Shown here in pieces: positions 1 to 64,000 of a stretch of DNA of 64,000 nucleotides. Under the pieces are notes generated by a model that was given only the letters and a program-made list of their open reading frames with translations, did no database searches and was not told where the DNA came from. Location of the stretch: positions 2,080,001 through 2,144,000 of the forward strand of contig CAXXHB010000003.1 of NCBI GenBank assembly GCA_963664815.2, written 5' to 3'. Made by a program: the position numbers and the translations under genes. Every line of letters starts with the position of its first letter. Positions within the stretch are counted from its first letter, which is position 1. This DNA is from Spirochaetota bacterium (GTDB lineage Bacteria > Spirochaetota > UBA4802 > UBA5550).

Positions 1-615
1 AAGAGTGAATTGCAGCCTCTTCCGGCAGATCGTTATGAACTCAAGAGATTTAAAAGTCTTACGGTACAATTCAATTATCACATTTATCTGAGTGATGATA
101 GTCATTACTATAGCGTACCATATCGCTATAAAGGACGGAAAGTTGACGTATTCTTCACTGAAAGAGCTGTGGAAGTCTACTCGGGCAATGTAAGGATAGC
201 TTCTCACCTCAGAAACAAGAGAAAAAACGGTTACACGACTGAACGGGTTCATATGCCGGAGTCACACAAATGGGAGGATAACTGGAACCCTGAAAAACTG
301 ACAGATATGGCAAGCGGTAAAGGAGAAGCTGTGGCAACTGTAATAGAGACGGTTCTTGCATCACGTCAGCATCCGGAGCAGAGTTACAAGACATGCCTCG
401 GAATAATCGCCCTTGCAAAAACTTACGGAGAGTCCCGTCTTAACCTCGCTTGTGAGCGGGCAATCTATTATGAAAACTGCACATACAAAATGATCAAAAA
501 CATTCTAAGTAACAACATGGATCAGGCGGGAGAAGAAGACAAATATTCGGAGTTCACTCTGCCTGAGCATGACAATATAAGAGGACGTGAATATTATATG
601 GAGGAATTACGATGA
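1..615 (+). CDS. istA: IS21 transposase, C-terminal part (5' truncated by window)
   Basis: HYYSVPYRY, HMPESH and HDNIRGREYY motifs of IstA C-termini. Confidence 0.9.
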   Translation, partial: KSELQPLPADRYELKRFKSLTVQFNYHIYLSDDSHYYSVPYRYKGRKVDVFFTERAVEVYSGNVRIASHLRNKRKNGYTTERVHMPESHKWEDNWNPEKLTDMASGKGEAVATVIETVLASRQHPEQSYKTCLGIIALAKTYGESRLNLACERAIYYENCTYKMIKNILSNNMDQAGEEDKYSEFTLPEHDNIRGREYYMEELR

Positions 616-1370
616 ACAATCAAGCAACAATAGAGAAGATGCAGGAGATGCGTCTTCATGGAATGCTCAGCTCATTCAGGGAAACATTCTCTACCGGGAT
701 GCAGAATAAATTTACTGCTGATGAAATGGTTGCTCATCTCATCGATGCTGAATGGGACGAGAGGTATAACAGAAAATTTAACACTCTGCTTAAAAGTGCG
801 GACTTCAGATACAAGTCAAGTATCGAAGAGATCGACTATAAGCCGTCAAGAAAAATTGACAGGAATATGATACTCCGATTTTCGACCTGCGACTGGATCA
901 TAAAAGGAGAGAGTATTATCATTACCGGATCAACAGGTGCAGGTAAAAGCTTCATGGCCTGTGCACTCGGTCACAAAGCATGTGTTCTTCGTTATCATGT
1001 TGGATACTATAACTGTATGAAATTGTTTTCACATTTGAAGTATTGTAAAGTTGATGGATCATATTTTAAAGAGATGAATAAAATTAAAAAACAGGATTTG
1101 ATAATTCTTGATGACTTCGGATTGAAGCCCTTTGATTCTGACTCGCGATTAATGCTGCTTGAAATGCTTGAAGATCGCCACGGCACCAGATCAATAATTA
1201 TTAGCTCTCAAATCCCCACAGATATGTGGTTTGATCTTATTGGAGATGCGACTATTGCGGATGCTATCTGTGACAGACTTCTTCATACATCACATAAAAT
1301 TGACATCGGTGGGCCCTCAATGAGAAAGGAAAAAGCAAAAAATTCTGGACGAAACCTGCCACCTGAATAA
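612..1370 (+). CDS. istB: IS21 helper AAA+ ATPase
   Basis: Walker A GSTGAGKS, Walker B LIILDDFG, ADAICDRL motif. Confidence 0.95.
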   Translation: MNNQATIEKMQEMRLHGMLSSFRETFSTGMQNKFTADEMVAHLIDAEWDERYNRKFNTLLKSADFRYKSSIEEIDYKPSRKIDRNMILRFSTCDWIIKGESIIITGSTGAGKSFMACALGHKACVLRYHVGYYNCMKLFSHLKYCKVDGSYFKEMNKIKKQDLIILDDFGLKPFDSDSRLMLLEMLEDRHGTRSIIISSQIPTDMWFDLIGDATIADAICDRLLHTSHKIDIGGPSMRKEKAKNSGRNLPPE

Positions 1371-1588
1371 TGGTGATTTAGAAAATGGAAATGGATTAAA
1401 AATGGTAAACTTAAAACCGGAATAGGTGGCAGGTTTCACCGGAATACATATACTAAAAATGTAAAGCCTGCACCTTCCAATTTAAACTGGTTAAATTAGA
1501 ATTGACATACTTATTTTAATTATCAAAAATTATACATAGATCAATAAAACTAAATCCTGATCAGAAATTTTTAAGGAGAAATTATTTA

Positions 1589-2149
1589 ATGAAAAATTTA
1601 AAAACAATTCTATTCATCCTCACATTAACTGCTGTAACAGCCTGTTCATCGCGATATAATTATATCTTAGACCCGACTCCTCTGGTTAAAGGCAAAACTG
1701 CTTACTCTGTGAAGAGTGTGAAAGTAACAATAGTTCAATCCGGTATTAAACTGAATAAAGATGCAGAGGTTAAAGGCTATTTGTCTGAAGCGGATATGGG
1801 AAAAGCATTTCAGGAAAAAATTATCAATGAATTGAAAAATAATAATATTCTTGAAGCCGGCAAAAATGCCGGGTACAATTTATCTATCACTATTAATTAT
1901 AAAAGAAGTTTTGCCGTTAATTCAAATCAGGTAATACACCCGGATTTTTCATACGAATGGGTAATAGAAAAAGATAATAAATCTATCGCTTCATTCAAAA
2001 GCGGAGCTATGACAATGTCCGGATTAAGTCTTGCGGCGGAATTTGCAAGGACTGGCCGTTCAGATATTAATCCACAGGCTGAATTTGAATATATTGAAAA
2101 GATATCAAAAACTATTGTCGAAAAAGACATTATTGATATCGGAAAATAG
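1589..2149 (+). CDS. Hypothetical lipoprotein
   Basis: RBS AAGGAG. Signal peptide with lipobox-like VTAC. Confidence 0.75.
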   Translation: MKNLKTILFILTLTAVTACSSRYNYILDPTPLVKGKTAYSVKSVKVTIVQSGIKLNKDAEVKGYLSEADMGKAFQEKIINELKNNNILEAGKNAGYNLSITINYKRSFAVNSNQVIHPDFSYEWVIEKDNKSIASFKSGAMTMSGLSLAAEFARTGRSDINPQAEFEYIEKISKTIVEKDIIDIGK

Positions 2150-2173
2150 TTTTATAATTATCATTTATAAATA

Positions 2174-2209
2174 GCCGAAAGCCCGCATTGGATAATACGG
2201 GCTTTCGGT
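2174..2209. terminator. Stem-loop, probable terminator
   Basis: GCCGAAAGCCCG...CGGGCTTTCGGT stem 25 bp after the lipoprotein stop. Confidence 0.7.
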
Positions 2210-2235
2210 ATACTCTCTCTCCTTTGAACCACATC

Positions 2236-2336
2236 GCATAATTGACGTTAAGCTTTCGCTTCGCACATCTCCGGACTCAACGTATCAGAAATTTTGTCCA
2301 GCTCTCCGGCGCCGTCGCTTAACTATGCAATTATTG
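2236..2336. repeat. Spacer element C (attC-like hairpin), copy 1
   Basis: GCATAAT-GTTAAGC ... CCGG...CCGG ... GCTTAAC-ATTATTG imperfect palindrome, homologous to five other copies. Confidence 0.7.
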
Positions 2337-2470
2337 TATGTATTGTATTGTGATATTGTTACATCTCTGTTAAGTCCCTCTGCAGATGTTTCCGGTTTGG
2401 TTATTGTTATTGTTCCTGCTCCTATTGTGGCCAGGTTTGTCTGTCTGTTGTCTGTGTAGCCGTAGTTTAA
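2336..2470 (-). pseudogene. cdiA trunk fragment (LNYGYTDNRQ...SQYNTY)
   Basis: Near-identical to the cdiA trunk at ~20070-20203. Confidence 0.85.
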
Positions 2471-2703
2471 GGGCGTGACACTGACGACCTTAAATATCAT
2501 TTGGCGTAATGTTTTACGCCCCTAAATGTTGTTAATATTTTTTATTATATAATAAATGATTATTTCACATTCGTCAGTTCCGGGCTTTCCGTTTGTATAA
2601 AACGGCCAATCTGTTGATTTCTATTTACTCTTTATTGATTGCCGTTTTATATCGCTGCAATCCCTCACGCGGTGTGCTTTTATATTGTTGGTTTTCAAGG
2701 AAC
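2468..2703. repeat. Spacer element A (inverted REP-like pair + long hairpin), copy 1
   Basis: GGGCGTGACA...TGTTTTACGCCC followed by CGGGCTTTCCG-TATAAAACGGC...GCCGTTTTATA-CGCTGCAATCCCTCACGCG. Confidence 0.85.
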
Positions 2704-2817
2704 TTAAGTCATTAGTTGATAAATTAAAAAAGTACTACTCACAAATTATATTTTCTATAGTTGGACTTTAGCGAAATTCCGTGACTTGTTGTGTTAATTG
2801 ATTCACATTAAAACTTT

Positions 2818-3129
2818 TTATTTTACTTTTATCAAGTTAATTATAGCACTAATCGCCAAATAAGAAAAAAATATTATTAACAACAATGCCAATATGTCTT
2901 CATAATTAGTAAACTTTCGAGAACCCAACATTAAAATTATAATAATTGCAAATAATTTATTATACCATTTTGTTTCAACAATAGGAGCTTTTTCAATTTT
3001 TTCAATTTTTAACAAATCACCTTTTTTTTTTGCATTAAAAAATTTTATAAAAAACAAAATAAGTGTAATAATCATCGAAAAAAATAAAACTACCTCTGAT
3101 ACTAACAATATATTTTTTAAACTAATCAT
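2818..3129 (-). CDS. Putative membrane immunity protein (identical to 30024-30335)
   Basis: Three hydrophobic segments, overlaps the stop of a toxin-tip fragment, same translation as 30024-30335. Confidence 0.75.
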   Translation of the reverse strand: MISLKNILLVSEVVLFFSMIITLILFFIKFFNAKKKGDLLKIEKIEKAPIVETKWYNKLFAIIIILMLGSRKFTNYEDILALLLIIFFSYLAISAIINLIKVK

Positions 3130-3400
3130 TTAACTTGTATCTTTGCACTGACTCAATATACTTTTGCTGTTCAGCTTGTATCAGTGCTTCCGTTCCTTTT
3201 ACAATTTTATAATTATAAACTGGTGTACTAGTAATTGGTTTACTTAATGTAGCTGAAAAATTTGATGTTGAACCACCAGTTTGTATCGAAAAATATTTAT
3301 CTCCAAAATCAATTTCTCCAGGAATATGGTTATATGTAGCACTTAACGAACCAGGATTTCCATTCCCATATCCGAATCCAACAACTCCAGTAACCCACGC
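3122..3400 (-). pseudogene. 3' fragment of the Gly-rich toxin tip at 30328-30606
   Basis: Nucleotide match at offset 27206. Confidence 0.85.
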
Positions 3401-3520
3401 GCCCTATGCTATATGGGGAACTTTCTGTGAAAGTGAACTGAGCTATTGTATGTATCAACATCTGCCTGTACACAATCACATGAAAAAGATTTTTACGGAT
3501 ATCTGGAGAAAGAGATATTT
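3401..3520. repeat. Tail of element C plus degenerate start of element B
   Basis: TATGCTATATGGGGAACTTTCTGTGAAAGTGAACTGA matches the flank after 36832. AACATCTGCCTGTACACAATC at 3457 matches element B. Confidence 0.6.
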
Positions 3521-3664
3521 TTTTTAATATATCAACGAATTTTTTTATACTAACATTTTAATTCCGAATTTATACTCGTATAATCATTAATCAGCGTTCC
3601 TTAATTGGTACACTTCTGTTTAATTTACATTGTTTGTGGCACCGTAAGTAGCAGTATATAATGT

Positions 3665-3976
3665 TTATAATAACTTTCGACTATTTATAATATCATCTAT
3701 AACATTTATACTCCAAAATTTTACTTCTTCAAATGTTGCTTTTAATTCATTATGATGGTAAATAAAAAATTCAATTACATCAAACAAATTATCCTCATAA
3801 TAAAAATCTAACACTACTTCAGAAGTATAACTATTATCATCTGAGTATGTTCTTTTTATTTCTATATTGCCAAATGTCAGACCTACTCTTTTAATTTCTT
3901 CTTTTTTCTGTATCAAGATCTGATTTAGCAAATATATATATTCATTTTCTATATTTAAAATATCTTTATCTTTCAT
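3665..3976 (-). CDS. Putative cytoplasmic immunity protein
   Basis: Small acidic AT-rich ORF overlapping the toxin-tip stop. Confidence 0.7.
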   Translation of the reverse strand: MKDKDILNIENEYIYLLNQILIQKKEEIKRVGLTFGNIEIKRTYSDDNSYTSEVVLDFYYEDNLFDVIEFFIYHHNELKATFEEVKFWSINVIDDIINSRKLL

Positions 3977-4679
3977 CTTTTTTATCTATTTTCGGATATT
4001 CAACCCATTCATCTGGAAAACTTTTTACTGTTCCATATTTTCCAACATAATCTTGTTGTTGATGAATAATTTCACCATCTTTTTCTACTTGGTGAGTTTT
4101 AGAAATAGTAGTACCATTTTCTTTCTCTATTATATGTTTCGAAGTTGCACCATCACCACCTAAACTTTTTCTAACTATTTCTTCTTTTGTGATTATACTT
4201 TCGCTGTTTTTAACAACATCCTCAGTCCCATTAATAGCTTTTTCGATTCCAGCTTTAGCTTCCCTTCCTACTAATCCACTGGATGCAGTTGTCACATCTC
4301 CTAAACTTATATGTTCAGGTATATTGTCAGCTGCTTCCTTAAACACTACACCTAAAGCTAAATTGAATGCCTGCTTCAACGTACTATCAGAATTTCCGGC
4401 ATTTGCAATCGATTCAATCGAACTTTCAGTTAATTTGTCTTTAACTATACGTAATAGTTTTGCATCAGGAGAATTGGAATCAGTATTATCAATCCCCATT
4501 GTATTAACTGTTCCCGAAAGATTGACAACATTATTTGCTATCTCATTTCCCTGCTGTATCTCCGCATCTCTTAAACTTGAATTTACCGCCAGTTGCTTAG
4601 CATAGGCTATCTCCGCCCTTTCCTCCGCAAACCTAACTTTAATTGCATGTGCCGCATCAGGATCAATTTCTTTAAGCAC
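3966..4679 (-). pseudogene. Orphan CdiA-CT, unknown toxin tip (GGDGATSKH...THQVEKDGEIIHQQQD)
   Basis: N-part shares DPDAAHAI...NIPEHISLGD with other modules; unique C-terminus; no secretion domain. Confidence 0.75.
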
Positions 4680-4785
4680 ATAGGGTCACGCGGGGTGTTA
4701 TTATATTGATGGTTTTCAAAGAACTTAAGTTATTAGTGGATAAATCAAAAAGTACTATTTACAAATCCCATTTTCTATAATCGAA
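4680..4785. repeat. Element A tail only
   Basis: TCACGCGGGGTGTTATTATATTGATGGTTTTCAAAGAACTTAAG matches 2665-2760. Confidence 0.65.
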
Positions 4786-4787
4786 CT

Positions 4788-4927
4788 TCCTGCTGCTCTT
4801 CAGGACTCAGTTTTTCTCCGACAGCTTTTTTTAACTCATAATAATCAAGCTTCTCCTGCGCACTTACCGGTTCCCCGTTTTCAACCTTCTTCGCGTACTT
4901 ATCCATTGTCTGGTATGATGATACATT
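4788..4927 (-). pseudogene. Short cdiA fragment (SSYQTMD...EKLSPEEQQ)
   Basis: Matches ~40203-40341. Confidence 0.75.
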
Positions 4928-4940
4928 TAATTTTATTAAT

Positions 4941-5162
4941 TCATCTAATAAAACCTAATTTTATTGTCAGTGTAAAAATTAAAAATAGAAAACTAATAAT
5001 TACTAAAAGTTTTTCAGTAATTTTTATTTCTCTTTCACTAAAGTTAAAACCCATTTTTTTATTCTGATCTAATATTATTTTTTTTGCTATTTTTTTATTA
5101 AAGATAAGTACAATTATAAAAAATATTAATGCTAATATAAAGGATAGATTATTCGTAACCAT
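4941..5162 (-). CDS. Putative 2-TM immunity protein
   Basis: Two hydrophobic helices, directly after the toxin remnant. Confidence 0.65.
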   Translation of the reverse strand: MVTNNLSFILALIFFIIVLIFNKKIAKKIILDQNKKMGFNFSEREIKITEKLLVIISFLFLIFTLTIKLGFIR

Positions 5163-5978
5163 TTATTTTTTACCATAATTAACAGATGGTTTATTTAAAA
5201 TGTTAGTAATAGGATTAAATATATAATATCCAGTTACAGAAACCCCAGCAGGTGCTCCAAATCCAAGTTCTCCAAACTTCCATTATTTTGGAAACTATAA
5301 CCGGTTTGACCAGCTACAACATTCTGTGCTTGCAAACCAACATTAAATCCGCTACTTGCTTCTGAGGTTGAAATAGTTAAAGCACCACTAACACCGGGTG
5401 TTACCAAACCTACGCCTAAATATGGATATAGATTACCATTATTACTTAAAATTTAACCACCAGTTATACCTCCAATATATCCACCAGAAATATTTAAATC
5501 TATATATCCATTTTTAGAAGATGATATTATTTTCTTACTATAAGTTGTATTTTCTGTATCACCTCCCATTTCAAGAGGATAAGCCAATTCCGGTCTATTT
5601 TCAAAAGCCTGTAATGGTTTAACAATCAATTCTCCCGAAGATAAAACATTGATTAAATTTCCATCTTCACTTATAATGCTGAATCCCTTCAATGATCTTA
5701 CATCTTCAATTCCATTCTTTTCTAAATCCACATTATATTCTTCAAGTTACATCTGAATCTTTATTAAGCCCAAACTCCCCGACGTCAATCAGGTTACCAG
5801 TCTTTTCTATTGTTGTTTCAATTTCCTTATCTACCTTCTTCGCTGTTTTCTCTGCTTCAGTTAATCCACTTTCCAATGCATCTACTGTATCATATATAGT
5901 CTTTTCCCTGTCTTTTATCAGTGCTACTGTTGCGGTATCTACCGTAACTCCGCTTTTCAGTCCTCCGCTGTATGTATT
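5163..5978 (-). pseudogene. Disrupted orphan CdiA-CT with Gly-rich tip
   Basis: Trunk match NTYSGGLK...EKTG. The Gly-rich frame continues past the TAA at 5453 (ILSNNGNLYPYLGVGLVTPG...), with further frame breaks. Confidence 0.7.
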
Positions 5979-6099
5979 AACATCTGCCTGCGCACAATCC
6001 TGCAATAGCGATTTTTCCGGTATATAACAGAAAAAAATTACTTTCAAAGATCAATAATTAACTGATTCAGAGTTATAGAACAGATCAATAAAATGTCAA
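5979..6099 (-). promoter_or_regulatory. Spacer element B with sigma70 promoter TTGACA-N16-TATAAC (6099-6072)
   Basis: Repeated ~120-bp element; hexamers read directly on the minus strand. Confidence 0.7.
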
Positions 6100-6111
6100 C
6101 ATGTCCACTCA

Positions 6112-6212
6112 ACATAATTATTTCTGGACGTTCACTACGCACATCGCCGGACTTATCGAACCAGAAACTTTATACATCCACCGGCGACGTCGGTCTAGCT
6201 ACTCAATTATGC
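6112..6212. repeat. Element C (attC-like), copy 2
   Basis: ACATAAT...CGCCGG...CCGGCG...ATTATGC. Confidence 0.7.
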
Positions 6213-6241
6213 AACATGGGGAGTTATTAATTATAGATCGA

Positions 6242-6562
6242 TCAATAAAACTTATAAACAATACCTATAATAAACCAGTAAAATAGGTAACCACATAAAC
6301 TGATAAAGAATATTAAAAAATGATCTACTTTTCGTTTTTCATTCAGTAAGACCAACCCGACAGTTAGACCAAAAATAAAAAATCGCCACTTCACCGCGAC
6401 GAAAAAAGAGACTACAGGATAGGATTGAAGATTGTATATTTGAAAATAATCTTCAAGCCACCATTTATAAGCGAAACTTAAATGAAACGCAACTATGGCA
6501 AAATAGCTGAACAACAATACTAAAGTTAAGATAATTGTTAATGATTTATTTATTCTATCCAT
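6242..6562 (-). CDS. Membrane protein, probable orphan immunity
   Basis: Hydrophobic, AT-rich, inside the array. Confidence 0.6.
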   Translation of the reverse strand: MDRINKSLTIILTLVLLFSYFAIVAFHLSFAYKWWLEDYFQIYNLQSYPVVSFFVAVKWRFFIFGLTVGLVLLNEKRKVDHFLIFFISLCGYLFYWFIIGIVYKFY

Positions 6563-6584
6563 AATTCTCTTTGTTGCTGTTTTT

Positions 6585-6998
6585 TTAATTATACACCAAA
6601 TAAGGACGGAATATAACTGTTAAAAATACACCGGACATTAATATTGCGTTTATCCAAAAATGTAATTTAAAATGATTAATCACTATACTCTTCTCATGCA
6701 AAATAACGAGTAGTATATACATTATTAACAATATAAGACCTATATGGTCTGTTGAACACCACCGAGAACTAAAATATTGTATTTTTTCATAAGTACTTCC
6801 GGGGTATATTAATTCATAGTATTTATTTTTAAAAAAATAAGGCAACATAATGTAATCAAATAAATCAAAACAATCAATAATTATCACTGATATATAAATA
6901 ATAATTGGTGATATTTTAAACAGTCTTACTAAATTATTCACTATCGTACTTCCAATCTTTTTGGCTTGCTTTGTCATAATATGGATACGGACGACCAT
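6585..6998 (-). CDS. Membrane protein, probable orphan immunity (start uncertain)
   Basis: Hydrophobic ORF; only ~20 bp of cdiA trunk remains upstream (7020-7040). Confidence 0.55.
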   Translation of the reverse strand: MVVRIHIMTKQAKKIGSTIVNNLVRLFKISPIIIYISVIIIDCFDLFDYIMLPYFFKNKYYELIYPGSTYEKIQYFSSRWCSTDHIGLILLIMYILLVILHEKSIVINHFKLHFWINAILMSGVFLTVIFRPYLVYN

Positions 6999-7039
6999 TA
7001 TTTTTATCTTGAATACTGTTATCTGTGTAGCCGTAGTTT

Positions 7040-7270
7040 ATGGGCGTGACACTGACGATCTTGAATATCATTTGTCGTAATGCATTACGCCTTTTCATGT
7101 TGTTATTATTTATAATAAATAAATGTTTATTTCACATTCGTCAGGTCCGGGCTTTCCGCTTGTATAAAACGGCCAATCTGTTGATTTTCATTTAACTATT
7201 TATTGATTGCCGTTTTATATCGCTGCAATCCCTCACGCGGTGTGACATTAAATTGTTGGTTTTTAAGGAA
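7040..7270. repeat. Element A, copy 2
   Basis: Same REP-like pair and hairpin as 2468-2703. Confidence 0.85.
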
Positions 7271-7403
7271 CTGAATTAAATGCTTATAAATAATAACAGA
7301 GAATATAAATAAAATTAAATCTTTCGTACAATATAATCGAATTCCAAACTTGTGCATCAGGAAATATTTATTTAAATTTACTTAATGTTTATATATAATT
7401 AAA

Positions 7404-7994
7404 TCAAATTAACTCAACCTCTTCAAAAGAGTACCCCGTAAATCTATTATCTTCAAATATTTTTTTAAATTTTCCCGATACAAAATATCTTAGATCATAA
7501 TCTTTTAAACGAATAATATCAAAATTTTCCAATTTATCTTTATTCAATACAAATTTTTTAACACCTGATATTTTACCTCTTACATTAGCGTTTGGAAAAT
7601 CATTACTGAATCTATCATATTCTGATTTTTTATAATCTAATGCTTCAATAAAATTAAGTAAATTTACAATGCAGAAACCATCTATAATGGAATTATCAGA
7701 TTTCATAACATTTATTTTCAAATATTGTATACCAGTAGTATTACTATTTTTTAAAACATTTATTAATTTTTCAGAATAAATTGGAATACCAAGATAATTT
7801 TGTAAAACATCATCTGGATCTCCATCATTTTTTTTCTTTTTCGATTGAAATATTATTGATTCATTCCAATTTTTAATTTCCTCTCCTTTTATAAAATCCC
7901 ATTTAGAAAAATTATACTTTTCTAAATTTGAATAATCACAAACTAAAGGATTTTTTACAGTATTATCGCATTCATACAGTTTAAACCATTTCAT
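7404..7994 (-). CDS. Imm11 (DUF1629)-like immunity protein
   Basis: PIYSEKL, GIQYLKINV and FVSGKFKKIFEDNRFTGYSF pattern; this family commonly follows AHH nucleases. Start placed at MKWFK. Confidence 0.75.
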   Translation of the reverse strand: MKWFKLYECDNTVKNPLVCDYSNLEKYNFSKWDFIKGEEIKNWNESIIFQSKKKKNDGDPDDVLQNYLGIPIYSEKLINVLKNSNTTGIQYLKINVMKSDNSIIDGFCIVNLLNFIEALDYKKSEYDRFSNDFPNANVRGKISGVKKFVLNKDKLENFDIIRLKDYDLRYFVSGKFKKIFEDNRFTGYSFEEVELI

Positions 7995-7995
7995 A

Positions 7996-8595
7996 CTATT
8001 TAATCCCACCTTTATATGGTATTCTCGGATTATTGATTAATTCTGTTTTCAAATCTATTAAAACTTGTTTTAACGCTTTGTTTGCATCATCTCCAGACAA
8101 TCCTCTTGTAGCATTATCTAATTTATCGAGTACATATTCTTTATATTTAACTGTGTGTCCACCAGAATGATTTTCTAAAAATACTTTATTTGCATCATCA
8201 TCTAAAGTCATACCTGCATTATTAAAAATATTTTCGAATTGTTCTATATATCCACTTTTTATTGCTTTATCTGATGCAATATGGTGGATTTCTCCCTTAA
8301 CAATTTTTTCAACTCCACTTTCTATTTCATTAGCATGCTCAGCAATCTCCTCAGACCCTTTTACTGCAAGTTTTTCTATACTACTTGCATGCTCAATTAC
8401 TTCTTCTCCTATTTCTTCAACTACTTTCCCCGTCCCTCCAATTGGTATAATAGGGAGAATAATAGCAGCGGCAGCAAAGCCTTTTTCTGTATCTGTTACT
8501 TCCTCACCATACTGATTTTTACCTGTAGCTAAAGTGTTAGCACCTATCACAGCTCCAAATAAAACATCATCTACACCACCGCAAATTGCCTGAGC
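7996..8595 (-). pseudogene. Orphan CdiA-CT: PT-TG-like pre-toxin segment + AHH/HNH nuclease
   Basis: IHHIAS...N.VFL..HSGGH..Y motif. LATGKNQYGEE segment shared with the 39340-46251 cdiA. Confidence 0.8.
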
Positions 8596-8632
8596 GCGGG
8601 ATGATTCTCAACAAAATTTGCATTACCTTGAT

Positions 8633-9337
8633 TTATCTCGTCACATTTTTTTCAAATGATACTTTTAATTGATTCAAATATGAAGGAGGTCCTAACCGTG
8701 GCACAACTCCATTCCCTTCAGTGGTACCCAATTCATTTGCTTTCTCTGTACCAGCACTTAAATAATCCGCATTTGAATCATTCCAGCTGTTGATTTTAAA
8801 ATCTGGTGACGATGTAGTTGAATCTGTTGAAGCTGTTTCCGAAAACCTGTTCCATAAATTTCCTGCCTGCTCTCCACGTGAAGATGCAAGTGTAAGCTGC
8901 TGTCCTGCATCAAGGTCCAGCCCATTAGTAGTGTTATCCTTCCTCTGGGCTTCCCAGAAGAGTGATGTAATAATATCTCCACCCTTTGATATATCTGTTC
9001 CTTCGGTATTCAGATATGTTTCATTATTATTCTGGTCATATGCTGCTGCATATCCATTCATCGCGTTATCTGTTTCATCACCCTGATACAGATTTACATG
9101 AGATATTTTATCATCCTTAACTCCATCGCTGCTCTGAACAGTTTCAGAAACCTTATTAACCGCTTCTTTTAATGATGCCGCATCTTTATCAAGTGCATTA
9201 TCGAGTTTTTCAGCTAAAGCCTTGTTCTCTGCCAGGGCTGCTATTGTTAATACATCCTTACGGGCATTAATTACAGCCTCGAGTGTACCCGCGAATCCAA
9301 GACCTTCTTTAGCTTTGGCAGTTTCTGTTGCCTCTTC
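8633..9337 (-). pseudogene. Orphan type-B trunk truncated just after GVVPR (no toxin tip)
   Basis: Near-identical to 12868-13505, then stops. Confidence 0.75.
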
Positions 9338-9459
9338 AACATCTGCCCGTATACAATCCTGAGAAAACGGTTTTTCACTGTATATAATATAAAAAAATTA
9401 CTTTCAAAGATCAATAATTAACTGATTCAGAATTATAGAACAGATCAATAAAATATCAA
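9338..9459 (-). promoter_or_regulatory. Element B with TTGATA-N16-TATAAT (9459-9432)
   Basis: Repeat copy. Confidence 0.7.
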
Positions 9460-9471
9460 TATGTCAACTCA

Positions 9472-9570
9472 ACATAATTATTGCCAGATGTTCACTACAC
9501 ACTTCGCCGACTCGATGTATCAGAAACTTTATCCAACCACCGGCGACGTAATCAAGCTACTCAATTATTG
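9472..9570. repeat. Element C (attC-like), copy 3
   Basis: ACATAAT...ATTATTG with internal CGCCG/CGGCG stem. Confidence 0.65.
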
Positions 9571-9644
9571 CAAAATGAGAAACTTTTCTGGAATTGTTTT
9601 CCATTACTCACCCAGTGTTGAAGAATTTTTTTGTTCAATATTTA

Positions 9645-10253
9645 CTATAAGTTGTTACTCTTTTTATTTTTCCAGAATATGTATCTAAATATTGGATTTT
9701 CGCCATTTTCATTGAGAGAGATATCAAATATAGATTTGATTAATCTTGAATCAATATCTTTTTTCCCCGTACTAATATTTACATTTAGTGTAAAAGGTAT
9801 ACTATCAACTTCAAAATCATAATATATATCAATGGCCCCGCCATCAACTTTAATTTTAGCAGGTTTATTAATGTCTACATTTTTAAGAATATTTCCTTTA
9901 TAAAAATTAAGAAATTCATGAAATGTTTTGTTAAGTTTACCTTTATCCGACTTAATTACAAAATAAGTTTCTCCCCATCCTTTTTCTAAAAGATTGTTTT
10001 TATAACAATAATCAAGAAATTCCTTATATGAAATATCACCTGAATTTCCTTGGAATATCGGAATCATTAACCGCTTCCCGTTCTTTTCATAAATAAGATT
10101 AGAGAATTTTATTATAAATTCAGATTTACTAAATTCCTGTACATCGCCCTTTTTTATTTTATCATTTGTTTCACTTACGGCATTCATATAATTACAGTTT
10201 AAAATTATAATCATACATATTAAACAGACAATTCTATTTGTTTTTAATTCCAT
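9645..10253 (-). CDS. Putative exported/lipoprotein immunity protein
   Basis: RBS AAGGAG, N-terminal hydrophobic stretch with Cys. Confidence 0.65.
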   Translation of the reverse strand: MELKTNRIVCLICMIIILNCNYMNAVSETNDKIKKGDVQEFSKSEFIIKFSNLIYEKNGKRLMIPIFQGNSGDISYKEFLDYCYKNNLLEKGWGETYFVIKSDKGKLNKTFHEFLNFYKGNILKNVDINKPAKIKVDGGAIDIYYDFEVDSIPFTLNVNISTGKKDIDSRLIKSIFDISLNENGENPIFRYIFWKNKKSNNL

Positions 10254-10349
10254 TTCTACTTCACTCCTTATTTTTTATTTGCAGCTATATTACTATTTTT
10301 CTTTATAGGTAAATAACTTGAAACAGGTATAATCTCTTTTGTTACTTTT

Positions 10350-11270
10350 TTACTTAATTCTGGTGATATTGGGATCATCTGGAATAGATATATTACTAGC
10401 ATCAATACCTTTAACAGCCGCAACACTGTTGATTAAGCCTGGAAAATTCTGTACTCCGTAAGTACCCCAGTCAACATCAACTCTTCTATTTTTCTTAGCA
10501 TCTTTATAAATTGCTGCAACATCTTCAGGCGATAATGTAATACCCATAGCATCGGCTGCACCATATACTGTTGAAAGAAATACGCATGCTCCAGAATGTT
10601 CAGGTAATCCAGCTGCTTTTAGTGCATCCATACTCGTCTGATCAATAACCTTTGGATTTTCTGTATTTTCAATCGGATCTCCAATCCAGTCAGCATCTCT
10701 CATAATTTCATTTGTTTCTTCTGTGGGAGTTCCTCTTCTAGCCAATTCATCTGCTTTCTCTTTCGCTGCCTCGTTACCTTCAGCAAGTTTCTGATCTGCC
10801 AAGTCCTGAATTGATTTATCAGTACTATTCACATTCTGTGGATTCTCAGCACTTTCCTTTTCTTCCTTCGCTTTGGTTTCATCAAACTTTACTTCTTCAT
10901 CGGTATTGAACCAGTTGTCATCAATCCAGGTACCCGCATTATCTATTGCTGTCTTTGCTTCCTGTTCTATCTTATCTGCTGTTTTATCTGCTTCAGTTAA
11001 TCCATCTTTCAATGCACCCACTGTATCATATATAGTCTTTTCCCTGTCTTTTATCAGTGCTACTGTCGCGGTATCTACCGTAACTCCGCCTTTCAGTCCT
11101 CCGCTGTATGTATTGTATTGTGATATTGTTACGTCTCTGTTCAGTCCCTCTGCCGATGTTTCCGGTTTGGTTATTGTTATTGTTCCTGCTCCTATTGTGG
11201 CCAGGTTTGTCTGTCTGTTGTCTGTGTATCCGTAGTTTATAGGCGTGACACTGACGATCTTGAATATCAT
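10350..11270 (-). pseudogene. Orphan CdiA-CT, possibly truncated Cys-peptidase/amidase-like tip
   Basis: Trunk NYGYTDNRQ...; unique tip with SGACVFLS helix start. The ATG derives from element A. Confidence 0.6.
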
Positions 11271-11470
11271 TTGGCGTAATGTTTTACGCCCCTAAATGTT
11301 GTTAATATTTTTTATTATATAATAAATGATTATTTCACATTCGTCAGGTCCGGGCTTTCCGCTTGTATAAAACGGCCAATCTGTTGATTTCTATTTACTC
11401 TTTATTGATTGCCGTTTTATATCGCTGCAATCCCTCACGCGGTGTGCTTTTATATTGTTGGTTTTCAAGG
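11240..11470. repeat. Element A, copy 3
   Basis: Same sequence as 2468-2703. Confidence 0.85.
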
Positions 11471-11740
11471 AGCTGAAGTTATTAGTGGATAAATCAAAAA
11501 ATAAAAAACAGAGTATTCGAAAATTCTTTCATTTGCACTCCCTAACTTCAACGATTAAAAAGAAATTATAACTCGCAAGTTTCTCTATCTTTTAATTGTC
11601 AACAAAGCTTGTTTGATACAGTTTTCTTTGCAAATAGCCTTGAATTTTTCTATCATAATCCTAACCAATATTTATTTAAAAACAGTTGTCAATTAATCGA
11701 TTTAAAACGATTTTATTAGAATCACACTAAATAATAAATA

Positions 11741-12280
11741 TTATTCACATTCTTCTATTGGTATAAATTTATATAATTCTTTTACTATCGATTTATCTAT
11801 CTTATATGTTCCAATTTTAATACTTGGTGAATTTCTACTATGTTCAATTATTTTTAAAGCTACACAATCATAGTCATATAAATCAATCTGCAAACCATAA
11901 AATAAGGAATCATTATTATCTGTTATGCATCCAAATATAGTTACATTATCTTGACTGATAGATTTTTGTCCTTTGTGAAATTCACAACTAATTTTTTTTT
12001 TATTTATTGATGAAATATATTCATCAGTTAATAAATTAATGTTTGAATTTATACATAAAAATCTTTTTATTTTTTCAATGAATTCAATTTGATTTTTTAA
12101 ATTTGATAAATATTTTTTATCAATATCTACTTCATTTGAATATATTATCATAACATAACCAAGCTTTACTTCTTGTTTATTACTTTTTATTACATTTGAG
12201 GTATTGCAAAAACACAATAATAAAATAAATATTGTTGATTTACAAATAATATTTATTTTATTATTTCTCACTGGGTTCAT
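11741..12280 (-). CDS. Putative lipoprotein immunity protein
   Basis: Overlaps the toxin stop; hydrophobic leader ending LLLCFC. Confidence 0.65.
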   Translation of the reverse strand: MNPVRNNKINIICKSTIFILLLCFCNTSNVIKSNKQEVKLGYVMIIYSNEVDIDKKYLSNLKNQIEFIEKIKRFLCINSNINLLTDEYISSINKKKISCEFHKGQKSISQDNVTIFGCITDNNDSLFYGLQIDLYDYDCVALKIIEHSRNSPSIKIGTYKIDKSIVKELYKFIPIEECE

Positions 12281-13505
12281 ATCCTGATATAGTGTGATTT
12301 ACGTCACTTTGTCTTAATGGTAGTTTTAATTCTGAGCGAATTCTGTTTTCATTTTCTATTGCATTTCCCATACCATAATCTACGATTTGTGGAATTGCAT
12401 GTCCCACTAATTCATGCATTAAAGTATCAGCCATATCAACTGATAAAATATTATTATTCTTATCTTTAATTTTATTTGCAATATTATCTGGCATTTTTTC
12501 GGATGATACGATAACTGCGCTTAATTGTTCTGGTATTACTTCAGTTGTAACACCACCACCATACCAATCCATAACATTTCTTTCTGTATAAACAATTGAT
12601 CCATCAACTTTTCTTCTATAACCGCTATCCACCTTTTTTTCATCATTAATATCTAAAGTAATTTCACCTTCGCTTGCTATCGCTTCATTCAATTTTTTAC
12701 TATATTCTGAAGAACCTTCATCGCCTAACAATCTAGCGAAAAATCCTTTTTCTTGACTTATCTGCTTTAATTCGTTATTCTCATCAAATTTATATTCTCC
12801 CAGAGTATATTTATTAATATAATTTTCCAATTTAGTATTATTCTCTTTATTTCTTGAAATTATTCTCGGCACAACTCCATTCCCTTCAGTGGTATCCAAT
12901 TTATTTGCTTTCTTTGTACCAGCACTTAAATAATCCGCATTTGAATCATTCCAGCTGTTGATTTTAAAATCTGGTGACGATGTAGTTGAATCTGTTGAAG
13001 CTGTTTCTGAAAACCTGTTCCATAAATTTCCTGCCTGTTCTCCACGTGAAGATGCAAGTATTAGCTGCTGTCCTGCATCAAGGTCCAGCCCATTAGTGGT
13101 GTTATCCTTCCTCTGGGCTTCCCAGAAGAGTGATGTAATAATATCTCCACCCTTTGATATATCTGTTCCTTCGGTATTCAGATATGTTTCATTATTATTC
13201 TGGTCATATGCTGCTGCATATCCATTCATCGCGTTATCTGTTTTATCACCCTGATACAGGTTTACATGAGATATTTTATCATCCTTAACTCCATCGCTGC
13301 TCTGAACAGTTTCAGAAACCTTATTAACCGCTTCTCCCAATGATGCCGCATCTTTATCAAGTGCATTATCGAGTTTTTCAGCTAAAGCCTTGTTCTCTGC
13401 CAGGGCTGCTATTGTTAATACATCCTTACGGGCATTAATTACAGCCTCGAGTGTACCCGCGAATCCAAGACCTTCTTTAGCTTTGGCAGTTTCTGTTGCC
13501 TCTTC
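12261..13505 (-). pseudogene. Orphan type-B module with HEXXH-type metallopeptidase tip
   Basis: LMHELVGH...ENENRIRSELKLPLR pattern of polymorphic-toxin zincins. Confidence 0.75.
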
Positions 13506-13626
13506 AACATCTGCCCGTATACAATCCTGAGAAAACGGTTTTTCCGGTATATAACAGAAAAAAAATTACTTTCAAAGATCAATAATTAACTGATTAGTGT
13601 TATAGAACACAAAATTATAATGTCAA
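13506..13626 (-). promoter_or_regulatory. Element B with TTGACA-N16-TATAAC (13626-13599)
   Basis: Hexamers and 16-bp spacing kept although the spacer sequence differs. Confidence 0.7.
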
Positions 13627-13740
13627 TATAACATTTGCTATAACCATAACAGCCATTACTCAAACAGTGTCGAATGAAGGTACTTTTTGTAAACTTAACA
13701 ACTATACCAACCAATAACTCCCAGTTATTGATCTACGGTT

Positions 13741-14358
13741 TTAAATCTTTATTTTAAAAAATGGTGTAAAAAAAACTTTACCTTCTTTTCTTTTTAATAA
13801 TGCCGATTTCTCTATAATATGTATTTTGCCTTTAATTGACAAAGTAAGTTTGATATGAAAATTTACTGTTTTCAAATCAGATGTATCTTCGTATAGATAC
13901 ATTATATAATAAAATAATGGGCTATTGCTCAAAGACGGTTTACTATCAACATATTTTTTTTCGTTATTAAAAGAAATGACCGATTCTGATGGAACTACAT
14001 CTGGTTTTACAATAATGCTTTTAAATGGGAAGATTGTATTATTTTCACCTCTTAATTCGACATGACAATCTATAATTTTACTTATAGGTTCATTTTTATT
14101 ACTATTTGGTCCTTTGATTTCAATATATGTTTGTTCATAGCTAATCATTTCTTTAGTAACAGAATGTCCATGAATATCGGGATATGATGGGTATGTCCCG
14201 ATATATTTGATACTAACTTTACAACCATCTTCATTAAACAATTCAATATAACTTTTGTTATTCTCGTCAACATAATCTAAAACTGAGTAAATACATGTAC
14301 AACCTGAAAATAAAAGAAGTGATAGTATTATTGCATATAATAATTTAATCCATTTCAT
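13741..14358 (-). CDS. Lipoprotein, probable orphan immunity
   Basis: Lipobox-like FSGC, RBS GGAG; no toxin ORF upstream. Confidence 0.7.
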   Translation of the reverse strand: MKWIKLLYAIILSLLLFSGCTCIYSVLDYVDENNKSYIELFNEDGCKVSIKYIGTYPSYPDIHGHSVTKEMISYEQTYIEIKGPNSNKNEPISKIIDCHVELRGENNTIFPFKSIIVKPDVVPSESVISFNNEKKYVDSKPSLSNSPLFYYIMYLYEDTSDLKTVNFHIKLTLSIKGKIHIIEKSALLKRKEGKVFFTPFFKIKI

Positions 14359-14427
14359 AATTTGTTCTCCACTTTTGCAGCTTCTTTCTTACTACCAATC
14401 AATGTTCCATGCGACAACTATCTTGGC

Positions 14428-14523
14428 ACATAGGGTTTTCATTTAACTATTTATTGATTGCCGTTTTATATCGCTGCAATCCCTCACGCGGTGTGCTTTT
14501 ATATTGTTGGTTTTCAAGGAACT
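14428..14523. repeat. Element A, right half
   Basis: TTATTGATTGCCGTTTTATATCGCTGCAATCCCTCACGCGGTGTG. Confidence 0.75.
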
Positions 14524-14640
14524 TTTTCATTTACACGATATGTGACGTAGAAAGGAACTACAAGTCTACATTATCAGAAATTTATAATTCTTAAAATAAA
14601 ATCGATTTACATTCCATGGTTTCGTTATTCGTTAGTTGAA

Positions 14641-15048
14641 TTATAATTTATCAATTTCCATTTCAGAAAAAAATAAATGAAATGGAACTTTTTCTTTAGA
14701 CCAATAATCTACAACAGTTAACCAACTTTCTATTAATTTACCAGCTGTCATCGGACATCTTTGCCATATTTTTTTTGAATTAAGTATAACTAATATCAAT
14801 CCCTCTTTTAATTCAAGCCAGTCAAGATCTCGTAGGCATTCATCCAATGCATCCCAATTTTTCCCAAAATAATCAGGAAATTTCATTACATTTGCAATTG
14901 AATTAAATAGATCTTTATCATTTTCTATAGAATTATTATCAATTATTAAAATATTAAAATTATTATAATTCTCTTTTAAATAATTATTTATATTATCAGT
15001 TGTAAAATGAATACAGTCATACAAATATTTTTCTAATTTATTTATCAT
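14641..15048 (-). CDS. Barstar-family immunity protein
   Basis: FPDYFGKNWDALDECLRDL barstar signature. Confidence 0.92.
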   Translation of the reverse strand: MINKLEKYLYDCIHFTTDNINNYLKENYNNFNILIIDNNSIENDKDLFNSIANVMKFPDYFGKNWDALDECLRDLDWLELKEGLILVILNSKKIWQRCPMTAGKLIESWLTVVDYWSKEKVPFHLFFSEMEIDKL

Positions 15049-15050
15049 TT

Positions 15051-17849
15051 TTATTTTTTCTTTGGATTTATTTGTATAAAATTTTCATAGTGGTCATCAG
15101 TATAATATGTATTACCACTATTTTGATCTACTAAAATTCTACGAGTTCCTCTATTAGATGCGCCTGGTGTATTAACTGTATATTCTCTATAATCACCATC
15201 AGCTGGTAATTTTTTTTTGTCATTTCTAAAAAGAGTTCCATCTTTTTTATAACAAAAGTTATCTCCTTGCTCAATTCTATCAAGAGTTTTATTAATTTCA
15301 GTCAAGCGATCTGAATCTTTAAATGGAAGATTTCTTTCCACAAGGTTAGCAGCATCTTCCGTTTCATTAACAATTTGTTTTTCTACCTTTCCAAAAACAT
15401 TTCCTGCAGCTTCAGAAAGCCCTACGTCAGCAACACTTATATGTTCAGGTATATTGTCTGCTGCTTCCTTAAACACTACACCTAAAGCTAAATTGAATGC
15501 CTGCTTCAACGTACTATCAGAATTTCCAGCGTCTGCAATTGATTCAATCGAGTTTTCAGTTAATTTGTCTTTAACTATACGTAATAGTTTTGCATCAGGA
15601 GAATTGGAATCAGTATTATCAATCCCCATTGTATTAACTGTTCCAGAAAGATTGACAACATTATTTGCTATCTCATTTCCCTGCTGTATCTCCGCATCTC
15701 TTAAACTTGAATTTACCGCCAGCTGCTTAGCATAAGCTATCTCCGCCCTTTCCTCCGCAAACCTAACTTTAATTGCATATGCCGCATCAGGATCAAGCTT
15801 TTCAAGCAGCGCTATCTTGGCATTTATTACCAGTGCACCATCTTTTGTATATGTGTCAAGAATATCCTGCTTCAGATTATTTGCTACTTCTTTGGTTCTT
15901 TCTTTAATTGCATTCTTTTTATCGCACTGTTCTTCATCTGTCAATGGTTCTCCGACAGCTTTTTTTAACTCATAATAATCAAGCTTCTCCTGCGCACTTA
16001 CAGGTTTCCCGTTTTCAACCTTCTTCTCGTATTCATCCATTGTCTGGTATGATGATACATTTTTATTTTCTGTATAGTGGTCAAATTTTAACAGGTTCTC
16101 AGTCTTCTCTATTGTTGTTTCAATTTCCTTATCTATCTTATCTGCTGTTTTATCTGCTTCTTTTAATCCATCTTTCAATGCATCCACTGTATTATTTAAA
16201 GTCTTTTCCCTGTCGTTTATCAGTTCTACTGTCGCCGTATCTACCGTAACTCCGCCTTTCAGTCCTCCGCTGTATGTATTGTATTGTGATATTGTTACAT
16301 CTCTGTTAAGTCCCTCTTCCGATGTTTCCGGTTTGGTTATTGTTATTGTTCCTGCTCCTATTGTTGCCAGGTTTGTCTGTCTGTTGTCTGTGTAGCCGTA
16401 GTTTAAGCTTGAACTGTACGTATTTTCTGTTGGTTTGAAGCTGCCGCCTGCGCTTCCACCTGCATTGAAAGATACGTCCTTGTCCTTTATGTTGCTGAAC
16501 TCGAGGCTTCCGGTTGTAAGTGTCAGGTTATCTGTTGTTGATGCTATTACTGCACCTTTAAGGGTTGTCTTGTCTTCAACGTCTACGTTTACTGTCCCGC
16601 CGGTTAGGGATGTCTGTTCTGTTACCCAGCTTTTCTTCCCCGTGGAGAAGTTTGCGTTTACTCCGGCATTTCCCGATACGTTTTCGCCTGTTACACTTAC
16701 TCCACCGCTTGCGCCTATGGTCTGCGAGCTGTTTTTGCTCTTATCCTGCAGTGATTGTACCACAAGGGAGCCGTTTACATCAAGGTCAAGTTCGTTTTTC
16801 GCCTTTACCACTCCGCCGATTACGGTTGTGTCTTCGCTGCTCTTTATTTTTATGTTGTTTCCGCTTAAATGTGCGTTGGTATATGTTTTGCTTTCGCTAT
16901 CTGTCTCCGTGCTGTCTGCTGATGCATTAACTCCAATTGCTCCCGATGTTCCGAAACTTACCTTCATGTTGGCATGTTTCTTATCTTCGCTGCTGCTCTC
17001 TCTGTTCTCCGCCGCGCTTATCTCCACATTCTCTGCGTCAAGGGTTATATCCTCACCGGCTGCCACGCTGCTCCCCTTTACCTCCGCTTTGCTCCCCGCT
17101 GTTACGGTAAAGCTCCCTCCGGTTTTTATTGTCGATGCCTTTGCAGTTGTGCTTTCCGATGTCGATTTTGTTTTTGTGGCGTCTATTTCAAACTGGGCAT
17201 CTCCGCTGAAGCCGAATGTCTCTGCAGATCCCGCCGCCCCCGCTGCGCTTTGCAGCAGTGCCGCTGTCTTTGCTACCACGTTCTCCCCGCAGAGCGCTAT
17301 ATTCGCAATGTAAAAGGCCTCCTGCTCTCTTATTGAATCCAGATCATCCTGGTCTATAAGGTTGTTTTTATGGTCATCTTCCGCTTTCTTCAGGCTCTCC
17401 CTGTATTTCTCATAATCATTCTTTGCCTTTACAACTGCTTCCTTTGCCTCTACCAATGCCTTTGTTGCGTATGCCACATCAGTTGCGGCATTCTTTCCAC
17501 CCACTGAAAATTCCACGCTTCCGTGAGTCTCTTCTGCTGTATGGCTTGTCTTCTCTTCTGTTGTCTTTATACTTACGTTTTCTGCCGCCGTAAGGGTTAC
17601 ATCTCCACCGGCATTTATCTCAGATCCAGCTACTGTTATATTCTTTCCGCTGTTTACCGTAAGGTCTTCCGATACATTAAGTTTGGATGAGCTCTGTGTC
17701 TCCCTGTCTGTCCTCTCCTTTACACTGTCGTAGCTCCCCCCTGCAAGCGTTACAGAAGCTCTCCCCTGGTCATAGTCAAAGGCGTTTTTGGGGTTGGTAA
17801 ACAGGTCCATGTTTATCCCCATTGTGGTCTTTTCATGGATGCTGTATTC
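15051..17849 (-). pseudogene. Long orphan CdiA with barnase/RNase Sa-like tip (ORF 15051-17822)
   Basis: FRN...LP...YREYTV.TPG..NRGTRRI...YYTDDHYENF; ~700 aa near-identical to the cdiA trunk; no TPS domain. Confidence 0.88.
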
Positions 17850-17852
17850 TAT

Positions 17853-17935
17853 TATGGGCGTGACACTGACGATTTAAATTGTCATGGGCGTAATGTTTTA
17901 CGCCCATACATGTTGTTAATATTTTTTATTATACA
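17853..17935. repeat. Element A, REP-like pair only
   Basis: TGGGCGTGACACTGACG...GGGCGTAATGTTTTACGCCCATAC. Confidence 0.75.
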
Positions 17936-18241
17936 TCAATATTTTTCCTGCAACACGGAGAAATTAAAAACTATATCCATTATCTTGAAAAAATGAAGTC
18001 ATTCTATAAAAAATTCACTTGCTTTAGTAGTATAATTATATTTCATTATTAAACCAAAATGTATTTTTCTTCCTTTTGCTTTTTCATATTTATAAAATAA
18101 TTCATTACTTTCTATATTGCTTAAATATTAATTCATCCTCCTAATCATGATCATCTAATATTGACAAAACAAGTTCTTCTGTTTTCTTACCAAGACCAAT
18201 TAAATCAATAACATCTTTTTTTAATAGCCATATTATTTTTT

Positions 18242-18844
18242 TCAATCAGTATTATATTTTCTCTGTTTAATCAATGGATCAATATATTTATTAATAATTG
18301 GAATCAGATGTAAATTTCTTAACACTACAACACCTTCACTACACCCTTTAGAAATTTCCTTTTCATCACAATCTGGATTTTTTAAAATTACTAATTGCCC
18401 ACAATCATTTAACGGATTATTTCCGAAATAATTATGTCCGTCAACAGTTAATTGCTTTTTGCATTTATCATTATATTGGATGTCTTTATAATAACGTATT
18501 CTATAATTTTTCCCTTCATACCTGAAATTTAATAAATATCTATCCCCATAACCACCAATGAAAGAAGTTTCTCCATAATTTATCTTTAATGCATCACAAA
18601 TTTCCTTTATTATTTTTTTATCTTTTAAATTGGCATTTTTAGCCGTTTTACCCCAATTGTATATAACATTTATTTCATCTATTTTATTACTATCTGCCAT
18701 TAAAAATACAAATTCACTTTCAGCAATTCGAATTTCCTCTTTTGAATGTAATTTATAAAGATGGACAAATAATGCAATGACAGCACCACCAACTCCTATT
18801 AAACCGAATATAGTTGAAGTTTTAATTTTTAATTTCATATTCAT
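18242..18844 (-). CDS. cdiI: Cognate immunity of second CdiA (N-terminal TM, Cys-containing exported domain)
   Basis: Starts 3 bp after the cdiA stop. Confidence 0.7.
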   Translation of the reverse strand: MNMKLKIKTSTIFGLIGVGGAVIALFVHLYKLHSKEEIRIAESEFVFLMADSNKIDEINVIYNWGKTAKNANLKDKKIIKEICDALKINYGETSFIGGYGDRYLLNFRYEGKNYRIRYYKDIQYNDKCKKQLTVDGHNYFGNNPLNDCGQLVILKNPDCDEKEISKGCSEGVVVLRNLHLIPIINKYIDPLIKQRKYNTD

Positions 18845-18847
18845 ATA

Positions 18848-21800
18848 TTATTCGGATAAATATCCCTTAGTATTTCCGATATTTCGTGTATAAGTAGGAT
18901 AATATCCTCCTGATGACCAACCCAGGCCAGTACCGAAATCAACGCCTATAGTTTTTCCTGAATATGATCTTTCGTAATTAACTGAAGCTGAAGTGCCTGG
19001 AATAGATAAGGTATAATTATTAGAAAATTGAAGCATATCATCATATGCATTATTCATATTTTCAATTTTTTCGCCCTGTGTTGTTTTCATTGTCTCATAA
19101 ACACCTGCAGATTGCACATATGCAACTGGATAATCAGTAGTTTTATCAGAAATTAAGTCTTGATTACCAACAACAGCAGTAGCATTATATGTAGCATAAC
19201 CCATACTATCAACAGAATTAAGTGCATCATGAATAAGGTTTCCTACTAATGGCCCAACAACTGGCATTGTTACTGTATAAGATAAACCTATCACTTGTTT
19301 TATTAATGAATCTTGGCTATTATCGACCTGCAACATAACTCCTCCTTCAATTCCTCCACTCAAAGCCATTCCTGGTCTTCCATATGTTGCATTAGCACCA
19401 ATTCCATATGTTTTATAAACTATTGATTTTTGATTATCTTCTTCTTGCTGTTCAACTATTTCTCTAATATTTGTAAGTGTTTGCATTGACTGGTTATAAA
19501 TTTCATCAGAACTATCTTTCGCCTGAGCTAAATTATTCGCCGCCCTCTCCTTCGCGAACTTAACCTCAATCGCATGTGCCGCATCAGGGTCAATCTCTTT
19601 AAGCAGCGCTATCTTGGCATTTATTACAACCGCAGTATCTTTCGTATATGTATCAAGAATATCCTTTGACAGACTATTTGATAGCTCCTGCTTTACAGTT
19701 TTGTAAGCATTCAGCATATCCATCTGCTCATCGGGGCTCAGTGCTTCTCCGACAAGGTTTTTTGATCCGTAATATGCAAGTGTCTCTGATGCACTTACAG
19801 GTTTCCCGTTTTCAACCTTCTTCTCGTATTCATCCATTGTCTGGAATGATGATACATTTTTATCTTCTGTATAGTGGTCAAATTTTAACAGGTTCTCAGT
19901 CTTCTCAATTGTTGTTTCAATTTCCTTATCTACCTTCTTCGCTGTTTTCTCTGCTTCAGTTAATCCACTTTCCAATGCACCCACTGTATCATATATAGTC
20001 TTTTCCCTGTCTTTTATCAGTTCTACTGTTGCGGTATCTACCGTAACTCCGCCTTTCAGTCCTCCGCTGTATGTATTGTATTGTGATATTGTTACATCTC
20101 TGTTAAGTCCCTCTGCCGATGTTTCCGGTTTGGTTATTGTTATTGTTCCTGCTCCTATTGTGGCCAGGTTTGTCTGTCTGTTGTCTGTGTAGCCGTAGTT
20201 TAAGCTTGAACTGTACGTATTTTCTGTTGGTTTGAAGCTGCCGCTTGCGCTTCCACCTGCATTGAAAGATACGTCCTTGTCCTTTATGTTGCTGAACTCA
20301 AGGCTTCCGGTTGTAAGTGTCAGGTTATCTGTTGTTGATGCTATTACTGCCCCTCTTAGGGTTGTCTTGTCTTCAACGTCTACGTTTACTGTCCCGCCGG
20401 TTAGGGATGTCTGTTCTGTTACCCAGCTTTTCTTCCCCGTGGAGAAGTTTGCGTTTACTCCGGCATTTCCCGATACGTTTTCGCCTGTTACACTTACTCC
20501 CCCGCTTGCGCCTATGGTCTGCGAGCTGTTTTTACTTTTATCCTGCAGTGATTGTACCACAAGGGAACCATTTACATCAAGGTCAAGCTCGTTTTTCGCC
20601 TTTACCACTCCGCCGATTACTGTTGTGTCTTCGCTGCTCTTTATTTTTATGTTGTTTCCGCTTAAATGTGCGTTGGTATATGTTTTGCTTTCGCTATCTG
20701 TCTCCGTGCTGTCTGCTGATGCATTAACTCCAATTGCTCCCGATGTTCCGAAACTTACCTTCATGTTGGCATGTTTCTTATCTTCGCTGCTGCTCTCTCT
20801 GTTCTCCGCCGCGCTTATCTCCACATTCTCTGCGTCAAGGGTTATATCCTCACCGGCTGCCACGCTGCTCCCCTTTACCTCCGCTTTGCTCCCCGCTGTT
20901 ACAGTAAAGCTCCCTCCGGTTTTTATTGTCGATGCCTTTGCAGTTGTGCTTTCCGATGTCGATTTTGTTTTTGTGGCGTCTATTTCAAACTGGGCATCTC
21001 CGCTGAAGCCGAATGTCCCTGCAGATCCCGCCGCCCCCGCTGCGCTTTGCAGCAGCGCTGCTGTCTTTGCAACCACGTTCTCCCCGCAGAGCGCTATATT
21101 CGCAATGTAAAAGGCCTCCTGCTCTCTTATCGAATCCAGATCATCCTGGTCTATAAGGTTGTTTTTATGGTCATCTTCCGCTTTCTTCAGGCTCTCCCTG
21201 TATTTCTCATAATCATTCTTTGCCTTTACAACTGCTTCCTTTGCCTCTACCAGAGCCTTTGTTGCGTATGCCACATCCGTTGCGGCATTCTTGCCCCCAA
21301 ACGAAAATTCCACGCTTCCGTGAGTCTCTTCTGCTGTATGGCTTGTCTTCTCTTCTGTTGTCTTTATACTTACGTTTTCTGCCGCCGTAAGGGTTACATC
21401 TCCACCGGTATTTATCTCAGATCCAGCTACTGTTATATTCTTTCCGCTGTTTACCGTAAGGTCTTCCGATACATTAAGTTTTGATGAGCTCTGTGTCTCC
21501 CTGTCTGTCCTCTCCTTTACACTGTCGTAGCTCCCCCCTGCAAGCGTTACTGACGCTCTCCCCTGGTCATAGTCAAAGGCGTTTTTGGGGTTGGTAAACA
21601 GGTCCATGTTTATCCCCATTGTGGTCTTTTCATGGATGCTGTATTCGTAGCTTGTCTCTTTTGCGCTTGTTTCTGTAAAACTGCCGGTTGTGTCAAATTC
21701 CGCAATGCCGGCGTTTATGGCGCTCCCCTCCATCAGAAAATCGCCGCCTGTGGATGCTTTAAGTTTTCCGGCAGTTATTGCAGATCCCGCGGCTGTTGTT

Positions 21801-24800
21801 GCTCCGTTTCCGGCTGCGTCTATCGATTTGGCGTACAGATCGCCGTCTGTTGTCAATACTCCGCTCTTCTCTGTTTTATGCTCTTCCGCATGTTCGTTGT
21901 ATGCGGCCCTTACATTTAAACTGCCGCCGGTGGTTATATCGGCTTCGCCCCCTATATTAAGTGTGCTCCCTGTTATATCGGTATCTTTCCCCGATTTTGA
22001 TGCGTACTGCCCTGCTATGTCAATGGCAGATCCGCTGACTGTCTTGTCCGACACCATGTCGCTTTTCTTCTCGGAGCCGTATAATGCCCCACCTGTGGCA
22101 AAACCTGTCTTTTCCGTTGTCCTGCTGTAGTATGATTCGTCATGAACTGCTATTATCCTTTCGGTACCTTCAGCGTCAAGTTCGGCATCTCCACCCGATT
22201 TTATATCGCTTCCAACTATATTTATGTCGTTTCCGCTCTTTACCTTAAGGTTTCCCCCTGTTGTGAAACCGGAGCTTACAACGGTCTTTGTACTCATATC
22301 CACTGTTGTGGTTTCACTGCTGAAGGTTTTATTCTCTTTCTTTGTGCCGTGATAACTACTGGTATCATAGTCGTTAAGAAGATTAAAATTACCCGCTGTA
22401 GTTATATCGGCGCTTCCTGTAATGTCAGCTTTGCTCCCGACAAAGTTTATATCCCTTCCCGATGCAAGTACAAGGTTTCCCCCTGATGCAAGCGTGGAAC
22501 CGGCAGATTCGGAGGTAGTTGATATTCCGCTTGTATCGTCAGCTTCCTTATAAACGGTATTATTGATCTTAATCGTTTCAAAATTTATATTCCCGCCGGC
22601 TTCAATTACCGCGTCACCCCCCGATTTTACTTCTGCCCCCCTGTTTGTAAAATTACCCCCGGCGTTTACAGTCAGTTTTCCCCCTGCTTCTATGGATGCT
22701 GCTGCACCAACGGTTGTATTTACATAGTCCGGATTATATACTGCAGTGCTTACTTCTGTTTCATTTATAATATTTCCATTTACTGCTGTAAGGGTAAGGG
22801 AACCGCCGCTTTTTATTGTTCCCCCGCTATTTGTTATATTGCCATTCGCGGTTATTTCCACAGAGCTTTTCCCTTCAATCCTGCCGGCATTGCCTACATT
22901 GCCATCAGCATTGATATTAACCGAATTACCCGCTATTGTTGAACTGCTGTTCTTTGAAAATCCCTCTATTATATGTTCAGGTATATATATCTTCGGTACA
23001 AGGACTTTCTGACCCATTACCTCATCTTCCACATACCATATAATTGGCTGCTGCAGCCTGTTTATCTGGTCTTTGCTCAGTTCAACTCCCACTGCAAGTT
23101 CAAGATCCCTGTAGGCGCTGGCTGCGTTGTCAAGAAGCCATGTCATCTGCTCCTGGTCGCTCTTTATACTCTCGTCAAGGTACCTGTTTGAAGTGGCTTT
23201 AAGGATGGATTCCGTAACAAGCTTCTGCTCATAAAACGCATCACCGAGAAATTTCACATCCTTTTCAGGGTTAAATCCTATCCTGGTCAGCAGGTACTGT
23301 GAACCCTTAAGCTTTTCTACATCTATATATTCATTTCTTGTTTCTATAAGGTAGGTCGAACCTGGAGCGCTGTTTACTGTAAAAAGAGCATTTCCGTCAT
23401 TGTTTATATTTATATTTTGAGAAAGATCAATGGCTCCATTATTTGCAATTGCTTCATATGCCTTATCAACAGTATTTCCGGATAGTACAACTCCCGGCTT
23501 ATTCTCCTCTACAAATCCATTGTTAACCGCACCGCCTGTTAAAGTAACCTTTCCGCCGGCGCTTATAATGGCTTTATCATTGGATACTACATTAATGTAT
23601 CCGGCTTCCCACACTTCCGAATAATCATCCCCTTCATCATATTCTGTCCAGCCCCAGTGGCAAAATTTTTTTGTCCAGTGATGTTTATGCCCCATATAAT
23701 TAAGCTGCGCTACATATTCATTCCTGTTGTTTGTTTCATTTATAAGAGTGGCTGCATTTATTGTAATATCAGCTCCTGCGGATATTACGCTTCCATGGTT
23801 TTTAACCTCTCCGGATGTTATGTCCAGATTTCCACCCGCCTTAATAGTGGAATAATCAGTATGCATCAGAGACTGGGAGAGCACATATTGATCCATTACA
23901 GCCCAGCATTCATCCCCATAGTCCCCTACATGAACAAATGTTGTGGTATACCCGTAGGTATCCTCCCCCGTATTTTCAAGCCTGCCGTCTGCTCCAAGGT
24001 TTATTGACATGTTTTTTTCAGATTCAATATTTGAGGAATAATTATATATACTGTTCCCTGTTGGAGCGGTACCTGTAATTGTCATATCTCCCATAGAATA
24101 TATATAGCTCTCATTAAGGCCGTTCCTGGTATTTTTAAGGGAACCTGTCTCAATAGTCATCTTGTTGCCTGAAAATATCAGGGCTCCGCTGTTAAGAATT
24201 GTATCTGCGTGTATAGCAAGATCATTTCCCGATGATATTTCTTTATAATTACTTATATTTTTCCCATTTATAGCCATATCTGATGCGCTGCTTATAATGC
24301 CGCTGTTGACAATATTACCGCCGGATGATATTGACACCCCCTGTTTTGAAACAATGCTGCTTCCGCTGCTGTTGACTATATTACCGGAGGCGTTTATCCC
24401 TATTGCTCCGTTCATTGAGAGGTTAATGTTGTTTGTAAAGTCAGCAGAGGATATGCCGAGGTGCTTCTCTGCATATATGGAAGATATTCCGCTGTTCAGG
24501 GTAACGTTTCCGGTCATATCTATCCCGATATTACCGGCAGACTTTATCTCTCCGCCAAGTATGTCAAGGCTGCCGTTACCATGTATGCTTATTGTGCCGT
24601 TTTCACCAGCTGTTGTAATACTCCCGCCGTTATTGTCGAGAGTTCCTGTTGCGGCTATATCTATATTCCCCGAGGAGGCTATTTTCCCCCCGTTATTGTC
24701 AATTAACCCTGCCAGCGATATATCCTTAAGGGCCTTTATGCTCCCCCTGTTGGTTATATTTTTAGCGGAATAGCCTGCATTCTCCATGGCAAAGGTATTG

Positions 24801-25768
24801 CCGTTCTGTTTTATATCACCTGAAATGGAGGTTACTGTTACATTTTTCGCAGACTGTGCATTTTTCAGTTCAATATTGCCGTCAGCCGATATTTTTATAT
24901 CCGATACATCGGCAACCATATCACCGTCCGATTTTACGCCAACGCCCTTCTCATTGCTTACCACTGTAATTCGCCCTGCATATATGCTTCCAAGGGCGGA
25001 GGCGTCAATCCCTATCTCAGGTTTCGGTTCGCCTGTATCCTTCTGTGTAAATGTTTTGTCATTATAGTTATAAAACCCGGTTCCCGTATTTATGCTTACA
25101 TCCTTTCCCCATATGCCGCCGTTAAGGGAGGCTACCCTTGATACTATTTCAAAATAGTTCACCTGCCCGGCATCTATCCCCTTCCCCTCAACTATCAGTG
25201 AACCGCCGCTTATATCTATGCCTTTAAAGACATCGGAATCGAAGACAGCCCTCCCTGTGGCCAGGGTTACCCTGGGCATATTGATAAATGAGGCACCGTT
25301 GCACATTATACCGTTGGGGTTTACAAGGACAAATTCCGCAGATTTACCAAACATCTCCGTGGCTCCCAGCAGGCTGCTTCTTCCGGTGCCCGTCACTTCG
25401 TTTATTACAAGAGAGGCGGCGACGCCGCTGCTCTGGTAATTGGGATTTCCATACATGGCGCCCCCGAGAACAGACACACCCATATTTACGGAGTTGTTGA
25501 GTATTACGCCGCCGGTACCTACATTATAGTTCTGAAACATGTTGTGCGAAACGCCGTTTGAGTTTGCTGTTGCGAGGTTTACTACTGTTACGCCGTTCTG
25601 TGCGGTATCCAGAGTGGGCTTGTTCGCCGCCGAGGTATCGACAGTTATATCCGCAGCGTATAATGGAGGCAGTGCAAAGGTACACATCTCACCTGCCAGC
25701 AGAAGTACAAGTAATTGCTTTAAGATCTCTTTTAACCTTTTCATAACACTTATCTTCCCGGGTAACAT
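18848..25768 (-). CDS. cdiA: CdiA-like TpsA filamentous toxin, copy 2 (Gly-rich/hydrophobic tip)
   Basis: Signal peptide, TPS domain (NPNGI), FHA repeats, FLGDAFYEQKLV and VLVPKIY motifs, variable C-terminus. Confidence 0.9.
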   Translation of the reverse strand: MLPGKISVMKRLKEILKQLLVLLLAGEMCTFALPPLYAADITVDTSAANKPTLDTAQNGVTVVNLATANSNGVSHNMFQNYNVGTGGVILNNSVNMGVSVLGGAMYGNPNYQSSGVAASLVINEVTGTGRSSLLGATEMFGKSAEFVLVNPNGIMCNGASFINMPRVTLATGRAVFDSDVFKGIDISGGSLIVEGKGIDAGQVNYFEIVSRVASLNGGIWGKDVSINTGTGFYNYNDKTFTQKDTGEPKPEIGIDASALGSIYAGRITVVSNEKGVGVKSDGDMVADVSDIKISADGNIELKNAQSAKNVTVTSISGDIKQNGNTFAMENAGYSAKNITNRGSIKALKDISLAGLIDNNGGKIASSGNIDIAATGTLDNNGGSITTAGENGTISIHGNGSLDILGGEIKSAGNIGIDMTGNVTLNSGISSIYAEKHLGISSADFTNNINLSMNGAIGINASGNIVNSSGSSIVSKQGVSISSGGNIVNSGIISSASDMAINGKNISNYKEISSGNDLAIHADTILNSGALIFSGNKMTIETGSLKNTRNGLNESYIYSMGDMTITGTAPTGNSIYNYSSNIESEKNMSINLGADGRLENTGEDTYGYTTTFVHVGDYGDECWAVMDQYVLSQSLMHTDYSTIKAGGNLDITSGEVKNHGSVISAGADITINAATLINETNNRNEYVAQLNYMGHKHHWTKKFCHWGWTEYDEGDDYSEVWEAGYINVVSNDKAIISAGGKVTLTGGAVNNGFVEENKPGVVLSGNTVDKAYEAIANNGAIDLSQNININNDGNALFTVNSAPGSTYLIETRNEYIDVEKLKGSQYLLTRIGFNPEKDVKFLGDAFYEQKLVTESILKATSNRYLDESIKSDQEQMTWLLDNAASAYRDLELAVGVELSKDQINRLQQPIIWYVEDEVMGQKVLVPKIYIPEHIIEGFSKNSSSTIAGNSVNINADGNVGNAGRIEGKSSVEITANGNITNSGGTIKSGGSLTLTAVNGNIINETEVSTAVYNPDYVNTTVGAAASIEAGGKLTVNAGGNFTNRGAEVKSGGDAVIEAGGNINFETIKINNTVYKEADDTSGISTTSESAGSTLASGGNLVLASGRDINFVGSKADITGSADITTAGNFNLLNDYDTSSYHGTKKENKTFSSETTTVDMSTKTVVSSGFTTGGNLKVKSGNDINIVGSDIKSGGDAELDAEGTERIIAVHDESYYSRTTEKTGFATGGALYGSEKKSDMVSDKTVSGSAIDIAGQYASKSGKDTDITGSTLNIGGEADITTGGSLNVRAAYNEHAEEHKTEKSGVLTTDGDLYAKSIDAAGNGATTAAGSAITAGKLKASTGGDFLMEGSAINAGIAEFDTTGSFTETSAKETSYEYSIHEKTTMGINMDLFTNPKNAFDYDQGRASVTLAGGSYDSVKERTDRETQSSSKLNVSEDLTVNSGKNITVAGSEINTGGDVTLTAAENVSIKTTEEKTSHTAEETHGSVEFSFGGKNAATDVAYATKALVEAKEAVVKAKNDYEKYRESLKKAEDDHKNNLIDQDDLDSIREQEAFYIANIALCGENVVAKTAALLQSAAGAAGSAGTFGFSGDAQFEIDATKTKSTSESTTAKASTIKTGGSFTVTAGSKAEVKGSSVAAGEDITLDAENVEISAAENRESSSEDKKHANMKVSFGTSGAIGVNASADSTETDSESKTYTNAHLSGNNIKIKSSEDTTVIGGVVKAKNELDLDVNGSLVVQSLQDKSKNSSQTIGASGGVSVTGENVSGNAGVNANFSTGKKSWVTEQTSLTGGTVNVDVEDKTTLRGAVIASTTDNLTLTTGSLEFSNIKDKDVSFNAGGSASGSFKPTENTYSSSLNYGYTDNRQTNLATIGAGTITITKPETSAEGLNRDVTISQYNTYSGGLKGGVTVDTATVELIKDREKTIYDTVGALESGLTEAEKTAKKVDKEIETTIEKTENLLKFDHYTEDKNVSSFQTMDEYEKKVENGKPVSASETLAYYGSKNLVGEALSPDEQMDMLNAYKTVKQELSNSLSKDILDTYTKDTAVVINAKIALLKEIDPDAAHAIEVKFAKERAANNLAQAKDSSDEIYNQSMQTLTNIREIVEQQEEDNQKSIVYKTYGIGANATYGRPGMALSGGIEGGVMLQVDNSQDSLIKQVIGLSYTVTMPVVGPLVGNLIHDALNSVDSMGYATYNATAVVGNQDLISDKTTDYPVAYVQSAGVYETMKTTQGEKIENMNNAYDDMLQFSNNYTLSIPGTSASVNYERSYSGKTIGVDFGTGLGWSSGGYYPTYTRNIGNTKGYLSE

Positions 25769-25848
25769 GTTTTTTCAACAGGTGCCCTTTACCGGTTTGT
25801 TTATGTATGTCCGGTTTTATATTTTTTTTAAATAAGATAACTCCCTGG

Positions 25849-26214
25849 TTACTTTTTTATGGCCTTGATCATTTTATTGCATATGTCGTTAAAGATCTCC
25901 GCTTCAGCCCCTTTAAGCTTGGCCCTCTGCATAAAGAAAAGAAAATTTTTCGCCATTGGAAGGGGGAAATCAATTTCAACCGACTTTTTTTTATCTGAAC
26001 TTACACTCTTGTATTCATCTACAAGAAGATTCTTGATATCTATGAACGGCATTACCTCATCGCCTCTGAGGTCAATAGTGTTAAGAATATTTATACAAAG
26101 GGCTAGCTCTTCAGAGGTGAATTTTATACTTACCTTCGGGTCCTTTGCAACTGCCGCTGTCATTATACCCATTATTAACACTGCACAGATTGATGTTTTA
26201 AAAAAATTATTCAT
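25849..26214 (-). CDS. 121-aa exported protein, identical to 46332-46697
   Basis: Signal peptide (AVA-K); duplicated together with cdiA. Confidence 0.75.
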   Translation of the reverse strand: MNNFFKTSICAVLIMGIMTAAVAKDPKVSIKFTSEELALCINILNTIDLRGDEVMPFIDIKNLLVDEYKSVSSDKKKSVEIDFPLPMAKNFLFFMQRAKLKGAEAEIFNDICNKMIKAIKK

Positions 26215-26413
26215 AAAAGCATGGTTTCCTTTTTTTAAATATTTATTTACCCGTATTATATTCCTGAATAAACAGATAAAATATATTTAAATCTCCTGCG
26301 CAATTTGCTCCGGAGATTATATTATTTCTTTATTCACACTAAAATATATCTTCAGGAATCAATACATAAATTATATTAATATTTTTATATTCTTAAAATT
26401 GTCAACTCAAATT

Positions 26414-26633
26414 ACTCTTTTTTATCATTCTTTTTTGTAAACATATTCCATGTTTCTTCGCCAAGACCGGAAATACTCATAGTGGCAATACAGTAAATGA
26501 TATGGCTGTTTTCATCCAGGAAATCGGGCTGGCGGTGCTTCCTCGAATAGGTAAAGTTTACATTTATAATCCCGGATGAGTAGACAATACCGGTTGAATA
26601 CCCGGTTATATAACCTTTTCCCCTGCCGTAATT
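26414..26633 (-). pseudogene. cdiB 3' remnant
   Basis: Matches 46897-47116 with scattered substitutions; cut at an IS66 end. Confidence 0.85.
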
Positions 26634-26635
26634 GG

Positions 26636-27084
26636 GTAAGCGTTAAATTCCCCGCGTACCAGTATTCTGTCCGTAAATCCTTTCATTTGTGACAAAACAT
26701 GGTAGAAGCTTCAACATTTCCTCTCTGGTCGACACCAATGGAAACTCAGAGAATAGAAATCGCAGGTATGCATACGGCTCAAGACTGTTAACTTCAGCAC
26801 TCTCTACCAGACTGTACATCATTGCGCTCGCATCCGCACCACGAGGTGTATTTGAAAACATCCAGTTCTTGCGGTAGCCCGCGCGGTGCCCATGCCAGTG
26901 CCGGATTATACAGCATAATCGAGACGGCAAAGGCAAATGGTCTTGAGCCATACTGGTATCTTAGATACCTGTTTGAAAAATTACCTGCCTGTACAAGTGA
27001 TAATGAAATCCGGTCAATTATGCCAAATAGAATTGATCCTGAAGTTATCAGTAAATTCAGAGGTGGGGTTAATTAAGCACATAC
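26636..27084. mobile_element. Two back-to-back IS66 transposase 3' remnants
   Basis: Minus strand RKNWMFSNTPRGADASAMMYSLVESA..LEPYAYL; plus strand SPRGAHASAGLYSIIETAKANGLEPYWYL. Ends GTAAGCG and CACATAC. Confidence 0.8.
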
Positions 27085-27274
27085 AAATAAACAGGGCGAT
27101 TGACCGCTTGAGAAAAATCCACGCCCGGCAGGATATAAAAAACTTCAAAACAGAAATGCCTACCGTGTAAGGGCGGGCAACTACAGAATTATTTATGAAA
27201 TCAAGGACAGTGAACTCTTTATCCTGGTTATCCGCGTCAGACACCGGAGTGATGTTTATAAAAACATGCCGTAA
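27085..27274 (+). pseudogene. RelE/ParE-family toxin 3' remnant
   Basis: Manual translation NPRPAGYKKLQNRNAYRVRAGNYRIIYEIKDSELFILVIRVRHRSDVY. 5' end replaced by IS66; frameshift near 27110. Confidence 0.8.
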
Positions 27275-27291
27275 CGTAGCTTATTTATTCT

Positions 27292-27675
27292 TCACCAAAA
27301 AGCCGTTTCATCAATATTTAAAAGCCCGATAACGGTCTTATGAAGTTTTATTACTTTTTCAACAGCATCTTTTAGAACAACTTGAACTTCAGACTCTTCC
27401 TCTGCACCAACCTGCGTGGAGTATAAATACCATTTATAACCATCAATTCCAGCATCAAACTCAGCCGTCTTTAGAAAAGCCTGAATATCAGCATCAACAA
27501 TCTTATCCCGGTTTTTCAGCAACGCATCATATGAGCCAGGATTAATATCTGAAGTAACATAATAATATTCTCGCGATACCCCGGAACCGAGAATCCTTAT
27601 CTCCCTTGACAGATATACCTGCGAATATGGGACTCCTTCGCCCCATAAATCTCCGGTTTTATCGTCACGTTTCAT
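27292..27675 (-). CDS. Hypothetical protein
   Basis: Strong RBS GGAGG, 127 aa. Confidence 0.65.
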   Translation of the reverse strand: MKRDDKTGDLWGEGVPYSQVYLSREIRILGSGVSREYYYVTSDINPGSYDALLKNRDKIVDADIQAFLKTAEFDAGIDGYKWYLYSTQVGAEEESEVQVVLKDAVEKVIKLHKTVIGLLNIDETAFW

Positions 27676-27717
27676 TTATTCCTCCAATAGCTGTTACTAA
27701 ACTCTCTCTTCCGCACC

Positions 27718-27843
27718 CCCGAACTTCAGCGATAAAATGGATTATGCCGCAGCGCTCCGCGACGTACCCTCAATCTCATCGGGCGGGGAGCATCCCGCCA
27801 TTGTTCATTCGGCGCACATAATCCATTTTATCGAAAGTTCGGG
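27718..27843. repeat. 126-bp palindrome with AAC/GTT ends (attC-like)
   Basis: CCCGAAC-N5-CGATAAAATGGATTATG ... CATAATCCATTTTATCG-N3-GTTCGGG. Confidence 0.6.
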
Positions 27844-28027
27844 AAATTGCTGTGGTAATTGACTGGACTTCTTTACTATTAACAGTTTATGATCCATCAA
27901 AACTTTTTATTTCTGTGAACTTACTAGATTAATACTTTTTACAAACTAGAAACGAATGGATTGACCAGTGCCATCACTAAAAACATTTATATTTAAAGAT
28001 TAAAGAATGTTTTTTGAATAGCCTCGA

Positions 28028-28282
28028 CTAATCCACATCTATTTCATCTTTAAATGGTTCTCTAACCTTATTAATATATTTTTTTGAAATAGCTTTAAAT
28101 TGTTTATAATTGATTCTCGCTTGATTTAAACTTTCAACATTTGCCCCACCTTTATAATCAGGATCATTGAATTGAACATTATCATCTTCCCAATAACAAA
28201 CAGGACATATTTCAAACGTACCTGTAGGTTTTTCAGTTAAGGTTAAATTATTACAACATGGGCATTTGTATTTTTCTCTCAT
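28028..28282 (-). CDS. CPCC-family cysteine-rich immunity protein
   Basis: CPCC...EICPVCYWEDD...GGAN..SL.QAR.NY. Confidence 0.88.
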   Translation of the reverse strand: MREKYKCPCCNNLTLTEKPTGTFEICPVCYWEDDNVQFNDPDYKGGANVESLNQARINYKQFKAISKKYINKVREPFKDEIDVD

Positions 28283-28302
28283 AAAATTAATTACTCTTGA
28301 TT

Positions 28303-29706
28303 TTATTTTTGCTTATTAAAATATTCTACACCATTATCTGGCTTGAACATGGTCTTAGGTGTACCATTAGAAGTTTTAACACCAAAAGTATTTGTTTCTG
28401 GATGATAAATGATAATCTCACCATTCGTCCGAACTTTAAACAAAGAACCATCTGGTGGATTATTAACAAAATCCTTTGCTTTATCAACATATTGCTTACT
28501 ATTTTGAATATCTGAAAATTCATCGCCATGTTTTTCCCAATGACTATAAGCATTCTCTACTGAAGATTTATTTTTAGTTGATGACCAGATACTTTTACTA
28601 CCTGCTACGTCATTCGCCCCATCAGCAATAACTTTTTCTATTTCACCAGTCGCTTTAGCTTCCCTTCCTACTAATCCACTGGATGCAGTTGTCGCATCTC
28701 CTAAACTTATATGTTCAGGTATATTGTCTGCTGCTTCCTTAAACACCACACCTAAAGCTAAATTGAATGCCTGCTTCAACGTACTATCAGAATTTCCGGC
28801 ATTTGCAATCGATTCAATCGAATTTTCAGTTAATTTGTCTTTAACTATACGTAATAGTTTTGCATCAGGAGAATTGGAATCAGTATTATCAATCCCCATT
28901 GTATTAACTGTTCCCGAAAGATTGACAACATTATTTGCTATCTCATTTCCCTGCTGTATCTCCGCATCTCTTAAACTTGAATTTACCGCCAGCTGCTTGG
29001 CATAAGCTATCGCCACCCTCTCCTTAGCAAACTTAACCTCAATTGCATGTGCCGCATCAGGGTCAATCTCTTTAAGCAGCGCTATCTTGGCATTTATTAC
29101 AACCGCAGTATCTTTCGTATATGTATCAAGAATATCCTTTGACAGACTATTTGATAGCTCCTGCTTTACAGTTTTGTAAGCATTCAGCATATCCATCTGC
29201 TCATCGGGGCTCAGTGCTTCTCCGACAAGGTTTTTTGATCCGTAATATGCAAGTGTCTCTGATGCACTTACAGGTTTCCCGTTTTCAACCTTCTTCTCGT
29301 ATTCATCCATTGTCTGGAATGATGATACATTTTTATCTTCTGTATAGTGGTCAAATTTTAACAGGTTCTCAGTCTTCTCAATTGTTGTTTCAATTTCCTG
29401 ATCTACCTTCTTCGCTGTTTTCTCTGCTTCAGTTAATCCACTTTCCAATGCATCTACTGTATTATATAAGGTCTTTTCCCTGTCTTTTATCAGTGCTACT
29501 GTCGCGGTATCTACCGTAACTCCGCCTTTAAGTCCTCCGCTGTATGTATTGTATTGTGATATTGTTACATCTCTGTTAAGTCCCTCTGCCGATGTTTCCG
29601 GTTTGGTTATTGTTATTGTTCCTGCTCCTATTGTTGCCAGGTTTGTCTGTCTGTTATCTGTGTAGCCGTAGTTTAAGGGCGTGACACTGACGATCTTGAA
29701 TATCAT
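28303..29706 (-). pseudogene. Orphan CdiA-CT, probable RNase tip
   Basis: HWEKHG.EF...YV..A..F...RTNG...YHPETNTF.V...GTPKTMFKP tip. Activity is inferred. The ATG derives from element A. Confidence 0.75.
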
Positions 29707-29910
29707 TTGGCGTAATGTTTTACGCCCCTACATGTTGTTAATATTTTTTATTATATATGAAATGTTTATTTCACATTCGTCAGGTCCGGGCTTTCCGCTT
29801 GTATAAAACGGCCAATCTGTTGATTTCTATTTACTCTTTATTGATTGCCGTTTTATATCGCTGCAATCCCTCACGCGGTGTGCTTTTATATTGTTGGTTT
29901 TCAAGGAGCT
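29676..29910. repeat. Element A, copy 6
   Basis: Minus strand reads GTAG-GGGCGTAAAACATTACGCC, a GTAG-type REP. Confidence 0.85.
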
Positions 29911-30023
29911 GAAGTTATTAGTGGATAAATCAAAAAAGTACTACTCACAAATTATATTTTCTATAGTTGGACTTTAGCGAAATTCCGTGACTTGTTGTGT
30001 TAATTGATTCACATTAAAACTTT

Positions 30024-30335
30024 TTATTTTACTTTTATCAAGTTAATTATAGCACTAATCGCCAAATAAGAAAAAAATATTATTAACAACAATGCCAATA
30101 TGTCTTCATAATTAGTAAACTTTCGAGAACCCAACATTAAAATTATAATAATTGCAAATAATTTATTATACCATTTTGTTTCAACAATAGGAGCTTTTTC
30201 AATTTTTTCAATTTTTAACAAATCACCTTTTTTTTTTGCATTAAAAAATTTTATAAAAAACAAAATAAGTGTAATAATCATCGAAAAAAATAAAACTACC
30301 TCTGATACTAACAATATATTTTTTAAACTAATCAT
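30024..30335 (-). CDS. Putative 3-TM immunity protein
   Basis: Overlaps the toxin stop; hydrophobic. Confidence 0.75.
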   Translation of the reverse strand: MISLKNILLVSEVVLFFSMIITLILFFIKFFNAKKKGDLLKIEKIEKAPIVETKWYNKLFAIIIILMLGSRKFTNYEDILALLLIIFFSYLAISAIINLIKVK

Positions 30336-31698
30336 TTAACTTGTATCTTTGCACTGACTCAATATACTTTTGCTGTTCAGCTTGTATCAGTGCTTCCGTT
30401 CCTTTTACAATTTTATAATTATAAACTGGTGTACTAGTAATTGGTTTACTTAATGTAGCTGAAAAATTTGATGTTGAACCACCAGTTTGTATCGAAAAAT
30501 ATTTATCTCCAAAATCAATTTCTCCAGAAATATGGTTATAAGTAGCACTTAACGAACCAGAATTTCCATTCCCATATCCGAATCCAACAACTCCAGTAAC
30601 CCACGCGGCAGGACTTTCTCCAAGTGTTAAGTAAGTATCTCTTGAAGCTGAAAACGTACCTTCAGCTAGATTTACATTGAGAGAGTAACCAATTGTACCA
30701 CCTCCACCAAGATTAGTTGCACTATTTTCTATCGCCCCTGTAATGATGACGCTTCCTTTGCCATTTGGCAAATATTCAATTACTTTTCCTAAAACAGTTG
30801 GTTCAATCCCAGTTACTACTTCTGTAATAATTCTATCACCTGCTTTTATATTATCCGGATTGGCAATCTGAGGATTATTCGCCATAAGCTTAGCATATTC
30901 TGTATCAAAATCAGTTTTAATGCTTTTATCAGCTAGAGCTTTTACATTACCTTCAACAATTTTAGCTATTGTATCCCCTTTATCTATCTGTTCGGTTTTA
31001 ACCCCGATGGTACCTTTTTTATCATATTCTTCAAATGAAGCGCAATAAATCTTTGGTTTAGAACGTGCTACTACTCCACCATCTTCACTTGTATCAAGTT
31101 CCTTCGCCTTTTCGCTACCCTTAACCAGTGTATCTGATTCAGCATTCGCATTATTCCAGTTAATTACAGCATCATGATTTGTAGTTGTTGAAGCAGTATC
31201 CGAAAACCTGTTCCATAAATTTCCTGCCTGTTCTCCACGTGAAGATGCAAGTATTAGCTGCTGTCCTGCATCAAGGTCCAGCCCATTAGTGGTGTTATCC
31301 TTCCTCTGGGCTTCCCAGAAGAGTGATGTAATAATATCTCCACCCTTTGATATATCTGTTCCTTCGGTATTCAGATATGTTTCATTATTATTCTGGTCAT
31401 ATGCTGCTGCATATCCATTCATCGCGTTATCTGTTTTATCACCCTGATACAGATTTACATGAGATATTTTATCATCCTTAACTCCATCGCTGCTCTGAAC
31501 AGTTTCAGAAACCTTATTAACCGCTTCTCCCAATGATGCCGCATCTTTATCAAGTGCATTATCGAGTTTTTCAGCTAAAGCCTTGTTCTCTGCCAGGGAT
31601 GCTATTGTTAATACATCCTTACGGGCATTAATTACAGCCTCGAGTGTACCCGCGAATCCAAGACCTTCTTTAGCTTTGGTAGTTTCTGTTGCCTCTTC
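30328..31698 (-). pseudogene. Orphan type-B module with LysM-like + Gly-rich tip (ORF 30328-31533)
   Basis: IDKGDTI...NPQIANPDNIKAGDRI LysM-like pattern followed by Gly-rich strands. Confidence 0.7.
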
Positions 31699-31782
31699 AA
31701 CATCTGCCCGTATACAATCCTGAGAAAACGGTTTTTCACTGTATATAATATAAAAAAATTACTTTCAAAGATCAATAATTAA

Positions 31783-33092
31783 TTCGAGTTAGGCGTTTTT
31801 TAAAAGAAAAAGATAATGAGGCAAAAAATTGTATTAATTTTAAGCCCCATTATGAATAGTATTTTAAAAACGACTTAACATGGATAAAAAAATAAACAAC
31901 AGAGAGCAGAAGACAAGTACTTTACAGCAGCAGAAGAAATATTTTCAAAGCCTCAGATGAGACATTTCAAGACGATGCTGATGGGAATAATAGAATATGA
32001 TGGGCGTCATACGATATCGAAACTTAATTCCAGTCAGTTAGATACGAGAGATGTAAGTAACGATATAAAATTCATAAGGGATACAGATTGGACCTGTGAA
32101 GAACTTTTGAAGCTGAACAGGGATTATCTGAAAAATACAGCAAAAAAGAGTAAAGCAGGCTTTTTAATAATAGACGATACAGTTATAGAAAAACAGGGAA
32201 AACCGAAGAAGATAGAGGGCCTTGGATGGCATTATTCCCATTCAAAAGGAAGAACTGTATATGGTCATTGCATGGTAAGCAGTCATTACAGAATTGGAGA
32301 TATATCCTTTCCCGACGATTTCAGGTTTTATCTTAATGAAGACATAGCAGATAGATGCGGGAATGAATTTAAAAGCAAGCCCGATATAGCATGTGAATTA
32401 ATTGAGAAGTTTGAATCTTTTACAGGAGAGAAGGTATACTGTTTAACAGATAGCTGGTACACATCTGAAAAGTTGTAAAAGCTGTACAAGCCAGAGAGTT
32501 TGAACTTATAGGATCGCTCAAGAGTAATAGAGTATTCCAGTTCATGGAGCATGGTAAAAAACATAAGCTGTCAAGTTATGTTAAGAACTTAAGAAACTCA
32601 TCCTTTGAAGAAATAATATTAAAGGGTGAAGCCTTCAAAGTCAGGCGGATAGAGGTCTGGCTGAAAGGTATCAGAGTTGTGATACTGATATCAAAAAGAG
32701 TCAAGGACGGATCTAAGATGTTCATTCTTAGTACAGATATGAACTTGAGCAATGAAGAGATACTGAAATATTACAGCTACCGCTGGGATATTGAAGTTGG
32801 ATATCTTTATTGTAAAGATCGTCTTGGAATGGGTCAATACCAGATGAGAAAACTGAAGGCAATAGGAAAATACTGTGCTCTTGTATTTGCTGCGTATGCT
32901 TTACTTGAATCATTGAGAGTTTCTAATAATGAACAAAGTCTTGGTAAATCAAGGCAGTACTTCAAGATTATGAAGAAAAGGGAATATGTTGATCAGGTGA
33001 TCATATTACATAAAAAGGGTGTTTCAAAAAGAGACATCTATAAAAAATTAAAACTCGTGGCGTAGATATGTCTAAAAAACGCCTAACTCGAG
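31783..33092 (+). mobile_element. IS701-like element
   Basis: Inverted repeats TCGAGTTAGGCGTTTTTT; 7-bp direct repeat TAATTAA (31776-31782, 33093-33099). Confidence 0.85.
31880..33065 (+). pseudogene. IS701-like DDE transposase, frameshifted
   Basis: IIDDT, DSWY and RWDIE motifs; frame breaks in A-runs near 31890 and 32470. Confidence 0.8.
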
Positions 33093-33149
33093 TAATTAAC
33101 TGATTCAGAATTATAGAACAGATCAATAAAATGTCAATATGTCCACTCA

Positions 33150-33249
33150 GCATAATTATTGCCAGATGTTCACTACGCACATCGCCGGACTTATTGAACC
33201 AGAAACTTTATACAGTCACCGGCGACGTCGTCAAGCTACTCAATTATAC
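33150..33249. repeat. Element C (attC-like), copy 4
   Basis: GCATAAT...TCGCCGG...CCGGCGA...ATTATAC. Confidence 0.7.
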
Positions 33250-33303
33250 GATATGAGAAACTTGTTGTTTTAGTACACTGAATTTGCATACGGGAATTAT
33301 TTG

Positions 33304-33834
33304 TTATGTATCAAACTCTATATTAACTTTTGGGGCATTTTTCATAACAAATTTTTTTTCTTTATATAATTTATAAGCTTCATCACCAATATAAAAATAA
33401 AAGCTGCTATTTTTACTTTGCTTTAAATTTTTTTTAATCCATTTCTGATATTCATTATATTGCTTATTAAGCCATTCAGGTTTTTTTATTAACTCTCCTT
33501 TTTCATCATAATATTTTGTTTGAAACCAAATTCGACCATTCCATAATTCGTTATCATTAACTATCTCACATCGTGAAAACTCGATAACCTCTGACAATGT
33601 ATCATCCACAAAACCGTTTTTCTTTATAAATATTTTCGAATCAGTTTTCATGATAAAAATTTTTCCGATTGTTGTTGAATCTAGTCTTTTACCTGAAATA
33701 TAACTTACTAGTTCCCCTATTTCATTTACTTTATTTCCACTTTTATCTACTATCACATCATTGTTCTTCTTAATAAATTCAATAAAAGATAGTTCATCAT
33801 TGGCTGTCATAAAAAAACTAATTTGCTTTCCCAT
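33304..33834 (-). CDS. Putative cytoplasmic immunity protein
   Basis: Starts 11 bp after the nuclease-tip stop; no signal peptide. Confidence 0.75.
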   Translation of the reverse strand: MGKQISFFMTANDELSFIEFIKKNNDVIVDKSGNKVNEIGELVSYISGKRLDSTTIGKIFIMKTDSKIFIKKNGFVDDTLSEVIEFSRCEIVNDNELWNGRIWFQTKYYDEKGELIKKPEWLNKQYNEYQKWIKKNLKQSKNSSFYFYIGDEAYKLYKEKKFVMKNAPKVNIEFDT

Positions 33835-33845
33835 ATTCAGTATCC

Positions 33846-36728
33846 TTATTTATTATATGGATAGAATTTAACTCCATATCCAGCATTTTCAAAATCCTGA
33901 ATAGCTTTTGCTTCTCTTGAAACGGGAAGTCCACCTTTTGTTTCTTTCCCCACTTGAATGATAAATTTTTCCCCTGTTTCCTCATTTTTTACTAAAGCAT
34001 CCCCCCATCTTGATTCTTTAAACCCACCGGGTGTTTCTACTTTATATTCTGTTTTAACAGTATATCCATTCTTTTCAAAATCTGTTACAACTTCAGAAAT
34101 TTTCTCTTGATGAAGTGGACCACCTGCTTTTCCATATGGATTAGGAACTGCTTTAGCTACATCATCCGCTTTCCCTGTTACACCCAAAACATTCTCAGCA
34201 CTTGTAATACCGGAAACTGATAATCCTTTATTTATTAAAGCATTCTCAATCAATTCACCTGCAATGAAACCAGCCACTTCAGCAGGGTGTTCGGTTACCT
34301 TCTCTTTTACATTTTCTGCTACATTGCCTAAATAGTTTCCTGCACCCTGTTCACTTATATTATCTGCTAAACCTGTTACAGTCTCAACTCTTTTATTAAA
34401 TTCATAAGCACTTCCCAGTGCAGGATTTATCAGGTATAATCCACCTGTTGTTAATGATTCTTTTATTTCATCCTTAGTCGGTAATGAAGATAAAAGTCCT
34501 TCACCAAATTCACCTGCGTAATACGATAAATCCTTACCTTTTTGTCCTTCTAAATATTCATTAGTCTTCGATCTGTCCAGTTCTTTAAAGTCGGCAAGAT
34601 ACTTAGCCTCTTTTGTTTTCTCATTCGCCGCCCTTTCCTTCGCGAACTTAACCTCAATTGCATGTGCCGCATCAGGGTCAATCTCTTTAAGCAGCGCTAT
34701 CTTGGCATTTATTACAACCGCAGTATCTTTCGTATATGTATCAAGAATATCCTTTGACAGACTATTTGATAGCTCCTGCTTTACAGTTTTGTAAGCATTC
34801 AGCATATCCATCTGCTCATCGGGGCTCAGTGCTTCTCCGACAAGGTTTTTTGATCCGTAATATGCAAGTGTCTCTGATGCACTTACAGGTTTCCCGTTTT
34901 CAACCTTCTTCTCGTATTCATCCATTGTCTGGAATGATGATACATTTTTATCTTCTGTATAGTGGTCAAATTTTAACAGGTTCTCAGTCTTCTCAATTGT
35001 TGTTTCAATTTCCTGATCTACCTTCTTCGCTGTTTTCTCTGCTTCAGTTAATCCACTTTCCAATGCACCCACTGTATCATATAAAGTCTTTTCCCTGTCT
35101 TTTATCAGTTCTACTGTTGCGGTATCTACCGTAACTCCGCCTTTAAGTCCTCCGCTGTATGTATTGTATTGTGATATTGTTACATCTCTGTTAAGTCCCT
35201 CTGCCGATGTTTCCGGTTTGGTTATTGTTATTGTTCCTGCTCCTATTGTGGCCAGGTTTGTCTGTCTGTTGTCTGTGTAGCCGTAGTTTAAGCTTGAACT
35301 GTACGTATTTTCTGTTGGTTTGAAGCTGCCGCTTGCGCTTCCACCTGCATTGAAAGATACGTCCTTGTCCTTTATGTTGCTGAACTCAAGGCTTCCGGTT
35401 GTAAGTGTCAGGTTATCTGTTGTTGATGCTATTACTGCCCCTCTTAGGGTTGTCTTGTCTTCAACGTCTACGTTTACTGTCCCGCCGGTTAGGGATGTCT
35501 GTTCTGTTACCCAGCTTTTCTTCCCCGTGGAGAAGTTTGCGTTTACTCCGGCATTTCCCGATACGTTTTCGCCTGTTACACTTACTCCCCCGCTTGCGCC
35601 TATGGTCTGCGAGCTGTTTTTACTTTTATCCTGCAGTGATTGTACCACAAGGGAACCATTTACATCAAGGTCAAGCTCGTTTTTCGCCTTTACCACTCCG
35701 CCGATTACTGTTGTGTCTTCGCTGCTCTTTATTTTTATGTTGTTTCCGCTTAAATGTGCGTTGGTATATGTTTTGCTTTCGCTATCTGTCTCCGTGCTGT
35801 CTGCTGATGCATTAACTCCAATTGCTCCCGATGTTCCGAAACTTACCTTCATGTTGGCATGTTTCTTATCTTCGCTGCTGCTCTCTCTGTTCTCCGCCGC
35901 GCTTATCTCCACATTCTCTGCGTCAAGGGTTATATCCTCACCGGCTGCCACGCTGCTCCCCTTTACCTCCGCTTTGCTCCCCGCTGTTACAGTAAAGCTC
36001 CCTCCGGTTTTTATTGTCGATGCCTTTGCAGTTGTGCTTTCCGATGTCGATTTTGTTTTTGTGGCGTCTATTTCAAACTGGGCATCTCCGCTGAAGCCGA
36101 ATGCCTCTGCAGATCCCGCCGCCCCCGCTGCGCTTTGCAGCAGCGCCGCTGTCTTTGCTACCACGTTCTCCCCGCAGAGCGCTATATTCGCAATGTAAAA
36201 GGCCTCCTGCTCTCTTATTGAATCCAGATCATCCTGGTCTATAAGGTTGTTTTTATGGTCATCTTCTGCTTTCTTCAGGCTCTCCCTGTATTTCTCATAA
36301 TCATTCTTTGCCTTTACAACTGCTTCCTTTGCCTCTACCAGAGCCTTTGTTGCGTATGCTACATCCGTTGCGGCATTCTTGCCCCCAAACGAAAATTCCA
36401 CGCTTCCGTGAGTCTCTTCTGCTGTATGGCTTGTCTTCTCTTCTGTTGTCTTTATGCTTACGTTTTCTGCCGCCGTAAGGGTTACATCTCCACCGGTATT
36501 TATCTCAGATCCCGCTACTGTTATATTCTTTCCGCTGTTTACCGTAAGATCTTCCGATACATTAAGTTTTGATGAGCTCTGTGTCTCCCTGTCTGTCCTC
36601 TCCTTTACGCTGTCGTAGCTCCCCCCTGCAAGCGTTACTGACGCTCTCCCCTGGTCATAGTCAAAGGCGTTTTTGGGGTTGGTAAACAGGTCCATGTTTA
36701 TCCCCATTGTGGTCTTTTCAATATTCAT
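33846..36728 (-). pseudogene. Long orphan CdiA with PD-(D/E)XK-type nuclease tip
   Basis: PNPYGKAGGPLHQ...TE...RWGD...IQVGK...RE..AI.D; trunk identical to cdiA from EKTTMG. Confidence 0.8.
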
Positions 36729-36837
36729 ATCGCATAATTATTACTAATCATTCACTTTCTTACATCGCCGGACTCACAGTAACAGAAAATTTGTCCAATC
36801 CCCGGCGGTTTTGTTCAACTACTCAATTATGCGATAT
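36727..36837. repeat. Element C (attC-like), copy 5
   Basis: Perfect 13-bp terminal inverted repeat ATATCGCATAATT / AATTATGCGATAT. Confidence 0.75.
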
Positions 36838-36951
36838 AGGGAATTTTTTGTGTCAGTGAACTGAACTTCTATACAAAACCTTTTTTTTTATTCATCAAAA
36901 CATTTTTTTTAGTAAACTTACAGCTTGAAAACTTTTGCAGTACAAATAAAT

Positions 36952-37266
36952 TTATTTAATAAGAATCATACTGATTAGTATTCTGAAATTAACAAAAACA
37001 AAACCCAATAAAAGTAAGATCTTCAATTCATCTTCATAATTCCAACCTATTTTATTTGTTATCCATATTACTATCAATATTGTGACTATAAAATATACCA
37101 CATAATTTGATGAATTATTAAAAACACTCTTAAGTTTATTAACTTTATCCCAATCATTGTTTTTTTGTGCATTATACCTTTTTATAAAAAACATTACTAT
37201 ATACATTACAGTTGTAGCAATTATTAATAAAAATTCCAAATTAATTATACTATGCGATCTAAGCAT
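36952..37266 (-). CDS. Putative 3-TM immunity protein, paralogue of 30024-30335
   Basis: Shared FFIK..NA.K..D..K and NYED.L..LLL patterns; RBS GGAG. Confidence 0.75.
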   Translation of the reverse strand: MLRSHSIINLEFLLIIATTVMYIVMFFIKRYNAQKNNDWDKVNKLKSVFNNSSNYVVYFIVTILIVIWITNKIGWNYEDELKILLLLGFVFVNFRILISMILIK

Positions 37267-37355
37267 AAATCTCCATTATTAAATATATTCTGTGCTGTTT
37301 AAAATAAATATCAGCTTTCTAAAAAAGGTTTTTTGAATTAAAATCTTTTAAAAAT

Positions 37356-38762
37356 TTAATCTTCGTTGACTCCGGATGTACCTTTTTTTAATCTATTTTT
37401 TACAATCGAATCAATAAATTGTTTTTGTTCAGATTTAATTAACTCCCCAGTACCATTTACACTTTTATCCACAACTTGTGTGCCTGTAGTGATTGTAGGT
37501 GTACCAGCAGTATATGTTAATGATGCTTCAGATGTCGTGATCCCTCCTCTAATTCCGATTTTCTGTGTTCCAAAATCTACTTCGACAATGACATTTTCTA
37601 AGCTTAAAGAAACGGTTCCGAAAGGATTTCCATCTCCATAACTTACGCCTGCTGTTATTGAACCTATTGTTTTTGGACCTATTCCAACTGTAGGATTAAG
37701 TTTACCTGAAATAGTTGCATCTTTATTAACAGTAAATTCGCCCGTACCACTTAAAGTGAGACCACCTCCTCGTCCATATACGTCTTCTTCTGCAAGAACT
37801 GTAGTAGAAACAACAACGTCTCCCTTCGGTAAAAATTCAATTACTTTGCCTAAGGTAGTTTTTTCTATAGAAGTCTGTACATCGGTTATCAGCCTATCTC
37901 CTTCTTTTAATTTATATGGATATTCAAGCTGAGGATTGTTCTTTAAGAATTTTTCTTTTTCTGTATCAAAATCGGTATTTATACCGAGTGCAACTTTCCT
38001 TTTTACATCTGTTTCAATAAAATCATCAACCAATGTATCACCTTTATCTACACGTTCAGTTATAACATTAACGGTACCTTTTTTGTCATATTCTTCAAAG
38101 GTTTTAGTATAAAGTAATGGTTTAGAACGTGCTACTACTCCACCATCTTCACTTGTATCAAGTTCTTTCGCCTTTTCGCTACCCTTAACCAGTGTATCTG
38201 ATTCAGCATTCGCATTATTCCAGTTAATTACAGCATCATGATTTGTAGTTGTTGAAGCTGTTTCTGAAAACCTGTTCCATAAATTTCCCGCCTGTTCTCC
38301 ACGTGAAGATGCAAGTGTAAGCTGCTGTCCTGCATCAAGGTCCAGCCCATTAGTGGTGTTATCCTTCCTCTGGGCTTCCCAGAAGAGTGATGTAATAATA
38401 TCTCCACCCTTTGATATATCTGTTCCTTCGGTATTCAGATATGTTTCATTATTATTCTGGTCATATGCTGCTGCATATCCATTCATCGCGTTATCTGTTT
38501 TATCTCCCTGATACAGATTTACATGAGATATTTTATCATCCTTAACTCCATCGCTGCTCTGAACAGTTTCAGAAACCTTATTAACCGCTTCTTTCAATGA
38601 TGCCGCATCTTTATCAAGTGCATTATCGAGTTTTTCAGCTAAAGCCTTGTTCTCTGCCAGGGCTGCTATTGTTAATACATCCTTACGGGCATTAATTACA
38701 GCCTCGAGTGTACCCGCGAATCCAAGACCTTCTTTAGCTTTGGTAGTTTCTGTTGCCTCTTC
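37356..38762 (-). pseudogene. Orphan type-B module with LysM-like + Gly-rich tip (ORF 37356-38597)
   Basis: Diverged paralogue of the 30328 tip (VDKGDTL...NPQL..P..LKEGDRL). Confidence 0.7.
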
Positions 38763-38884
38763 AACCTCTGCCCGTATACAATCCTGAGAAAACGGTTTTT
38801 CACTGTATATACTATAAAAAAATTACTTTCAAAGATCAATAATTAACTGATTCAGAATTATAGAACAGATCAATAAAATATCAA
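38763..38884 (-). promoter_or_regulatory. Element B with TTGATA-N16-TATAAT (38884-38857)
   Basis: Repeat copy. Confidence 0.7.
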
Positions 38885-38896
38885 TATGTCAACTCA

Positions 38897-38994
38897 ACAT
38901 AATTGTCGCTAGACGTTCACTACGCACATCGCCGGACTCAGTATCAGAAACTTTATACAGCCCCGGCGATGTCGTTCTAGCTACTCAATTATTC
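38897..38994. repeat. Element C (attC-like), copy 6
   Basis: ACATAAT-N5-CTAGACG...CGTTCTAG-N7-ATTATTC. Confidence 0.7.
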
Positions 38995-39044
38995 GATATG
39001 GAGGATCTTTACTTATTAAAATTACTTATTTTTACCAATGTGAA

Positions 39045-39332
39045 TTAAAAAAGCTTAAGAATTTTTCCCGTGGCGATCTCTTTCCCTTCCCAAAGTGTTA
39101 TAAGCTTTCCTCGTTTTAATTTTGGTAATACTAAATCTGGATTCATGAATTTTACAGGAATCTCATATATTCCACCCAATTGAAGCTCTCGACCTTCAAG
39201 TATCAAACGACAATCGAATCCGCTCCCGTCAACGAATAGAGGACACCCATAGACTTGACCTACTACAGAAGTTTTTCGTCCTCCTTCAGCAGTTGTTTTA
39301 AAACGAACCTCAATAATAACATCTGGCTTCAT
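39045..39332 (-). CDS. cdiI: Cognate immunity of primary CdiA; stand-alone EF-Tu domain III-like protein
   Basis: Starts 7 bp after the cdiA stop. KP...EV.....EGGR.T...Y...EG.E...G...V....P...G......EG....G.I.K aligns with the EF-Tu C-terminal barrel. Confidence 0.8.
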   Translation of the reverse strand: MKPDVIIEVRFKTTAEGGRKTSVVGQVYGCPLFVDGSGFDCRLILEGRELQLGGIYEIPVKFMNPDLVLPKLKRGKLITLWEGKEIATGKILKLF

Positions 39333-39339
39333 TTAAATT

Positions 39340-42300
39340 TTACCTCGATGTAAGTGGCATGTAATCAAGTACAGTTGGCACAAGCTTTTCTAAACGTTCA
39401 TCTGGTATTACCCAAGCAGATATACCACGATCAACTATTGCTGGCGTGAGCCCTTCAAAAATAGTTTTTGGGACATCAGTTTTTATTAATGTATAAGGAG
39501 CATCGCCAAATCCATTTACAGCTTGTTTAGCATATGATGCTGCATCCTCTGCATATGTTGAAAAATATTTACCTTCTGCTGATCCTAAATTTCTAAGAAC
39601 TCCACTTGATTGAATATCAGCTAATTCATTCGGACCGACAGCACGATATAATGTTTGAACTTTCTCAACAATTTTTCCTGCAGCATTTGCAATATCATCA
39701 CCATGTTCAAAAGCTTCTTCACCTATGTTTTCAACTACTTTTCCTGTCCCTCCTATTGGTATAATAGGGAGAATAATAGCAGCGGCAGCAAAGCCTTTTT
39801 CTGTATCTGTTGCTTCCTCACCATACTGATTTTTACCTGTAGCTAAAGTGTTAGCACCTATCACAGCTCCAAATAAAACATCATCTACACCACCGCAAAT
39901 TCCCTGAGCACTGACCCCTTCATTTGCGAACATCTTTGTCTCTTTTGCTATCTCATTTCCCTGCTGTATCTCCGCATCTCTTAAACCTGAATTTACCGCC
40001 AGCTGCTTAGCATAGGCTATCTCCGCCCTTTCCTCCGCAAACCTAACTTTAATTGCATGTGCCGCATCAGGATCAAGCTTTTCAAGCAGCGCTATCTTGG
40101 CATTTATTACCAGTGCACCATCTTTTGTATATGTGTCAAGAATATCCTGCTTCAGATCATTTGCTACTTCTTTGGTTCTTGTCTGAATCGCTTTATTCTC
40201 ATCCTGCTGCTCTTCAGGACTCAGTTTTTCTCCGACAGCTTTTTTTAACTCATAATAATCAAGCTTCTCCTGCGCACTTACAGGTTTCCCGTTTTCAACC
40301 TTCTTCTCGTATTCATCCATTGTCTGGTATGATGATACATTTTTATCTTCTGTATAGTGGTCAAATTTTAACAGGTTCTCAGTCTTCTCAATTGTTGTTT
40401 CAATTTCCTGATCCACCTTTTTCGCTGTTTTCTCTGCTTCAGTTAATCCACTTTCCAATGCATCTACTGTATTATATAAGGTCTTTTCCCTGTCTTTTAT
40501 CAGTTCTACTGTTGCGGTATCTACCGTAACTCCGCCTTTAAGCCCTCCACTGTATGTATTGTATTGTGATATTGTTACATCTCTGTTCAGTCCCTCTGCC
40601 GATGTTTCCGGTTTGGTTATTGTTATTGTTCCTGCTCCTATTGTGGCCAGGTTTGTCTGTCTGTTGTCTGTGTAGCCGTAGTTTAAGCTTGAACTGTACG
40701 TATTTTCTGTTGGTTTGAAGCTGCCGCTTGCGCTTCCACCTGCATTGAAAGATACGTCCTTGTCCTTTATGTTGCTGAACTCAAGGCTTCCGGTTGTAAG
40801 TGTCAGGTTATCTGTTGTTGATGCTATTACTGCCCCTCTTAGGGTTGTCTTGTCTTCAACGTCTACGTTTACTGTCCCGCCGGTTAGGGATGTCTGTTCT
40901 GTTACCCAGCTTTTCTTCCCCGTGGAGAAGTTTGCGTTTACTCCGGCATTTCCCGATACGTTTTCGCCTGTTACACTTACTCCCCCGCTTGCGCCTATGG
41001 TCTGCGAGCTGTTTTTACTTTTATCCTGCAGTGATTGTACCACAAGGGAACCATTTACATCAAGGTCAAGCTCGTTTTTCGCCTTTACCACTCCGCCGAT
41101 TACTGTTGTGTCTTCGCTGCTCTTTATTTTTATGTTGTTTCCGCTTAAATGTGCGTTGGTATATGTTTTGCTTTCGCTATCTGTCTCCGTGCTGTCTGCT
41201 GATGCATTAACTCCAATTGCTCCCGATGTTCCGAAACTTACCTTCATGTTGGCATGTTTCTTATCTTCGCTGCTGCTCTCTCTGTTCTCCGCCGCGCTTA
41301 TCTCCACATTCTCTGCGTCCAGGGTTATATCCTCACCGGCTGCCACGCTGCTCCCCTTTACCTCCGCTTTGCTCCCCGCTGTTACGGTAAAGCTCCCTCC
41401 GGTTTTTATTGTCGATGCCTTTGCAGTTGTGCTTTCCGATGTCGATTTTGTTTTTGTGGCGTCTATTTCAAACTGGGCATCTCCGCTGAAGCCGAATGCC
41501 TCTGCAGATCCCGCCGCCCCCGCTGCGCTTTGCAGCAGCGCCGCTGTCTTTGCAACCACGTTCTCCCCGCAGAGCGCTATATTCGCAATGTAAAAGGCCT
41601 CCTGCTCTCTTATTGAATCCAGATCATCCTGGTCTATAAGGTTGTTTTTATGGTCATCTTCCGCTTTCTTCAGGCTCTCCCTGTATTTCTCATAATCATT
41701 CTTTGCCTTTACAACTGCTTCCTTTGCCTCTACCAGAGCCTTTGTTGCGTATGCCACATCCGTTGCGGCATTCTTGCCCCCAAACGAAAATTCCACGCTT
41801 CCGTGAGTCTCTTCTGCTGTATGGCTTGTCTTCTCTTCTGTTGTCTTTATGCTTACGTTTTCTGCCGCCGTAAGGGTTACATCTCCACCGGTATTTATCT
41901 CAGATCCCGCTACTGTTATATTCTTTCCGCTGTTTACCGTAAGGTCTTCCGATACATTAAGTTTTGATGAGCTCTGTGTCTCCCTGTCTGTCCTCTCCTT
42001 TACGCTGTCGTAGCTCCCCCCTGCAAGCGTTACAGAAGCTCTCCCCTGGTCATAGTCAAAGGCGTTTTTGGGGTTGGTAAACAGGTCCATGTTTATCCCC
42101 ATTGTGGTCTTTTCATGGATGCTGTATTCGTAGCTTGTCTCTTTTGCGCTTGTTTCTGTAAAACTGCCGGTTGTGTCAAATTCCGCAATGCCGGCGTTTA
42201 TGGCGCTCCCCTCCATCAGAAAATCGCCGCCTGTGGATGCTTTAAGTTTTCCGGCAGTTATTGCAGATCCCGCGGCTGTTGTTGCTCCGTTTCCGGCTGC

Positions 42301-45300
42301 GTCTATCGATTTGGCGTACAGATCGCCGTCTGTTGTCAATACTCCGCTCTTCTCTGTTTTATGCTCTTCCGCATGTTCGTTGTATGCGGCCCTTACATTT
42401 AAACTGCCGCCGGTGGTTATATCGGCTTCGCCCCCTATATTAAGTGTGCTCCCTGTTATATCGGTATCTTTCCCCGATTTTGATGCGTACTGCCCTGCTA
42501 TGTCAATGGCAGATCCGCTGACTGTCTTGTCCGACACCATGTCGCTTTTCTTCTCGGAGCCGTATAATGCCCCACCTGTGGCAAAACCTGTCTTTTCCGT
42601 TGTCCTGCTGTAGTATGATTCGTCATGAACTGCTATTATCCTTTCGGTACCTTCAGCGTCAAGTTCGGCATCTCCACCCGATTTTATATCGCTTCCAACT
42701 ATATTTATGTCGTTTCCGCTCTTTACCTTAAGGTTTCCCCCTGTTGTGAAACCGGAGCTTACAACGGTCTTTGTACTCATATCCACTGTTGTGGTTTCAC
42801 TGCTGAAGGTTTTATTCTCTTTCTTTGTGCCGTGATAACTACTGGTATCATAGTCGTTAAGAAGATTAAAATTACCCGCTGTAGTTATATCGGCGCTTCC
42901 TGTAATGTCAGCTTTGCTCCCGACAAAGTTTATATCCCTTCCCGATGCAAGTACAAGGTTTCCCCCTGATGCAAGCGTGGAACCGGCAGATTCGGAGGTA
43001 GTTGATATTCCGCTTGTATCGTCAGCTTCCTTATAAACGGTATTATTGATCTTAATCGTTTCAAAATTTATATTCCCGCCGGCTTCAATTACCGCGTCAC
43101 CCCCCGATTTTACTTCTGCCCCCCTGTTTGTAAAATTACCCCCGGCGTTTACAGTCAGTTTTCCCCCTGCTTCTATGGATGCTGCTGCACCAACGGTTGT
43201 ATTTACATAGTCCGGATTATATACTGCAGTGCTTACTTCTGTTTCATTTATAATATTTCCATTTACTGCTGTAAGGGTAAGGGAACCGCCGCTTTTTATT
43301 GTTCCCCCGCTATTTGTTATATTGCCATTCGCGGTTATTTCCACAGAGCTTTTCCCTTCAATCCTGCCGGCATTGCCTACATTGCCATCAGCATTGATAT
43401 TAACCGAATTACCCGCTATTGTTGAACTGCTGTTCTTTGAAAATCCCTCTATTATATGTTCAGGTATATATATCTTCGGTACAAGGACTTTCTGACCCAT
43501 TACCTCATCTTCCACATACCATATAATTGGCTGCTGCAGCCTGTTTATCTGGTCTTTGCTCAGTTCAACTCCCACTGCAAGTTCAAGATCCCTGTAGGCG
43601 CTGGCTGCGTTGTCAAGAAGCCATGTCATCTGCTCCTGGTCGCTCTTTATACTCTCGTCAAGGTACCTGTTTGAAGTGGCTTTAAGGATGGATTCCGTAA
43701 CAAGCTTCTGCTCATAAAACGCATCACCGAGAAATTTCACATCCTTTTCAGGGTTAAATCCTATCCTGGTCAGCAGGTACTGTGAACCCTTAAGCTTTTC
43801 TACATCTATATATTCATTTCTTGTTTCTATAAGGTAGGTCGAACCTGGAGCGCTGTTTACTGTAAAAAGAGCATTTCCGTCATTGTTTATATTTATATTT
43901 TGAGAAAGATCAATGGCTCCATTATTTGCAATTGCTTCATATGCCTTATCAACAGTATTTCCGGATAGTACAACTCCCGGCTTATTCTCCTCTACAAATC
44001 CATTGTTAACCGCACCGCCTGTTAAAGTAACCTTTCCGCCGGCGCTTATAATGGCTTTATCATTGGATACTACATTAATGTATCCGGCTTCCCACACTTC
44101 CGAATAATCATCCCCTTCATCATATTCTGTCCAGCCCCAGTGGCAAAATTTTTTTGTCCAGTGATGTTTATGCCCCATATAATTAAGCTGCGCTACATAT
44201 TCATTCCTGTTGTTTGTTTCATTTATAAGAGTGGCTGCATTTATTGTAATATCAGCTCCTGCGGATATTACGCTTCCATGGTTTTTAACCTCTCCGGATG
44301 TTATGTCCAGATTTCCACCCGCCTTAATAGTGGAATAATCAGTATGCATCAGAGACTGGGAGAGCACATATTGATCCATTACAGCCCAGCATTCATCCCC
44401 ATAGTCCCCTACATGAACAAATGTTGTGGTATACCCGTAGGTATCCTCCCCCGTATTTTCAAGCCTGCCGTCTGCTCCAAGGTTTATTGACATGTTTTTT
44501 TCAGATTCAATATTTGAGGAATAATTATATATACTGTTCCCTGTTGGAGCGGTACCTGTAATAGTCATATCTCCCATAGAATATATATAGCTCTCATTAA
44601 GACCACTCTTGGTATTTTTAAGGGAACCTGTCTCAATAGTCATCTTGTTGCCGGAAAATATCAGGGCTCCGCTGTTAAGAATTGTATCTGCGTGTATAGA
44701 AAGATCATTTCCCGATGATATTTCTTTATAATTACTTATATTTTTCCCATTTATAGCCATATCTGATGCGTTGCTTATAATGCCGCTGTTGACAATATTA
44801 CCGCCGGATGATATTGACACCCCCTGTTTTGAAACAATGCTGCTTCCGCTGCTGTTGACTATATTACCGGAGGCGTTTATCCCTATTGCTCCGTTCATTG
44901 AGAGGTTAATGTTGTTTGTAAAGTCAGCAGAGGATATGCCGAGGTGCTTCTCTGCATATATGGAAGATATTCCGCTGTTCAGGGTAACGTTTCCGGTCAT
45001 ATCTATCCCGATATTACCGGCAGACTTTATCTCTCCGCCAAGTATGTCAAGGCTGCCGTTACCATGTATGCTTATTGTGCCGTTTTCACCAGCTGTTGTA
45101 ATACTCCCGCCGTTATTGTCAAGAGTTCCTGTTGCGGCTATATCTATATTACCCGAGGAGGCTATTTTCCCCCCGTTATTGTCAATTAACCCTGCCAGCG
45201 ATATATCCTTAAGGGCCTTTATGCTCCCCCTGTTGGTTATATTTTTAGCGGAATAGCCTGCGTTCTCCATGGCGAAGGTATTGCCGTTCTGTTTTATATC

Positions 45301-46251
45301 ACCTGAAATGGAGGTTACTGTTACATTTTTCGCAGACTGTGCATTTTTCAGTTCAATATTGCCGTCAGCCGATATTTTTATATCCGATACATCGGCAACC
45401 ATATCACCGTCCGATTTTACGCCAACGCCCTTCTCATTGCTTACCACTGTAATTCGCCCTGCATATATGCTTCCAAGGGCGGAGGCGTCAATCCCTATCT
45501 CAGGTTTCGGTTCGCCTGTATCCTTCTGTGTAAATGTTTTGTCATTATAGTTATAAAACCCGGTTCCCGTATTTATGCTTACATCCTTTCCCCATATGCC
45601 GCCGTTAAGGGAGGCTACCCTTGATACTATTTCAAAATAGTTCACCTGCCCGGCATCTATCCCCTTCCCCTCAACTATCAGTGAACCGCCGCTTATATCT
45701 ATGCCTTTAAAGACATCGGAATCGAAGACAGCCCTCCCTGTGGCCAAGGTTACCCTGGGCATATTGATAAATGAGGCTCCGTTGCACATTATACCGTTGG
45801 GGTTTACAAGGACAAATTCCGCAGATTTACCAAACATCTCCGTGGCTCCCAGCAGGCTGCTTCTTCCGGAGCCCGTCACTTCGTTTATTACAAGAGAGGC
45901 GGCGACGCCGCTGCTCTGGTAATTGGGATTTCCATACATGGCGCCCCCCAGAACAGACACACCCATATTTACGGAGTTGTTGAGTATTACGCCGCCGGTA
46001 CCTACATTATAGTTCTGAAACATGTTGTGCGAAACGCCGTTTGAGTTTGCTGTTGCGAGGTTTACTACTGTTACGCCGTTCTGTGCGGTATCCAGAGTGG
46101 GTTTGTTCGCCGCCGAGGTATCGACAGTTATATCCGCAGCGTATAATGGAGGCAGTGCAAAGGTACACATCTCACCTGCCAGCAGAAGTACAAGTAATTG
46201 CTTGAAGATCTCTTTTAACCTTTTCATAACACTTATCTTCCCGGGTAACAT
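39340..46251 (-). CDS. cdiA: CdiA-like TpsA filamentous toxin, primary copy (PT-TG-like segment + ART-like tip)
   Basis: Signal peptide, TPS domain, FHA repeats, FYEQ motif; tip TLYRAV..EL.DI...G...KYFST. Confidence 0.9.
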   Translation of the reverse strand: MLPGKISVMKRLKEIFKQLLVLLLAGEMCTFALPPLYAADITVDTSAANKPTLDTAQNGVTVVNLATANSNGVSHNMFQNYNVGTGGVILNNSVNMGVSVLGGAMYGNPNYQSSGVAASLVINEVTGSGRSSLLGATEMFGKSAEFVLVNPNGIMCNGASFINMPRVTLATGRAVFDSDVFKGIDISGGSLIVEGKGIDAGQVNYFEIVSRVASLNGGIWGKDVSINTGTGFYNYNDKTFTQKDTGEPKPEIGIDASALGSIYAGRITVVSNEKGVGVKSDGDMVADVSDIKISADGNIELKNAQSAKNVTVTSISGDIKQNGNTFAMENAGYSAKNITNRGSIKALKDISLAGLIDNNGGKIASSGNIDIAATGTLDNNGGSITTAGENGTISIHGNGSLDILGGEIKSAGNIGIDMTGNVTLNSGISSIYAEKHLGISSADFTNNINLSMNGAIGINASGNIVNSSGSSIVSKQGVSISSGGNIVNSGIISNASDMAINGKNISNYKEISSGNDLSIHADTILNSGALIFSGNKMTIETGSLKNTKSGLNESYIYSMGDMTITGTAPTGNSIYNYSSNIESEKNMSINLGADGRLENTGEDTYGYTTTFVHVGDYGDECWAVMDQYVLSQSLMHTDYSTIKAGGNLDITSGEVKNHGSVISAGADITINAATLINETNNRNEYVAQLNYMGHKHHWTKKFCHWGWTEYDEGDDYSEVWEAGYINVVSNDKAIISAGGKVTLTGGAVNNGFVEENKPGVVLSGNTVDKAYEAIANNGAIDLSQNININNDGNALFTVNSAPGSTYLIETRNEYIDVEKLKGSQYLLTRIGFNPEKDVKFLGDAFYEQKLVTESILKATSNRYLDESIKSDQEQMTWLLDNAASAYRDLELAVGVELSKDQINRLQQPIIWYVEDEVMGQKVLVPKIYIPEHIIEGFSKNSSSTIAGNSVNINADGNVGNAGRIEGKSSVEITANGNITNSGGTIKSGGSLTLTAVNGNIINETEVSTAVYNPDYVNTTVGAAASIEAGGKLTVNAGGNFTNRGAEVKSGGDAVIEAGGNINFETIKINNTVYKEADDTSGISTTSESAGSTLASGGNLVLASGRDINFVGSKADITGSADITTAGNFNLLNDYDTSSYHGTKKENKTFSSETTTVDMSTKTVVSSGFTTGGNLKVKSGNDINIVGSDIKSGGDAELDAEGTERIIAVHDESYYSRTTEKTGFATGGALYGSEKKSDMVSDKTVSGSAIDIAGQYASKSGKDTDITGSTLNIGGEADITTGGSLNVRAAYNEHAEEHKTEKSGVLTTDGDLYAKSIDAAGNGATTAAGSAITAGKLKASTGGDFLMEGSAINAGIAEFDTTGSFTETSAKETSYEYSIHEKTTMGINMDLFTNPKNAFDYDQGRASVTLAGGSYDSVKERTDRETQSSSKLNVSEDLTVNSGKNITVAGSEINTGGDVTLTAAENVSIKTTEEKTSHTAEETHGSVEFSFGGKNAATDVAYATKALVEAKEAVVKAKNDYEKYRESLKKAEDDHKNNLIDQDDLDSIREQEAFYIANIALCGENVVAKTAALLQSAAGAAGSAEAFGFSGDAQFEIDATKTKSTSESTTAKASTIKTGGSFTVTAGSKAEVKGSSVAAGEDITLDAENVEISAAENRESSSEDKKHANMKVSFGTSGAIGVNASADSTETDSESKTYTNAHLSGNNIKIKSSEDTTVIGGVVKAKNELDLDVNGSLVVQSLQDKSKNSSQTIGASGGVSVTGENVSGNAGVNANFSTGKKSWVTEQTSLTGGTVNVDVEDKTTLRGAVIASTTDNLTLTTGSLEFSNIKDKDVSFNAGGSASGSFKPTENTYSSSLNYGYTDNRQTNLATIGAGTITITKPETSAEGLNRDVTISQYNTYSGGLKGGVTVDTATVELIKDREKTLYNTVDALESGLTEAEKTAKKVDQEIETTIEKTENLLKFDHYTEDKNVSSYQTMDEYEKKVENGKPVSAQEKLDYYELKKAVGEKLSPEEQQDENKAIQTRTKEVANDLKQDILDTYTKDGALVINAKIALLEKLDPDAAHAIKVRFAEERAEIAYAKQLAVNSGLRDAEIQQGNEIAKETKMFANEGVSAQGICGGVDDVLFGAVIGANTLATGKNQYGEEATDTEKGFAAAAIILPIIPIGGTGKVVENIGEEAFEHGDDIANAAGKIVEKVQTLYRAVGPNELADIQSSGVLRNLGSAEGKYFSTYAEDAASYAKQAVNGFGDAPYTLIKTDVPKTIFEGLTPAIVDRGISAWVIPDERLEKLVPTVLDYMPLTSR

Positions 46252-46331
46252 GTTTTTTCAACAGGCGCCCTTTACCGGTTTGTTTATGTATGTCCGGTTT
46301 TATATTTTTTTTAAATCAGATAACTCCCTGG

Positions 46332-46697
46332 TTACTTTTTTATGGCCTTGATCATTTTATTGCATATGTCGTTAAAGATCTCCGCTTCAGCCCCTTTAAG
46401 CTTGGCCCTCTGCATAAAGAAAAGAAAATTTTTCGCCATTGGAAGGGGGAAATCAATTTCAACCGACTTTTTTTTATCTGAACTTACACTCTTGTATTCA
46501 TCTACAAGAAGATTCTTGATATCTATGAACGGCATTACCTCATCGCCTCTGAGGTCAATAGTGTTAAGAATATTTATACAAAGGGCTAGCTCTTCAGAGG
46601 TGAATTTTATACTTACCTTCGGGTCCTTTGCAACTGCCGCTGTCATTATACCCATTATTAACACTGCACAGATTGATGTTTTAAAAAAATTATTCAT
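46332..46697 (-). CDS. 121-aa exported protein between cdiB and cdiA
   Basis: Signal peptide; two internal ~40-aa repeats. Confidence 0.75.
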   Translation of the reverse strand: MNNFFKTSICAVLIMGIMTAAVAKDPKVSIKFTSEELALCINILNTIDLRGDEVMPFIDIKNLLVDEYKSVSSDKKKSVEIDFPLPMAKNFLFFMQRAKLKGAEAEIFNDICNKMIKAIKK

Positions 46698-46896
46698 AAA
46701 AGCATGGTTTCTTTTTTTTAAATATTTATTTACCCGTATTATATTCCTGAATAAACAGATAAAAAATATATTTAAATCACCGGCGCAATTTGCTCCGGAG
46801 ATTATATTATTTCTTTATTCACACTAAAATATATCTTCAGGAATCAATACATAAATTATATTAATATTTTTATATTCTTAAAATTGTCAACTCAAA

Positions 46897-48729
46897 TTAC
46901 TCTTTTTTATCATTCTTTTTTGTAAACATATTCCATGTTTCTTCGCCAAGACCGGAAATACTCATAGTGGCGGTACAGTAAATAATATGACTGTTTTCAT
47001 CCAGGAAATCGGGCTGGTGATGCTTTTTCGAATATGTAAAGTTTACATTGATTATCCCGGATGTGTAAACAATACCGGTTGAATACCCTGTTATATAACC
47101 TTTTCCCCTGCCGTAATTTGAATCTTTACCCTCTTTTTCAATTATATAGCCGTAATCATACCCTGTAAAAAACTTTAATCCCTTTAAACAGCTCCATATT
47201 GAGGAAAAATCAAAAACAGAGAGATCGTTTCTTATATAAAAACCGCGGTCACCTGTAATTGATGAATCCCTGAACCCCCTTACGCTGTTCATATCACCTA
47301 TGGATATCTTTTCCGAACTGTAAAGTGTATCCATTCCGTACTGGCCGTACGAATTTAAAAGATAACCGAAATACTGACCGAAGATGGTAAAGGTTTTATT
47401 CCATAAAATACTCATATCATATTTATCAAACTGCGCCCTGGGAGTGTCGCCGGTCAGATCGTCTCCGTCTTTATATGCATCAAAGTATTTAAGCCCCCTG
47501 TGGTAATTTGCAGTGCCTGAAAAATACCCCCCGAAGAGATATGTGCTGTAATCAAGACCCGCCTTGAATATGGATAGTTTCCTGCTTGTTGTCTCTATTT
47601 TTGCATCCTCTATAAAGCTTTCCTTGTTCTTCAGTGTCAGAGAGCTCTTTCCTTTAAACCTGTTATATTTATATCTTCCGATCATTCTCTCTATGCTGAA
47701 AATCATGCTTGTGTCATCTCCGGAGGATTTAAAATCCCTGCTGAGCCCTGAAATATACTGCATATATTCCGAACGGCTGTATACCGAAGAGAATGTCCAG
47801 TATCCAACCGGCAGGCTGAAAAACATGGTATAGCTGCGGTTATACTTTTTATCAGTATCGCTGTTCATGCTCTTTGTATAATCAAAGGATACATTATCAT
47901 TGAAGCTTAACAGATCATCAATGTTTACCGTAAGCTTACCCCTCTGTTCACCGGTATTTTTCTGCCCCAGATTATCATAACCGACATCAAGGCCAAGCCT
48001 GCTCCGTGTATCATTGTATATGACAACCTTCGATGAGCCAGTTTCATCACCGGGTATTATTTTCATTGTGGCATTATTTGACTGCAGCCGGTTCATCTGC
48101 TCAATCCCGTAATCGAGGTCTTTAATATTAAGGTAATTACCCTCAAAAAACGGGAATGCCGCCGAAACCTGCAGCCTGTCCCTTAAACTGTCACTTTCAG
48201 GGGAAATTCTGCCTATATACCCGTTAATTATCGTCAGGGTTATTACGCCCGATTTTATGTTCTGGTTAAGGGGAATCTTCACCCTTGCGGTGATATAACC
48301 CTTGTCTATAAGTATGTTTGTTATGCTTCTTACGAGTATGGTCAGGTCATTATAGCTTATCTCTTTATTAAGAAAAGGTTCAAGCAGATTTCTTTTCTCC
48401 CTTCCGCTCAGAAGCTCATCATTTTCAAGGATTATTTTATTTATAAGAAACCTGTTTCCATCTTCAACGACGTTTATTCCGCTCCCTTTTTTCTCTGTTT
48501 CTTTTTTATCTGTTTCCTGTTTCTCACCTTCTTTAAGCTCAAGGCCTATCCTCTCTTTCTCCCGCAGTTTCTTTTCAGTTTCAAACCGCCTACGTTCAAT
48601 CTCTCTTATCGCTTCATCCGATGAACTTACTGCGGCAAACGCATCCATGGATATAAAAAAAACGGATAGTAAAACAGAGAGCATAATAAAGAGCAGACCG
48701 GATGCCGAAGATTTTTTATAAATAAACAT
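46897..48729 (-). CDS. cdiB: TpsB (ShlB/FhaC/HecB) outer-membrane transporter
   Basis: POTRA motif DKGYITARV, LNIKDLDYGIEQMNRL, YDNLG, SVRGF motif. Confidence 0.93.
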   Translation of the reverse strand: MFIYKKSSASGLLFIMLSVLLSVFFISMDAFAAVSSSDEAIREIERRRFETEKKLREKERIGLELKEGEKQETDKKETEKKGSGINVVEDGNRFLINKIILENDELLSGREKRNLLEPFLNKEISYNDLTILVRSITNILIDKGYITARVKIPLNQNIKSGVITLTIINGYIGRISPESDSLRDRLQVSAAFPFFEGNYLNIKDLDYGIEQMNRLQSNNATMKIIPGDETGSSKVVIYNDTRSRLGLDVGYDNLGQKNTGEQRGKLTVNIDDLLSFNDNVSFDYTKSMNSDTDKKYNRSYTMFFSLPVGYWTFSSVYSRSEYMQYISGLSRDFKSSGDDTSMIFSIERMIGRYKYNRFKGKSSLTLKNKESFIEDAKIETTSRKLSIFKAGLDYSTYLFGGYFSGTANYHRGLKYFDAYKDGDDLTGDTPRAQFDKYDMSILWNKTFTIFGQYFGYLLNSYGQYGMDTLYSSEKISIGDMNSVRGFRDSSITGDRGFYIRNDLSVFDFSSIWSCLKGLKFFTGYDYGYIIEKEGKDSNYGRGKGYITGYSTGIVYTSGIINVNFTYSKKHHQPDFLDENSHIIYCTATMSISGLGEETWNMFTKKNDKKE

Positions 48730-48745
48730 TATCTTTCACCGCTCT

Positions 48746-50191
48746 CTACATCCGGCAGGTTTTACGTATATCAGTATCTGTCTTCCAGCCGAGTTTTGCG
48801 GCTTTTTTAAAATCACTGCAGGCTTCGTCTTTCAGATCCATCTTTATCCGGGCATTACCCCGGTCATAATATGTTCTCGGGTCATCCGGCTTAAGTTCAA
48901 TAGACCTGCTATAATCGGCAACTGCCCCTTCAAAATCCTTCAGTCCGGCTTTTACAAGCCCCCTGTTCCCGTAAGCCTCCGCGCTGCCGGGCACAAGTTC
49001 AATGATCCTGCTGTAATCGGCTATTGCGCCGTTATAATCTTTTATTCTGTATTTAAGAAATCCCCTTGCAAAATACGATTTTTCATAGTCCCCTTTAAGT
49101 TCAATGGCCCTGTTAAAGTCTGACAAAGCTCCCTCGAAATCATTGATCTTTTCCTTTATATTTCCCCTGTTCAGATAACAGAAAATATCCCCCGGTTCCA
49201 GCTCCGAAACTTTACTGTAATCGGCTATGGCGCCGGCATAGTCCTTTGTCTTATCCCTTGCATCACCCCTGTTGTAATATGCGCCTGTATAACGGGGCTT
49301 CAGATCAATGGCAATACTGTAATCCGCTATTGCCTCGATATATTTTTCAATGGTATAGTTTATATAACCCCTGCGGTTGTATGCTTCGGCGCTGTCAGGT
49401 TTTAATCTTATTACCGCGTTGAAATCGCTTATTGCACCACGGTAGTCAGCAAGCGCACTTTTTGCGTCTCCCCTGTTGAAATATGCATCAGAATAATCAG
49501 GTTTCAGATTGACAGCTGTTGTGCAGTCGGCAAGGGTATTTTTATACCCTCCAAGCATGTACCATGCATACCCCCGGTTGTTGAATGCCTCGGCATATGA
49601 ATTATTAATGCTTATTGCCCTGCCGAAATCATTAATTGCAGCCTTGAAGCTCTTTAAAATTATTTTAACAAGACCCCTTTTGTTATACCCTTCTGCAGAG
49701 CGGGGATCAAGTTCAATGGCTTTTGTGTAATCGGCTGCAGCTTCATTATACTTATAAAGCTTAAGGTATGCATCACCCCGGCATATGTATAATTCAGAAT
49801 CATCAGGCATAAAACCGGCAGTTATAGTAAAGTCTGCAACGGCGCCGTTATAATCGTCGTTTGAAAATTCAACACTGCCCCTGTTTCTGAAAGCATCAGT
49901 AAAATCGGGTTTAAGCTCAACAGCCTTTGTGAAGCATTCAATACTCTCTCTGTATTTTTTTTCCTCTTTCAGGAGAATACCCTTCGCAAACCAGCCGTAT
50001 TCAGAACCGGGTGATATTTTTACTATATCTTTAAAAACTGGTAACCTTTCTGCAGCGTTCTGAATACTGACAGATTTTTCATACAGCTCTTTTGCCCTTA
50101 GCCTTTCATATTCACTCCCTCTCACGCATGAGACCAGAACGAGCGAGGCAGCGGCTGCCATACAGATAATCATGGTTATAGTTTTTTTCAT
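48746..50191 (-). CDS. Tetratricopeptide-repeat lipoprotein
   Basis: Many AY.NRG...AIADY..AI.L.P repeats; lipobox-like LVSC; ends 16 bp before cdiB. Confidence 0.9.
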   Translation of the reverse strand: MKKTITMIICMAAAASLVLVSCVRGSEYERLRAKELYEKSVSIQNAAERLPVFKDIVKISPGSEYGWFAKGILLKEEKKYRESIECFTKAVELKPDFTDAFRNRGSVEFSNDDYNGAVADFTITAGFMPDDSELYICRGDAYLKLYKYNEAAADYTKAIELDPRSAEGYNKRGLVKIILKSFKAAINDFGRAISINNSYAEAFNNRGYAWYMLGGYKNTLADCTTAVNLKPDYSDAYFNRGDAKSALADYRGAISDFNAVIRLKPDSAEAYNRRGYINYTIEKYIEAIADYSIAIDLKPRYTGAYYNRGDARDKTKDYAGAIADYSKVSELEPGDIFCYLNRGNIKEKINDFEGALSDFNRAIELKGDYEKSYFARGFLKYRIKDYNGAIADYSRIIELVPGSAEAYGNRGLVKAGLKDFEGAVADYSRSIELKPDDPRTYYDRGNARIKMDLKDEACSDFKKAAKLGWKTDTDIRKTCRM

Positions 50192-50524
50192 ATCATAGCT
50201 TCCCTTTCACGCTTCGCCGGGAAATCTTTTTTTCATATGAATTTAACGCAGGAACAAGTCAGGGGGGTATATAATTCAGGATTTTTTATACCGGATATTG
50301 AAGGTAAAACAGATATTTTCATAAAAATACTCCCGACTGTTTTATATCAAGAGTACCATATTCATCAGATTTCTTTATGTATTTTTGTATATATTACCAG
50401 TGACCTACCCGCAAAGTTAAAGTCAATACCTTTTTCACTGCATTTACCACTTTTTAAAACAAGCCTGATAACGAAATTTTTAATCAGTACCGTATTCCGG
50501 GCGTTTCCTGACTGCCCGCCTCAT

Positions 50525-51403
50525 CTATCCCGCGCATGTTATCATGCAGTGATTCATAAGGCTTTCATTGTCAGGAAACCTGCTGTCTGTTTCCTGCAGT
50601 CTTTTATTATAATCATCTGTTAAAGGCTTTTTACTCTGCTCAATAATTGCAGAACATAGCGCGAAGGAGAACTCCGGTGAAAGGTATACGCTCCGCGCAC
50701 ACTTCAGGATTCCCGTGTCGGCATCTACAAGGTGTATGCGGAGCAGTTCCTCCCATCCGGTTTCATCCGGCATTGCCGGGAGTGTCCGCATATTATCCGG
50801 CACAAGGTGAACGGAAAAGGGGGAATATCCATTTACCGGTATCAGATGTTTTTTGAAGTCTGTAAACTTATATACAAGAAGAATTATGTCATCCTTCGTA
50901 AATAATCCCAGCTGCAGCGGCATTTTCCGGATAACCTCTGTCACATACCTCGATGGACTCTTTAAAAAGAATCTCAGTTCATGATTATTGCTGAAATAGT
51001 TATATTCCACAGCCTCGGGCCAGGACGTCATTTCCGGCAGATACAGCTCCCCGACTTTCAATGCATACCTGACATTTGAATTCCCCGTATCAAACTCCCT
51101 GTCCCCCTGTTCTGTTATAAAACCAGTTTCTGTATTATATTCACAATCAATTATTATAAAGCCCTCCCGGGTTGTATATCCTCCGAGTACGGTTTTTACA
51201 GGAGCCGACACCAGCCTGTTATGATAATCATCTTCAGTCATCCCCTCAAACAGAGTATTTTCAGGAACACACAGGATCCTGTGCCCGCTGTTTCGCGTAT
51301 ACACATACCATGGAGATATATCCCCGGGGAGCGGCGAGTGGTATTTTATACCTGTCTCAACATTCTCCTCCAGCAGTTTTTTTATAATCTGCTCTTTTGA
51401 CAT
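50525..51403 (-). CDS. Hypothetical protein
   Basis: 292-aa ORF, no recognised motif. Confidence 0.65.
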   Translation of the reverse strand: MSKEQIIKKLLEENVETGIKYHSPLPGDISPWYVYTRNSGHRILCVPENTLFEGMTEDDYHNRLVSAPVKTVLGGYTTREGFIIIDCEYNTETGFITEQGDREFDTGNSNVRYALKVGELYLPEMTSWPEAVEYNYFSNNHELRFFLKSPSRYVTEVIRKMPLQLGLFTKDDIILLVYKFTDFKKHLIPVNGYSPFSVHLVPDNMRTLPAMPDETGWEELLRIHLVDADTGILKCARSVYLSPEFSFALCSAIIEQSKKPLTDDYNKRLQETDSRFPDNESLMNHCMITCAG

Positions 51404-51789
51404 TTCAGTTTACCGTCTGTTTATTTTTATTCTCTGGTGACCGGGCTTTTTACGCAGCCATGTGCCGCGTCTCTGATGTACCGTGATAAACGCCGCAAAG
51501 TGCCCTGCCTTAAACAAAATCAGCTTATCCATTAATCCGTGCAACATATATAATTTTAATCTCAATAACGCAATATAAATTTATATTTATAACATCATTA
51601 AAGGATTAAAGAGATTTGCAGTATTTTCTGCAGACATGAAGTCCCTTACACGAACATACTTTCATCGTGCATCGGCTGTTTCAGATGCAAATTTACAGCA
51701 GATTTATGACAAATTTCACAATCTGCTTACAGAGTATTCATTTTCGCTTTAATTTCGCTTTAATTACGCCTCAAACACGTCAGCGACAG

Positions 51790-52329
51790 TTATAAACGCA
51801 CATTTTTCTCTGTCGGTAACGGTGCTGAAACGGTATTGAAACGGTTTTCAACAGGGTCTACATACTGCCTGAGTCCCGCTTTAACATATTTACCTTTATC
51901 TTTTATAGCATCAATATTACTCTGCCTGTCTGCTGATCTTCTGTTTTCTGAACAGTAACAGGTATATTCTGTAACTTCAGCGGAAGCAGATACGATCACC
52001 GCATCCCCTGTACCGCTGCTTCCAGATGATGTTACAGGTGAACCTGGAGCAATGCCGCGAAGGTATTCAGACATAAAAAGATTGTACCCTGACTTTCTCT
52101 TTCTCTTTGCCCTTTCTCTGTAAATATTCTTCTCCTCTTCCGGAAGAACCTGCCAGGCCTTAACACCGCCGCCGAAATTACCCCTGCACTTCACCTGCGG
52201 CTCAGTTCGCGGATTCTTAGGGATAGTACGTCTCTTTATATAGATTTTGCCGTAACGCCTGTAAAGCACAAGACCATCCAGACCTCCATGCGCAGTTCTT
52301 AAATAGGGATGAAGCTTAACTTTTGCCAT
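51790..52329 (-). CDS. Basic, probable nucleic-acid-binding protein
   Basis: RBS AAGGAG before MAKVK; NPRT..Q...R..F...W..L.EEEK..Y...A...SGYNLF pattern. Confidence 0.65.
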   Translation of the reverse strand: MAKVKLHPYLRTAHGGLDGLVLYRRYGKIYIKRRTIPKNPRTEPQVKCRGNFGGGVKAWQVLPEEEKNIYRERAKRKRKSGYNLFMSEYLRGIAPGSPVTSSGSSGTGDAVIVSASAEVTEYTCYCSENRRSADRQSNIDAIKDKGKYVKAGLRQYVDPVENRFNTVSAPLPTEKNVRL

Positions 52330-52486
52330 AGATTTACACTCCTTTTTGTTTTTAAATAGAGATTTATGTCTCTTATAACCAGTGCGGAAAAACAAATGAC
52401 ATGGGGCAAGCAGATTTTAAAAAATTTTTTATGCATTTAAACCAGATTTTTCAAAGGATGTATTTTGCTTTGCCCCTTTCAGGGGT

Positions 52487-54192
52487 AGCATGTTGAATAA
52501 TAAAAATTCAAAACAGGAAATATGAATTTTCTATAAATTTTTATTATACTTTCTAATTATTCAAATATTTTACTTCGACTTCATATACATCGCATAAACC
52601 ATCCACGACATCTTCTCACACTACTGCAGATTGAATTCCATCCCATCCTATATCCGCTACTGCCTTCTGAAGTTTTTTCAGGTTATATGTAATGCCGGCC
52701 AGAATCGATATAGTATTACATTTCTTTCGTCCCCGCCAATTCAAACGGCTCAGACCATTGTTGAATTTCAAGTCAAAGAAATTGTGTTCTTTTCCAATAC
52801 GCCTGTTATATTTATACTTCCATTCTTCGCTTTGCATTCGATCTCTATATTTGAACCAGAGTTCTTTATTATCAACATAGGTTTTTGATACCGTAAAGAC
52901 TCTGATCTTATTTCTATCCTTATCTTTCCAGCATGATGAATAATGCTCACATCCTACACAAAAATTACGGCTCAATGTGAATTTGTACTTATTGTCAGAT
53001 TTTTCTAATCTCCCCTTTTTCTTACGTTTACCTTTGCAGAAAAAATATACTCCATCTTCTTCTTGTTGTACATGATGTTCTCCCTTTATAAACCAGCTCT
53101 CTGTAAAATGTAATGGGGGTGCTATATATAAATCTTTACCTTCCTGAATTAATTCACTCATCTGTGTAATGTTGAAATAACCTTTGTCTAATAAATACTC
53201 ACTTTCACATTTAACTGCATTGCTTTCTTTAGCAACTTCTACTTTTTCTACCATATCTGAAAGCAGGCTTATATCGCTTTCTTTAGATGTGGCCTCTATT
53301 GAAAGAAGTATGTCGTTGCTGCAAAATGCCGCCTGCACGTTATATCCCTGAATATAGCTTTCATCCTTTTTAAGAAGCTTACTCTCACTATCGGTTAAGT
53401 TCACTTTTGTTTCAGGTGTGATTCTTTCCTCTTTGACCTCATCCTCATATGACTTTATTTTCATCATGATCTGGTCATATTTATTTTTCTGCTTTTCTAT
53501 CAGATCTTTCTCTTTATTTAATTCTTCTTCGCTTATTTCGTCATTATCTTTTAACTCTGATATGTATTTTGCTCTCGCTAAAAGTTTCGCGGATAGGTTC
53601 TCATAATGTTTTAGCTTCTTATCGAAACCTTCCTTGTCTCGTGTAAATTCTTTACTGGCATTACTGCTTATCTTTGTACCGTCTATCATTATTCTGCGCC
53701 AGTCTATCAGATTTAATTCTTCAAGTATATATAATAAACGGGCAAAGATAACTGGAATCTGATCTGGAAAATCGTTAAGAAAACGGCAAAGTGTCGAATA
53801 ATCTATTGATCTGCCGCCGCTTAAAAATAAAAATCCGGGATGATTGCGATTAAGCATTCTCTCGATCTTTCTCATCGACTCTATCCCCTGGCTTAATCCA
53901 TATAAAATTACTTTCAATTTTGCCGAGGGCTCTATCGCCTTTTGCCCTACCGTATCATTCTTATATTTTTTATCAAATGGTTTTGTATCAACATATTCAT
54001 CTATGAATCTATCAATTACCTTCTCTATTGAATTATCATCAAATATTTCTTCCGGATATATTGTTAAAAAATATCCTTGCCCCCTCTCTATAGGTTTATA
54101 CTTTGCCATGTATAATCTCCATACCTTTGATATTTTCATCATGGTTTATAATTTCCTGCCTGTCAATTAATACTTTGATTAATCAACAGGCA
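52487..54192 (-). mobile_element. IS1182-family element
   Basis: Imperfect IRs GCATGTTGAATAAT / GCCTGTTGATTAAT; 6-bp direct repeat AGGGGT (52481-52486, 54193-54198). Confidence 0.85.
52616..54142 (-). CDS. IS1182 transposase (start may be MAKYK)
   Basis: SMRKIE, IDYSTLCRF, IDGTKI.SNAS, GYNVQ, LDKGY and YNLKK motifs. Confidence 0.9.
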   Translation of the reverse strand: MMKISKVWRLYMAKYKPIERGQGYFLTIYPEEIFDDNSIEKVIDRFIDEYVDTKPFDKKYKNDTVGQKAIEPSAKLKVILYGLSQGIESMRKIERMLNRNHPGFLFLSGGRSIDYSTLCRFLNDFPDQIPVIFARLLYILEELNLIDWRRIMIDGTKISSNASKEFTRDKEGFDKKLKHYENLSAKLLARAKYISELKDNDEISEEELNKEKDLIEKQKNKYDQIMMKIKSYEDEVKEERITPETKVNLTDSESKLLKKDESYIQGYNVQAAFCSNDILLSIEATSKESDISLLSDMVEKVEVAKESNAVKCESEYLLDKGYFNITQMSELIQEGKDLYIAPPLHFTESWFIKGEHHVQQEEDGVYFFCKGKRKKKGRLEKSDNKYKFTLSRNFCVGCEHYSSCWKDKDRNKIRVFTVSKTYVDNKELWFKYRDRMQSEEWKYKYNRRIGKEHNFFDLKFNNGLSRLNWRGRKKCNTISILAGITYNLKKLQKAVADIGWDGIQSAVV

Positions 54193-54465
54193 AGGGGTGC
54201 GGGGTCTTAAGAGTCAAGGTTGCTGAAGGTATACTTCACAGACAGTTCAGCTTTGCCCCTTTCAGGGGTGCGGGGTCTTAAGAGTCAAGGTTGCTGAAGG
54301 TATACTTCACAGACAGTTCAGCTTTGCCCCTTCTGGGCGCCCGAGCGTAGCGACAAAGTACCCCCGGGGTAGGTGCGGGGTCTGAGAGTTACAGGTTGCT
54401 GAAGATATATTTGCCCCTTCCAATACGCTGCACTGAGCTGCGCCGAGGTGTGCGGGTGCTGATGA
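54193..54465. repeat. 71-bp tandem repeat plus degenerate copies
   Basis: CTTTGCCCCT at 54251 and 54322; GGTGCGGGGTCT...GGTTGCTGAAG recurs three times. Confidence 0.8.
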
Positions 54466-54617
54466 GTACCAGTTCCTTAAAATTTAATATTGACATAATC
54501 ATATCTTATGTTTTGATTTAAATTCAGTGTTGTAACGTTGAAATAAAGCTTATGAGAGATCTTTCCCCTTAATTCAGAAGTGTACTTCTCTCATGTTTTT
54601 TTATATATAATTAATAT

Positions 54618-55376
54618 ATGCTTTCTGGAAAATCTATGCTGAATGAAAATGAACTGAAAAGATATAAACGTCAGATGGAAATACCGGGATGGGATATTTC
54701 CACTCAGGAGAGACTTAAAAACTCCACAGTCTTTGTCGCCGGAGCCGGCGGACTGGGGAGTCCTGTTCTGTACTACCTTGCCGCGGCGGGTATAGGTCAT
54801 ATAAAGGTCTGCGACAGGGATAAAATTGAGTTATCCAACCTCAACCGTCAGATATTATATAAAACGTCTGATACAGGCATGTTCAAGGCTGAAACAGCTT
54901 CAGAAAGGGCAGCAGATCTCAATGATTCAGTCAGAGTAACCTTCTTCAACTCCGAGGCCGGCATGCAGATGTATAATGAAATCAGGGATTGCGATATTAT
55001 TGTAGACTGCCTTGATAATTTCAGTTCAAGGCATATTCTTAACCGCATATCTCTTGAAACAGGTATCCCTATGATGCATGCAGGTGTATCTGAATATTAT
55101 GCCCAGATGACTTTCCTTCAGCCGGGCGTAACACCTTGCCTTGCCTGCTTTATTCCTGAAGAAATAAATATTACTCCAGGGGGGATAACAGGCGCAATGG
55201 CCGGAATTGCAGGTTCCATGCAGGCCCTTGAGGTAATCAAATATCTGACCGGTTCCGGTGATATTTTAAAAAACAGGCTTCTTCATATTGACGGCAGGTC
55301 AATGGAAATCACATCAATTGCAATCAGAAAAAACCCGGAATGTAAAGTCTGTCCCGGATTACATAGTATAAACTAG
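54618..55376 (+). CDS. ThiF/MoeB-family adenylyltransferase
   Basis: RYKRQ, GAGGLGS, SNLNRQ, PCLAC and CKVC motifs. Confidence 0.92.
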   Translation: MLSGKSMLNENELKRYKRQMEIPGWDISTQERLKNSTVFVAGAGGLGSPVLYYLAAAGIGHIKVCDRDKIELSNLNRQILYKTSDTGMFKAETASERAADLNDSVRVTFFNSEAGMQMYNEIRDCDIIVDCLDNFSSRHILNRISLETGIPMMHAGVSEYYAQMTFLQPGVTPCLACFIPEEINITPGGITGAMAGIAGSMQALEVIKYLTGSGDILKNRLLHIDGRSMEITSIAIRKNPECKVCPGLHSIN

Positions 55377-55379
55377 AGG

Positions 55380-55694
55380 TTGAATATGTTTAAAAAATCA
55401 AGAATCATTATGGCCGCAATTCTCATTTTGCTTGTTATCGGAGCTTACTTCTACTTCTCCTACTATTTCACCGCCGAACAGAAGAATATTACCCAGAGAA
55501 AGATCGAATCCATTACCGGTCAGAACCTGGTCGTCACAGTATTCGGCTTTGACGGAAGGATAATCAAGAGATGGACCGGCATTAAAAAAATCACATCGTT
55601 TAACGATCAGAGAAACTACACTTTCTTTTATACAAAAGAGGGGAAATATGTGCAGATCCCCGATTCGGTATGGTATATAGCAGAAGAGGAATAG
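55380..55694 (+). CDS. Small membrane-anchored hypothetical protein
   Basis: N-terminal TM segment; operonic spacing. Confidence 0.7.
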   Translation: MNMFKKSRIIMAAILILLVIGAYFYFSYYFTAEQKNITQRKIESITGQNLVVTVFGFDGRIIKRWTGIKKITSFNDQRNYTFFYTKEGKYVQIPDSVWYIAEEE

Positions 55695-55695
55695 T

Positions 55696-57783
55696 TTGCT
55701 TGATCTTCCCGTTACATCAATACATGGTATAGGGAGTGTAAAATCCGGCGTACTTAAAAACGAGGCTGGCATTGAAACAGTGGAGGATCTGCTTTACTAT
55801 CTTCCTCGAAGATATCTCGACAGGTCACTGATTAAACGTATTGTTGACTGTTTTTCCGATGAATCGGTAACTGTTGCCGGAAATATAGTTTCGGTTCAGC
55901 TTATCCGCAGAAAAAAAGTTCTTCTGCAGGTGGATGTATCCGACGGCACAGATATAATATCGGCTGTCTTCTTCGGCGCTGCCGGTTATCTCTCAAAACT
56001 TTTCCATGAAGGGGACTATGTTATACTCTCCGGAAAAGTCAGTATTGTCAGAACCAGGCAGATTATTCATCCCGATTTTGATTTTACAGATGAAGGTTCA
56101 GAGATAAAATCAATCAATACAGGGAGAATTATCCCTCTTTACAGATCCACGGAGACGCTTAAAAAGAACGGTTTCGATTCACGGGGTTTCAGGAGAGCGG
56201 TCCGGGCCGCCCTTGAAAAATACGGTTCGTCAATACAGGAGACACTCCCGCAGAGAATTATCGAAAAATATAATCTGATAGATATTGACGACGCTCTCAG
56301 GGGAATACATTTCCCCGACAGCATGGAACATGCTGAGAGGTCGAGAATTCGGCTGTCTTTCAATGAAATATTTTTTTACCAGTATTATATACTTCTTGTA
56401 AAAAAAGCAAATATGAAGGAGACATTCAATGACAGGACAACAGCCGTTGATGTTATTGAACCTTTCCTGAAAACCCTTGATTTTACCCTTACAAATGACC
56501 AGCTAACCGCACTGAATGAAATAAAAAATGATCTCTGCTCTCCATATCCTATGAACAGGCTTCTTCAGGGGGATGTCGGTTCCGGAAAAACCGTTGTATC
56601 ATTCGCTACTGCACTCATATCAATAAACAGGGGTGAACAGGCGGCATTAATGGTACCAACCGAAATTCTCTCGCAGCAGCACTATGAGACAGCTCTTAAG
56701 CTTCTCCCTGCATATGTAAAAACCATCCTCATTACCGGCAGCATGACTCAAAAGGAGAAGAACATCGCCTGCGAAATGGTATCCTCCGGAGAGGTAAATT
56801 TTATTATTGGAACTCATTCTCTTATCCAGTCAGGCATTGTTTTTGCAAATCTCGGTTATATTATAATAGACGAACAGCACAGGTTTGGAGTTGAACAGAG
56901 GGGTAAACTCCGTGTTAAGGGGAAATCACCCGATCTCCTTATAATGACAGCAACGCCAATACCGAGGTCGCTGTCGATGACGCTCTACGGTGATCTTGAT
57001 GTTTCATATATACGTGAAAAGCCCTCCAGCAGGCTTCCGGTTAAAACGATGGCTTTCCCCGATTCAAGGCTGAAGGGTGTCTATAACTCGATGAGAAACT
57101 ACATGGCACAGGGTAGGCAGATTTTTTATGTCCTCCCGATAATTGAAGAATCGGAAAAGACAGATTTAAAATCGGCTGTGGAGACTTTCAATCTATTGAA
57201 AGATGAGATATTTCCCGGTATACCTGTAGCGCTGCTCCACGGTAAGATGCCTCAGGCTGAGAAGGATCCTGTAATGAACAGTTTCCGTGATGGTAATATA
57301 AAAATACTTGTGTCAACAACAGTAATTGAAGTAGGCATAGACATTCCAAACGCCAGTATAATGGTTATAGAACACTGTGAGAGATTCGGACTTTCACAGC
57401 TCCACCAGCTGCGCGGGAGAGTTGGACGTGGTGAACACCAGTCTTTCTGCATACTTGTACATCCTGAAGGAATATCAGGAGATGCATGTGAAAGAATAAA
57501 GATTATGACAGAAACCGATGACGGTTTTTTAATATCAGAAAAAGATCTTCAGCTCAGAGGGAGCGGTGAACTTACAGGAACAAGGCAGCACGGTTTTTCC
57601 GACTTCGAATTTACAAACCTTGCCACAGATACAGATTTAATTATAAACGCAAGGGAAGAAGCCGTAAAAATTGTATCGGAAATACCTGACGCAGAAGATG
57701 AACTGGAAAACATCAGAAACAGGAGGTTCAGCAGACAATTTAAAGGCCTGAGGCATAAAAAGATTCTTTCGCTGCTATCTTAG
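55696..57783 (+). CDS. recG: ATP-dependent DNA helicase RecG
   Basis: QGDVGSGKT, DEQHRFG, TATPIPR and QLRGRVGRG motifs. Confidence 0.97.
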   Translation: MLDLPVTSIHGIGSVKSGVLKNEAGIETVEDLLYYLPRRYLDRSLIKRIVDCFSDESVTVAGNIVSVQLIRRKKVLLQVDVSDGTDIISAVFFGAAGYLSKLFHEGDYVILSGKVSIVRTRQIIHPDFDFTDEGSEIKSINTGRIIPLYRSTETLKKNGFDSRGFRRAVRAALEKYGSSIQETLPQRIIEKYNLIDIDDALRGIHFPDSMEHAERSRIRLSFNEIFFYQYYILLVKKANMKETFNDRTTAVDVIEPFLKTLDFTLTNDQLTALNEIKNDLCSPYPMNRLLQGDVGSGKTVVSFATALISINRGEQAALMVPTEILSQQHYETALKLLPAYVKTILITGSMTQKEKNIACEMVSSGEVNFIIGTHSLIQSGIVFANLGYIIIDEQHRFGVEQRGKLRVKGKSPDLLIMTATPIPRSLSMTLYGDLDVSYIREKPSSRLPVKTMAFPDSRLKGVYNSMRNYMAQGRQIFYVLPIIEESEKTDLKSAVETFNLLKDEIFPGIPVALLHGKMPQAEKDPVMNSFRDGNIKILVSTTVIEVGIDIPNASIMVIEHCERFGLSQLHQLRGRVGRGEHQSFCILVHPEGISGDACERIKIMTETDDGFLISEKDLQLRGSGELTGTRQHGFSDFEFTNLATDTDLIINAREEAVKIVSEIPDAEDELENIRNRRFSRQFKGLRHKKILSLLS

Positions 57784-57815
57784 GAAAATTCATTCCCGAA
57801 TCCAGAAAACATGTA

Positions 57816-57937
57816 TTACACACCCTGAGATTTTTTATACATTGAGATTTTTTATACACATTGAGAGTTTTATACACATTGAGAGTTTTTATGCACCCTG
57901 AAAGTTTTTTACGCACCCTGAGCGGAGCCGAAGGGTG
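57816..57937. repeat. ~18-20-bp degenerate tandem repeat ending in a REP-like hairpin
   Basis: About six (T)nATACACATTGAGAG-like units, then CACCCTGAGCGGAGCCGAAGGGTG, between convergent genes. Confidence 0.7.
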
Positions 57938-57947
57938 CGTATATTCA

Positions 57948-59840
57948 CTAAGCTTCAACATCAATTAAATTTTCATCACTTTCGTTTTTAGCGGTTTTCC
58001 CGTTAGCAAGCGCAGGCAGCTCTTCTCCTGCCATTATTTTTTTAATCTCTCCGGCGTCGAGAGTCTCTCTCTCTATCAGATTTTTCGCAAGAGACTCAAA
58101 CTTCTCCTTTCCTTCGAGGAGTTTTTTTCTTGCCTCATCAAGGCAGAATTTTATTATCCCGTCAACCTCCTCGTCAATCAGCTTTGCTGTGGATTCGCTG
58201 AAATCACGGTGCTGGGATATCTCCCTGCCGAGAAAAATCTGTTCCTGTTTCGCCCCGAATGACATAGGTCCAATCCTGTCGCTCATTCCCCATTCGGTAA
58301 CCATTTTTCTTGCGATGTCAGATGCCCTTGCAATGTCATTGCTTGAACCGGTTGTTACCTCTCCGAACTTATATTCCTCCGCGAGGTGGCCGCCGAAAAG
58401 AATCTGTATCTGGTTAAGCCAGTGATTTTTTGAATGAAGATGTTTCTCTTCAGCCGGCAGCTGCATTGTAAGGCCAAGCGCCCTTCCGCGAGGTATAATT
58501 GTAACTTTGTGAATAGGGTCCGAACCGGTCATTATCCCGAGAATAGCATGTCCCGATTCATGGTATGCAATTATCTCTTTTTCGGAGTCGCTTATAAGCA
58601 TAGAGCGCCTTTCGGGCCCCATAAGGACTTTATCCTTCGCCTCCTCCATCTCCTGCATTCCAACCCTTTTCTTGTTCTTTCTGGCTGTAAGCAGTGCACC
58701 TTCATTTACAAGGTTAGCAAGATCGGCTCCGGTAAATCCCGGTGTGCCGCGGGCTATTACCTTAAGATCAACCTCGCGTGAAAGAGGTATTTTCTTTGTA
58801 TGTACTGCAAGTATCTTTTCACGACCCTTTATATCGGGAATGTCAACTACAACCTGTCTGTCAAAACGTCCCGGCCTCAGTAAAGCGGGATCAAGAACAT
58901 CAGGCCTGTTCGTTGCTGCAATAATAATAACACCCTCATTTGTTTCAAATCCGTCCATCTCCACAAGCAGCTGGTTCAGGGTCTGCTCCCTTTCATCATG
59001 CCCCCCTCCGAGACCGGCACCCCTGAGACGGCCTACAGCATCAATTTCATCTATAAATATTATGCATGGCGCACTTTTTTTACCCTGTTCAAAAAGATCC
59101 CTTACCCTGGACGCTCCGACACCTACAAACATCTCAACGAAGTCCGAACCGCTGATTGAAAAAAAAGGTACTCCGGCCTCTCCGGCTATTGCCCTTGCAA
59201 GCAGTGTTTTGCCTGTTCCGGGGGGGCCCACAAGAAGAACACCGGTTGGTATCCTGGCACCTATATTGACAAACTTCTTCGGCTCTTTGAGAAACTCAAC
59301 TATCTCCTTAAGCTCCTCTTTGGCCTCATCCGCACCCGCAACGTCGTTAAAATTAACCTTGTTCTTCAGATCCGGATTAAGCTTTGCCTTGCTTTTACCG
59401 AATGCAAGCGCCTTGTTCCCCGCCCCCTGTATCTGACGGAACATAAGGAACCATATAAATGCGAAGAAGAGAAGCCACGGAAGGAAGTTAAGTATACCTT
59501 TAAGAAGAATCTTGTCATCCTCATCCGATCCCTCAATTGCAACTTTGCTGTCCCTGAGTGTTTTAATGAGATTAGGATCTTCATAAGGAATCAGCGTAAC
59601 GAAATCATACCCGTCACCACTCTGTCTTACATTTTTGTTCTCAGAGCTTTTATATTTACCGGAAATTTTTCTTCCGTTATCAATACGCACTTTAGCAATC
59701 TCATTGTTGGCAGCCTTGTCCAGAAAAACACTATAATCCAGATCAACCTTTTCTGTTCCGGTCTCGTTAATTTTGAAAATAGCCATAACTATAAGCCCGA
59801 TCAGCAGAAAAAAAGCTATCTGTTTTGTTACTTTATTCAT
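57948..59840 (-). CDS. ftsH: ATP-dependent zinc metalloprotease FtsH
   Basis: Two TM segments, [11 protein letters not shown] ([10 protein letters not shown]), HESGH. Confidence 0.97.
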
Positions 59841-59993
59841 TCTTTACTCCTGAAATGTCTGTATGAAAATAGACCACAATTAATATATACTTTTTATTTT
59901 CAAGTTTTAAAACATATTTCTATACAAATTTAACATAATAATTATTAAATGCATTTTTTTTAAACCGGACAGAATTGTTTTAATTAAATAAAA

Positions 59994-61409
59994 TCAATAA
60001 TCACGGAAAAAAAAAGCAAGTATCCTTTTGGTATCTTTCCTGATATGGAAGTTACATGATACTCTGTTATTATCTGAATTTACTAAACCTGGAAGATACG
60101 CGGCAATATCCCTATCCGCCACAATCAGCGGTATACTATTTTTCATTTTACTGTCAAGTTTCTTTTCTATCATTAAATCTTTAATTTTTTTTGTTCCCGA
60201 TTCAGTTTTAATACGATCACCCGGCCGCCTGTTTCTTAATTTAACAGTTCCGGACAGATTGTCACCCCGGATAAACACTATATCATCTACTGAGCTGTTC
60301 AGTTTGTAGAATTCATAACTGACAAACCCGGCATGCAGGCTTTTTTTTATCTCCTCCACATTTATGGCAATACTCTCTTCCAGCGGCACCGTATATTCCC
60401 ATTCTGCCATATTATCAGATGAAATATTTCCCGTTGAAATACTTACAATCTTTCTCCCTGACTTTAATCCTTTTTTTATAACAAAATGATCCTTTTCATA
60501 TAAAATCATATTTGATGATTCCGAGTTGTATCTTTTAACGATTTCTTTATGAACAGATGTTTTTATCTTCAGGCCGTACACTTCATACAGTGTACGTGCT
60601 ATGTAGTATTTAACCAGCGGAATGTTTTCATGGAATCCTGTAACATCTATTACTGCCTCATCCCCGTTTTTACTGACAGCACCAGGATGCAGTTCATCTG
60701 CAAGTCTTCCAAGCAGTGACTGATTTTCAGCTGCGTGACCGGAAAGCCTGAAAAGATTCTCCTCCGCATCGGGAAACCTGGTTAAAACTGCAGGAATAAC
60801 AACATTACGGATATAATTTCTCAGATAGGTATTGTCATTATTTGAAAGATCCTCTCTCCATTCAATTTTTTTATTATCAAGAAATGAATAGATTTCACTC
60901 TTCCCGGCGAAAAGTACAGGCCTTATTATATTATCAACATGAGGACTAATCCCTTTAATTCCCGTAATTCCTGTGCCGGAAAATGCCCGCATAAGCACTG
61001 TTTCCGCATTGTCATTCATGTTATGTGCAGTTGCGATTTTGTCATAACAGCCGGTTTCCGAAATTTTTTTCAGGAATGAATACCTGACAGACCTTGCGTG
61101 TTCCTCAAATGAGATATCGCTGCTTTTGTTTCTTTTAAAATCAAAACGTTCAATATGGCATGGAATACCCAGCTCCATGCACCTGTCTTTTACAAAAACT
61201 TCATCAAGGTCTGACTCATCTCCGCGGGTTAAATGGTTAAGGTGAAAGACTCCGACAGCAAAATCTAATTCCCTCCGCAGATTATTCATAAGATGAAGCA
61301 TAAACATCGAATCTTTACCTGCGGAAAGCGAAAGGAGAATTTTTTCTCCCGGGGATATCAGGTTATTATTCAGCACATAATTTCTGAACCTGTTATACAT
61401 GTTATCCAT
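59994..61409 (-). CDS. tilS: tRNA(Ile)-lysidine synthetase
   Basis: SAGKDS PP-loop, TAHN.ND.AET, RN.IR; located upstream of ftsH. Confidence 0.93.
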   Translation of the reverse strand: MDNMYNRFRNYVLNNNLISPGEKILLSLSAGKDSMFMLHLMNNLRRELDFAVGVFHLNHLTRGDESDLDEVFVKDRCMELGIPCHIERFDFKRNKSSDISFEEHARSVRYSFLKKISETGCYDKIATAHNMNDNAETVLMRAFSGTGITGIKGISPHVDNIIRPVLFAGKSEIYSFLDNKKIEWREDLSNNDNTYLRNYIRNVVIPAVLTRFPDAEENLFRLSGHAAENQSLLGRLADELHPGAVSKNGDEAVIDVTGFHENIPLVKYYIARTLYEVYGLKIKTSVHKEIVKRYNSESSNMILYEKDHFVIKKGLKSGRKIVSISTGNISSDNMAEWEYTVPLEESIAINVEEIKKSLHAGFVSYEFYKLNSSVDDIVFIRGDNLSGTVKLRNRRPGDRIKTESGTKKIKDLMIEKKLDSKMKNSIPLIVADRDIAAYLPGLVNSDNNRVSCNFHIRKDTKRILAFFFRDY

Positions 61410-61431
61410 ATGCTGCCTGTCAAATGCCTGG

Positions 61432-61914
61432 TCAGATTTTAACTGCTGTAAATATTTCTTCTTCCAGAGAATTCATAATTTTCTCATCTTCGGCCGATCG
61501 TTCATGATCGTAACCGAGAAGATGAAGAATACCATGGATAATAAGGCGTTTTAATTCATCTCCGGTTGTGACTCCGTACTCAACAGCCTGTTCAGATGCT
61601 TTTTCCAGCGATATATATATGTCACCGAGTTCTTCAATACTGTTTTCAACTGCCGGGAACGGGTCATCCCTGTAGGCAAAGCTTATTACATCGGTAGGTT
61701 TATCCTTTCCCCTGTACCCGGAGTTTAAAGTTTTAATATATCCGTTGTCTGTGAGTATCAGGTTTACTGATATACCGTCTGTTTTTGTATGACTGAGGAC
61801 TGCATCTGCAACCGAGTGAAAGAATATTTCATTAAAATTTTCATAAGGCAGGGAAATGCTCCCTTCAGTAAAAATTCCTATATTGCGCATATCAGGAACC
61901 GGCTGATTTTTCAT
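61432..61914 (-). CDS. ybeY: rRNA maturation RNase YbeY
   Basis: PTDVISF, LGDIYIS, HGILHLLGYDH. Confidence 0.95.
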   Translation of the reverse strand: MKNQPVPDMRNIGIFTEGSISLPYENFNEIFFHSVADAVLSHTKTDGISVNLILTDNGYIKTLNSGYRGKDKPTDVISFAYRDDPFPAVENSIEELGDIYISLEKASEQAVEYGVTTGDELKRLIIHGILHLLGYDHERSAEDEKIMNSLEEEIFTAVKI

Positions 61915-64000
61915 CTCTGATCTCTTTCACACCCTTTTCCAGATCCTTTATTCTTTCACTATCGGGGTATTCTATCCTCGTATGGAATATTCCGAAGAGC
62001 ATGGTCAGAAAAACATTCTGAACTATTTTAAGTTCAACCATTGAAAGACCGGAATCATCAAGATCGCCATCATTAAGTTTATTGTAAATAATCTTTCTGA
62101 CCATACCGGCAATTTTTTCCTGAGTAGGATCTTTTATAGACCTTGACGCGGCCTCTATTGAATCCGCAAGCATTACAACTGCAGTCTCCTTGCTGTGAGG
62201 CTGCGGGCCGGGATACTGGAAATCGTTTCTGTTTACCGATAACGAGGTATCGCCGCTTGCATTTTCGAGGGCCTGATGATAGAAGAAAGTCATCATCGAC
62301 GTTCCATGGTGTTCCCTGATGAAGTCAATGACAGAATCCGGGAGTCCATGCTTCTTCGCCATGATTACCCCTTTGTTGACATGGGAAATTATCAGCCTGG
62401 AATACTCGGTTGGAGTCATCTTCTTGGCCCTGATATCGGATATTCCGTTTTCAATATAAATACCCGGATCATCAATCTTGCCTATGTCATGATAAAAAGC
62501 CCCTACTCTTGCAAGCATGTAGTTGGCATTTATCTCCTTGCATGCAGCCTCCGCTATGGTTGAAACAACAAGTGAATGATTATAGGTTCCCGGTGCGTTA
62601 AGAAGCATTTTTTTGAATATATCGGCATTGAGGTCTGAAAGTTCAAGAAGCTTGAATTTGGTTGTAATGTCGAAAAAATGTTCGTAAATGGGGAAAATCC
62701 CGAGCGCCAGTATCGAATTGAGTATACCACTTGCCACTGCAAGCTCTGAATTTGAAAGGGCTATTTTCCATGGAGTGTTTTCAAGCAGGGCAATTGAAAC
62801 GATTATTATCGAGTTGATCACTCCGAGAATGAGACCCCCCTTAAAAAAGTCTGACCGCTTGTCAACGTGAAGATTTATAAAAGTTCCGATTATCGCCGAA
62901 CTGAAAGAGAGAAAAACACTCTGTGCATCAATGCCCACCACCATGAGTGCAAAGAATATTATATAAAGGGCAACAAAGAGCGACAGGTAAATGTTATAGA
63001 GTATCGAAATCATCATTGTTATAAAAGGTATAGGCATAAGAAGGATATATGACACTTTTGAGAAACCGGCAATCTCGAAATTTTCTGCAAAAAAAACATA
63101 TATCATGAAAAACATTATCAGGGAAAATATTACAATAATACCTTTCCTGTCAGGAAAATAGTAGAGCTCATAACTGAATGAAAAGAAGCTCAGCAGTGCA
63201 AGAAAAATTAGCTGCAGGAGGATTAATCCGAGTATAAAGTTAAGGTGCGATGTTTTCGCAAATCTGTTTATTATTCCGATTTTCTGAAGAACTTCATTGG
63301 TAACCGTATCACCTTCCCGGATTATTGTCTGGCCTTTCTTGAAAAGCCCCGTTACAGGTTTGATCTCTTTCAGCTTCTCATCAATACGCCGCAGAGTCTC
63401 CTCTGAGTCGAATGAAAGATTAGGCCTTAGCTGACTCCTGATTACTGCTGATACCGCCAGAAGTGTCTCCCGAGGAAGAAACGGCGCAACGGAATAACAT
63501 ATATTGAAAAGTCTGATCTTTACATTATGAACTGTCTGAAGGTCATCAATAACAGCGGTAACCTCTTCATCGCCATCGGGGGAATCTCCGCTTCTTATTG
63601 TAACAGCTTTAATATCAAGATTAAGCGGATTTGTATAATCATTATCAAGTACTCCAAGCCCTTTGTAATCATAAATATATATAAGCATCTTTGTAACAGA
63701 GCTTTTAAGCTGTCTCGGATTATCATACTGAAGAAGACTTTTAAGTATTTCATCACTGTAGTTGTGCAGTTTCGGAAGACGTGATTTTAACAGATCAAGC
63801 TGACTGTCAATATCCGGATTTCCCAGAGGCAGCGTATCTTCGCTGGTTCTGATTAAAGCTGAAAAAAGAACATCTACAGACTTTATATTCTCTTCCAGCA
63901 CTGATGTATCTTTATCAAAAACAAGCTTTTCATTCTGAACGGCAATTTTTTTCTGGGATTCTGTCTCGGCATCCTTTATAAAATGTATATCGTGCGGAAC
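61892..64000 (-). CDS. 7TM-HD (HDIG) phosphohydrolase, PgpH-like; 5' end outside window
   Basis: Extracellular domain, ~7 TM, APGTYNHS, YHDIGK, EHHGT, LADSIEAASRS. Confidence 0.9.
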   Translation of the reverse strand, partial: VPHDIHFIKDAETESQKKIAVQNEKLVFDKDTSVLEENIKSVDVLFSALIRTSEDTLPLGNPDIDSQLDLLKSRLPKLHNYSDEILKSLLQYDNPRQLKSSVTKMLIYIYDYKGLGVLDNDYTNPLNLDIKAVTIRSGDSPDGDEEVTAVIDDLQTVHNVKIRLFNICYSVAPFLPRETLLAVSAVIRSQLRPNLSFDSEETLRRIDEKLKEIKPVTGLFKKGQTIIREGDTVTNEVLQKIGIINRFAKTSHLNFILGLILLQLIFLALLSFFSFSYELYYFPDRKGIIVIFSLIMFFMIYVFFAENFEIAGFSKVSYILLMPIPFITMMISILYNIYLSLFVALYIIFFALMVVGIDAQSVFLSFSSAIIGTFINLHVDKRSDFFKGGLILGVINSIIIVSIALLENTPWKIALSNSELAVASGILNSILALGIFPIYEHFFDITTKFKLLELSDLNADIFKKMLLNAPGTYNHSLVVSTIAEAACKEINANYMLARVGAFYHDIGKIDDPGIYIENGISDIRAKKMTPTEYSRLIISHVNKGVIMAKKHGLPDSVIDFIREHHGTSMMTFFYHQALENASGDTSLSVNRNDFQYPGPQPHSKETAVVMLADSIEAASRSIKDPTQEKIAGMVRKIIYNKLNDGDLDDSGLSMVELKIVQNVFLTMLFGIFHTRIEYPDSERIKDLEKGVKEIRDEKSAGS

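Follow-up and report, generated by a model that had tools for sequence, protein, structure and literature searches.

The toxin-immunity array and its hairpins

The stretch of spirochaete DNA analyzed here (64,000 nucleotides; hereafter, the window) holds a two-partner-secretion/CDI toxin-immunity array, for which toxin activity and contact dependence are predicted from sequence. The minus strand encodes a TpsB/CdiB-type outer-membrane transporter with ShlB, POTRA_2 and POTRA_3 domains (46897..48729) and two full-length TpsA/CdiA-like exoproteins, one of 2303 amino acids, with a TPS domain and Fil_haemagg_2 repeats (exoprotein 1, 39340..46251), and one of 2306 amino acids (exoprotein 2, 18848..25768), each with a putative immunity ORF (39045-39332 and 18242-18844, respectively). 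Truncated TpsA orphans on the same strand form modules with immunity genes of their own: one (14641..17822) has a barnase-type RNase C-terminus (PF00545) and a Barstar immunity gene (PF01337, E = 3.4e-22), and another, of 960 amino acids, is accompanied by a 176-amino acid immunity-like ORF (33304..36728). These orphans are homologous to TpsA residues 1375-2102, with a common pretoxin region at about 1854-2100; other orphans, forming a second class, are not homologous to the resident TpsA.

The initial annotation of the window described an integron-like array in which six homologous, attC-like palindromes bound the modules. The repeat, a folded palindrome of about 125 nt, is real: the six copies align over about 100-125 nt with a mean column identity of 75%, and the boxes CATAATT and CAATTAT are invariant among them. 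Placed with covariance models, all six lie on the minus strand, that is, the gene strand; with filters off, the model added neither a seventh nor a degenerate copy within the window, the best further match, at 16.8 bits, being the antisense reading of one of the six. An nhmmer profile built from these copies detected ten in the 5.2 Mb genome (E from 8.8e-33 to 2.4e-13, the first matches below them reaching only 0.094 and 1.5) and so added four, in a second TPS/CDI toxin array on another replicon. All ten are thus confined to two toxin arrays, rather than scattered after ordinary genes, the latter being the pattern that the initial annotation had named as evidence against its proposal.

Five of the six window copies trail a same-strand ORF by 15-105 nt, in agreement with the position just past immunity genes originally assigned to them. 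The copy at 38887..39008 (129.2 bits with model R1, 109.3 bits with R2) lies 36 nt past the stop codon of the TpsA1 immunity ORF, and its right outer arm is replaced by a promoter leader. A divergent-subclass copy at 36722..36846 adjoins a truncated TpsA fragment that begins at about TpsA residue 1380, and downstream of the last copy of the upper sub-array (33140..33263) come a partial leader and, at +87, a terminator-like hairpin. At 9462..9585, the copy lies 59 nt past a 202-amino acid immunity-like ORF, a member of a family found ahead of the element in four genomes or contigs, and the leader comes next; at 6102..6226, the middle stem is degenerate. The exception to the rule is the terminal copy (2226..2350), which is joined to a 136-bp remnant of a TpsA pretoxin region and followed by an intrinsic terminator (inverted repeat at 2175-2208). 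The hairpins do bound modules at six of about 12 module ends in the window, but not at the rest: the junctions at 17873-18242, 14358-14641, 13629-13741 and 11291-11741 and the one after 30024 are free of the element, none follows the immunity ORF of exoprotein 2, and covariance models found none after the barnase/Barstar module. Because about half of the module ends lack it, the element is not required for a module.

Relatives of the element are present in 18 of the 122 genomes of the order (Leptospirales-type MAGs), at 1-10 copies per genome, and in 15 metagenome contigs; most such copies lie immediately 3' of two genes on the same strand that resemble a toxin and its immunity gene. No Rfam family matched it, either at gathering scores or at E-values up to 5. 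The element is a real, previously undescribed structured element, and the tests run did not demonstrate that it is an integron recombination site.

An unrelated long palindrome with perfect 17-nt arms, denoted type X and overlooked in the initial annotation, lies between modules of the same array (27715..27843, minus strand). It is 90% identical over 129 nt to a copy in genome G005 that adjoins the element and folds at -64.1 kcal/mol. Type X is found in 11 of the 64 family genomes, and in G005 and G004 it stands in tandem with the element; a short conserved flank recurs on both sides of one tandem pair.

Fold, covariation and the favored strand

The predicted fold is a rod that consists of an outer stem (up to 17-18 bp if intact), a small internal loop, a middle stem of 7-8 bp, and a GC-rich inner stem of 9-10 bp with a conserved 11-13 nt bulge on its 3' side and a conserved apical loop. 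The layout of outer box, spacer, inner stem and apical part given in the initial annotation is thereby confirmed, with three stems and asymmetric spacers. The sequence of the middle stem is free to vary provided that pairing is kept, and at least five unrelated complementary sequences occupy this position across genera. In a model-fitted alignment, 89.3% of the cells pair and 17 of the 25 pairs show compensatory changes, with a covariation score of 0.350; shuffled alignments average 0.161, none of 500 attaining the observed value, and slid partners give 0.02-0.06. When 36 copies were aligned with MAFFT, blind to structure, 80.4% of the cells paired, the score was 0.250 (shuffles, 0.144, with 0 of 500 as high; slid partners, 0.062-0.078), and compensatory changes appeared in seven of the eight pairs of the middle helix. 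The absence of a fold or of covariation, also listed beforehand as an argument against the proposal, is therefore not the case.

The fold is supported, and G-U pairs and fold energies favor the gene-sense strand. Read in this sense, the alignment contains 87 G-U cells versus 24 A-C cells (those that would be G-U in the antisense), and the wobbles occupy fixed positions, with U-G in 27 and G-U in 28 of the 36 sequences. In all five intact relatives, the sense fold has the lower energy (for example, -54.6 versus -41.5 kcal/mol for the antisense), and the covariance model scores are 103 bits for sense versus 16.8 for antisense. As DNA, the copy at 38887..39008 folds with z-scores of -4.27 (sense) and -3.89 (antisense). 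Two of four window copies fold no better than shuffled sequences (z = -0.56 for 6102..6226 and -0.04 for the other), and the right outer arm has been lost to the leader in seven of the ten genome copies, suggesting that the structure may be decaying in the source genome. In some relatives, additional small hairpins bearing tandem G-A motifs are inserted, at two distinct positions, from which we infer RNA-like evolution. The G-T wobbles and the strand bias are equally compatible with a folded single-stranded DNA site.

Predicted transcriptional setting and comparison with integrons

Among the 51 assessable copies, 46 have a same-strand ORF of at least 60 codons ending within 250 nt upstream. 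With loose limits, the opposite-orientation control is also high (35 of 45), so that the orientation bias is only moderate by such a crude measure; with stricter limits, an ORF is found upstream of 36 of 49 copies, compared with 16 of 45 when the opposite orientation is scored. Eight of 33 copies are followed, 29-87 nt downstream, by a terminator-like hairpin that has a T-run, and the number rises to 12 of 33 if the distance is extended to 160 nt; such a downstream position would place the element, which has no U-run of its own, inside the transcript and argues that it is not itself the terminator. Among the 34 promoter-like sites at 32900-39400, the best (TTGACA-16 nt-TATAAT; 33110..33137, minus strand, 12/12 hexamer matches) and the second best (TTGATA-16 nt-TATAAT, belonging to the leader; 38857..38884, minus strand, 11/12) resemble sigma-70 promoters and are both located directly after elements. 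The same leader adjoins 6-7 of the ten genome copies, and the blocks common to modules and replicons start at the element and extend through the leader into the orphan coding sequence. The leader is not always accompanied by the element, nor, in other genomes, the element by the leader; leader-type and palindromic-type copies part ways right after ATTATG.

The likeness to attC appears to extend to the geometry (outer box, unpaired spacer, inner stem and apical part) but not to the defining features. The boxes of the element are CATAAT(T)/(A)ATTATG instead of the attC heptamers RYYYAAC/GTTRRRY, and the AAC/GTT core is absent. A regular-expression scan for RYYYAAC...GTTRRRY pairs hit three places in the window, about the level expected by chance as estimated rather than computed from a control; two of these, near 2275-2375, pair the right middle-stem half of the copy at 2226-2350 with a flanking word, and no such pair brackets any of the six window copies or occurs in the C2 array. 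The favored strand is the gene-sense one, not the bottom strand favored in attC, and the stem is broken by the conserved 11-13 nt bulge instead of single extrahelical bases. An internal loop parts the outer from the middle stem, and the apical part differs among subtypes while being conserved in sequence within the long type. Each module holds two genes and its own promoter, unlike what is expected of an integron. No integrase had been noticed in the window, and indeed no tyrosine recombinase was found there or in the other toxin array; the genome-wide search for intI recommended in the initial annotation recovered no IntI above the cut-off (TIGR02249, cut-off 265; best genome score, 220.7). 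Model R1 finds the element in 13 family genomes, 12 of which likewise lack IntI; among all 64 family genomes, IntI exceeds the cut-off in two, of which only G015 also has the element, on another contig; the true integron of G015 has a canonical GCCTAAC...GTTAGGC site, and no copy of the element lies near its intI. Integron membership of the element is not supported. The site-specific capture of modules that had been proposed is unsupported as well because the defining integron features fail, but one attC-like pattern speaks for it: in three genera, upstream genes that are homologous to one another carry hairpin versions particular to each lineage, and a comparison of G011 with G006 shows a swapped inner segment of ~85 nt within homologous flanks and outer arms.

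Candidate functions and known systems

We favor, with slightly less than even confidence, a structure that acts on the sense strand, probably as RNA in the 3' untranslated region, closes a module before the next promoter, and doubles as a passive patch of homology. This reading starts from what is directly observed: the repeat copies and their confinement to toxin arrays, a covarying fold biased toward one strand, a location past gene ends, and an adjoining promoter motif. The functional form would be the gene-sense strand, most likely transcribed within the 3' untranslated end of toxin-immunity messages. There, the element may close the module, protecting or processing the immunity message at its 3' end and insulating it from the near-consensus promoter of the next module, with the conserved unpaired parts as a putative binding site for a factor. 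In the DNA itself, element and promoter leader together constitute a repeated block, common to modules and to both arrays, that could serve as a passive crossover patch for homologous recombination and duplication. Given that upstream genes carry differing hairpin versions and that the inner ~85 nt can be exchanged, a plain, vertically inherited 3' untranslated region is not an easy fit.

It is rather unlikely that the hairpin is a recombination site in folded single-stranded DNA, comparable to attC or the attP hairpin of CTX phage, at which a non-IntI tyrosine recombinase (Xer-type or one of the genome's XerA-like enzymes) captures, excises or reorders modules. The architecture and the variable apical part fit such a site, although, in contrast to attC, the sequences of the long bulge and the loop are conserved, and the core triplets are absent. 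The lineage-specific hairpins on upstream genes shared across genera, the G011/G006 swap, and the split right after ATTATG are readily accommodated, as is the cassette-like spacing of the relatives' copies, which lie 0.7-2.7 kb apart near ParE-type toxin-antitoxin genes; the sense strand would also be the lagging-strand template in both arrays, judging from GC skew and gene direction. A precedent is provided by the Bacteroidales rAID-1 clusters described in a preprint (bioRxiv 10.1101/471110). The enzyme is harder to find: the genome lacks IntI, the one IntI-encoding genome that bears the element has canonical attC elsewhere, the distribution of close homologues of the XerA-like recombinase does not follow that of the element, and tyrosine recombinases lie near elements in only two of 37 context sequences (418 kb), both from one genome. 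Many module junctions are devoid of the element, and the contig data contain no interpretable excision junctions. That both palindrome families are attachment sites of an IntI-less integron-like system of Leptospirales, operating on folded gene-sense DNA through a housekeeping or XerA-like tyrosine recombinase in trans, exchanging toxin-immunity modules as cassettes and placing each lineage's own hairpins on shared genes, is unlikely.

We consider it quite unlikely that the element is a selfish, non-autonomous palindrome (MITE-, REP- or ERIC-like) that inserts just downstream of island genes. In such a case, the hairpin would be kept by its own transposition or by hairpin-templated repair. The 16-18 nt outer arms resemble terminal inverted repeats, the spread over the order is patchy, the leader is found with and without the element, and a second palindrome family shares the niche, in tandem in G005 and G004, with a short conserved flank on both sides of one tandem pair; but the copy number is low, all copies in the source genome sit in two loci, and no target-site duplication or empty site was recognized. 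The outer-arm sequence was found nowhere else in the one genome searched whole, which leaves no parent IS sharing these arms, and that genome encodes no hairpin-using HUH transposase (Y1; RAYT or IS200-type), PF01797 being undetected there by a search that was positive in six of 14 control genomes. Moreover, the orientation bias and the strand-specific wobbles suggest selection on one strand, against a selfish origin. A fold without function, in which the repeat is a part of a duplicated module boundary (the leader), spread by homologous recombination and palindromic by descent, would explain why 6-7 of the ten copies run directly into the leader, why shared blocks reach the orphan coding sequence, and why several source-genome copies have degraded stems. 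It is nonetheless highly improbable, being disfavored by the covariation, with compensatory changes and at least five unrelated middle-stem sequences across genera, by the conserved wobble positions, and by the presence of the element without the leader in other genomes.

Under the preferred reading as a sense-strand RNA element, the hairpin would be a new structured motif linked to how bacteria express the toxins they use against one another and the matching immunity genes, and a handle on how the immunity genes of silent arrays remain expressed and insulated. As a DNA site, it would mean that hairpin-based cassette capture had been invented a second time, independently of an integrase. On both readings, the hairpin, which covaries, is strand-specific and keeps its unpaired parts conserved, marks module 3' ends in two families of the order, following unrelated gene pairs, and offers an inexpensive way to locate modules from unknown toxin-immunity families in spirochaete genomes and metagenomes.

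REP/BIME and ERIC sequences are extragenic palindromes that are transcribed with the upstream gene and number in the hundreds genome-wide; REPs are associated with a Y1 (RAYT) transposase. The element resembles them as a long, imperfect, orientation-biased palindrome in a 3' or intercistronic position, with a second type in tandem as in mosaics, but differs in having ten copies at two loci, tied to toxin-immunity modules, with no RAYT-type transposase; low copy number, restriction to two arrays, and absence of PF01797 set it outside these families. Nor does it classify as a MITE, with outer arms found, in the one genome searched whole, only in elements and neither duplication nor empty site recognized. 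Integron attC sites are imperfect palindromes of ~60-140 nt, located 3' of genes in one orientation, with one strand favored (PMC2727003). Shared with them, including long, species-specific chromosomal sites such as the Vibrio VCRs, are the palindrome 3' of genes, the outer box, apparently unpaired spacer and inner stem, the favored strand, and the joining of a lineage-specific sequence to varied genes; AAC/GTT boxes, IntI, bottom-strand use and single extrahelical bases distinguish attC, whereas two-gene modules with their own promoter and site-free junctions, about half of the total, distinguish the element.

The rAID-1 clusters of Bacteroidales are arrays of genes for immunity to interbacterial toxins, with repeated, integron-like intergenic sequences and a XerD-family recombinase (bioRxiv 10.1101/471110). 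The likeness lies in such immunity arrays with intergenic repeats; the phylum and the secretion system differ, as apparently does the repeat, and the XerD-family recombinase is conserved at those clusters, whereas none adjoins the element. Counterparts in gene content are orphan cdiA-CT/cdiI arrays, which have in common with the present ones TpsB, full-length and truncated TpsA, CT/immunity pairs such as barnase/Barstar, and orphans sharing the pretoxin region. The building and reshuffling of orphan toxin-immunity arrays are credited to homologous recombination within coding sequence, and full-text searches found no literature linking orphan cdiA-CT/cdiI arrays to hairpins or attC-like repeats. 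The arrays described here differ from them in the hairpin that follows immunity genes, in the shared promoter leader, and in the class of orphans unrelated to TpsA.

The repeat and its host arrays

The initial annotation had described six homologous imperfect palindromes in the window, and this claim holds: all six were recovered both by a profile and by covariance models, they can be aligned across 100-125 nt with a mean column identity of 75%, and their CATAATT and CAATTAT boxes are invariant. The covariance models place the copies, all on the minus strand, at 2226-2350, 6102-6226, 9462-9585, 33140-33263, 36722-36846 and 38887-39008. With a profile built from the six copies, ten were found in the 5.2 Mb, three-contig genome (E values from 8.8e-33 to 2.4e-13), the next-best matches being far weaker (0.094 and 1.5); besides the six in the window, four lie at C2:472885-482613, within a second two-partner-secretion (TPS) array. 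A covariance model run with filters off detected no further or degenerate copies in the 64-kb window, and Rfam searches yielded no families at gathering scores across the whole window and none at E up to 5 for positions 1-50000. The profile and covariance-model counts thus indicate a real repeat, far beyond chance expectation and without genome-wide dispersal. Scattering after ordinary genes, which the initial annotation had named as counting against its integron-like proposal, was not found, given that all 10 copies are confined to the two toxin arrays.

The window contains a TPS locus, which encodes a TPR protein, a TpsB transporter (ShlB and POTRA domains) and two full-length TpsA proteins, of 2303 and 2306 aa, that carry a TPS domain plus haemagglutinin repeats. 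TpsA is also present as truncated fragments of 960 and 923 aa; the 923-aa one terminates in a barnase-type RNase, and a Barstar gene follows it. The C2 locus encodes a third TpsA (2173 aa), followed by orphan modules. Some orphans start with a region homologous to TpsA residues about 1854-2100, and for the rest no homology to the resident TpsA proteins could be detected. In one class of orphan toxin ORFs (12261-13565, 30328-31758, 37356-38822 and 8633-9397, minus strand) there is a common N-terminal region that BLASTP does not match to any of the three resident TpsA proteins; their reading frame remains open 5' of any start codon, as if these ORFs had been cut from a toxin gene missing in this genome. 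Each full-length tpsA has, just 5' of it, a conserved ORF of 121 aa without a Pfam match (46332-46697 and 25849-26214, minus strand; C2:464047-464412). The window array is bounded and interrupted by IS fragments (10-1370 and 31957-33065, plus strand; 52616-54142, minus strand); the types present are an IS21-type pair (Mu-transposase C-terminal domain and IstB), two DDE transposase fragments and a DDE_Tnp_1 transposase. The terminus of contig C3, judged from cumulative GC skew, is near 1.9-2.04 Mb, no more than about 180 kb from the window, and the array genes are co-directional with replication in both the C3 and C2 arrays.

The repeat constitutes a new element, a structured palindrome specific to toxin-immunity modules of Leptospirales-type spirochaetes. 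By BLAST the element is present in 5 of the genus's 7 other genomes, and 53 genomes outside the genus gave no match. A covariance model trained on the source genome's ten copies found it in 13 of 64 family genomes. With a second model, built from 39 hits, it was found in 18 of the order's 122 genomes, comprising 15 of 64 in the family (source genome counted) and 3 of 12 in a second family. A pattern scan of species representatives yielded six contigs, five of them titled as Spirochaetota or Leptospirales metagenome-assembled genomes (MAGs); the sixth, a match in a Lachnospiraceae-titled MAG (L077), was rejected because the covariance model gave no confirmation. Metagenome scanning added 15 contigs, all model-confirmed. 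There are 1-10 copies per genome, and in the relatives the palindrome is intact, with an outer stem of 17-18 bp and a sense-strand fold of -35 to -54.6 kcal/mol (z from -2.9 to -5.9).

Fold and strand

The fold of the element is under selection. Across copies, the middle stem is formed by at least five unrelated complementary pairs (GCTAGAC/GTCTAGC, GTTAAGC/GCTTAAC, GCAGCCC/GGGCTGC, GCTATAC/GTATAGC and GGCAGGC/GCCTGCC), and the distal outer stem covaries across genera (CCCC/GGGG versus CTCGC/GCGAG). Covariation was tested on a model-fitted alignment and on a structure-blind MAFFT alignment of 36 long-type copies, in which 89.3% and 80.4% of cells, respectively, were paired, and 17 of 25 and 17 of 34 pairs showed compensatory changes; in the middle helix, the MAFFT alignment has such changes in 7 of 8 pairs. 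The covariation score was 0.350 in the model-fitted alignment (shuffled mean 0.161) and 0.250 in the MAFFT alignment (shuffled mean 0.144), with slid-partner controls scoring 0.02-0.06 and 0.062-0.078. Lack of covariation, which the initial annotation had held to count against its proposal, is not observed: none of 500 shuffles reached the observed score in either alignment.

In the long type, the apical loop and a bulge of 11-13 nt on the 3' side are conserved in sequence, and a short-loop subtype retains the outer and middle stems with a different apex. Different lineages carry an optional small hairpin, marked by a tandem G-A motif (CCCTGAGC...CGAAGGG), at one of two insertion places, namely the bulge in four sequences (L071, L072, L033 and L035) and the apical loop in another (L067). 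A pseudoknot between apical loop and bulge was rejected, the lone apparent compensatory change (L058) being contradicted by L088.

Several asymmetries identify the gene-sense strand as the folded form. On this strand, 87 cells are G-U, compared to 24 A-C cells, and two wobble positions are kept in 27 and 28 of 36 sequences; the sense-strand fold was more stable than the antisense fold in all five relatives compared, and the model scored one copy at 103 bits in sense and 16.8 bits in antisense orientation. The folded gene-sense strand is either RNA or single-stranded DNA.

Gene context, leader and module boundaries

Of 51 copies that could be assessed, 46 have a same-strand ORF of 60 codons or more ending no further than 250 nt upstream; under stricter limits (at least 90 codons, gap of at most 100 nt) the proportion is 36 of 49, against 16 of 45 in the opposite orientation. 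Usually an uncharacterised gene pair lies upstream, and among the domains and homologies recognised there are ankyrin repeats, an RHS fragment, a C39-like peptidase, DUF3467 and TpsA pretoxin pieces. By tblastn, TpsA is found near elements of other genomes at 2 of 20 loci; clustering of neighbouring ORFs put the number of genomes or contigs with TpsA or pretoxin fragments at 7, and in several genomes the same immunity-like families lie immediately 5' of the element. ParE-type toxin genes are convergent on its 3' side in several genomes and metagenome contigs (L067 9631-9975, L085 573-1010 and homologues). Of 33 copies, 8 have a terminator-like hairpin and T-run 29-87 nt further downstream, and in the window the terminal copy precedes a hairpin at 2175-2208.

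The proposal that the hairpins bound the modules stands in part. Five of the six window copies begin 15-105 nt past a same-strand ORF, but many junctions carry no element (17873-18242, 14358-14641, 13629-13741, 11291-11741 and after 30024), and neither alignment nor the model with filters off revealed degenerate remnants at these junctions.

Copies become homologous abruptly, some 15 nt ahead of the ATAAT box and right behind unrelated immunity genes. The homology spans the palindrome and, in 6-7 of the ten, extends into a common leader of about 125 nt and then into orphan coding sequence. The two best sigma-70-like sites of 32900-39400, TTGACA-16-TATAAT at 33137-33110 and TTGATA-16-TATAAT at 38884-38857, both fall within this leader. 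Because the leader also occurs without an upstream element (13570-13629 and 31740-31782, minus strand), the two are separable units, their junction being a breakpoint. In leader-type copies, leader sequence substitutes the right outer arm of the palindrome directly after ATTATG. The fold z values of four window copies are -4.27, -2.62, -0.56 and -0.04, the latter two no better than shuffled sequence.

A second palindrome, type X, unrelated to the element in sequence, lies between modules of the window array (27715-27843, minus strand). It is 90% identical across 129 nt to a copy directly upstream of an element in a relative's genome (G005), which folds at -64.1 kcal/mol. Among the 64 family genomes, 11 have type X; G005 and G004 carry it and the element in tandem, and in G073 the two share a contig. 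The presence of a second palindrome family in the same islands makes long hairpins at module ends a more general habit there. A flank motif common to some relatives marks no further palindromes in the source genome.

Possible roles and comparison with integrons

We tentatively read the element as a 3' UTR structure of the sense strand that may close a module before the next promoter, its DNA perhaps doubling as a homology patch. That it is instead a selfish palindromic mobile element, MITE or REP-like, seems quite improbable to us in view of the low copy number, the absence of a parent IS with the same arms and of a RAYT from the genome, and the fact that target duplication was not seen. A hairpin site for a recombinase other than IntI is a slightly less improbable but still unlikely reading. 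The overall geometry fits, and a homologous upstream gene occurs in three genera, each with a different hairpin version; in two of them the gene, spacer, outer arms and downstream flank are homologous, with the inner ~85 nt exchanged. The window encodes no integrase, as the initial annotation had stated, none of the genome's nine tyrosine-recombinase hits lying there or on C2, and the genome-wide intI search that it had proposed returned no protein above the integron-integrase cut-off (best score 220.7 versus 265). No Y1/HUH transposase was found in the source genome. A 357-aa XerA-like recombinase has close homologues in element-bearing and element-less genomes alike and is therefore not associated with the element, and no hairpin array was seen near the XerA-like recombinases. 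Across 37 context sequences totalling 418 kb, the flanks of 2 contain tyrosine recombinases, and these 2 come from a single genome. Rearrangement was checked on 32000-39600 with Logan contigs of four sequencing runs. Of eight runs listed, five (from two studies) contain the window, and no RNA run is among them. Runs under a second organism label contain 60-82% of the sequence words, and in one run (X5) depth is zero across 37334-37841 and 39112-39365. Several of the four contig joints (38867->33203, 33247->34159, 36962->39012 and 35165->38805) end in or beside the repeated element or common leader, and loose contig ends resemble further copies from the same genome; we read the joints as repeat-induced ambiguity rather than excision products.

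In one genome only (G084), tandem tyrosine recombinase gene pairs lie 3-5 kb from element copies (L057 18144-19909, L059 7-1094) and may belong to another mobile element. The region adjoining a 287-aa XerA-like recombinase of the source genome (C3:3686368-3700560) contains duplications, with blocks as long as 982 bp, together with a short tandem array whose units are about 100-140 bp. The outer box resembles the inner arms of dif sites. Scanning the genome with a dif consensus revealed a single plausible site on C2, close to the skew terminus of that contig, and no counterpart on C3 at up to 7 mismatches, and the dif/Xer idea was dropped as uninformative.

IntI proteins above the cut-off occur in 2 of 64 family genomes, of which only G015 also has the element, on a different contig, and no element was found within the 2.8-3.4 kb examined around either intI. 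The G015 integrase gene (L102 963-1901, contig C43; 387 bits) has one in-frame TGA. About 5 kb from it lies a canonical 60-nt GCCTAAC...GTTAGGC attC-like site (L102 7046-7105), unlike the element.

A full-text search found no literature linking orphan CDI arrays to hairpin or attC-like repeats. A precedent for integron-like arrays of immunity genes exists in the rAID-1 clusters (bioRxiv 10.1101/471110), which have a resident XerD-family recombinase, whereas neither the window nor C2 encodes one. The integron-like reading of the initial annotation is upheld for overall geometry and not for the boxes, IntI, strand or recombinase association: attC sites, as described in PMC2727003, have RYYYAAC/GTTRRRY boxes, from which those of the element differ, and the favoured strand of attC is the opposite one, whereas the element favours the gene-sense strand.

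Follow-up and report, generated by a model that had tools for sequence, protein, structure and literature searches.

In the 64,000-nucleotide window analysed here, a stretch of a Spirochaetota genome, the small gene directly behind a CdiA-type toxin gene encodes a stand-alone homologue of domain III of elongation factor Tu (EF-Tu). This is confirmed by structure and profile comparisons, in which the resemblance is far above chance. The toxin tip encoded just upstream is predicted to have an ADP-ribosyltransferase (ART) fold and was modelled on domain III of the real EF-Tu. Since the immunity protein is a copy of domain III and the toxin is modelled on that same domain, the antidote may be a target-derived decoy. 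The toxin would enter the target cell, where its conserved cleft would clamp onto EF-Tu domain III at a Gly-Arg-His/Glu pocket (E. coli G317, R318, H319 and E378), on the face that binds the tRNA or tmRNA arm. Most likely it would ADP-ribosylate EF-Tu at this pocket, or at least block EF-Tu, and translation would stop. The producer would be shielded by the 95-aa protein. Exapted from domain III as a free-standing copy, with the GGR...E pocket retained, this protein would fill the toxin cleft as a high-affinity decoy or pseudo-substrate. Taken as a whole, this explanation (a CdiA tip of ART fold directed at EF-Tu domain III, with a domain III decoy as immunity protein) seems to us somewhat better than an even bet.

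As a rule, a polymorphic toxin is neutralised by an unrelated protein that binds it and plugs the active site. If the explanation is true, self-protection would here have evolved along a new route, by recruitment of the immunity protein from the target, and the target of a toxin could be read from the ancestry of its immunity gene, a practical shortcut. Target-derived pseudo-substrate immunity would be a mode undescribed for polymorphic toxins; no printed description of an EF-Tu-like immunity protein was found in the main texts covered (PMC3482391 in part). The odds are about even that the immunity protein arose by duplication of a piece of tuf, the gene of the target, and became a decoy, that the toxin is the first ART on the essential Arg318 pocket, and that the pair, on Rhs as well as CdiA carriers, is found in many phyla. 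In that case the pocket would also be a natural attack point at which a synthetic inhibitor is already reported to bind. The analysis further defines two large unnamed protein families, one of immunity proteins (457 representative clusters) and one of tips (dozens, on Rhs and CdiA proteins).

The locus and its paired genes

The locus is a two-partner-secretion (CdiB/CdiA-type) polymorphic toxin system (Table 1). It has the complete CDI layout, with a TpsB transporter, a TPS domain, haemagglutinin repeats and a variable C-terminal tip, followed directly by an immunity gene; only 7 nt separate the end of the 2303-aa CdiA-like ORF from the 95-aa ORF. The motifs that had been quoted in the sequence-only reading are all present, namely TLYRAV, EL.DI and KYFST in the tip and EVRFKTTAEGGRKT and WEGKEIATGKILKL in the 95-aa ORF. 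The PT-TG match of the linker (E 0.021, 15.2 bits, residues 53-97 of the last 226 aa of CdiA) lies below the 23.5-bit cut-off. Pfam gave no match to the PT-VENN pre-toxin motif in these 226 aa; a weak PT-VENN match is found in one homologue (P0293).

Table 1. Features of the toxin locus, with positions counted from the first letter of the window
Feature	Position	Strand	Remarks
Immunity gene	39045..39332	-	95 aa, stop codon included; free-standing EF-Tu domain III homologue
Toxin tip (last 110 residues of CdiA)	39340..39672	-	stop codon included; domain of ~105 aa, predicted ART fold
Pre-toxin linker, from filamentous haemagglutinin repeats to tip	39673..40020	-	weak PT-TG match
cdiA-like TpsA gene	39340..46251	-	2303 aa; TPS secretion domain E 3.2e-43; Fil_haemagg_2 E 5.5e-28
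cdiB-like TpsB transporter gene	46897..48729	-	610 aa; ShlB E 3.7e-82; POTRA_2 and POTRA_3

The pairing of tip and immunity gene is near-obligate. Of the 56 assessable metagenome loci that carry a tip homologue, 55 also have a homologue of the EF-Tu-III-like gene, which begins 9-38 nt downstream and on the same strand. The immunity protein as query led to 17 genome loci, and in seven of them a tip lies immediately upstream. In the genome of the window itself the immunity gene is the sole copy. Covariation between tip and immunity protein (43 unique pairs, MI + APC) is slightly higher in the interface-by-interface block (Mann-Whitney P 0.012), with none of the 50 top pairs inside this block; the top pairs are gappy terminal columns. 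One apparent fusion of toxin and immunity protein, P0106, was rejected, as its gene call continues past the tip, whose tail is scrambled, into the frame of the immunity gene.

The immunity protein and EF-Tu domain III

From the letters alone, the 95-aa ORF had been likened to the C-terminal barrel of EF-Tu, and this holds by every structural comparison made. For its AF2 model (pLDDT 93.5), all Foldseek matches shown are EF-Tu or complexes containing EF-Tu (E ~1e-5, TMq 0.78-0.82). With VIA-align, 50 out of the 50 matches listed are entries that contain EF-Tu (Z 14.2-15.2, rmsd 1.6-2.0 Å); the superposition spans 88-89 of the 95 residues at an identity of 18-21%, and the matched chain range in E. 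coli EF-Tu entries, 301-392, is domain III. Profile comparison gives the same answer. An immunity profile of 213 members, aligned with hhalign to 26 EF-Tu domain III sequences, matches end to end over 84 columns (probability 96.7%, P 3.4e-10), whereas the control domains give P 0.077 (domain II) and P 0.26 (domain I) with the same query. A smaller profile of 39 sequences reaches a probability of 48% and P 1.8e-4 against domain III, and hhalign against a lone EF-Tu sequence gives E 0.018.

Searches of other kinds miss the relationship. Pfam and NCBIfam showed no link between the immunity protein and EF-Tu, with no PF03143 match at E up to 10, and BLASTP found no match between the protein and the EF-Tu of its own genome. 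A six-frame search of that genome with PF03143 returned tuf alone and missed the immunity ORF. In the PDB, phmmer and hmmsearch (queries P0001, A1, tip, A2 and A3) returned chance or Rhs-core matches only. In the Atlas, PF03143 is carried by 13% of the proteins in one neighbour cluster, a lead only. The immunity ORF has neither a GTPase domain nor a domain II and, at 95 aa, is not part of a translational GTPase. The search for its homologues was run without a length filter and yielded 457 representatives; the best 150 of these span 56-406 aa and are mostly 95-130 aa long.

With EF-Tu domain III (GTP_EFTU_D3, PF03143) the immunity protein shares a six-stranded barrel, the order of its elements and the EGGR.T and EG...G.V motifs. 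It differs in that it stands alone and beyond the reach of the Pfam model, and in that the immunity family has conserved residues (C30, D40, C41, R42 and W81) that are absent from EF-Tu.

The toxin tip and its predicted docking on EF-Tu

Judged by its model, the tip is a minimal ART-fold toxin of an unnamed family that is carried on Rhs and CdiA proteins. The proposal of the sequence-only reading that it is ART-like stands by fold, and sequence searches lend it nothing. The model (pLDDT 89.5) has TreTu (7zhm_A) as its top Foldseek match (E 1.7e-3), and its best VIA matches are RhsP2 (Z 8.1), TreTu (Z 7.7) and diphtheria toxin (Z 7.8-8.0). Of the best 50 matches in an unbiased VIA comparison with 48,161 chains, where diphtheria toxin has Z 7.8, at least 40 are ARTs or NAD-using enzymes of ART fold, including the NADases Tne2, RES and MbcT, and six have titles that do not allow an assignment. 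A Z of 7-8 is of medium strength, and there is a tie between several ART clades that act on different substrates, the RNA-modifying RhsP2 among them. By sequence, no ART family was linked to the tip in Pfam, NCBIfam or the PDB (phmmer and hmmsearch), and the sole trace of one is ART-PolyVal at E 0.1 in two of eight tip members. A PDB search with the tip profiles A2 and A3, at E up to 10, brought up no TreTu chain, and there was no match in the Pfam copy used, which may lack PF24691. The Atlas feature score between the tip and a TreTu_C cluster, 0.85, is again a lead only. Ntox10 was considered as the identity of the tip and rejected, as its matches in three Rhs homologues sit upstream, in the linker and outside the tip. 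The 57 longer homologues of the tip are C-termini of Rhs or CdiA/FHA proteins.

The invariant residues of the tip include Y9, R10, D19, N28, E33, G34, K35, Y36, F37, Y47, D57, Y60 and D81. When these are held against the ART triads (R-S-E, H-Y-E and H-H-h, on strands 1, 2 and 5), R10 falls on strand 1, K35-Y36-F37 on strand 2 is followed by S or T, and D81 precedes strand 5, while W87 varies (W, Y, I or M); no canonical triad can be assigned. R10 and the next acidic residue (E16 in the window, one position off in L011) match the spacing of R6 and E12 in TreTu, as seen by eye and without a structural alignment. We infer NAD-dependent catalysis by the tip, i.e. ADP-ribosylation, and likewise the residue that would be modified.

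The complex was modelled from the tip, NAD (present and unscored) and the full-length EF-Tu of the same genome. The ipSAE values, which are the model's own confidence, are 0.81, 0.82 and 0.81, against 0.00 for the best of three controls. In calibration, 58 of 80 solved complexes came up to this mark, as did 2 of 110 mismatched pairs; the present job differed in using its own alignments and in having NAD along. At least 98% of the contacts are common to the runs, with a partner pLDDT of at least 88. The tip's invariant cleft is placed on the GGRH/E pocket of domain III. In EF-Tu the predicted contacts are residues 313, 329-331, 333-340, 346-349, 351, 372, 374-375 and 388-392 in domain III, together with 258 and 298 in domain II; in the tip they are residues 30-34, 36, 47, 50-51, 54-55, 76-82 and 86-88, which include the invariant E33, G34, Y36, Y47, V80 and D81. 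The earlier claim that the toxin targets or requires EF-Tu fits this model, which does not distinguish a substrate from a cofactor, and the interpretation given in the sequence-only reading is supported at the level of modelling.

The pocket itself has been described before. G317, R318, H319 and E378 of E. coli EF-Tu form a strictly conserved pocket in domain III that adjoins tRNA nucleotide 52, with R318 essential, and the synthetic inhibitor KKL-55 is reported to bind there and to block the binding of tmRNA (10.1101/2023.06.09.544387). In the EF-Tu of the genome studied here, R329, H330 and E389 correspond to R318, H319 and E378 (offset 11). At the pocket positions the immunity family keeps G18 (0.97), R19 (0.96) and E82 (0.90), and its interface-equivalent positions are somewhat more conserved within the family than the others (2.67 vs 2.25 bits; permutation P 0.045). 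The immunity protein would presumably bind the tip with the surface that corresponds to the interface of EF-Tu. The immunity consensus equals EF-Tu at 5 of 23 interface-equivalent positions and at 13 of 61 elsewhere (Fisher P 0.59), so that mimicry of EF-Tu at the level of single residues is not favoured by these alignments.

It is possible, if rather unlikely, that EF-Tu is a cofactor: the tip would bind domain III for activation or delivery and ADP-ribosylate something else, for example tRNA or rRNA, and the immunity protein would still be a domain III decoy. Several CDI, Rhs and T6SS toxins are reported to need EF-Tu without modifying it. CdiA-CT NC101 is described as binding EF-Tu domain 2 (PMC5737660), CdiA-CT EC869 as requiring Tu/Ts (PMC9071432) and SRLase1 as needing EF-Tu for cleavage of the sarcin-ricin loop. 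The best VIA match of the tip, in a tie, is RhsP2, which is reported to ADP-ribosylate structured RNAs (PMC13617354), and the complex model shows binding alone and no transfer. However, the toxin is predicted to lie over the face of domain III that takes the tRNA arm, so toxin and aminoacyl-tRNA could hardly be on EF-Tu at the same time. Furthermore, it is the most conserved cleft residues of the tip, not a separate docking surface, that contact EF-Tu in the model, as would be expected of a substrate.

We put a similarly low chance on the barrel being a mere scaffold. In this case the immunity protein would be of the lid type and occlude the NAD cleft, its ancestry would say nothing about the target, and the toxin would act on another protein or on RNA, or hydrolyse NAD; docking on EF-Tu would be a by-product of the distant likeness of EF-Tu to the true partner. 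The known ART immunity proteins are indeed described as acting by occlusion: TriTu is a beta-lid (PMC9825190), and RhsFI was modelled with its C-terminal helix in the entrance of the catalytic cavity (PMC13617354). The lack of surplus EF-Tu identity at the predicted interface and the NADases among the fold matches of the tip also point this way. Close cousins of a true partner can pass the complex scoring, as 10 of 12 colicin pairs did, but distant relatives passed in 0 of 84 cases, and EF-Tu domain III is just 18-21% identical to the immunity protein. Moreover, G-G-R and E, the pocket residues described as strictly conserved and essential in EF-Tu, are precisely those that persist in the immunity family, and the model picked domain III unprompted, with full-length EF-Tu on offer. 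A toxin that only binds, with a catalytically dead ART fold that sequesters EF-Tu or blocks its tRNA/tmRNA face, would agree with the unassignable triad and with a footprint that overlaps the pocket where a small molecule is reported to block tmRNA binding, but it is very improbable: EF-Tu is among the most abundant proteins of the cell, so a delivered toxin could hardly titrate it, and the tip has R10 and E16 at the spacing, by eye, of the essential R6 and E12 of TreTu.

Comparison with known systems

The reading we prefer, an ART-fold toxin on EF-Tu domain III with a domain III decoy, has partial counterparts among known agents. The kinase Doc phosphorylates T382 of EF-Tu. Like KKL-55, it acts on the same face of domain III, where the region of G317, R318, H319 and E378 is exposed and vulnerable; one is a Fic-type kinase and the other a small molecule, neither is an ART and neither comes with a decoy. 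The EF-Tu-dependent toxins CdiA-CT NC101, CdiA-CT EC869, SRLase1 and Serratia Rhs2 are also polymorphic tips that are reported to bind EF-Tu in the target cell. They differ in being RNases or a DNase, not ART folds. The texts consulted on these toxins mention no EF-Tu-related immunity protein, and the terms 'mimic', 'domain 3', 'domain III' and 'beta-barrel' are all absent from the SRLase1 preprint. SRLase1 and Serratia Rhs2 were rejected as members of the same family, being described as RNase and DNase.

The one characterised interbacterial ART that acts on EF-Tu is TreTu, which is reported to modify the P-loop residue D21 and to be blocked by an unrelated immunity protein of the lid type (PMC9825190). 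TreTu and TriTu are the C-terminal toxin and the immunity protein of Rhs-main in Salmonella Typhimurium (PDB 7ZHL and 7ZHM; PMC9825190). As in the window, a small tip of ART fold (113 aa in TreTu) is carried on a polymorphic toxin and has an Arg on strand 1, followed in TreTu by a Glu six residues later; EF-Tu is acted on (in our case in a model), and a small neutralising protein is encoded just downstream. TreTu superposes on the tip with an rmsd of 2.9 Å over 89 residues in VIA (the match of Z 7.7 given above), yet the two have no detectable sequence relation in PDB profile and Pfam searches. TreTu is carried by Rhs, whereas the delivery protein in the window is a CdiA. By its description, TriTu combines a flat sheet of five strands with two helices, in contrast to the EF-Tu-like barrel of the immunity protein here, and D21, the residue modified by TreTu, lies in domain I, while the tip of the window is modelled on domain III.

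An immunity protein homologous to EF-Tu domain III

The 95-aa ORF that follows the cdiA-like gene is a homologue of EF-Tu domain III. It has 97 near-length relatives among 100 candidates and belongs to a large, unnamed family of 457 representative clusters at E<=1e-3 (56-406 aa in the best 150 of the 457, mostly 95-130 aa). An AlphaFold2 model of the protein, made from 39 family members, has a pLDDT of 93.5, and all Foldseek matches listed for it are EF-Tu or EF-Tu-containing complexes (E ~1e-5, TMq 0.78-0.82). With VIA-align, 50/50 among the matches listed are EF-Tu-containing entries; EF-Tu aligns over 88-89 of the 95 residues (Z 14.2-15.2, rmsd 1.6-2.0 Å, 18-21% identity), and in E. coli entries the region covered is chain residues 301-392, which is domain III. 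This relation goes unseen by plain sequence tools (Pfam, NCBIfam and PDB searches, BLASTP against the bacterium's own EF-Tu, and PF03143). Against a domain III profile built from EF-Tu sequences from 26 genomes within the bacterium's phylum, hhalign gives a probability of 48% (P 1.8e-4) for a 39-sequence immunity profile and 96.7% (P 3.4e-10; 84 columns, end to end) for a 213-sequence one, compared with P 0.077 for domain II and P 0.26 for domain I as controls from the same EF-Tu alignment. The sequence-only reading had called the ORF a stand-alone domain III homologue after aligning two stretches by eye; structure and profile comparison both bear this out, and hhalign pairs those same stretches (EGGR.T and EG...G.V).

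Two cysteines stand out: C30 is kept by 95% and C41 by 94% of 213 family members, at positions where EF-Tu carries Pro and Gly. Judging by the model, they should face each other across the hairpin strands 27-34 and 37-44. Fusions that contain the domain III-like module are found as well. In two proteins (P0215, 406 aa; P0241, 231 aa) it is preceded by a common ~130-aa N-terminal domain with a CPWCG motif, in P0207 (273 aa) it comes after hydrophobic segments, and P0220 (205 aa) has a C-terminal extension after it.

The locus and its relatives in other genomes

Only 7 nt separate the 2303-aa ORF from the immunity gene. Its product carries a TPS secretion domain (E 3.2e-43) as well as filamentous-haemagglutinin repeats (E 5.5e-28), and a TpsB transporter gene lies upstream, so that by sequence this is a two-partner-secretion toxin locus of the CdiB/CdiA type in which the 95-aa ORF occupies the immunity position. 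A PT-TG pre-toxin match in the last 226 residues is weak (E 0.021), and no Pfam or NCBIfam family matches the toxin tip (the last 110 residues) or the 95-aa ORF.

Features of the toxin locus and its surroundings in the window
Feature	Position	Strand	Basis
176-aa ORF, directly after the 960-aa ORF	33304-33834	-	
960-aa ORF	33846-36728	-	
104-aa hydrophobic ORF	36952-37266	-	
413-aa ORF	37356-38597	-	
Immunity gene, 95 aa	39045-39332	-	ORF call
cdiA-like gene, 2303 aa	39340-46251	-	ORF call
ShlB/FhaC-type TpsB transporter gene	46897-48729	-	E 3.7e-82
481-aa TPR-repeat protein, immediately upstream of the TpsB gene	48746-50191	-	

The 960-aa ORF duplicates a long part of the main cdiA with hardly a residue changed and then ends in another C-terminal tip; together with the 176-aa ORF it resembles an orphan cdiA-CT/immunity cassette that could serve for tip swapping. 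Pfam has no match for this tip or for the 176-aa ORF. A gapless repeat search of the window reported a single pair, 300 nt long and 90% identical (34806-35105 and 40201-40500). Between this cassette and the immunity gene sit the 413-aa ORF, which has no Pfam match, and, following it, the 104-aa ORF, with only weak membrane-protein matches below the cut-off; the two may form another orphan pair of toxin and immunity genes.

The pairing of tip and immunity gene is near-obligate. A tip-profile search of metagenome contigs found 66 loci (some near-duplicates), 56 of them assessable in that the tip end is complete and at least 320 nt follow it. An immunity homologue begins on the same strand 9-38 nt downstream of the tip in 55/56, with a single exception (L106); the remaining 10 loci are broken off, and the start of the immunity gene is visible in two. 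From the other side, as in the neighbourhood survey that the sequence-only reading had proposed for solo domain III ORFs, a reverse search with the immunity profile gives 17 genome loci, with the tip immediately upstream in seven. The bacterium's own genome has one copy of the gene. One of the 17 loci (L016, 3261-4234) holds a degraded pair, in which the last ~25 tip residues are joined to an unrelated N-terminal part and the immunity gene stops after ~34 residues. The rest are mostly in Chlamydiota MAGs, where the gene is found in small-gene arrays behind Rhs toxins with other tips (L005, L006, L008, L009, L010, L014 at about 1100-4300, and L018) and a 93-aa and a 129-aa neighbour recur. These homologues look like orphan immunity genes, and the arrays like poly-immunity islands.

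The toxin tip and its predicted complex with EF-Tu

The tip has 57 longer relatives at 53-78% identity, which are C-termini of Rhs and CdiA/DUF637/filamentous-haemagglutinin proteins from many lineages. For its model (pLDDT 89.5) Foldseek finds nothing at E<=0.001; its top-ranking match is TreTu (7zhm_A, E 1.7e-3), and next come Tpt1/KptA, CC0527, diphtheria toxin, exotoxin A and RhsP2. VIA-align, run over 48,161 representative chains without Foldseek preselection, gives RhsP2 (Z 8.1, rmsd 2.7 Å, 88 residues), diphtheria toxin (Z 7.8) and TreTu (Z 7.7, rmsd 2.9 Å, 89 residues), and of the best 50 rows at least 40 are ADP-ribosyltransferases (ARTs) or NAD-using ART-fold enzymes, six (2aua, 4eyy, 6yhn, 6yhk, 1s21, 6kyf) having no class evident from their titles. 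With Z-scores in the middle range and a tie between ART clades, the structural models support an ART fold, as had been suspected from the sequence, and do not support a clade or substrate. Invariant residues include R10 (strand 1), K35-Y36-F37 (strand 2), E33, Y47 and D81, and no catalytic triad can be assigned. Directly ahead of the tip, the linker of three Rhs homologues (P0265, P0274, P0290) matches the first ~80 positions of Pfam Ntox10 (E 2.4e-7 to 2.3e-5); these positions of the Ntox10 model would seem to describe a shared linker preceding the toxin and not toxin.

The complex of tip and EF-Tu, whose modelling had been proposed, was predicted from the tip (8-row alignment), NAD and the bacterium's own full-length EF-Tu (25-row alignment). 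The ipSAE is 0.81, 0.82 and 0.81, and the best of three controls scores 0.00; in the tool's calibration, from which the supplied alignments and the accompanying NAD differ, 58/80 solved complexes and 2/110 mismatched pairs reach that mark. The runs have at least 98% of contacts in common and a partner pLDDT of at least 88. All three EF-Tu domains were offered, and the predicted contacts landed on domain III (313, 329-331, 333-340, 346-349, 351, 372, 374-375, 388-392), with two in domain II (258, 298). On the tip they would involve 30-34, 36, 47, 50-51, 54-55, 76-82 and 86-88, the most conserved patch of its family.

A possible decoy and known systems

Own EF-Tu R329, H330 and E389 correspond to E. 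coli R318, H319 and E378 (offset 11, from VIA-align and hhalign). According to the available part of a preprint on KKL-55, G317, R318, H319 and E378 form a strictly conserved domain III pocket abutting tRNA nucleotide 52, and EF-Tu with R318A or R318N does not support viability (10.1101/2023.06.09.544387). The pocket positions are conserved in the immunity family as G18 (0.97), R19 (0.96) and E82 (0.90). We lean towards a mechanism in which a minimal ART toxin would dock onto the tRNA/tmRNA face of domain III and modify or block EF-Tu, and a free-standing, tuf-derived domain III would neutralise it as a decoy by filling the same cleft.

EF-Tu is already known as a toxin target or cofactor, as are CDI/Rhs toxin-immunity pairs and ART tips (PMC9825190, PMC5737660, PMC9071432 and the SRLase1 preprint, in the parts available); that EF-Tu is here a cofactor and the substrate RNA or something else is unlikely. 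It is equally doubtful that the barrel serves only as the scaffold of a lid and that the target is unrelated. Interface-equivalent positions of the immunity family show only slightly higher conservation than its other positions (2.67 vs 2.25 bits, permutation P 0.045), consensus identity with EF-Tu is not enriched there (5/23 vs 13/61 elsewhere, Fisher P 0.59), and several of them carry family-specific residues (C30, P31, D40, R42, W81). Covariation between tip and immunity protein, over 43 unique pairs, gives no clear signal either way. Inhibition by binding only is very improbable.

There is a real chance that the pair represents a new immunity principle. The literature search, which covered main texts and not supplements where such a family may be listed, found no immunity protein homologous to a domain of the toxin's own target and no ART aimed at EF-Tu domain III; the accessible portion of PMC3482391 contains neither 'EF-Tu' nor 'elongation factor'. 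The nearest comparison is TreTu from Salmonella Typhimurium, as described in the available part of PMC9825190. The spacing of its essential R6 and E12 equals that of tip R10 and E16, by eye and not by structural alignment. However, TreTu modifies EF-Tu domain I, whereas the tip is modelled on domain III, and immunity to TreTu is conferred by an unrelated, lid-type protein, TriTu.
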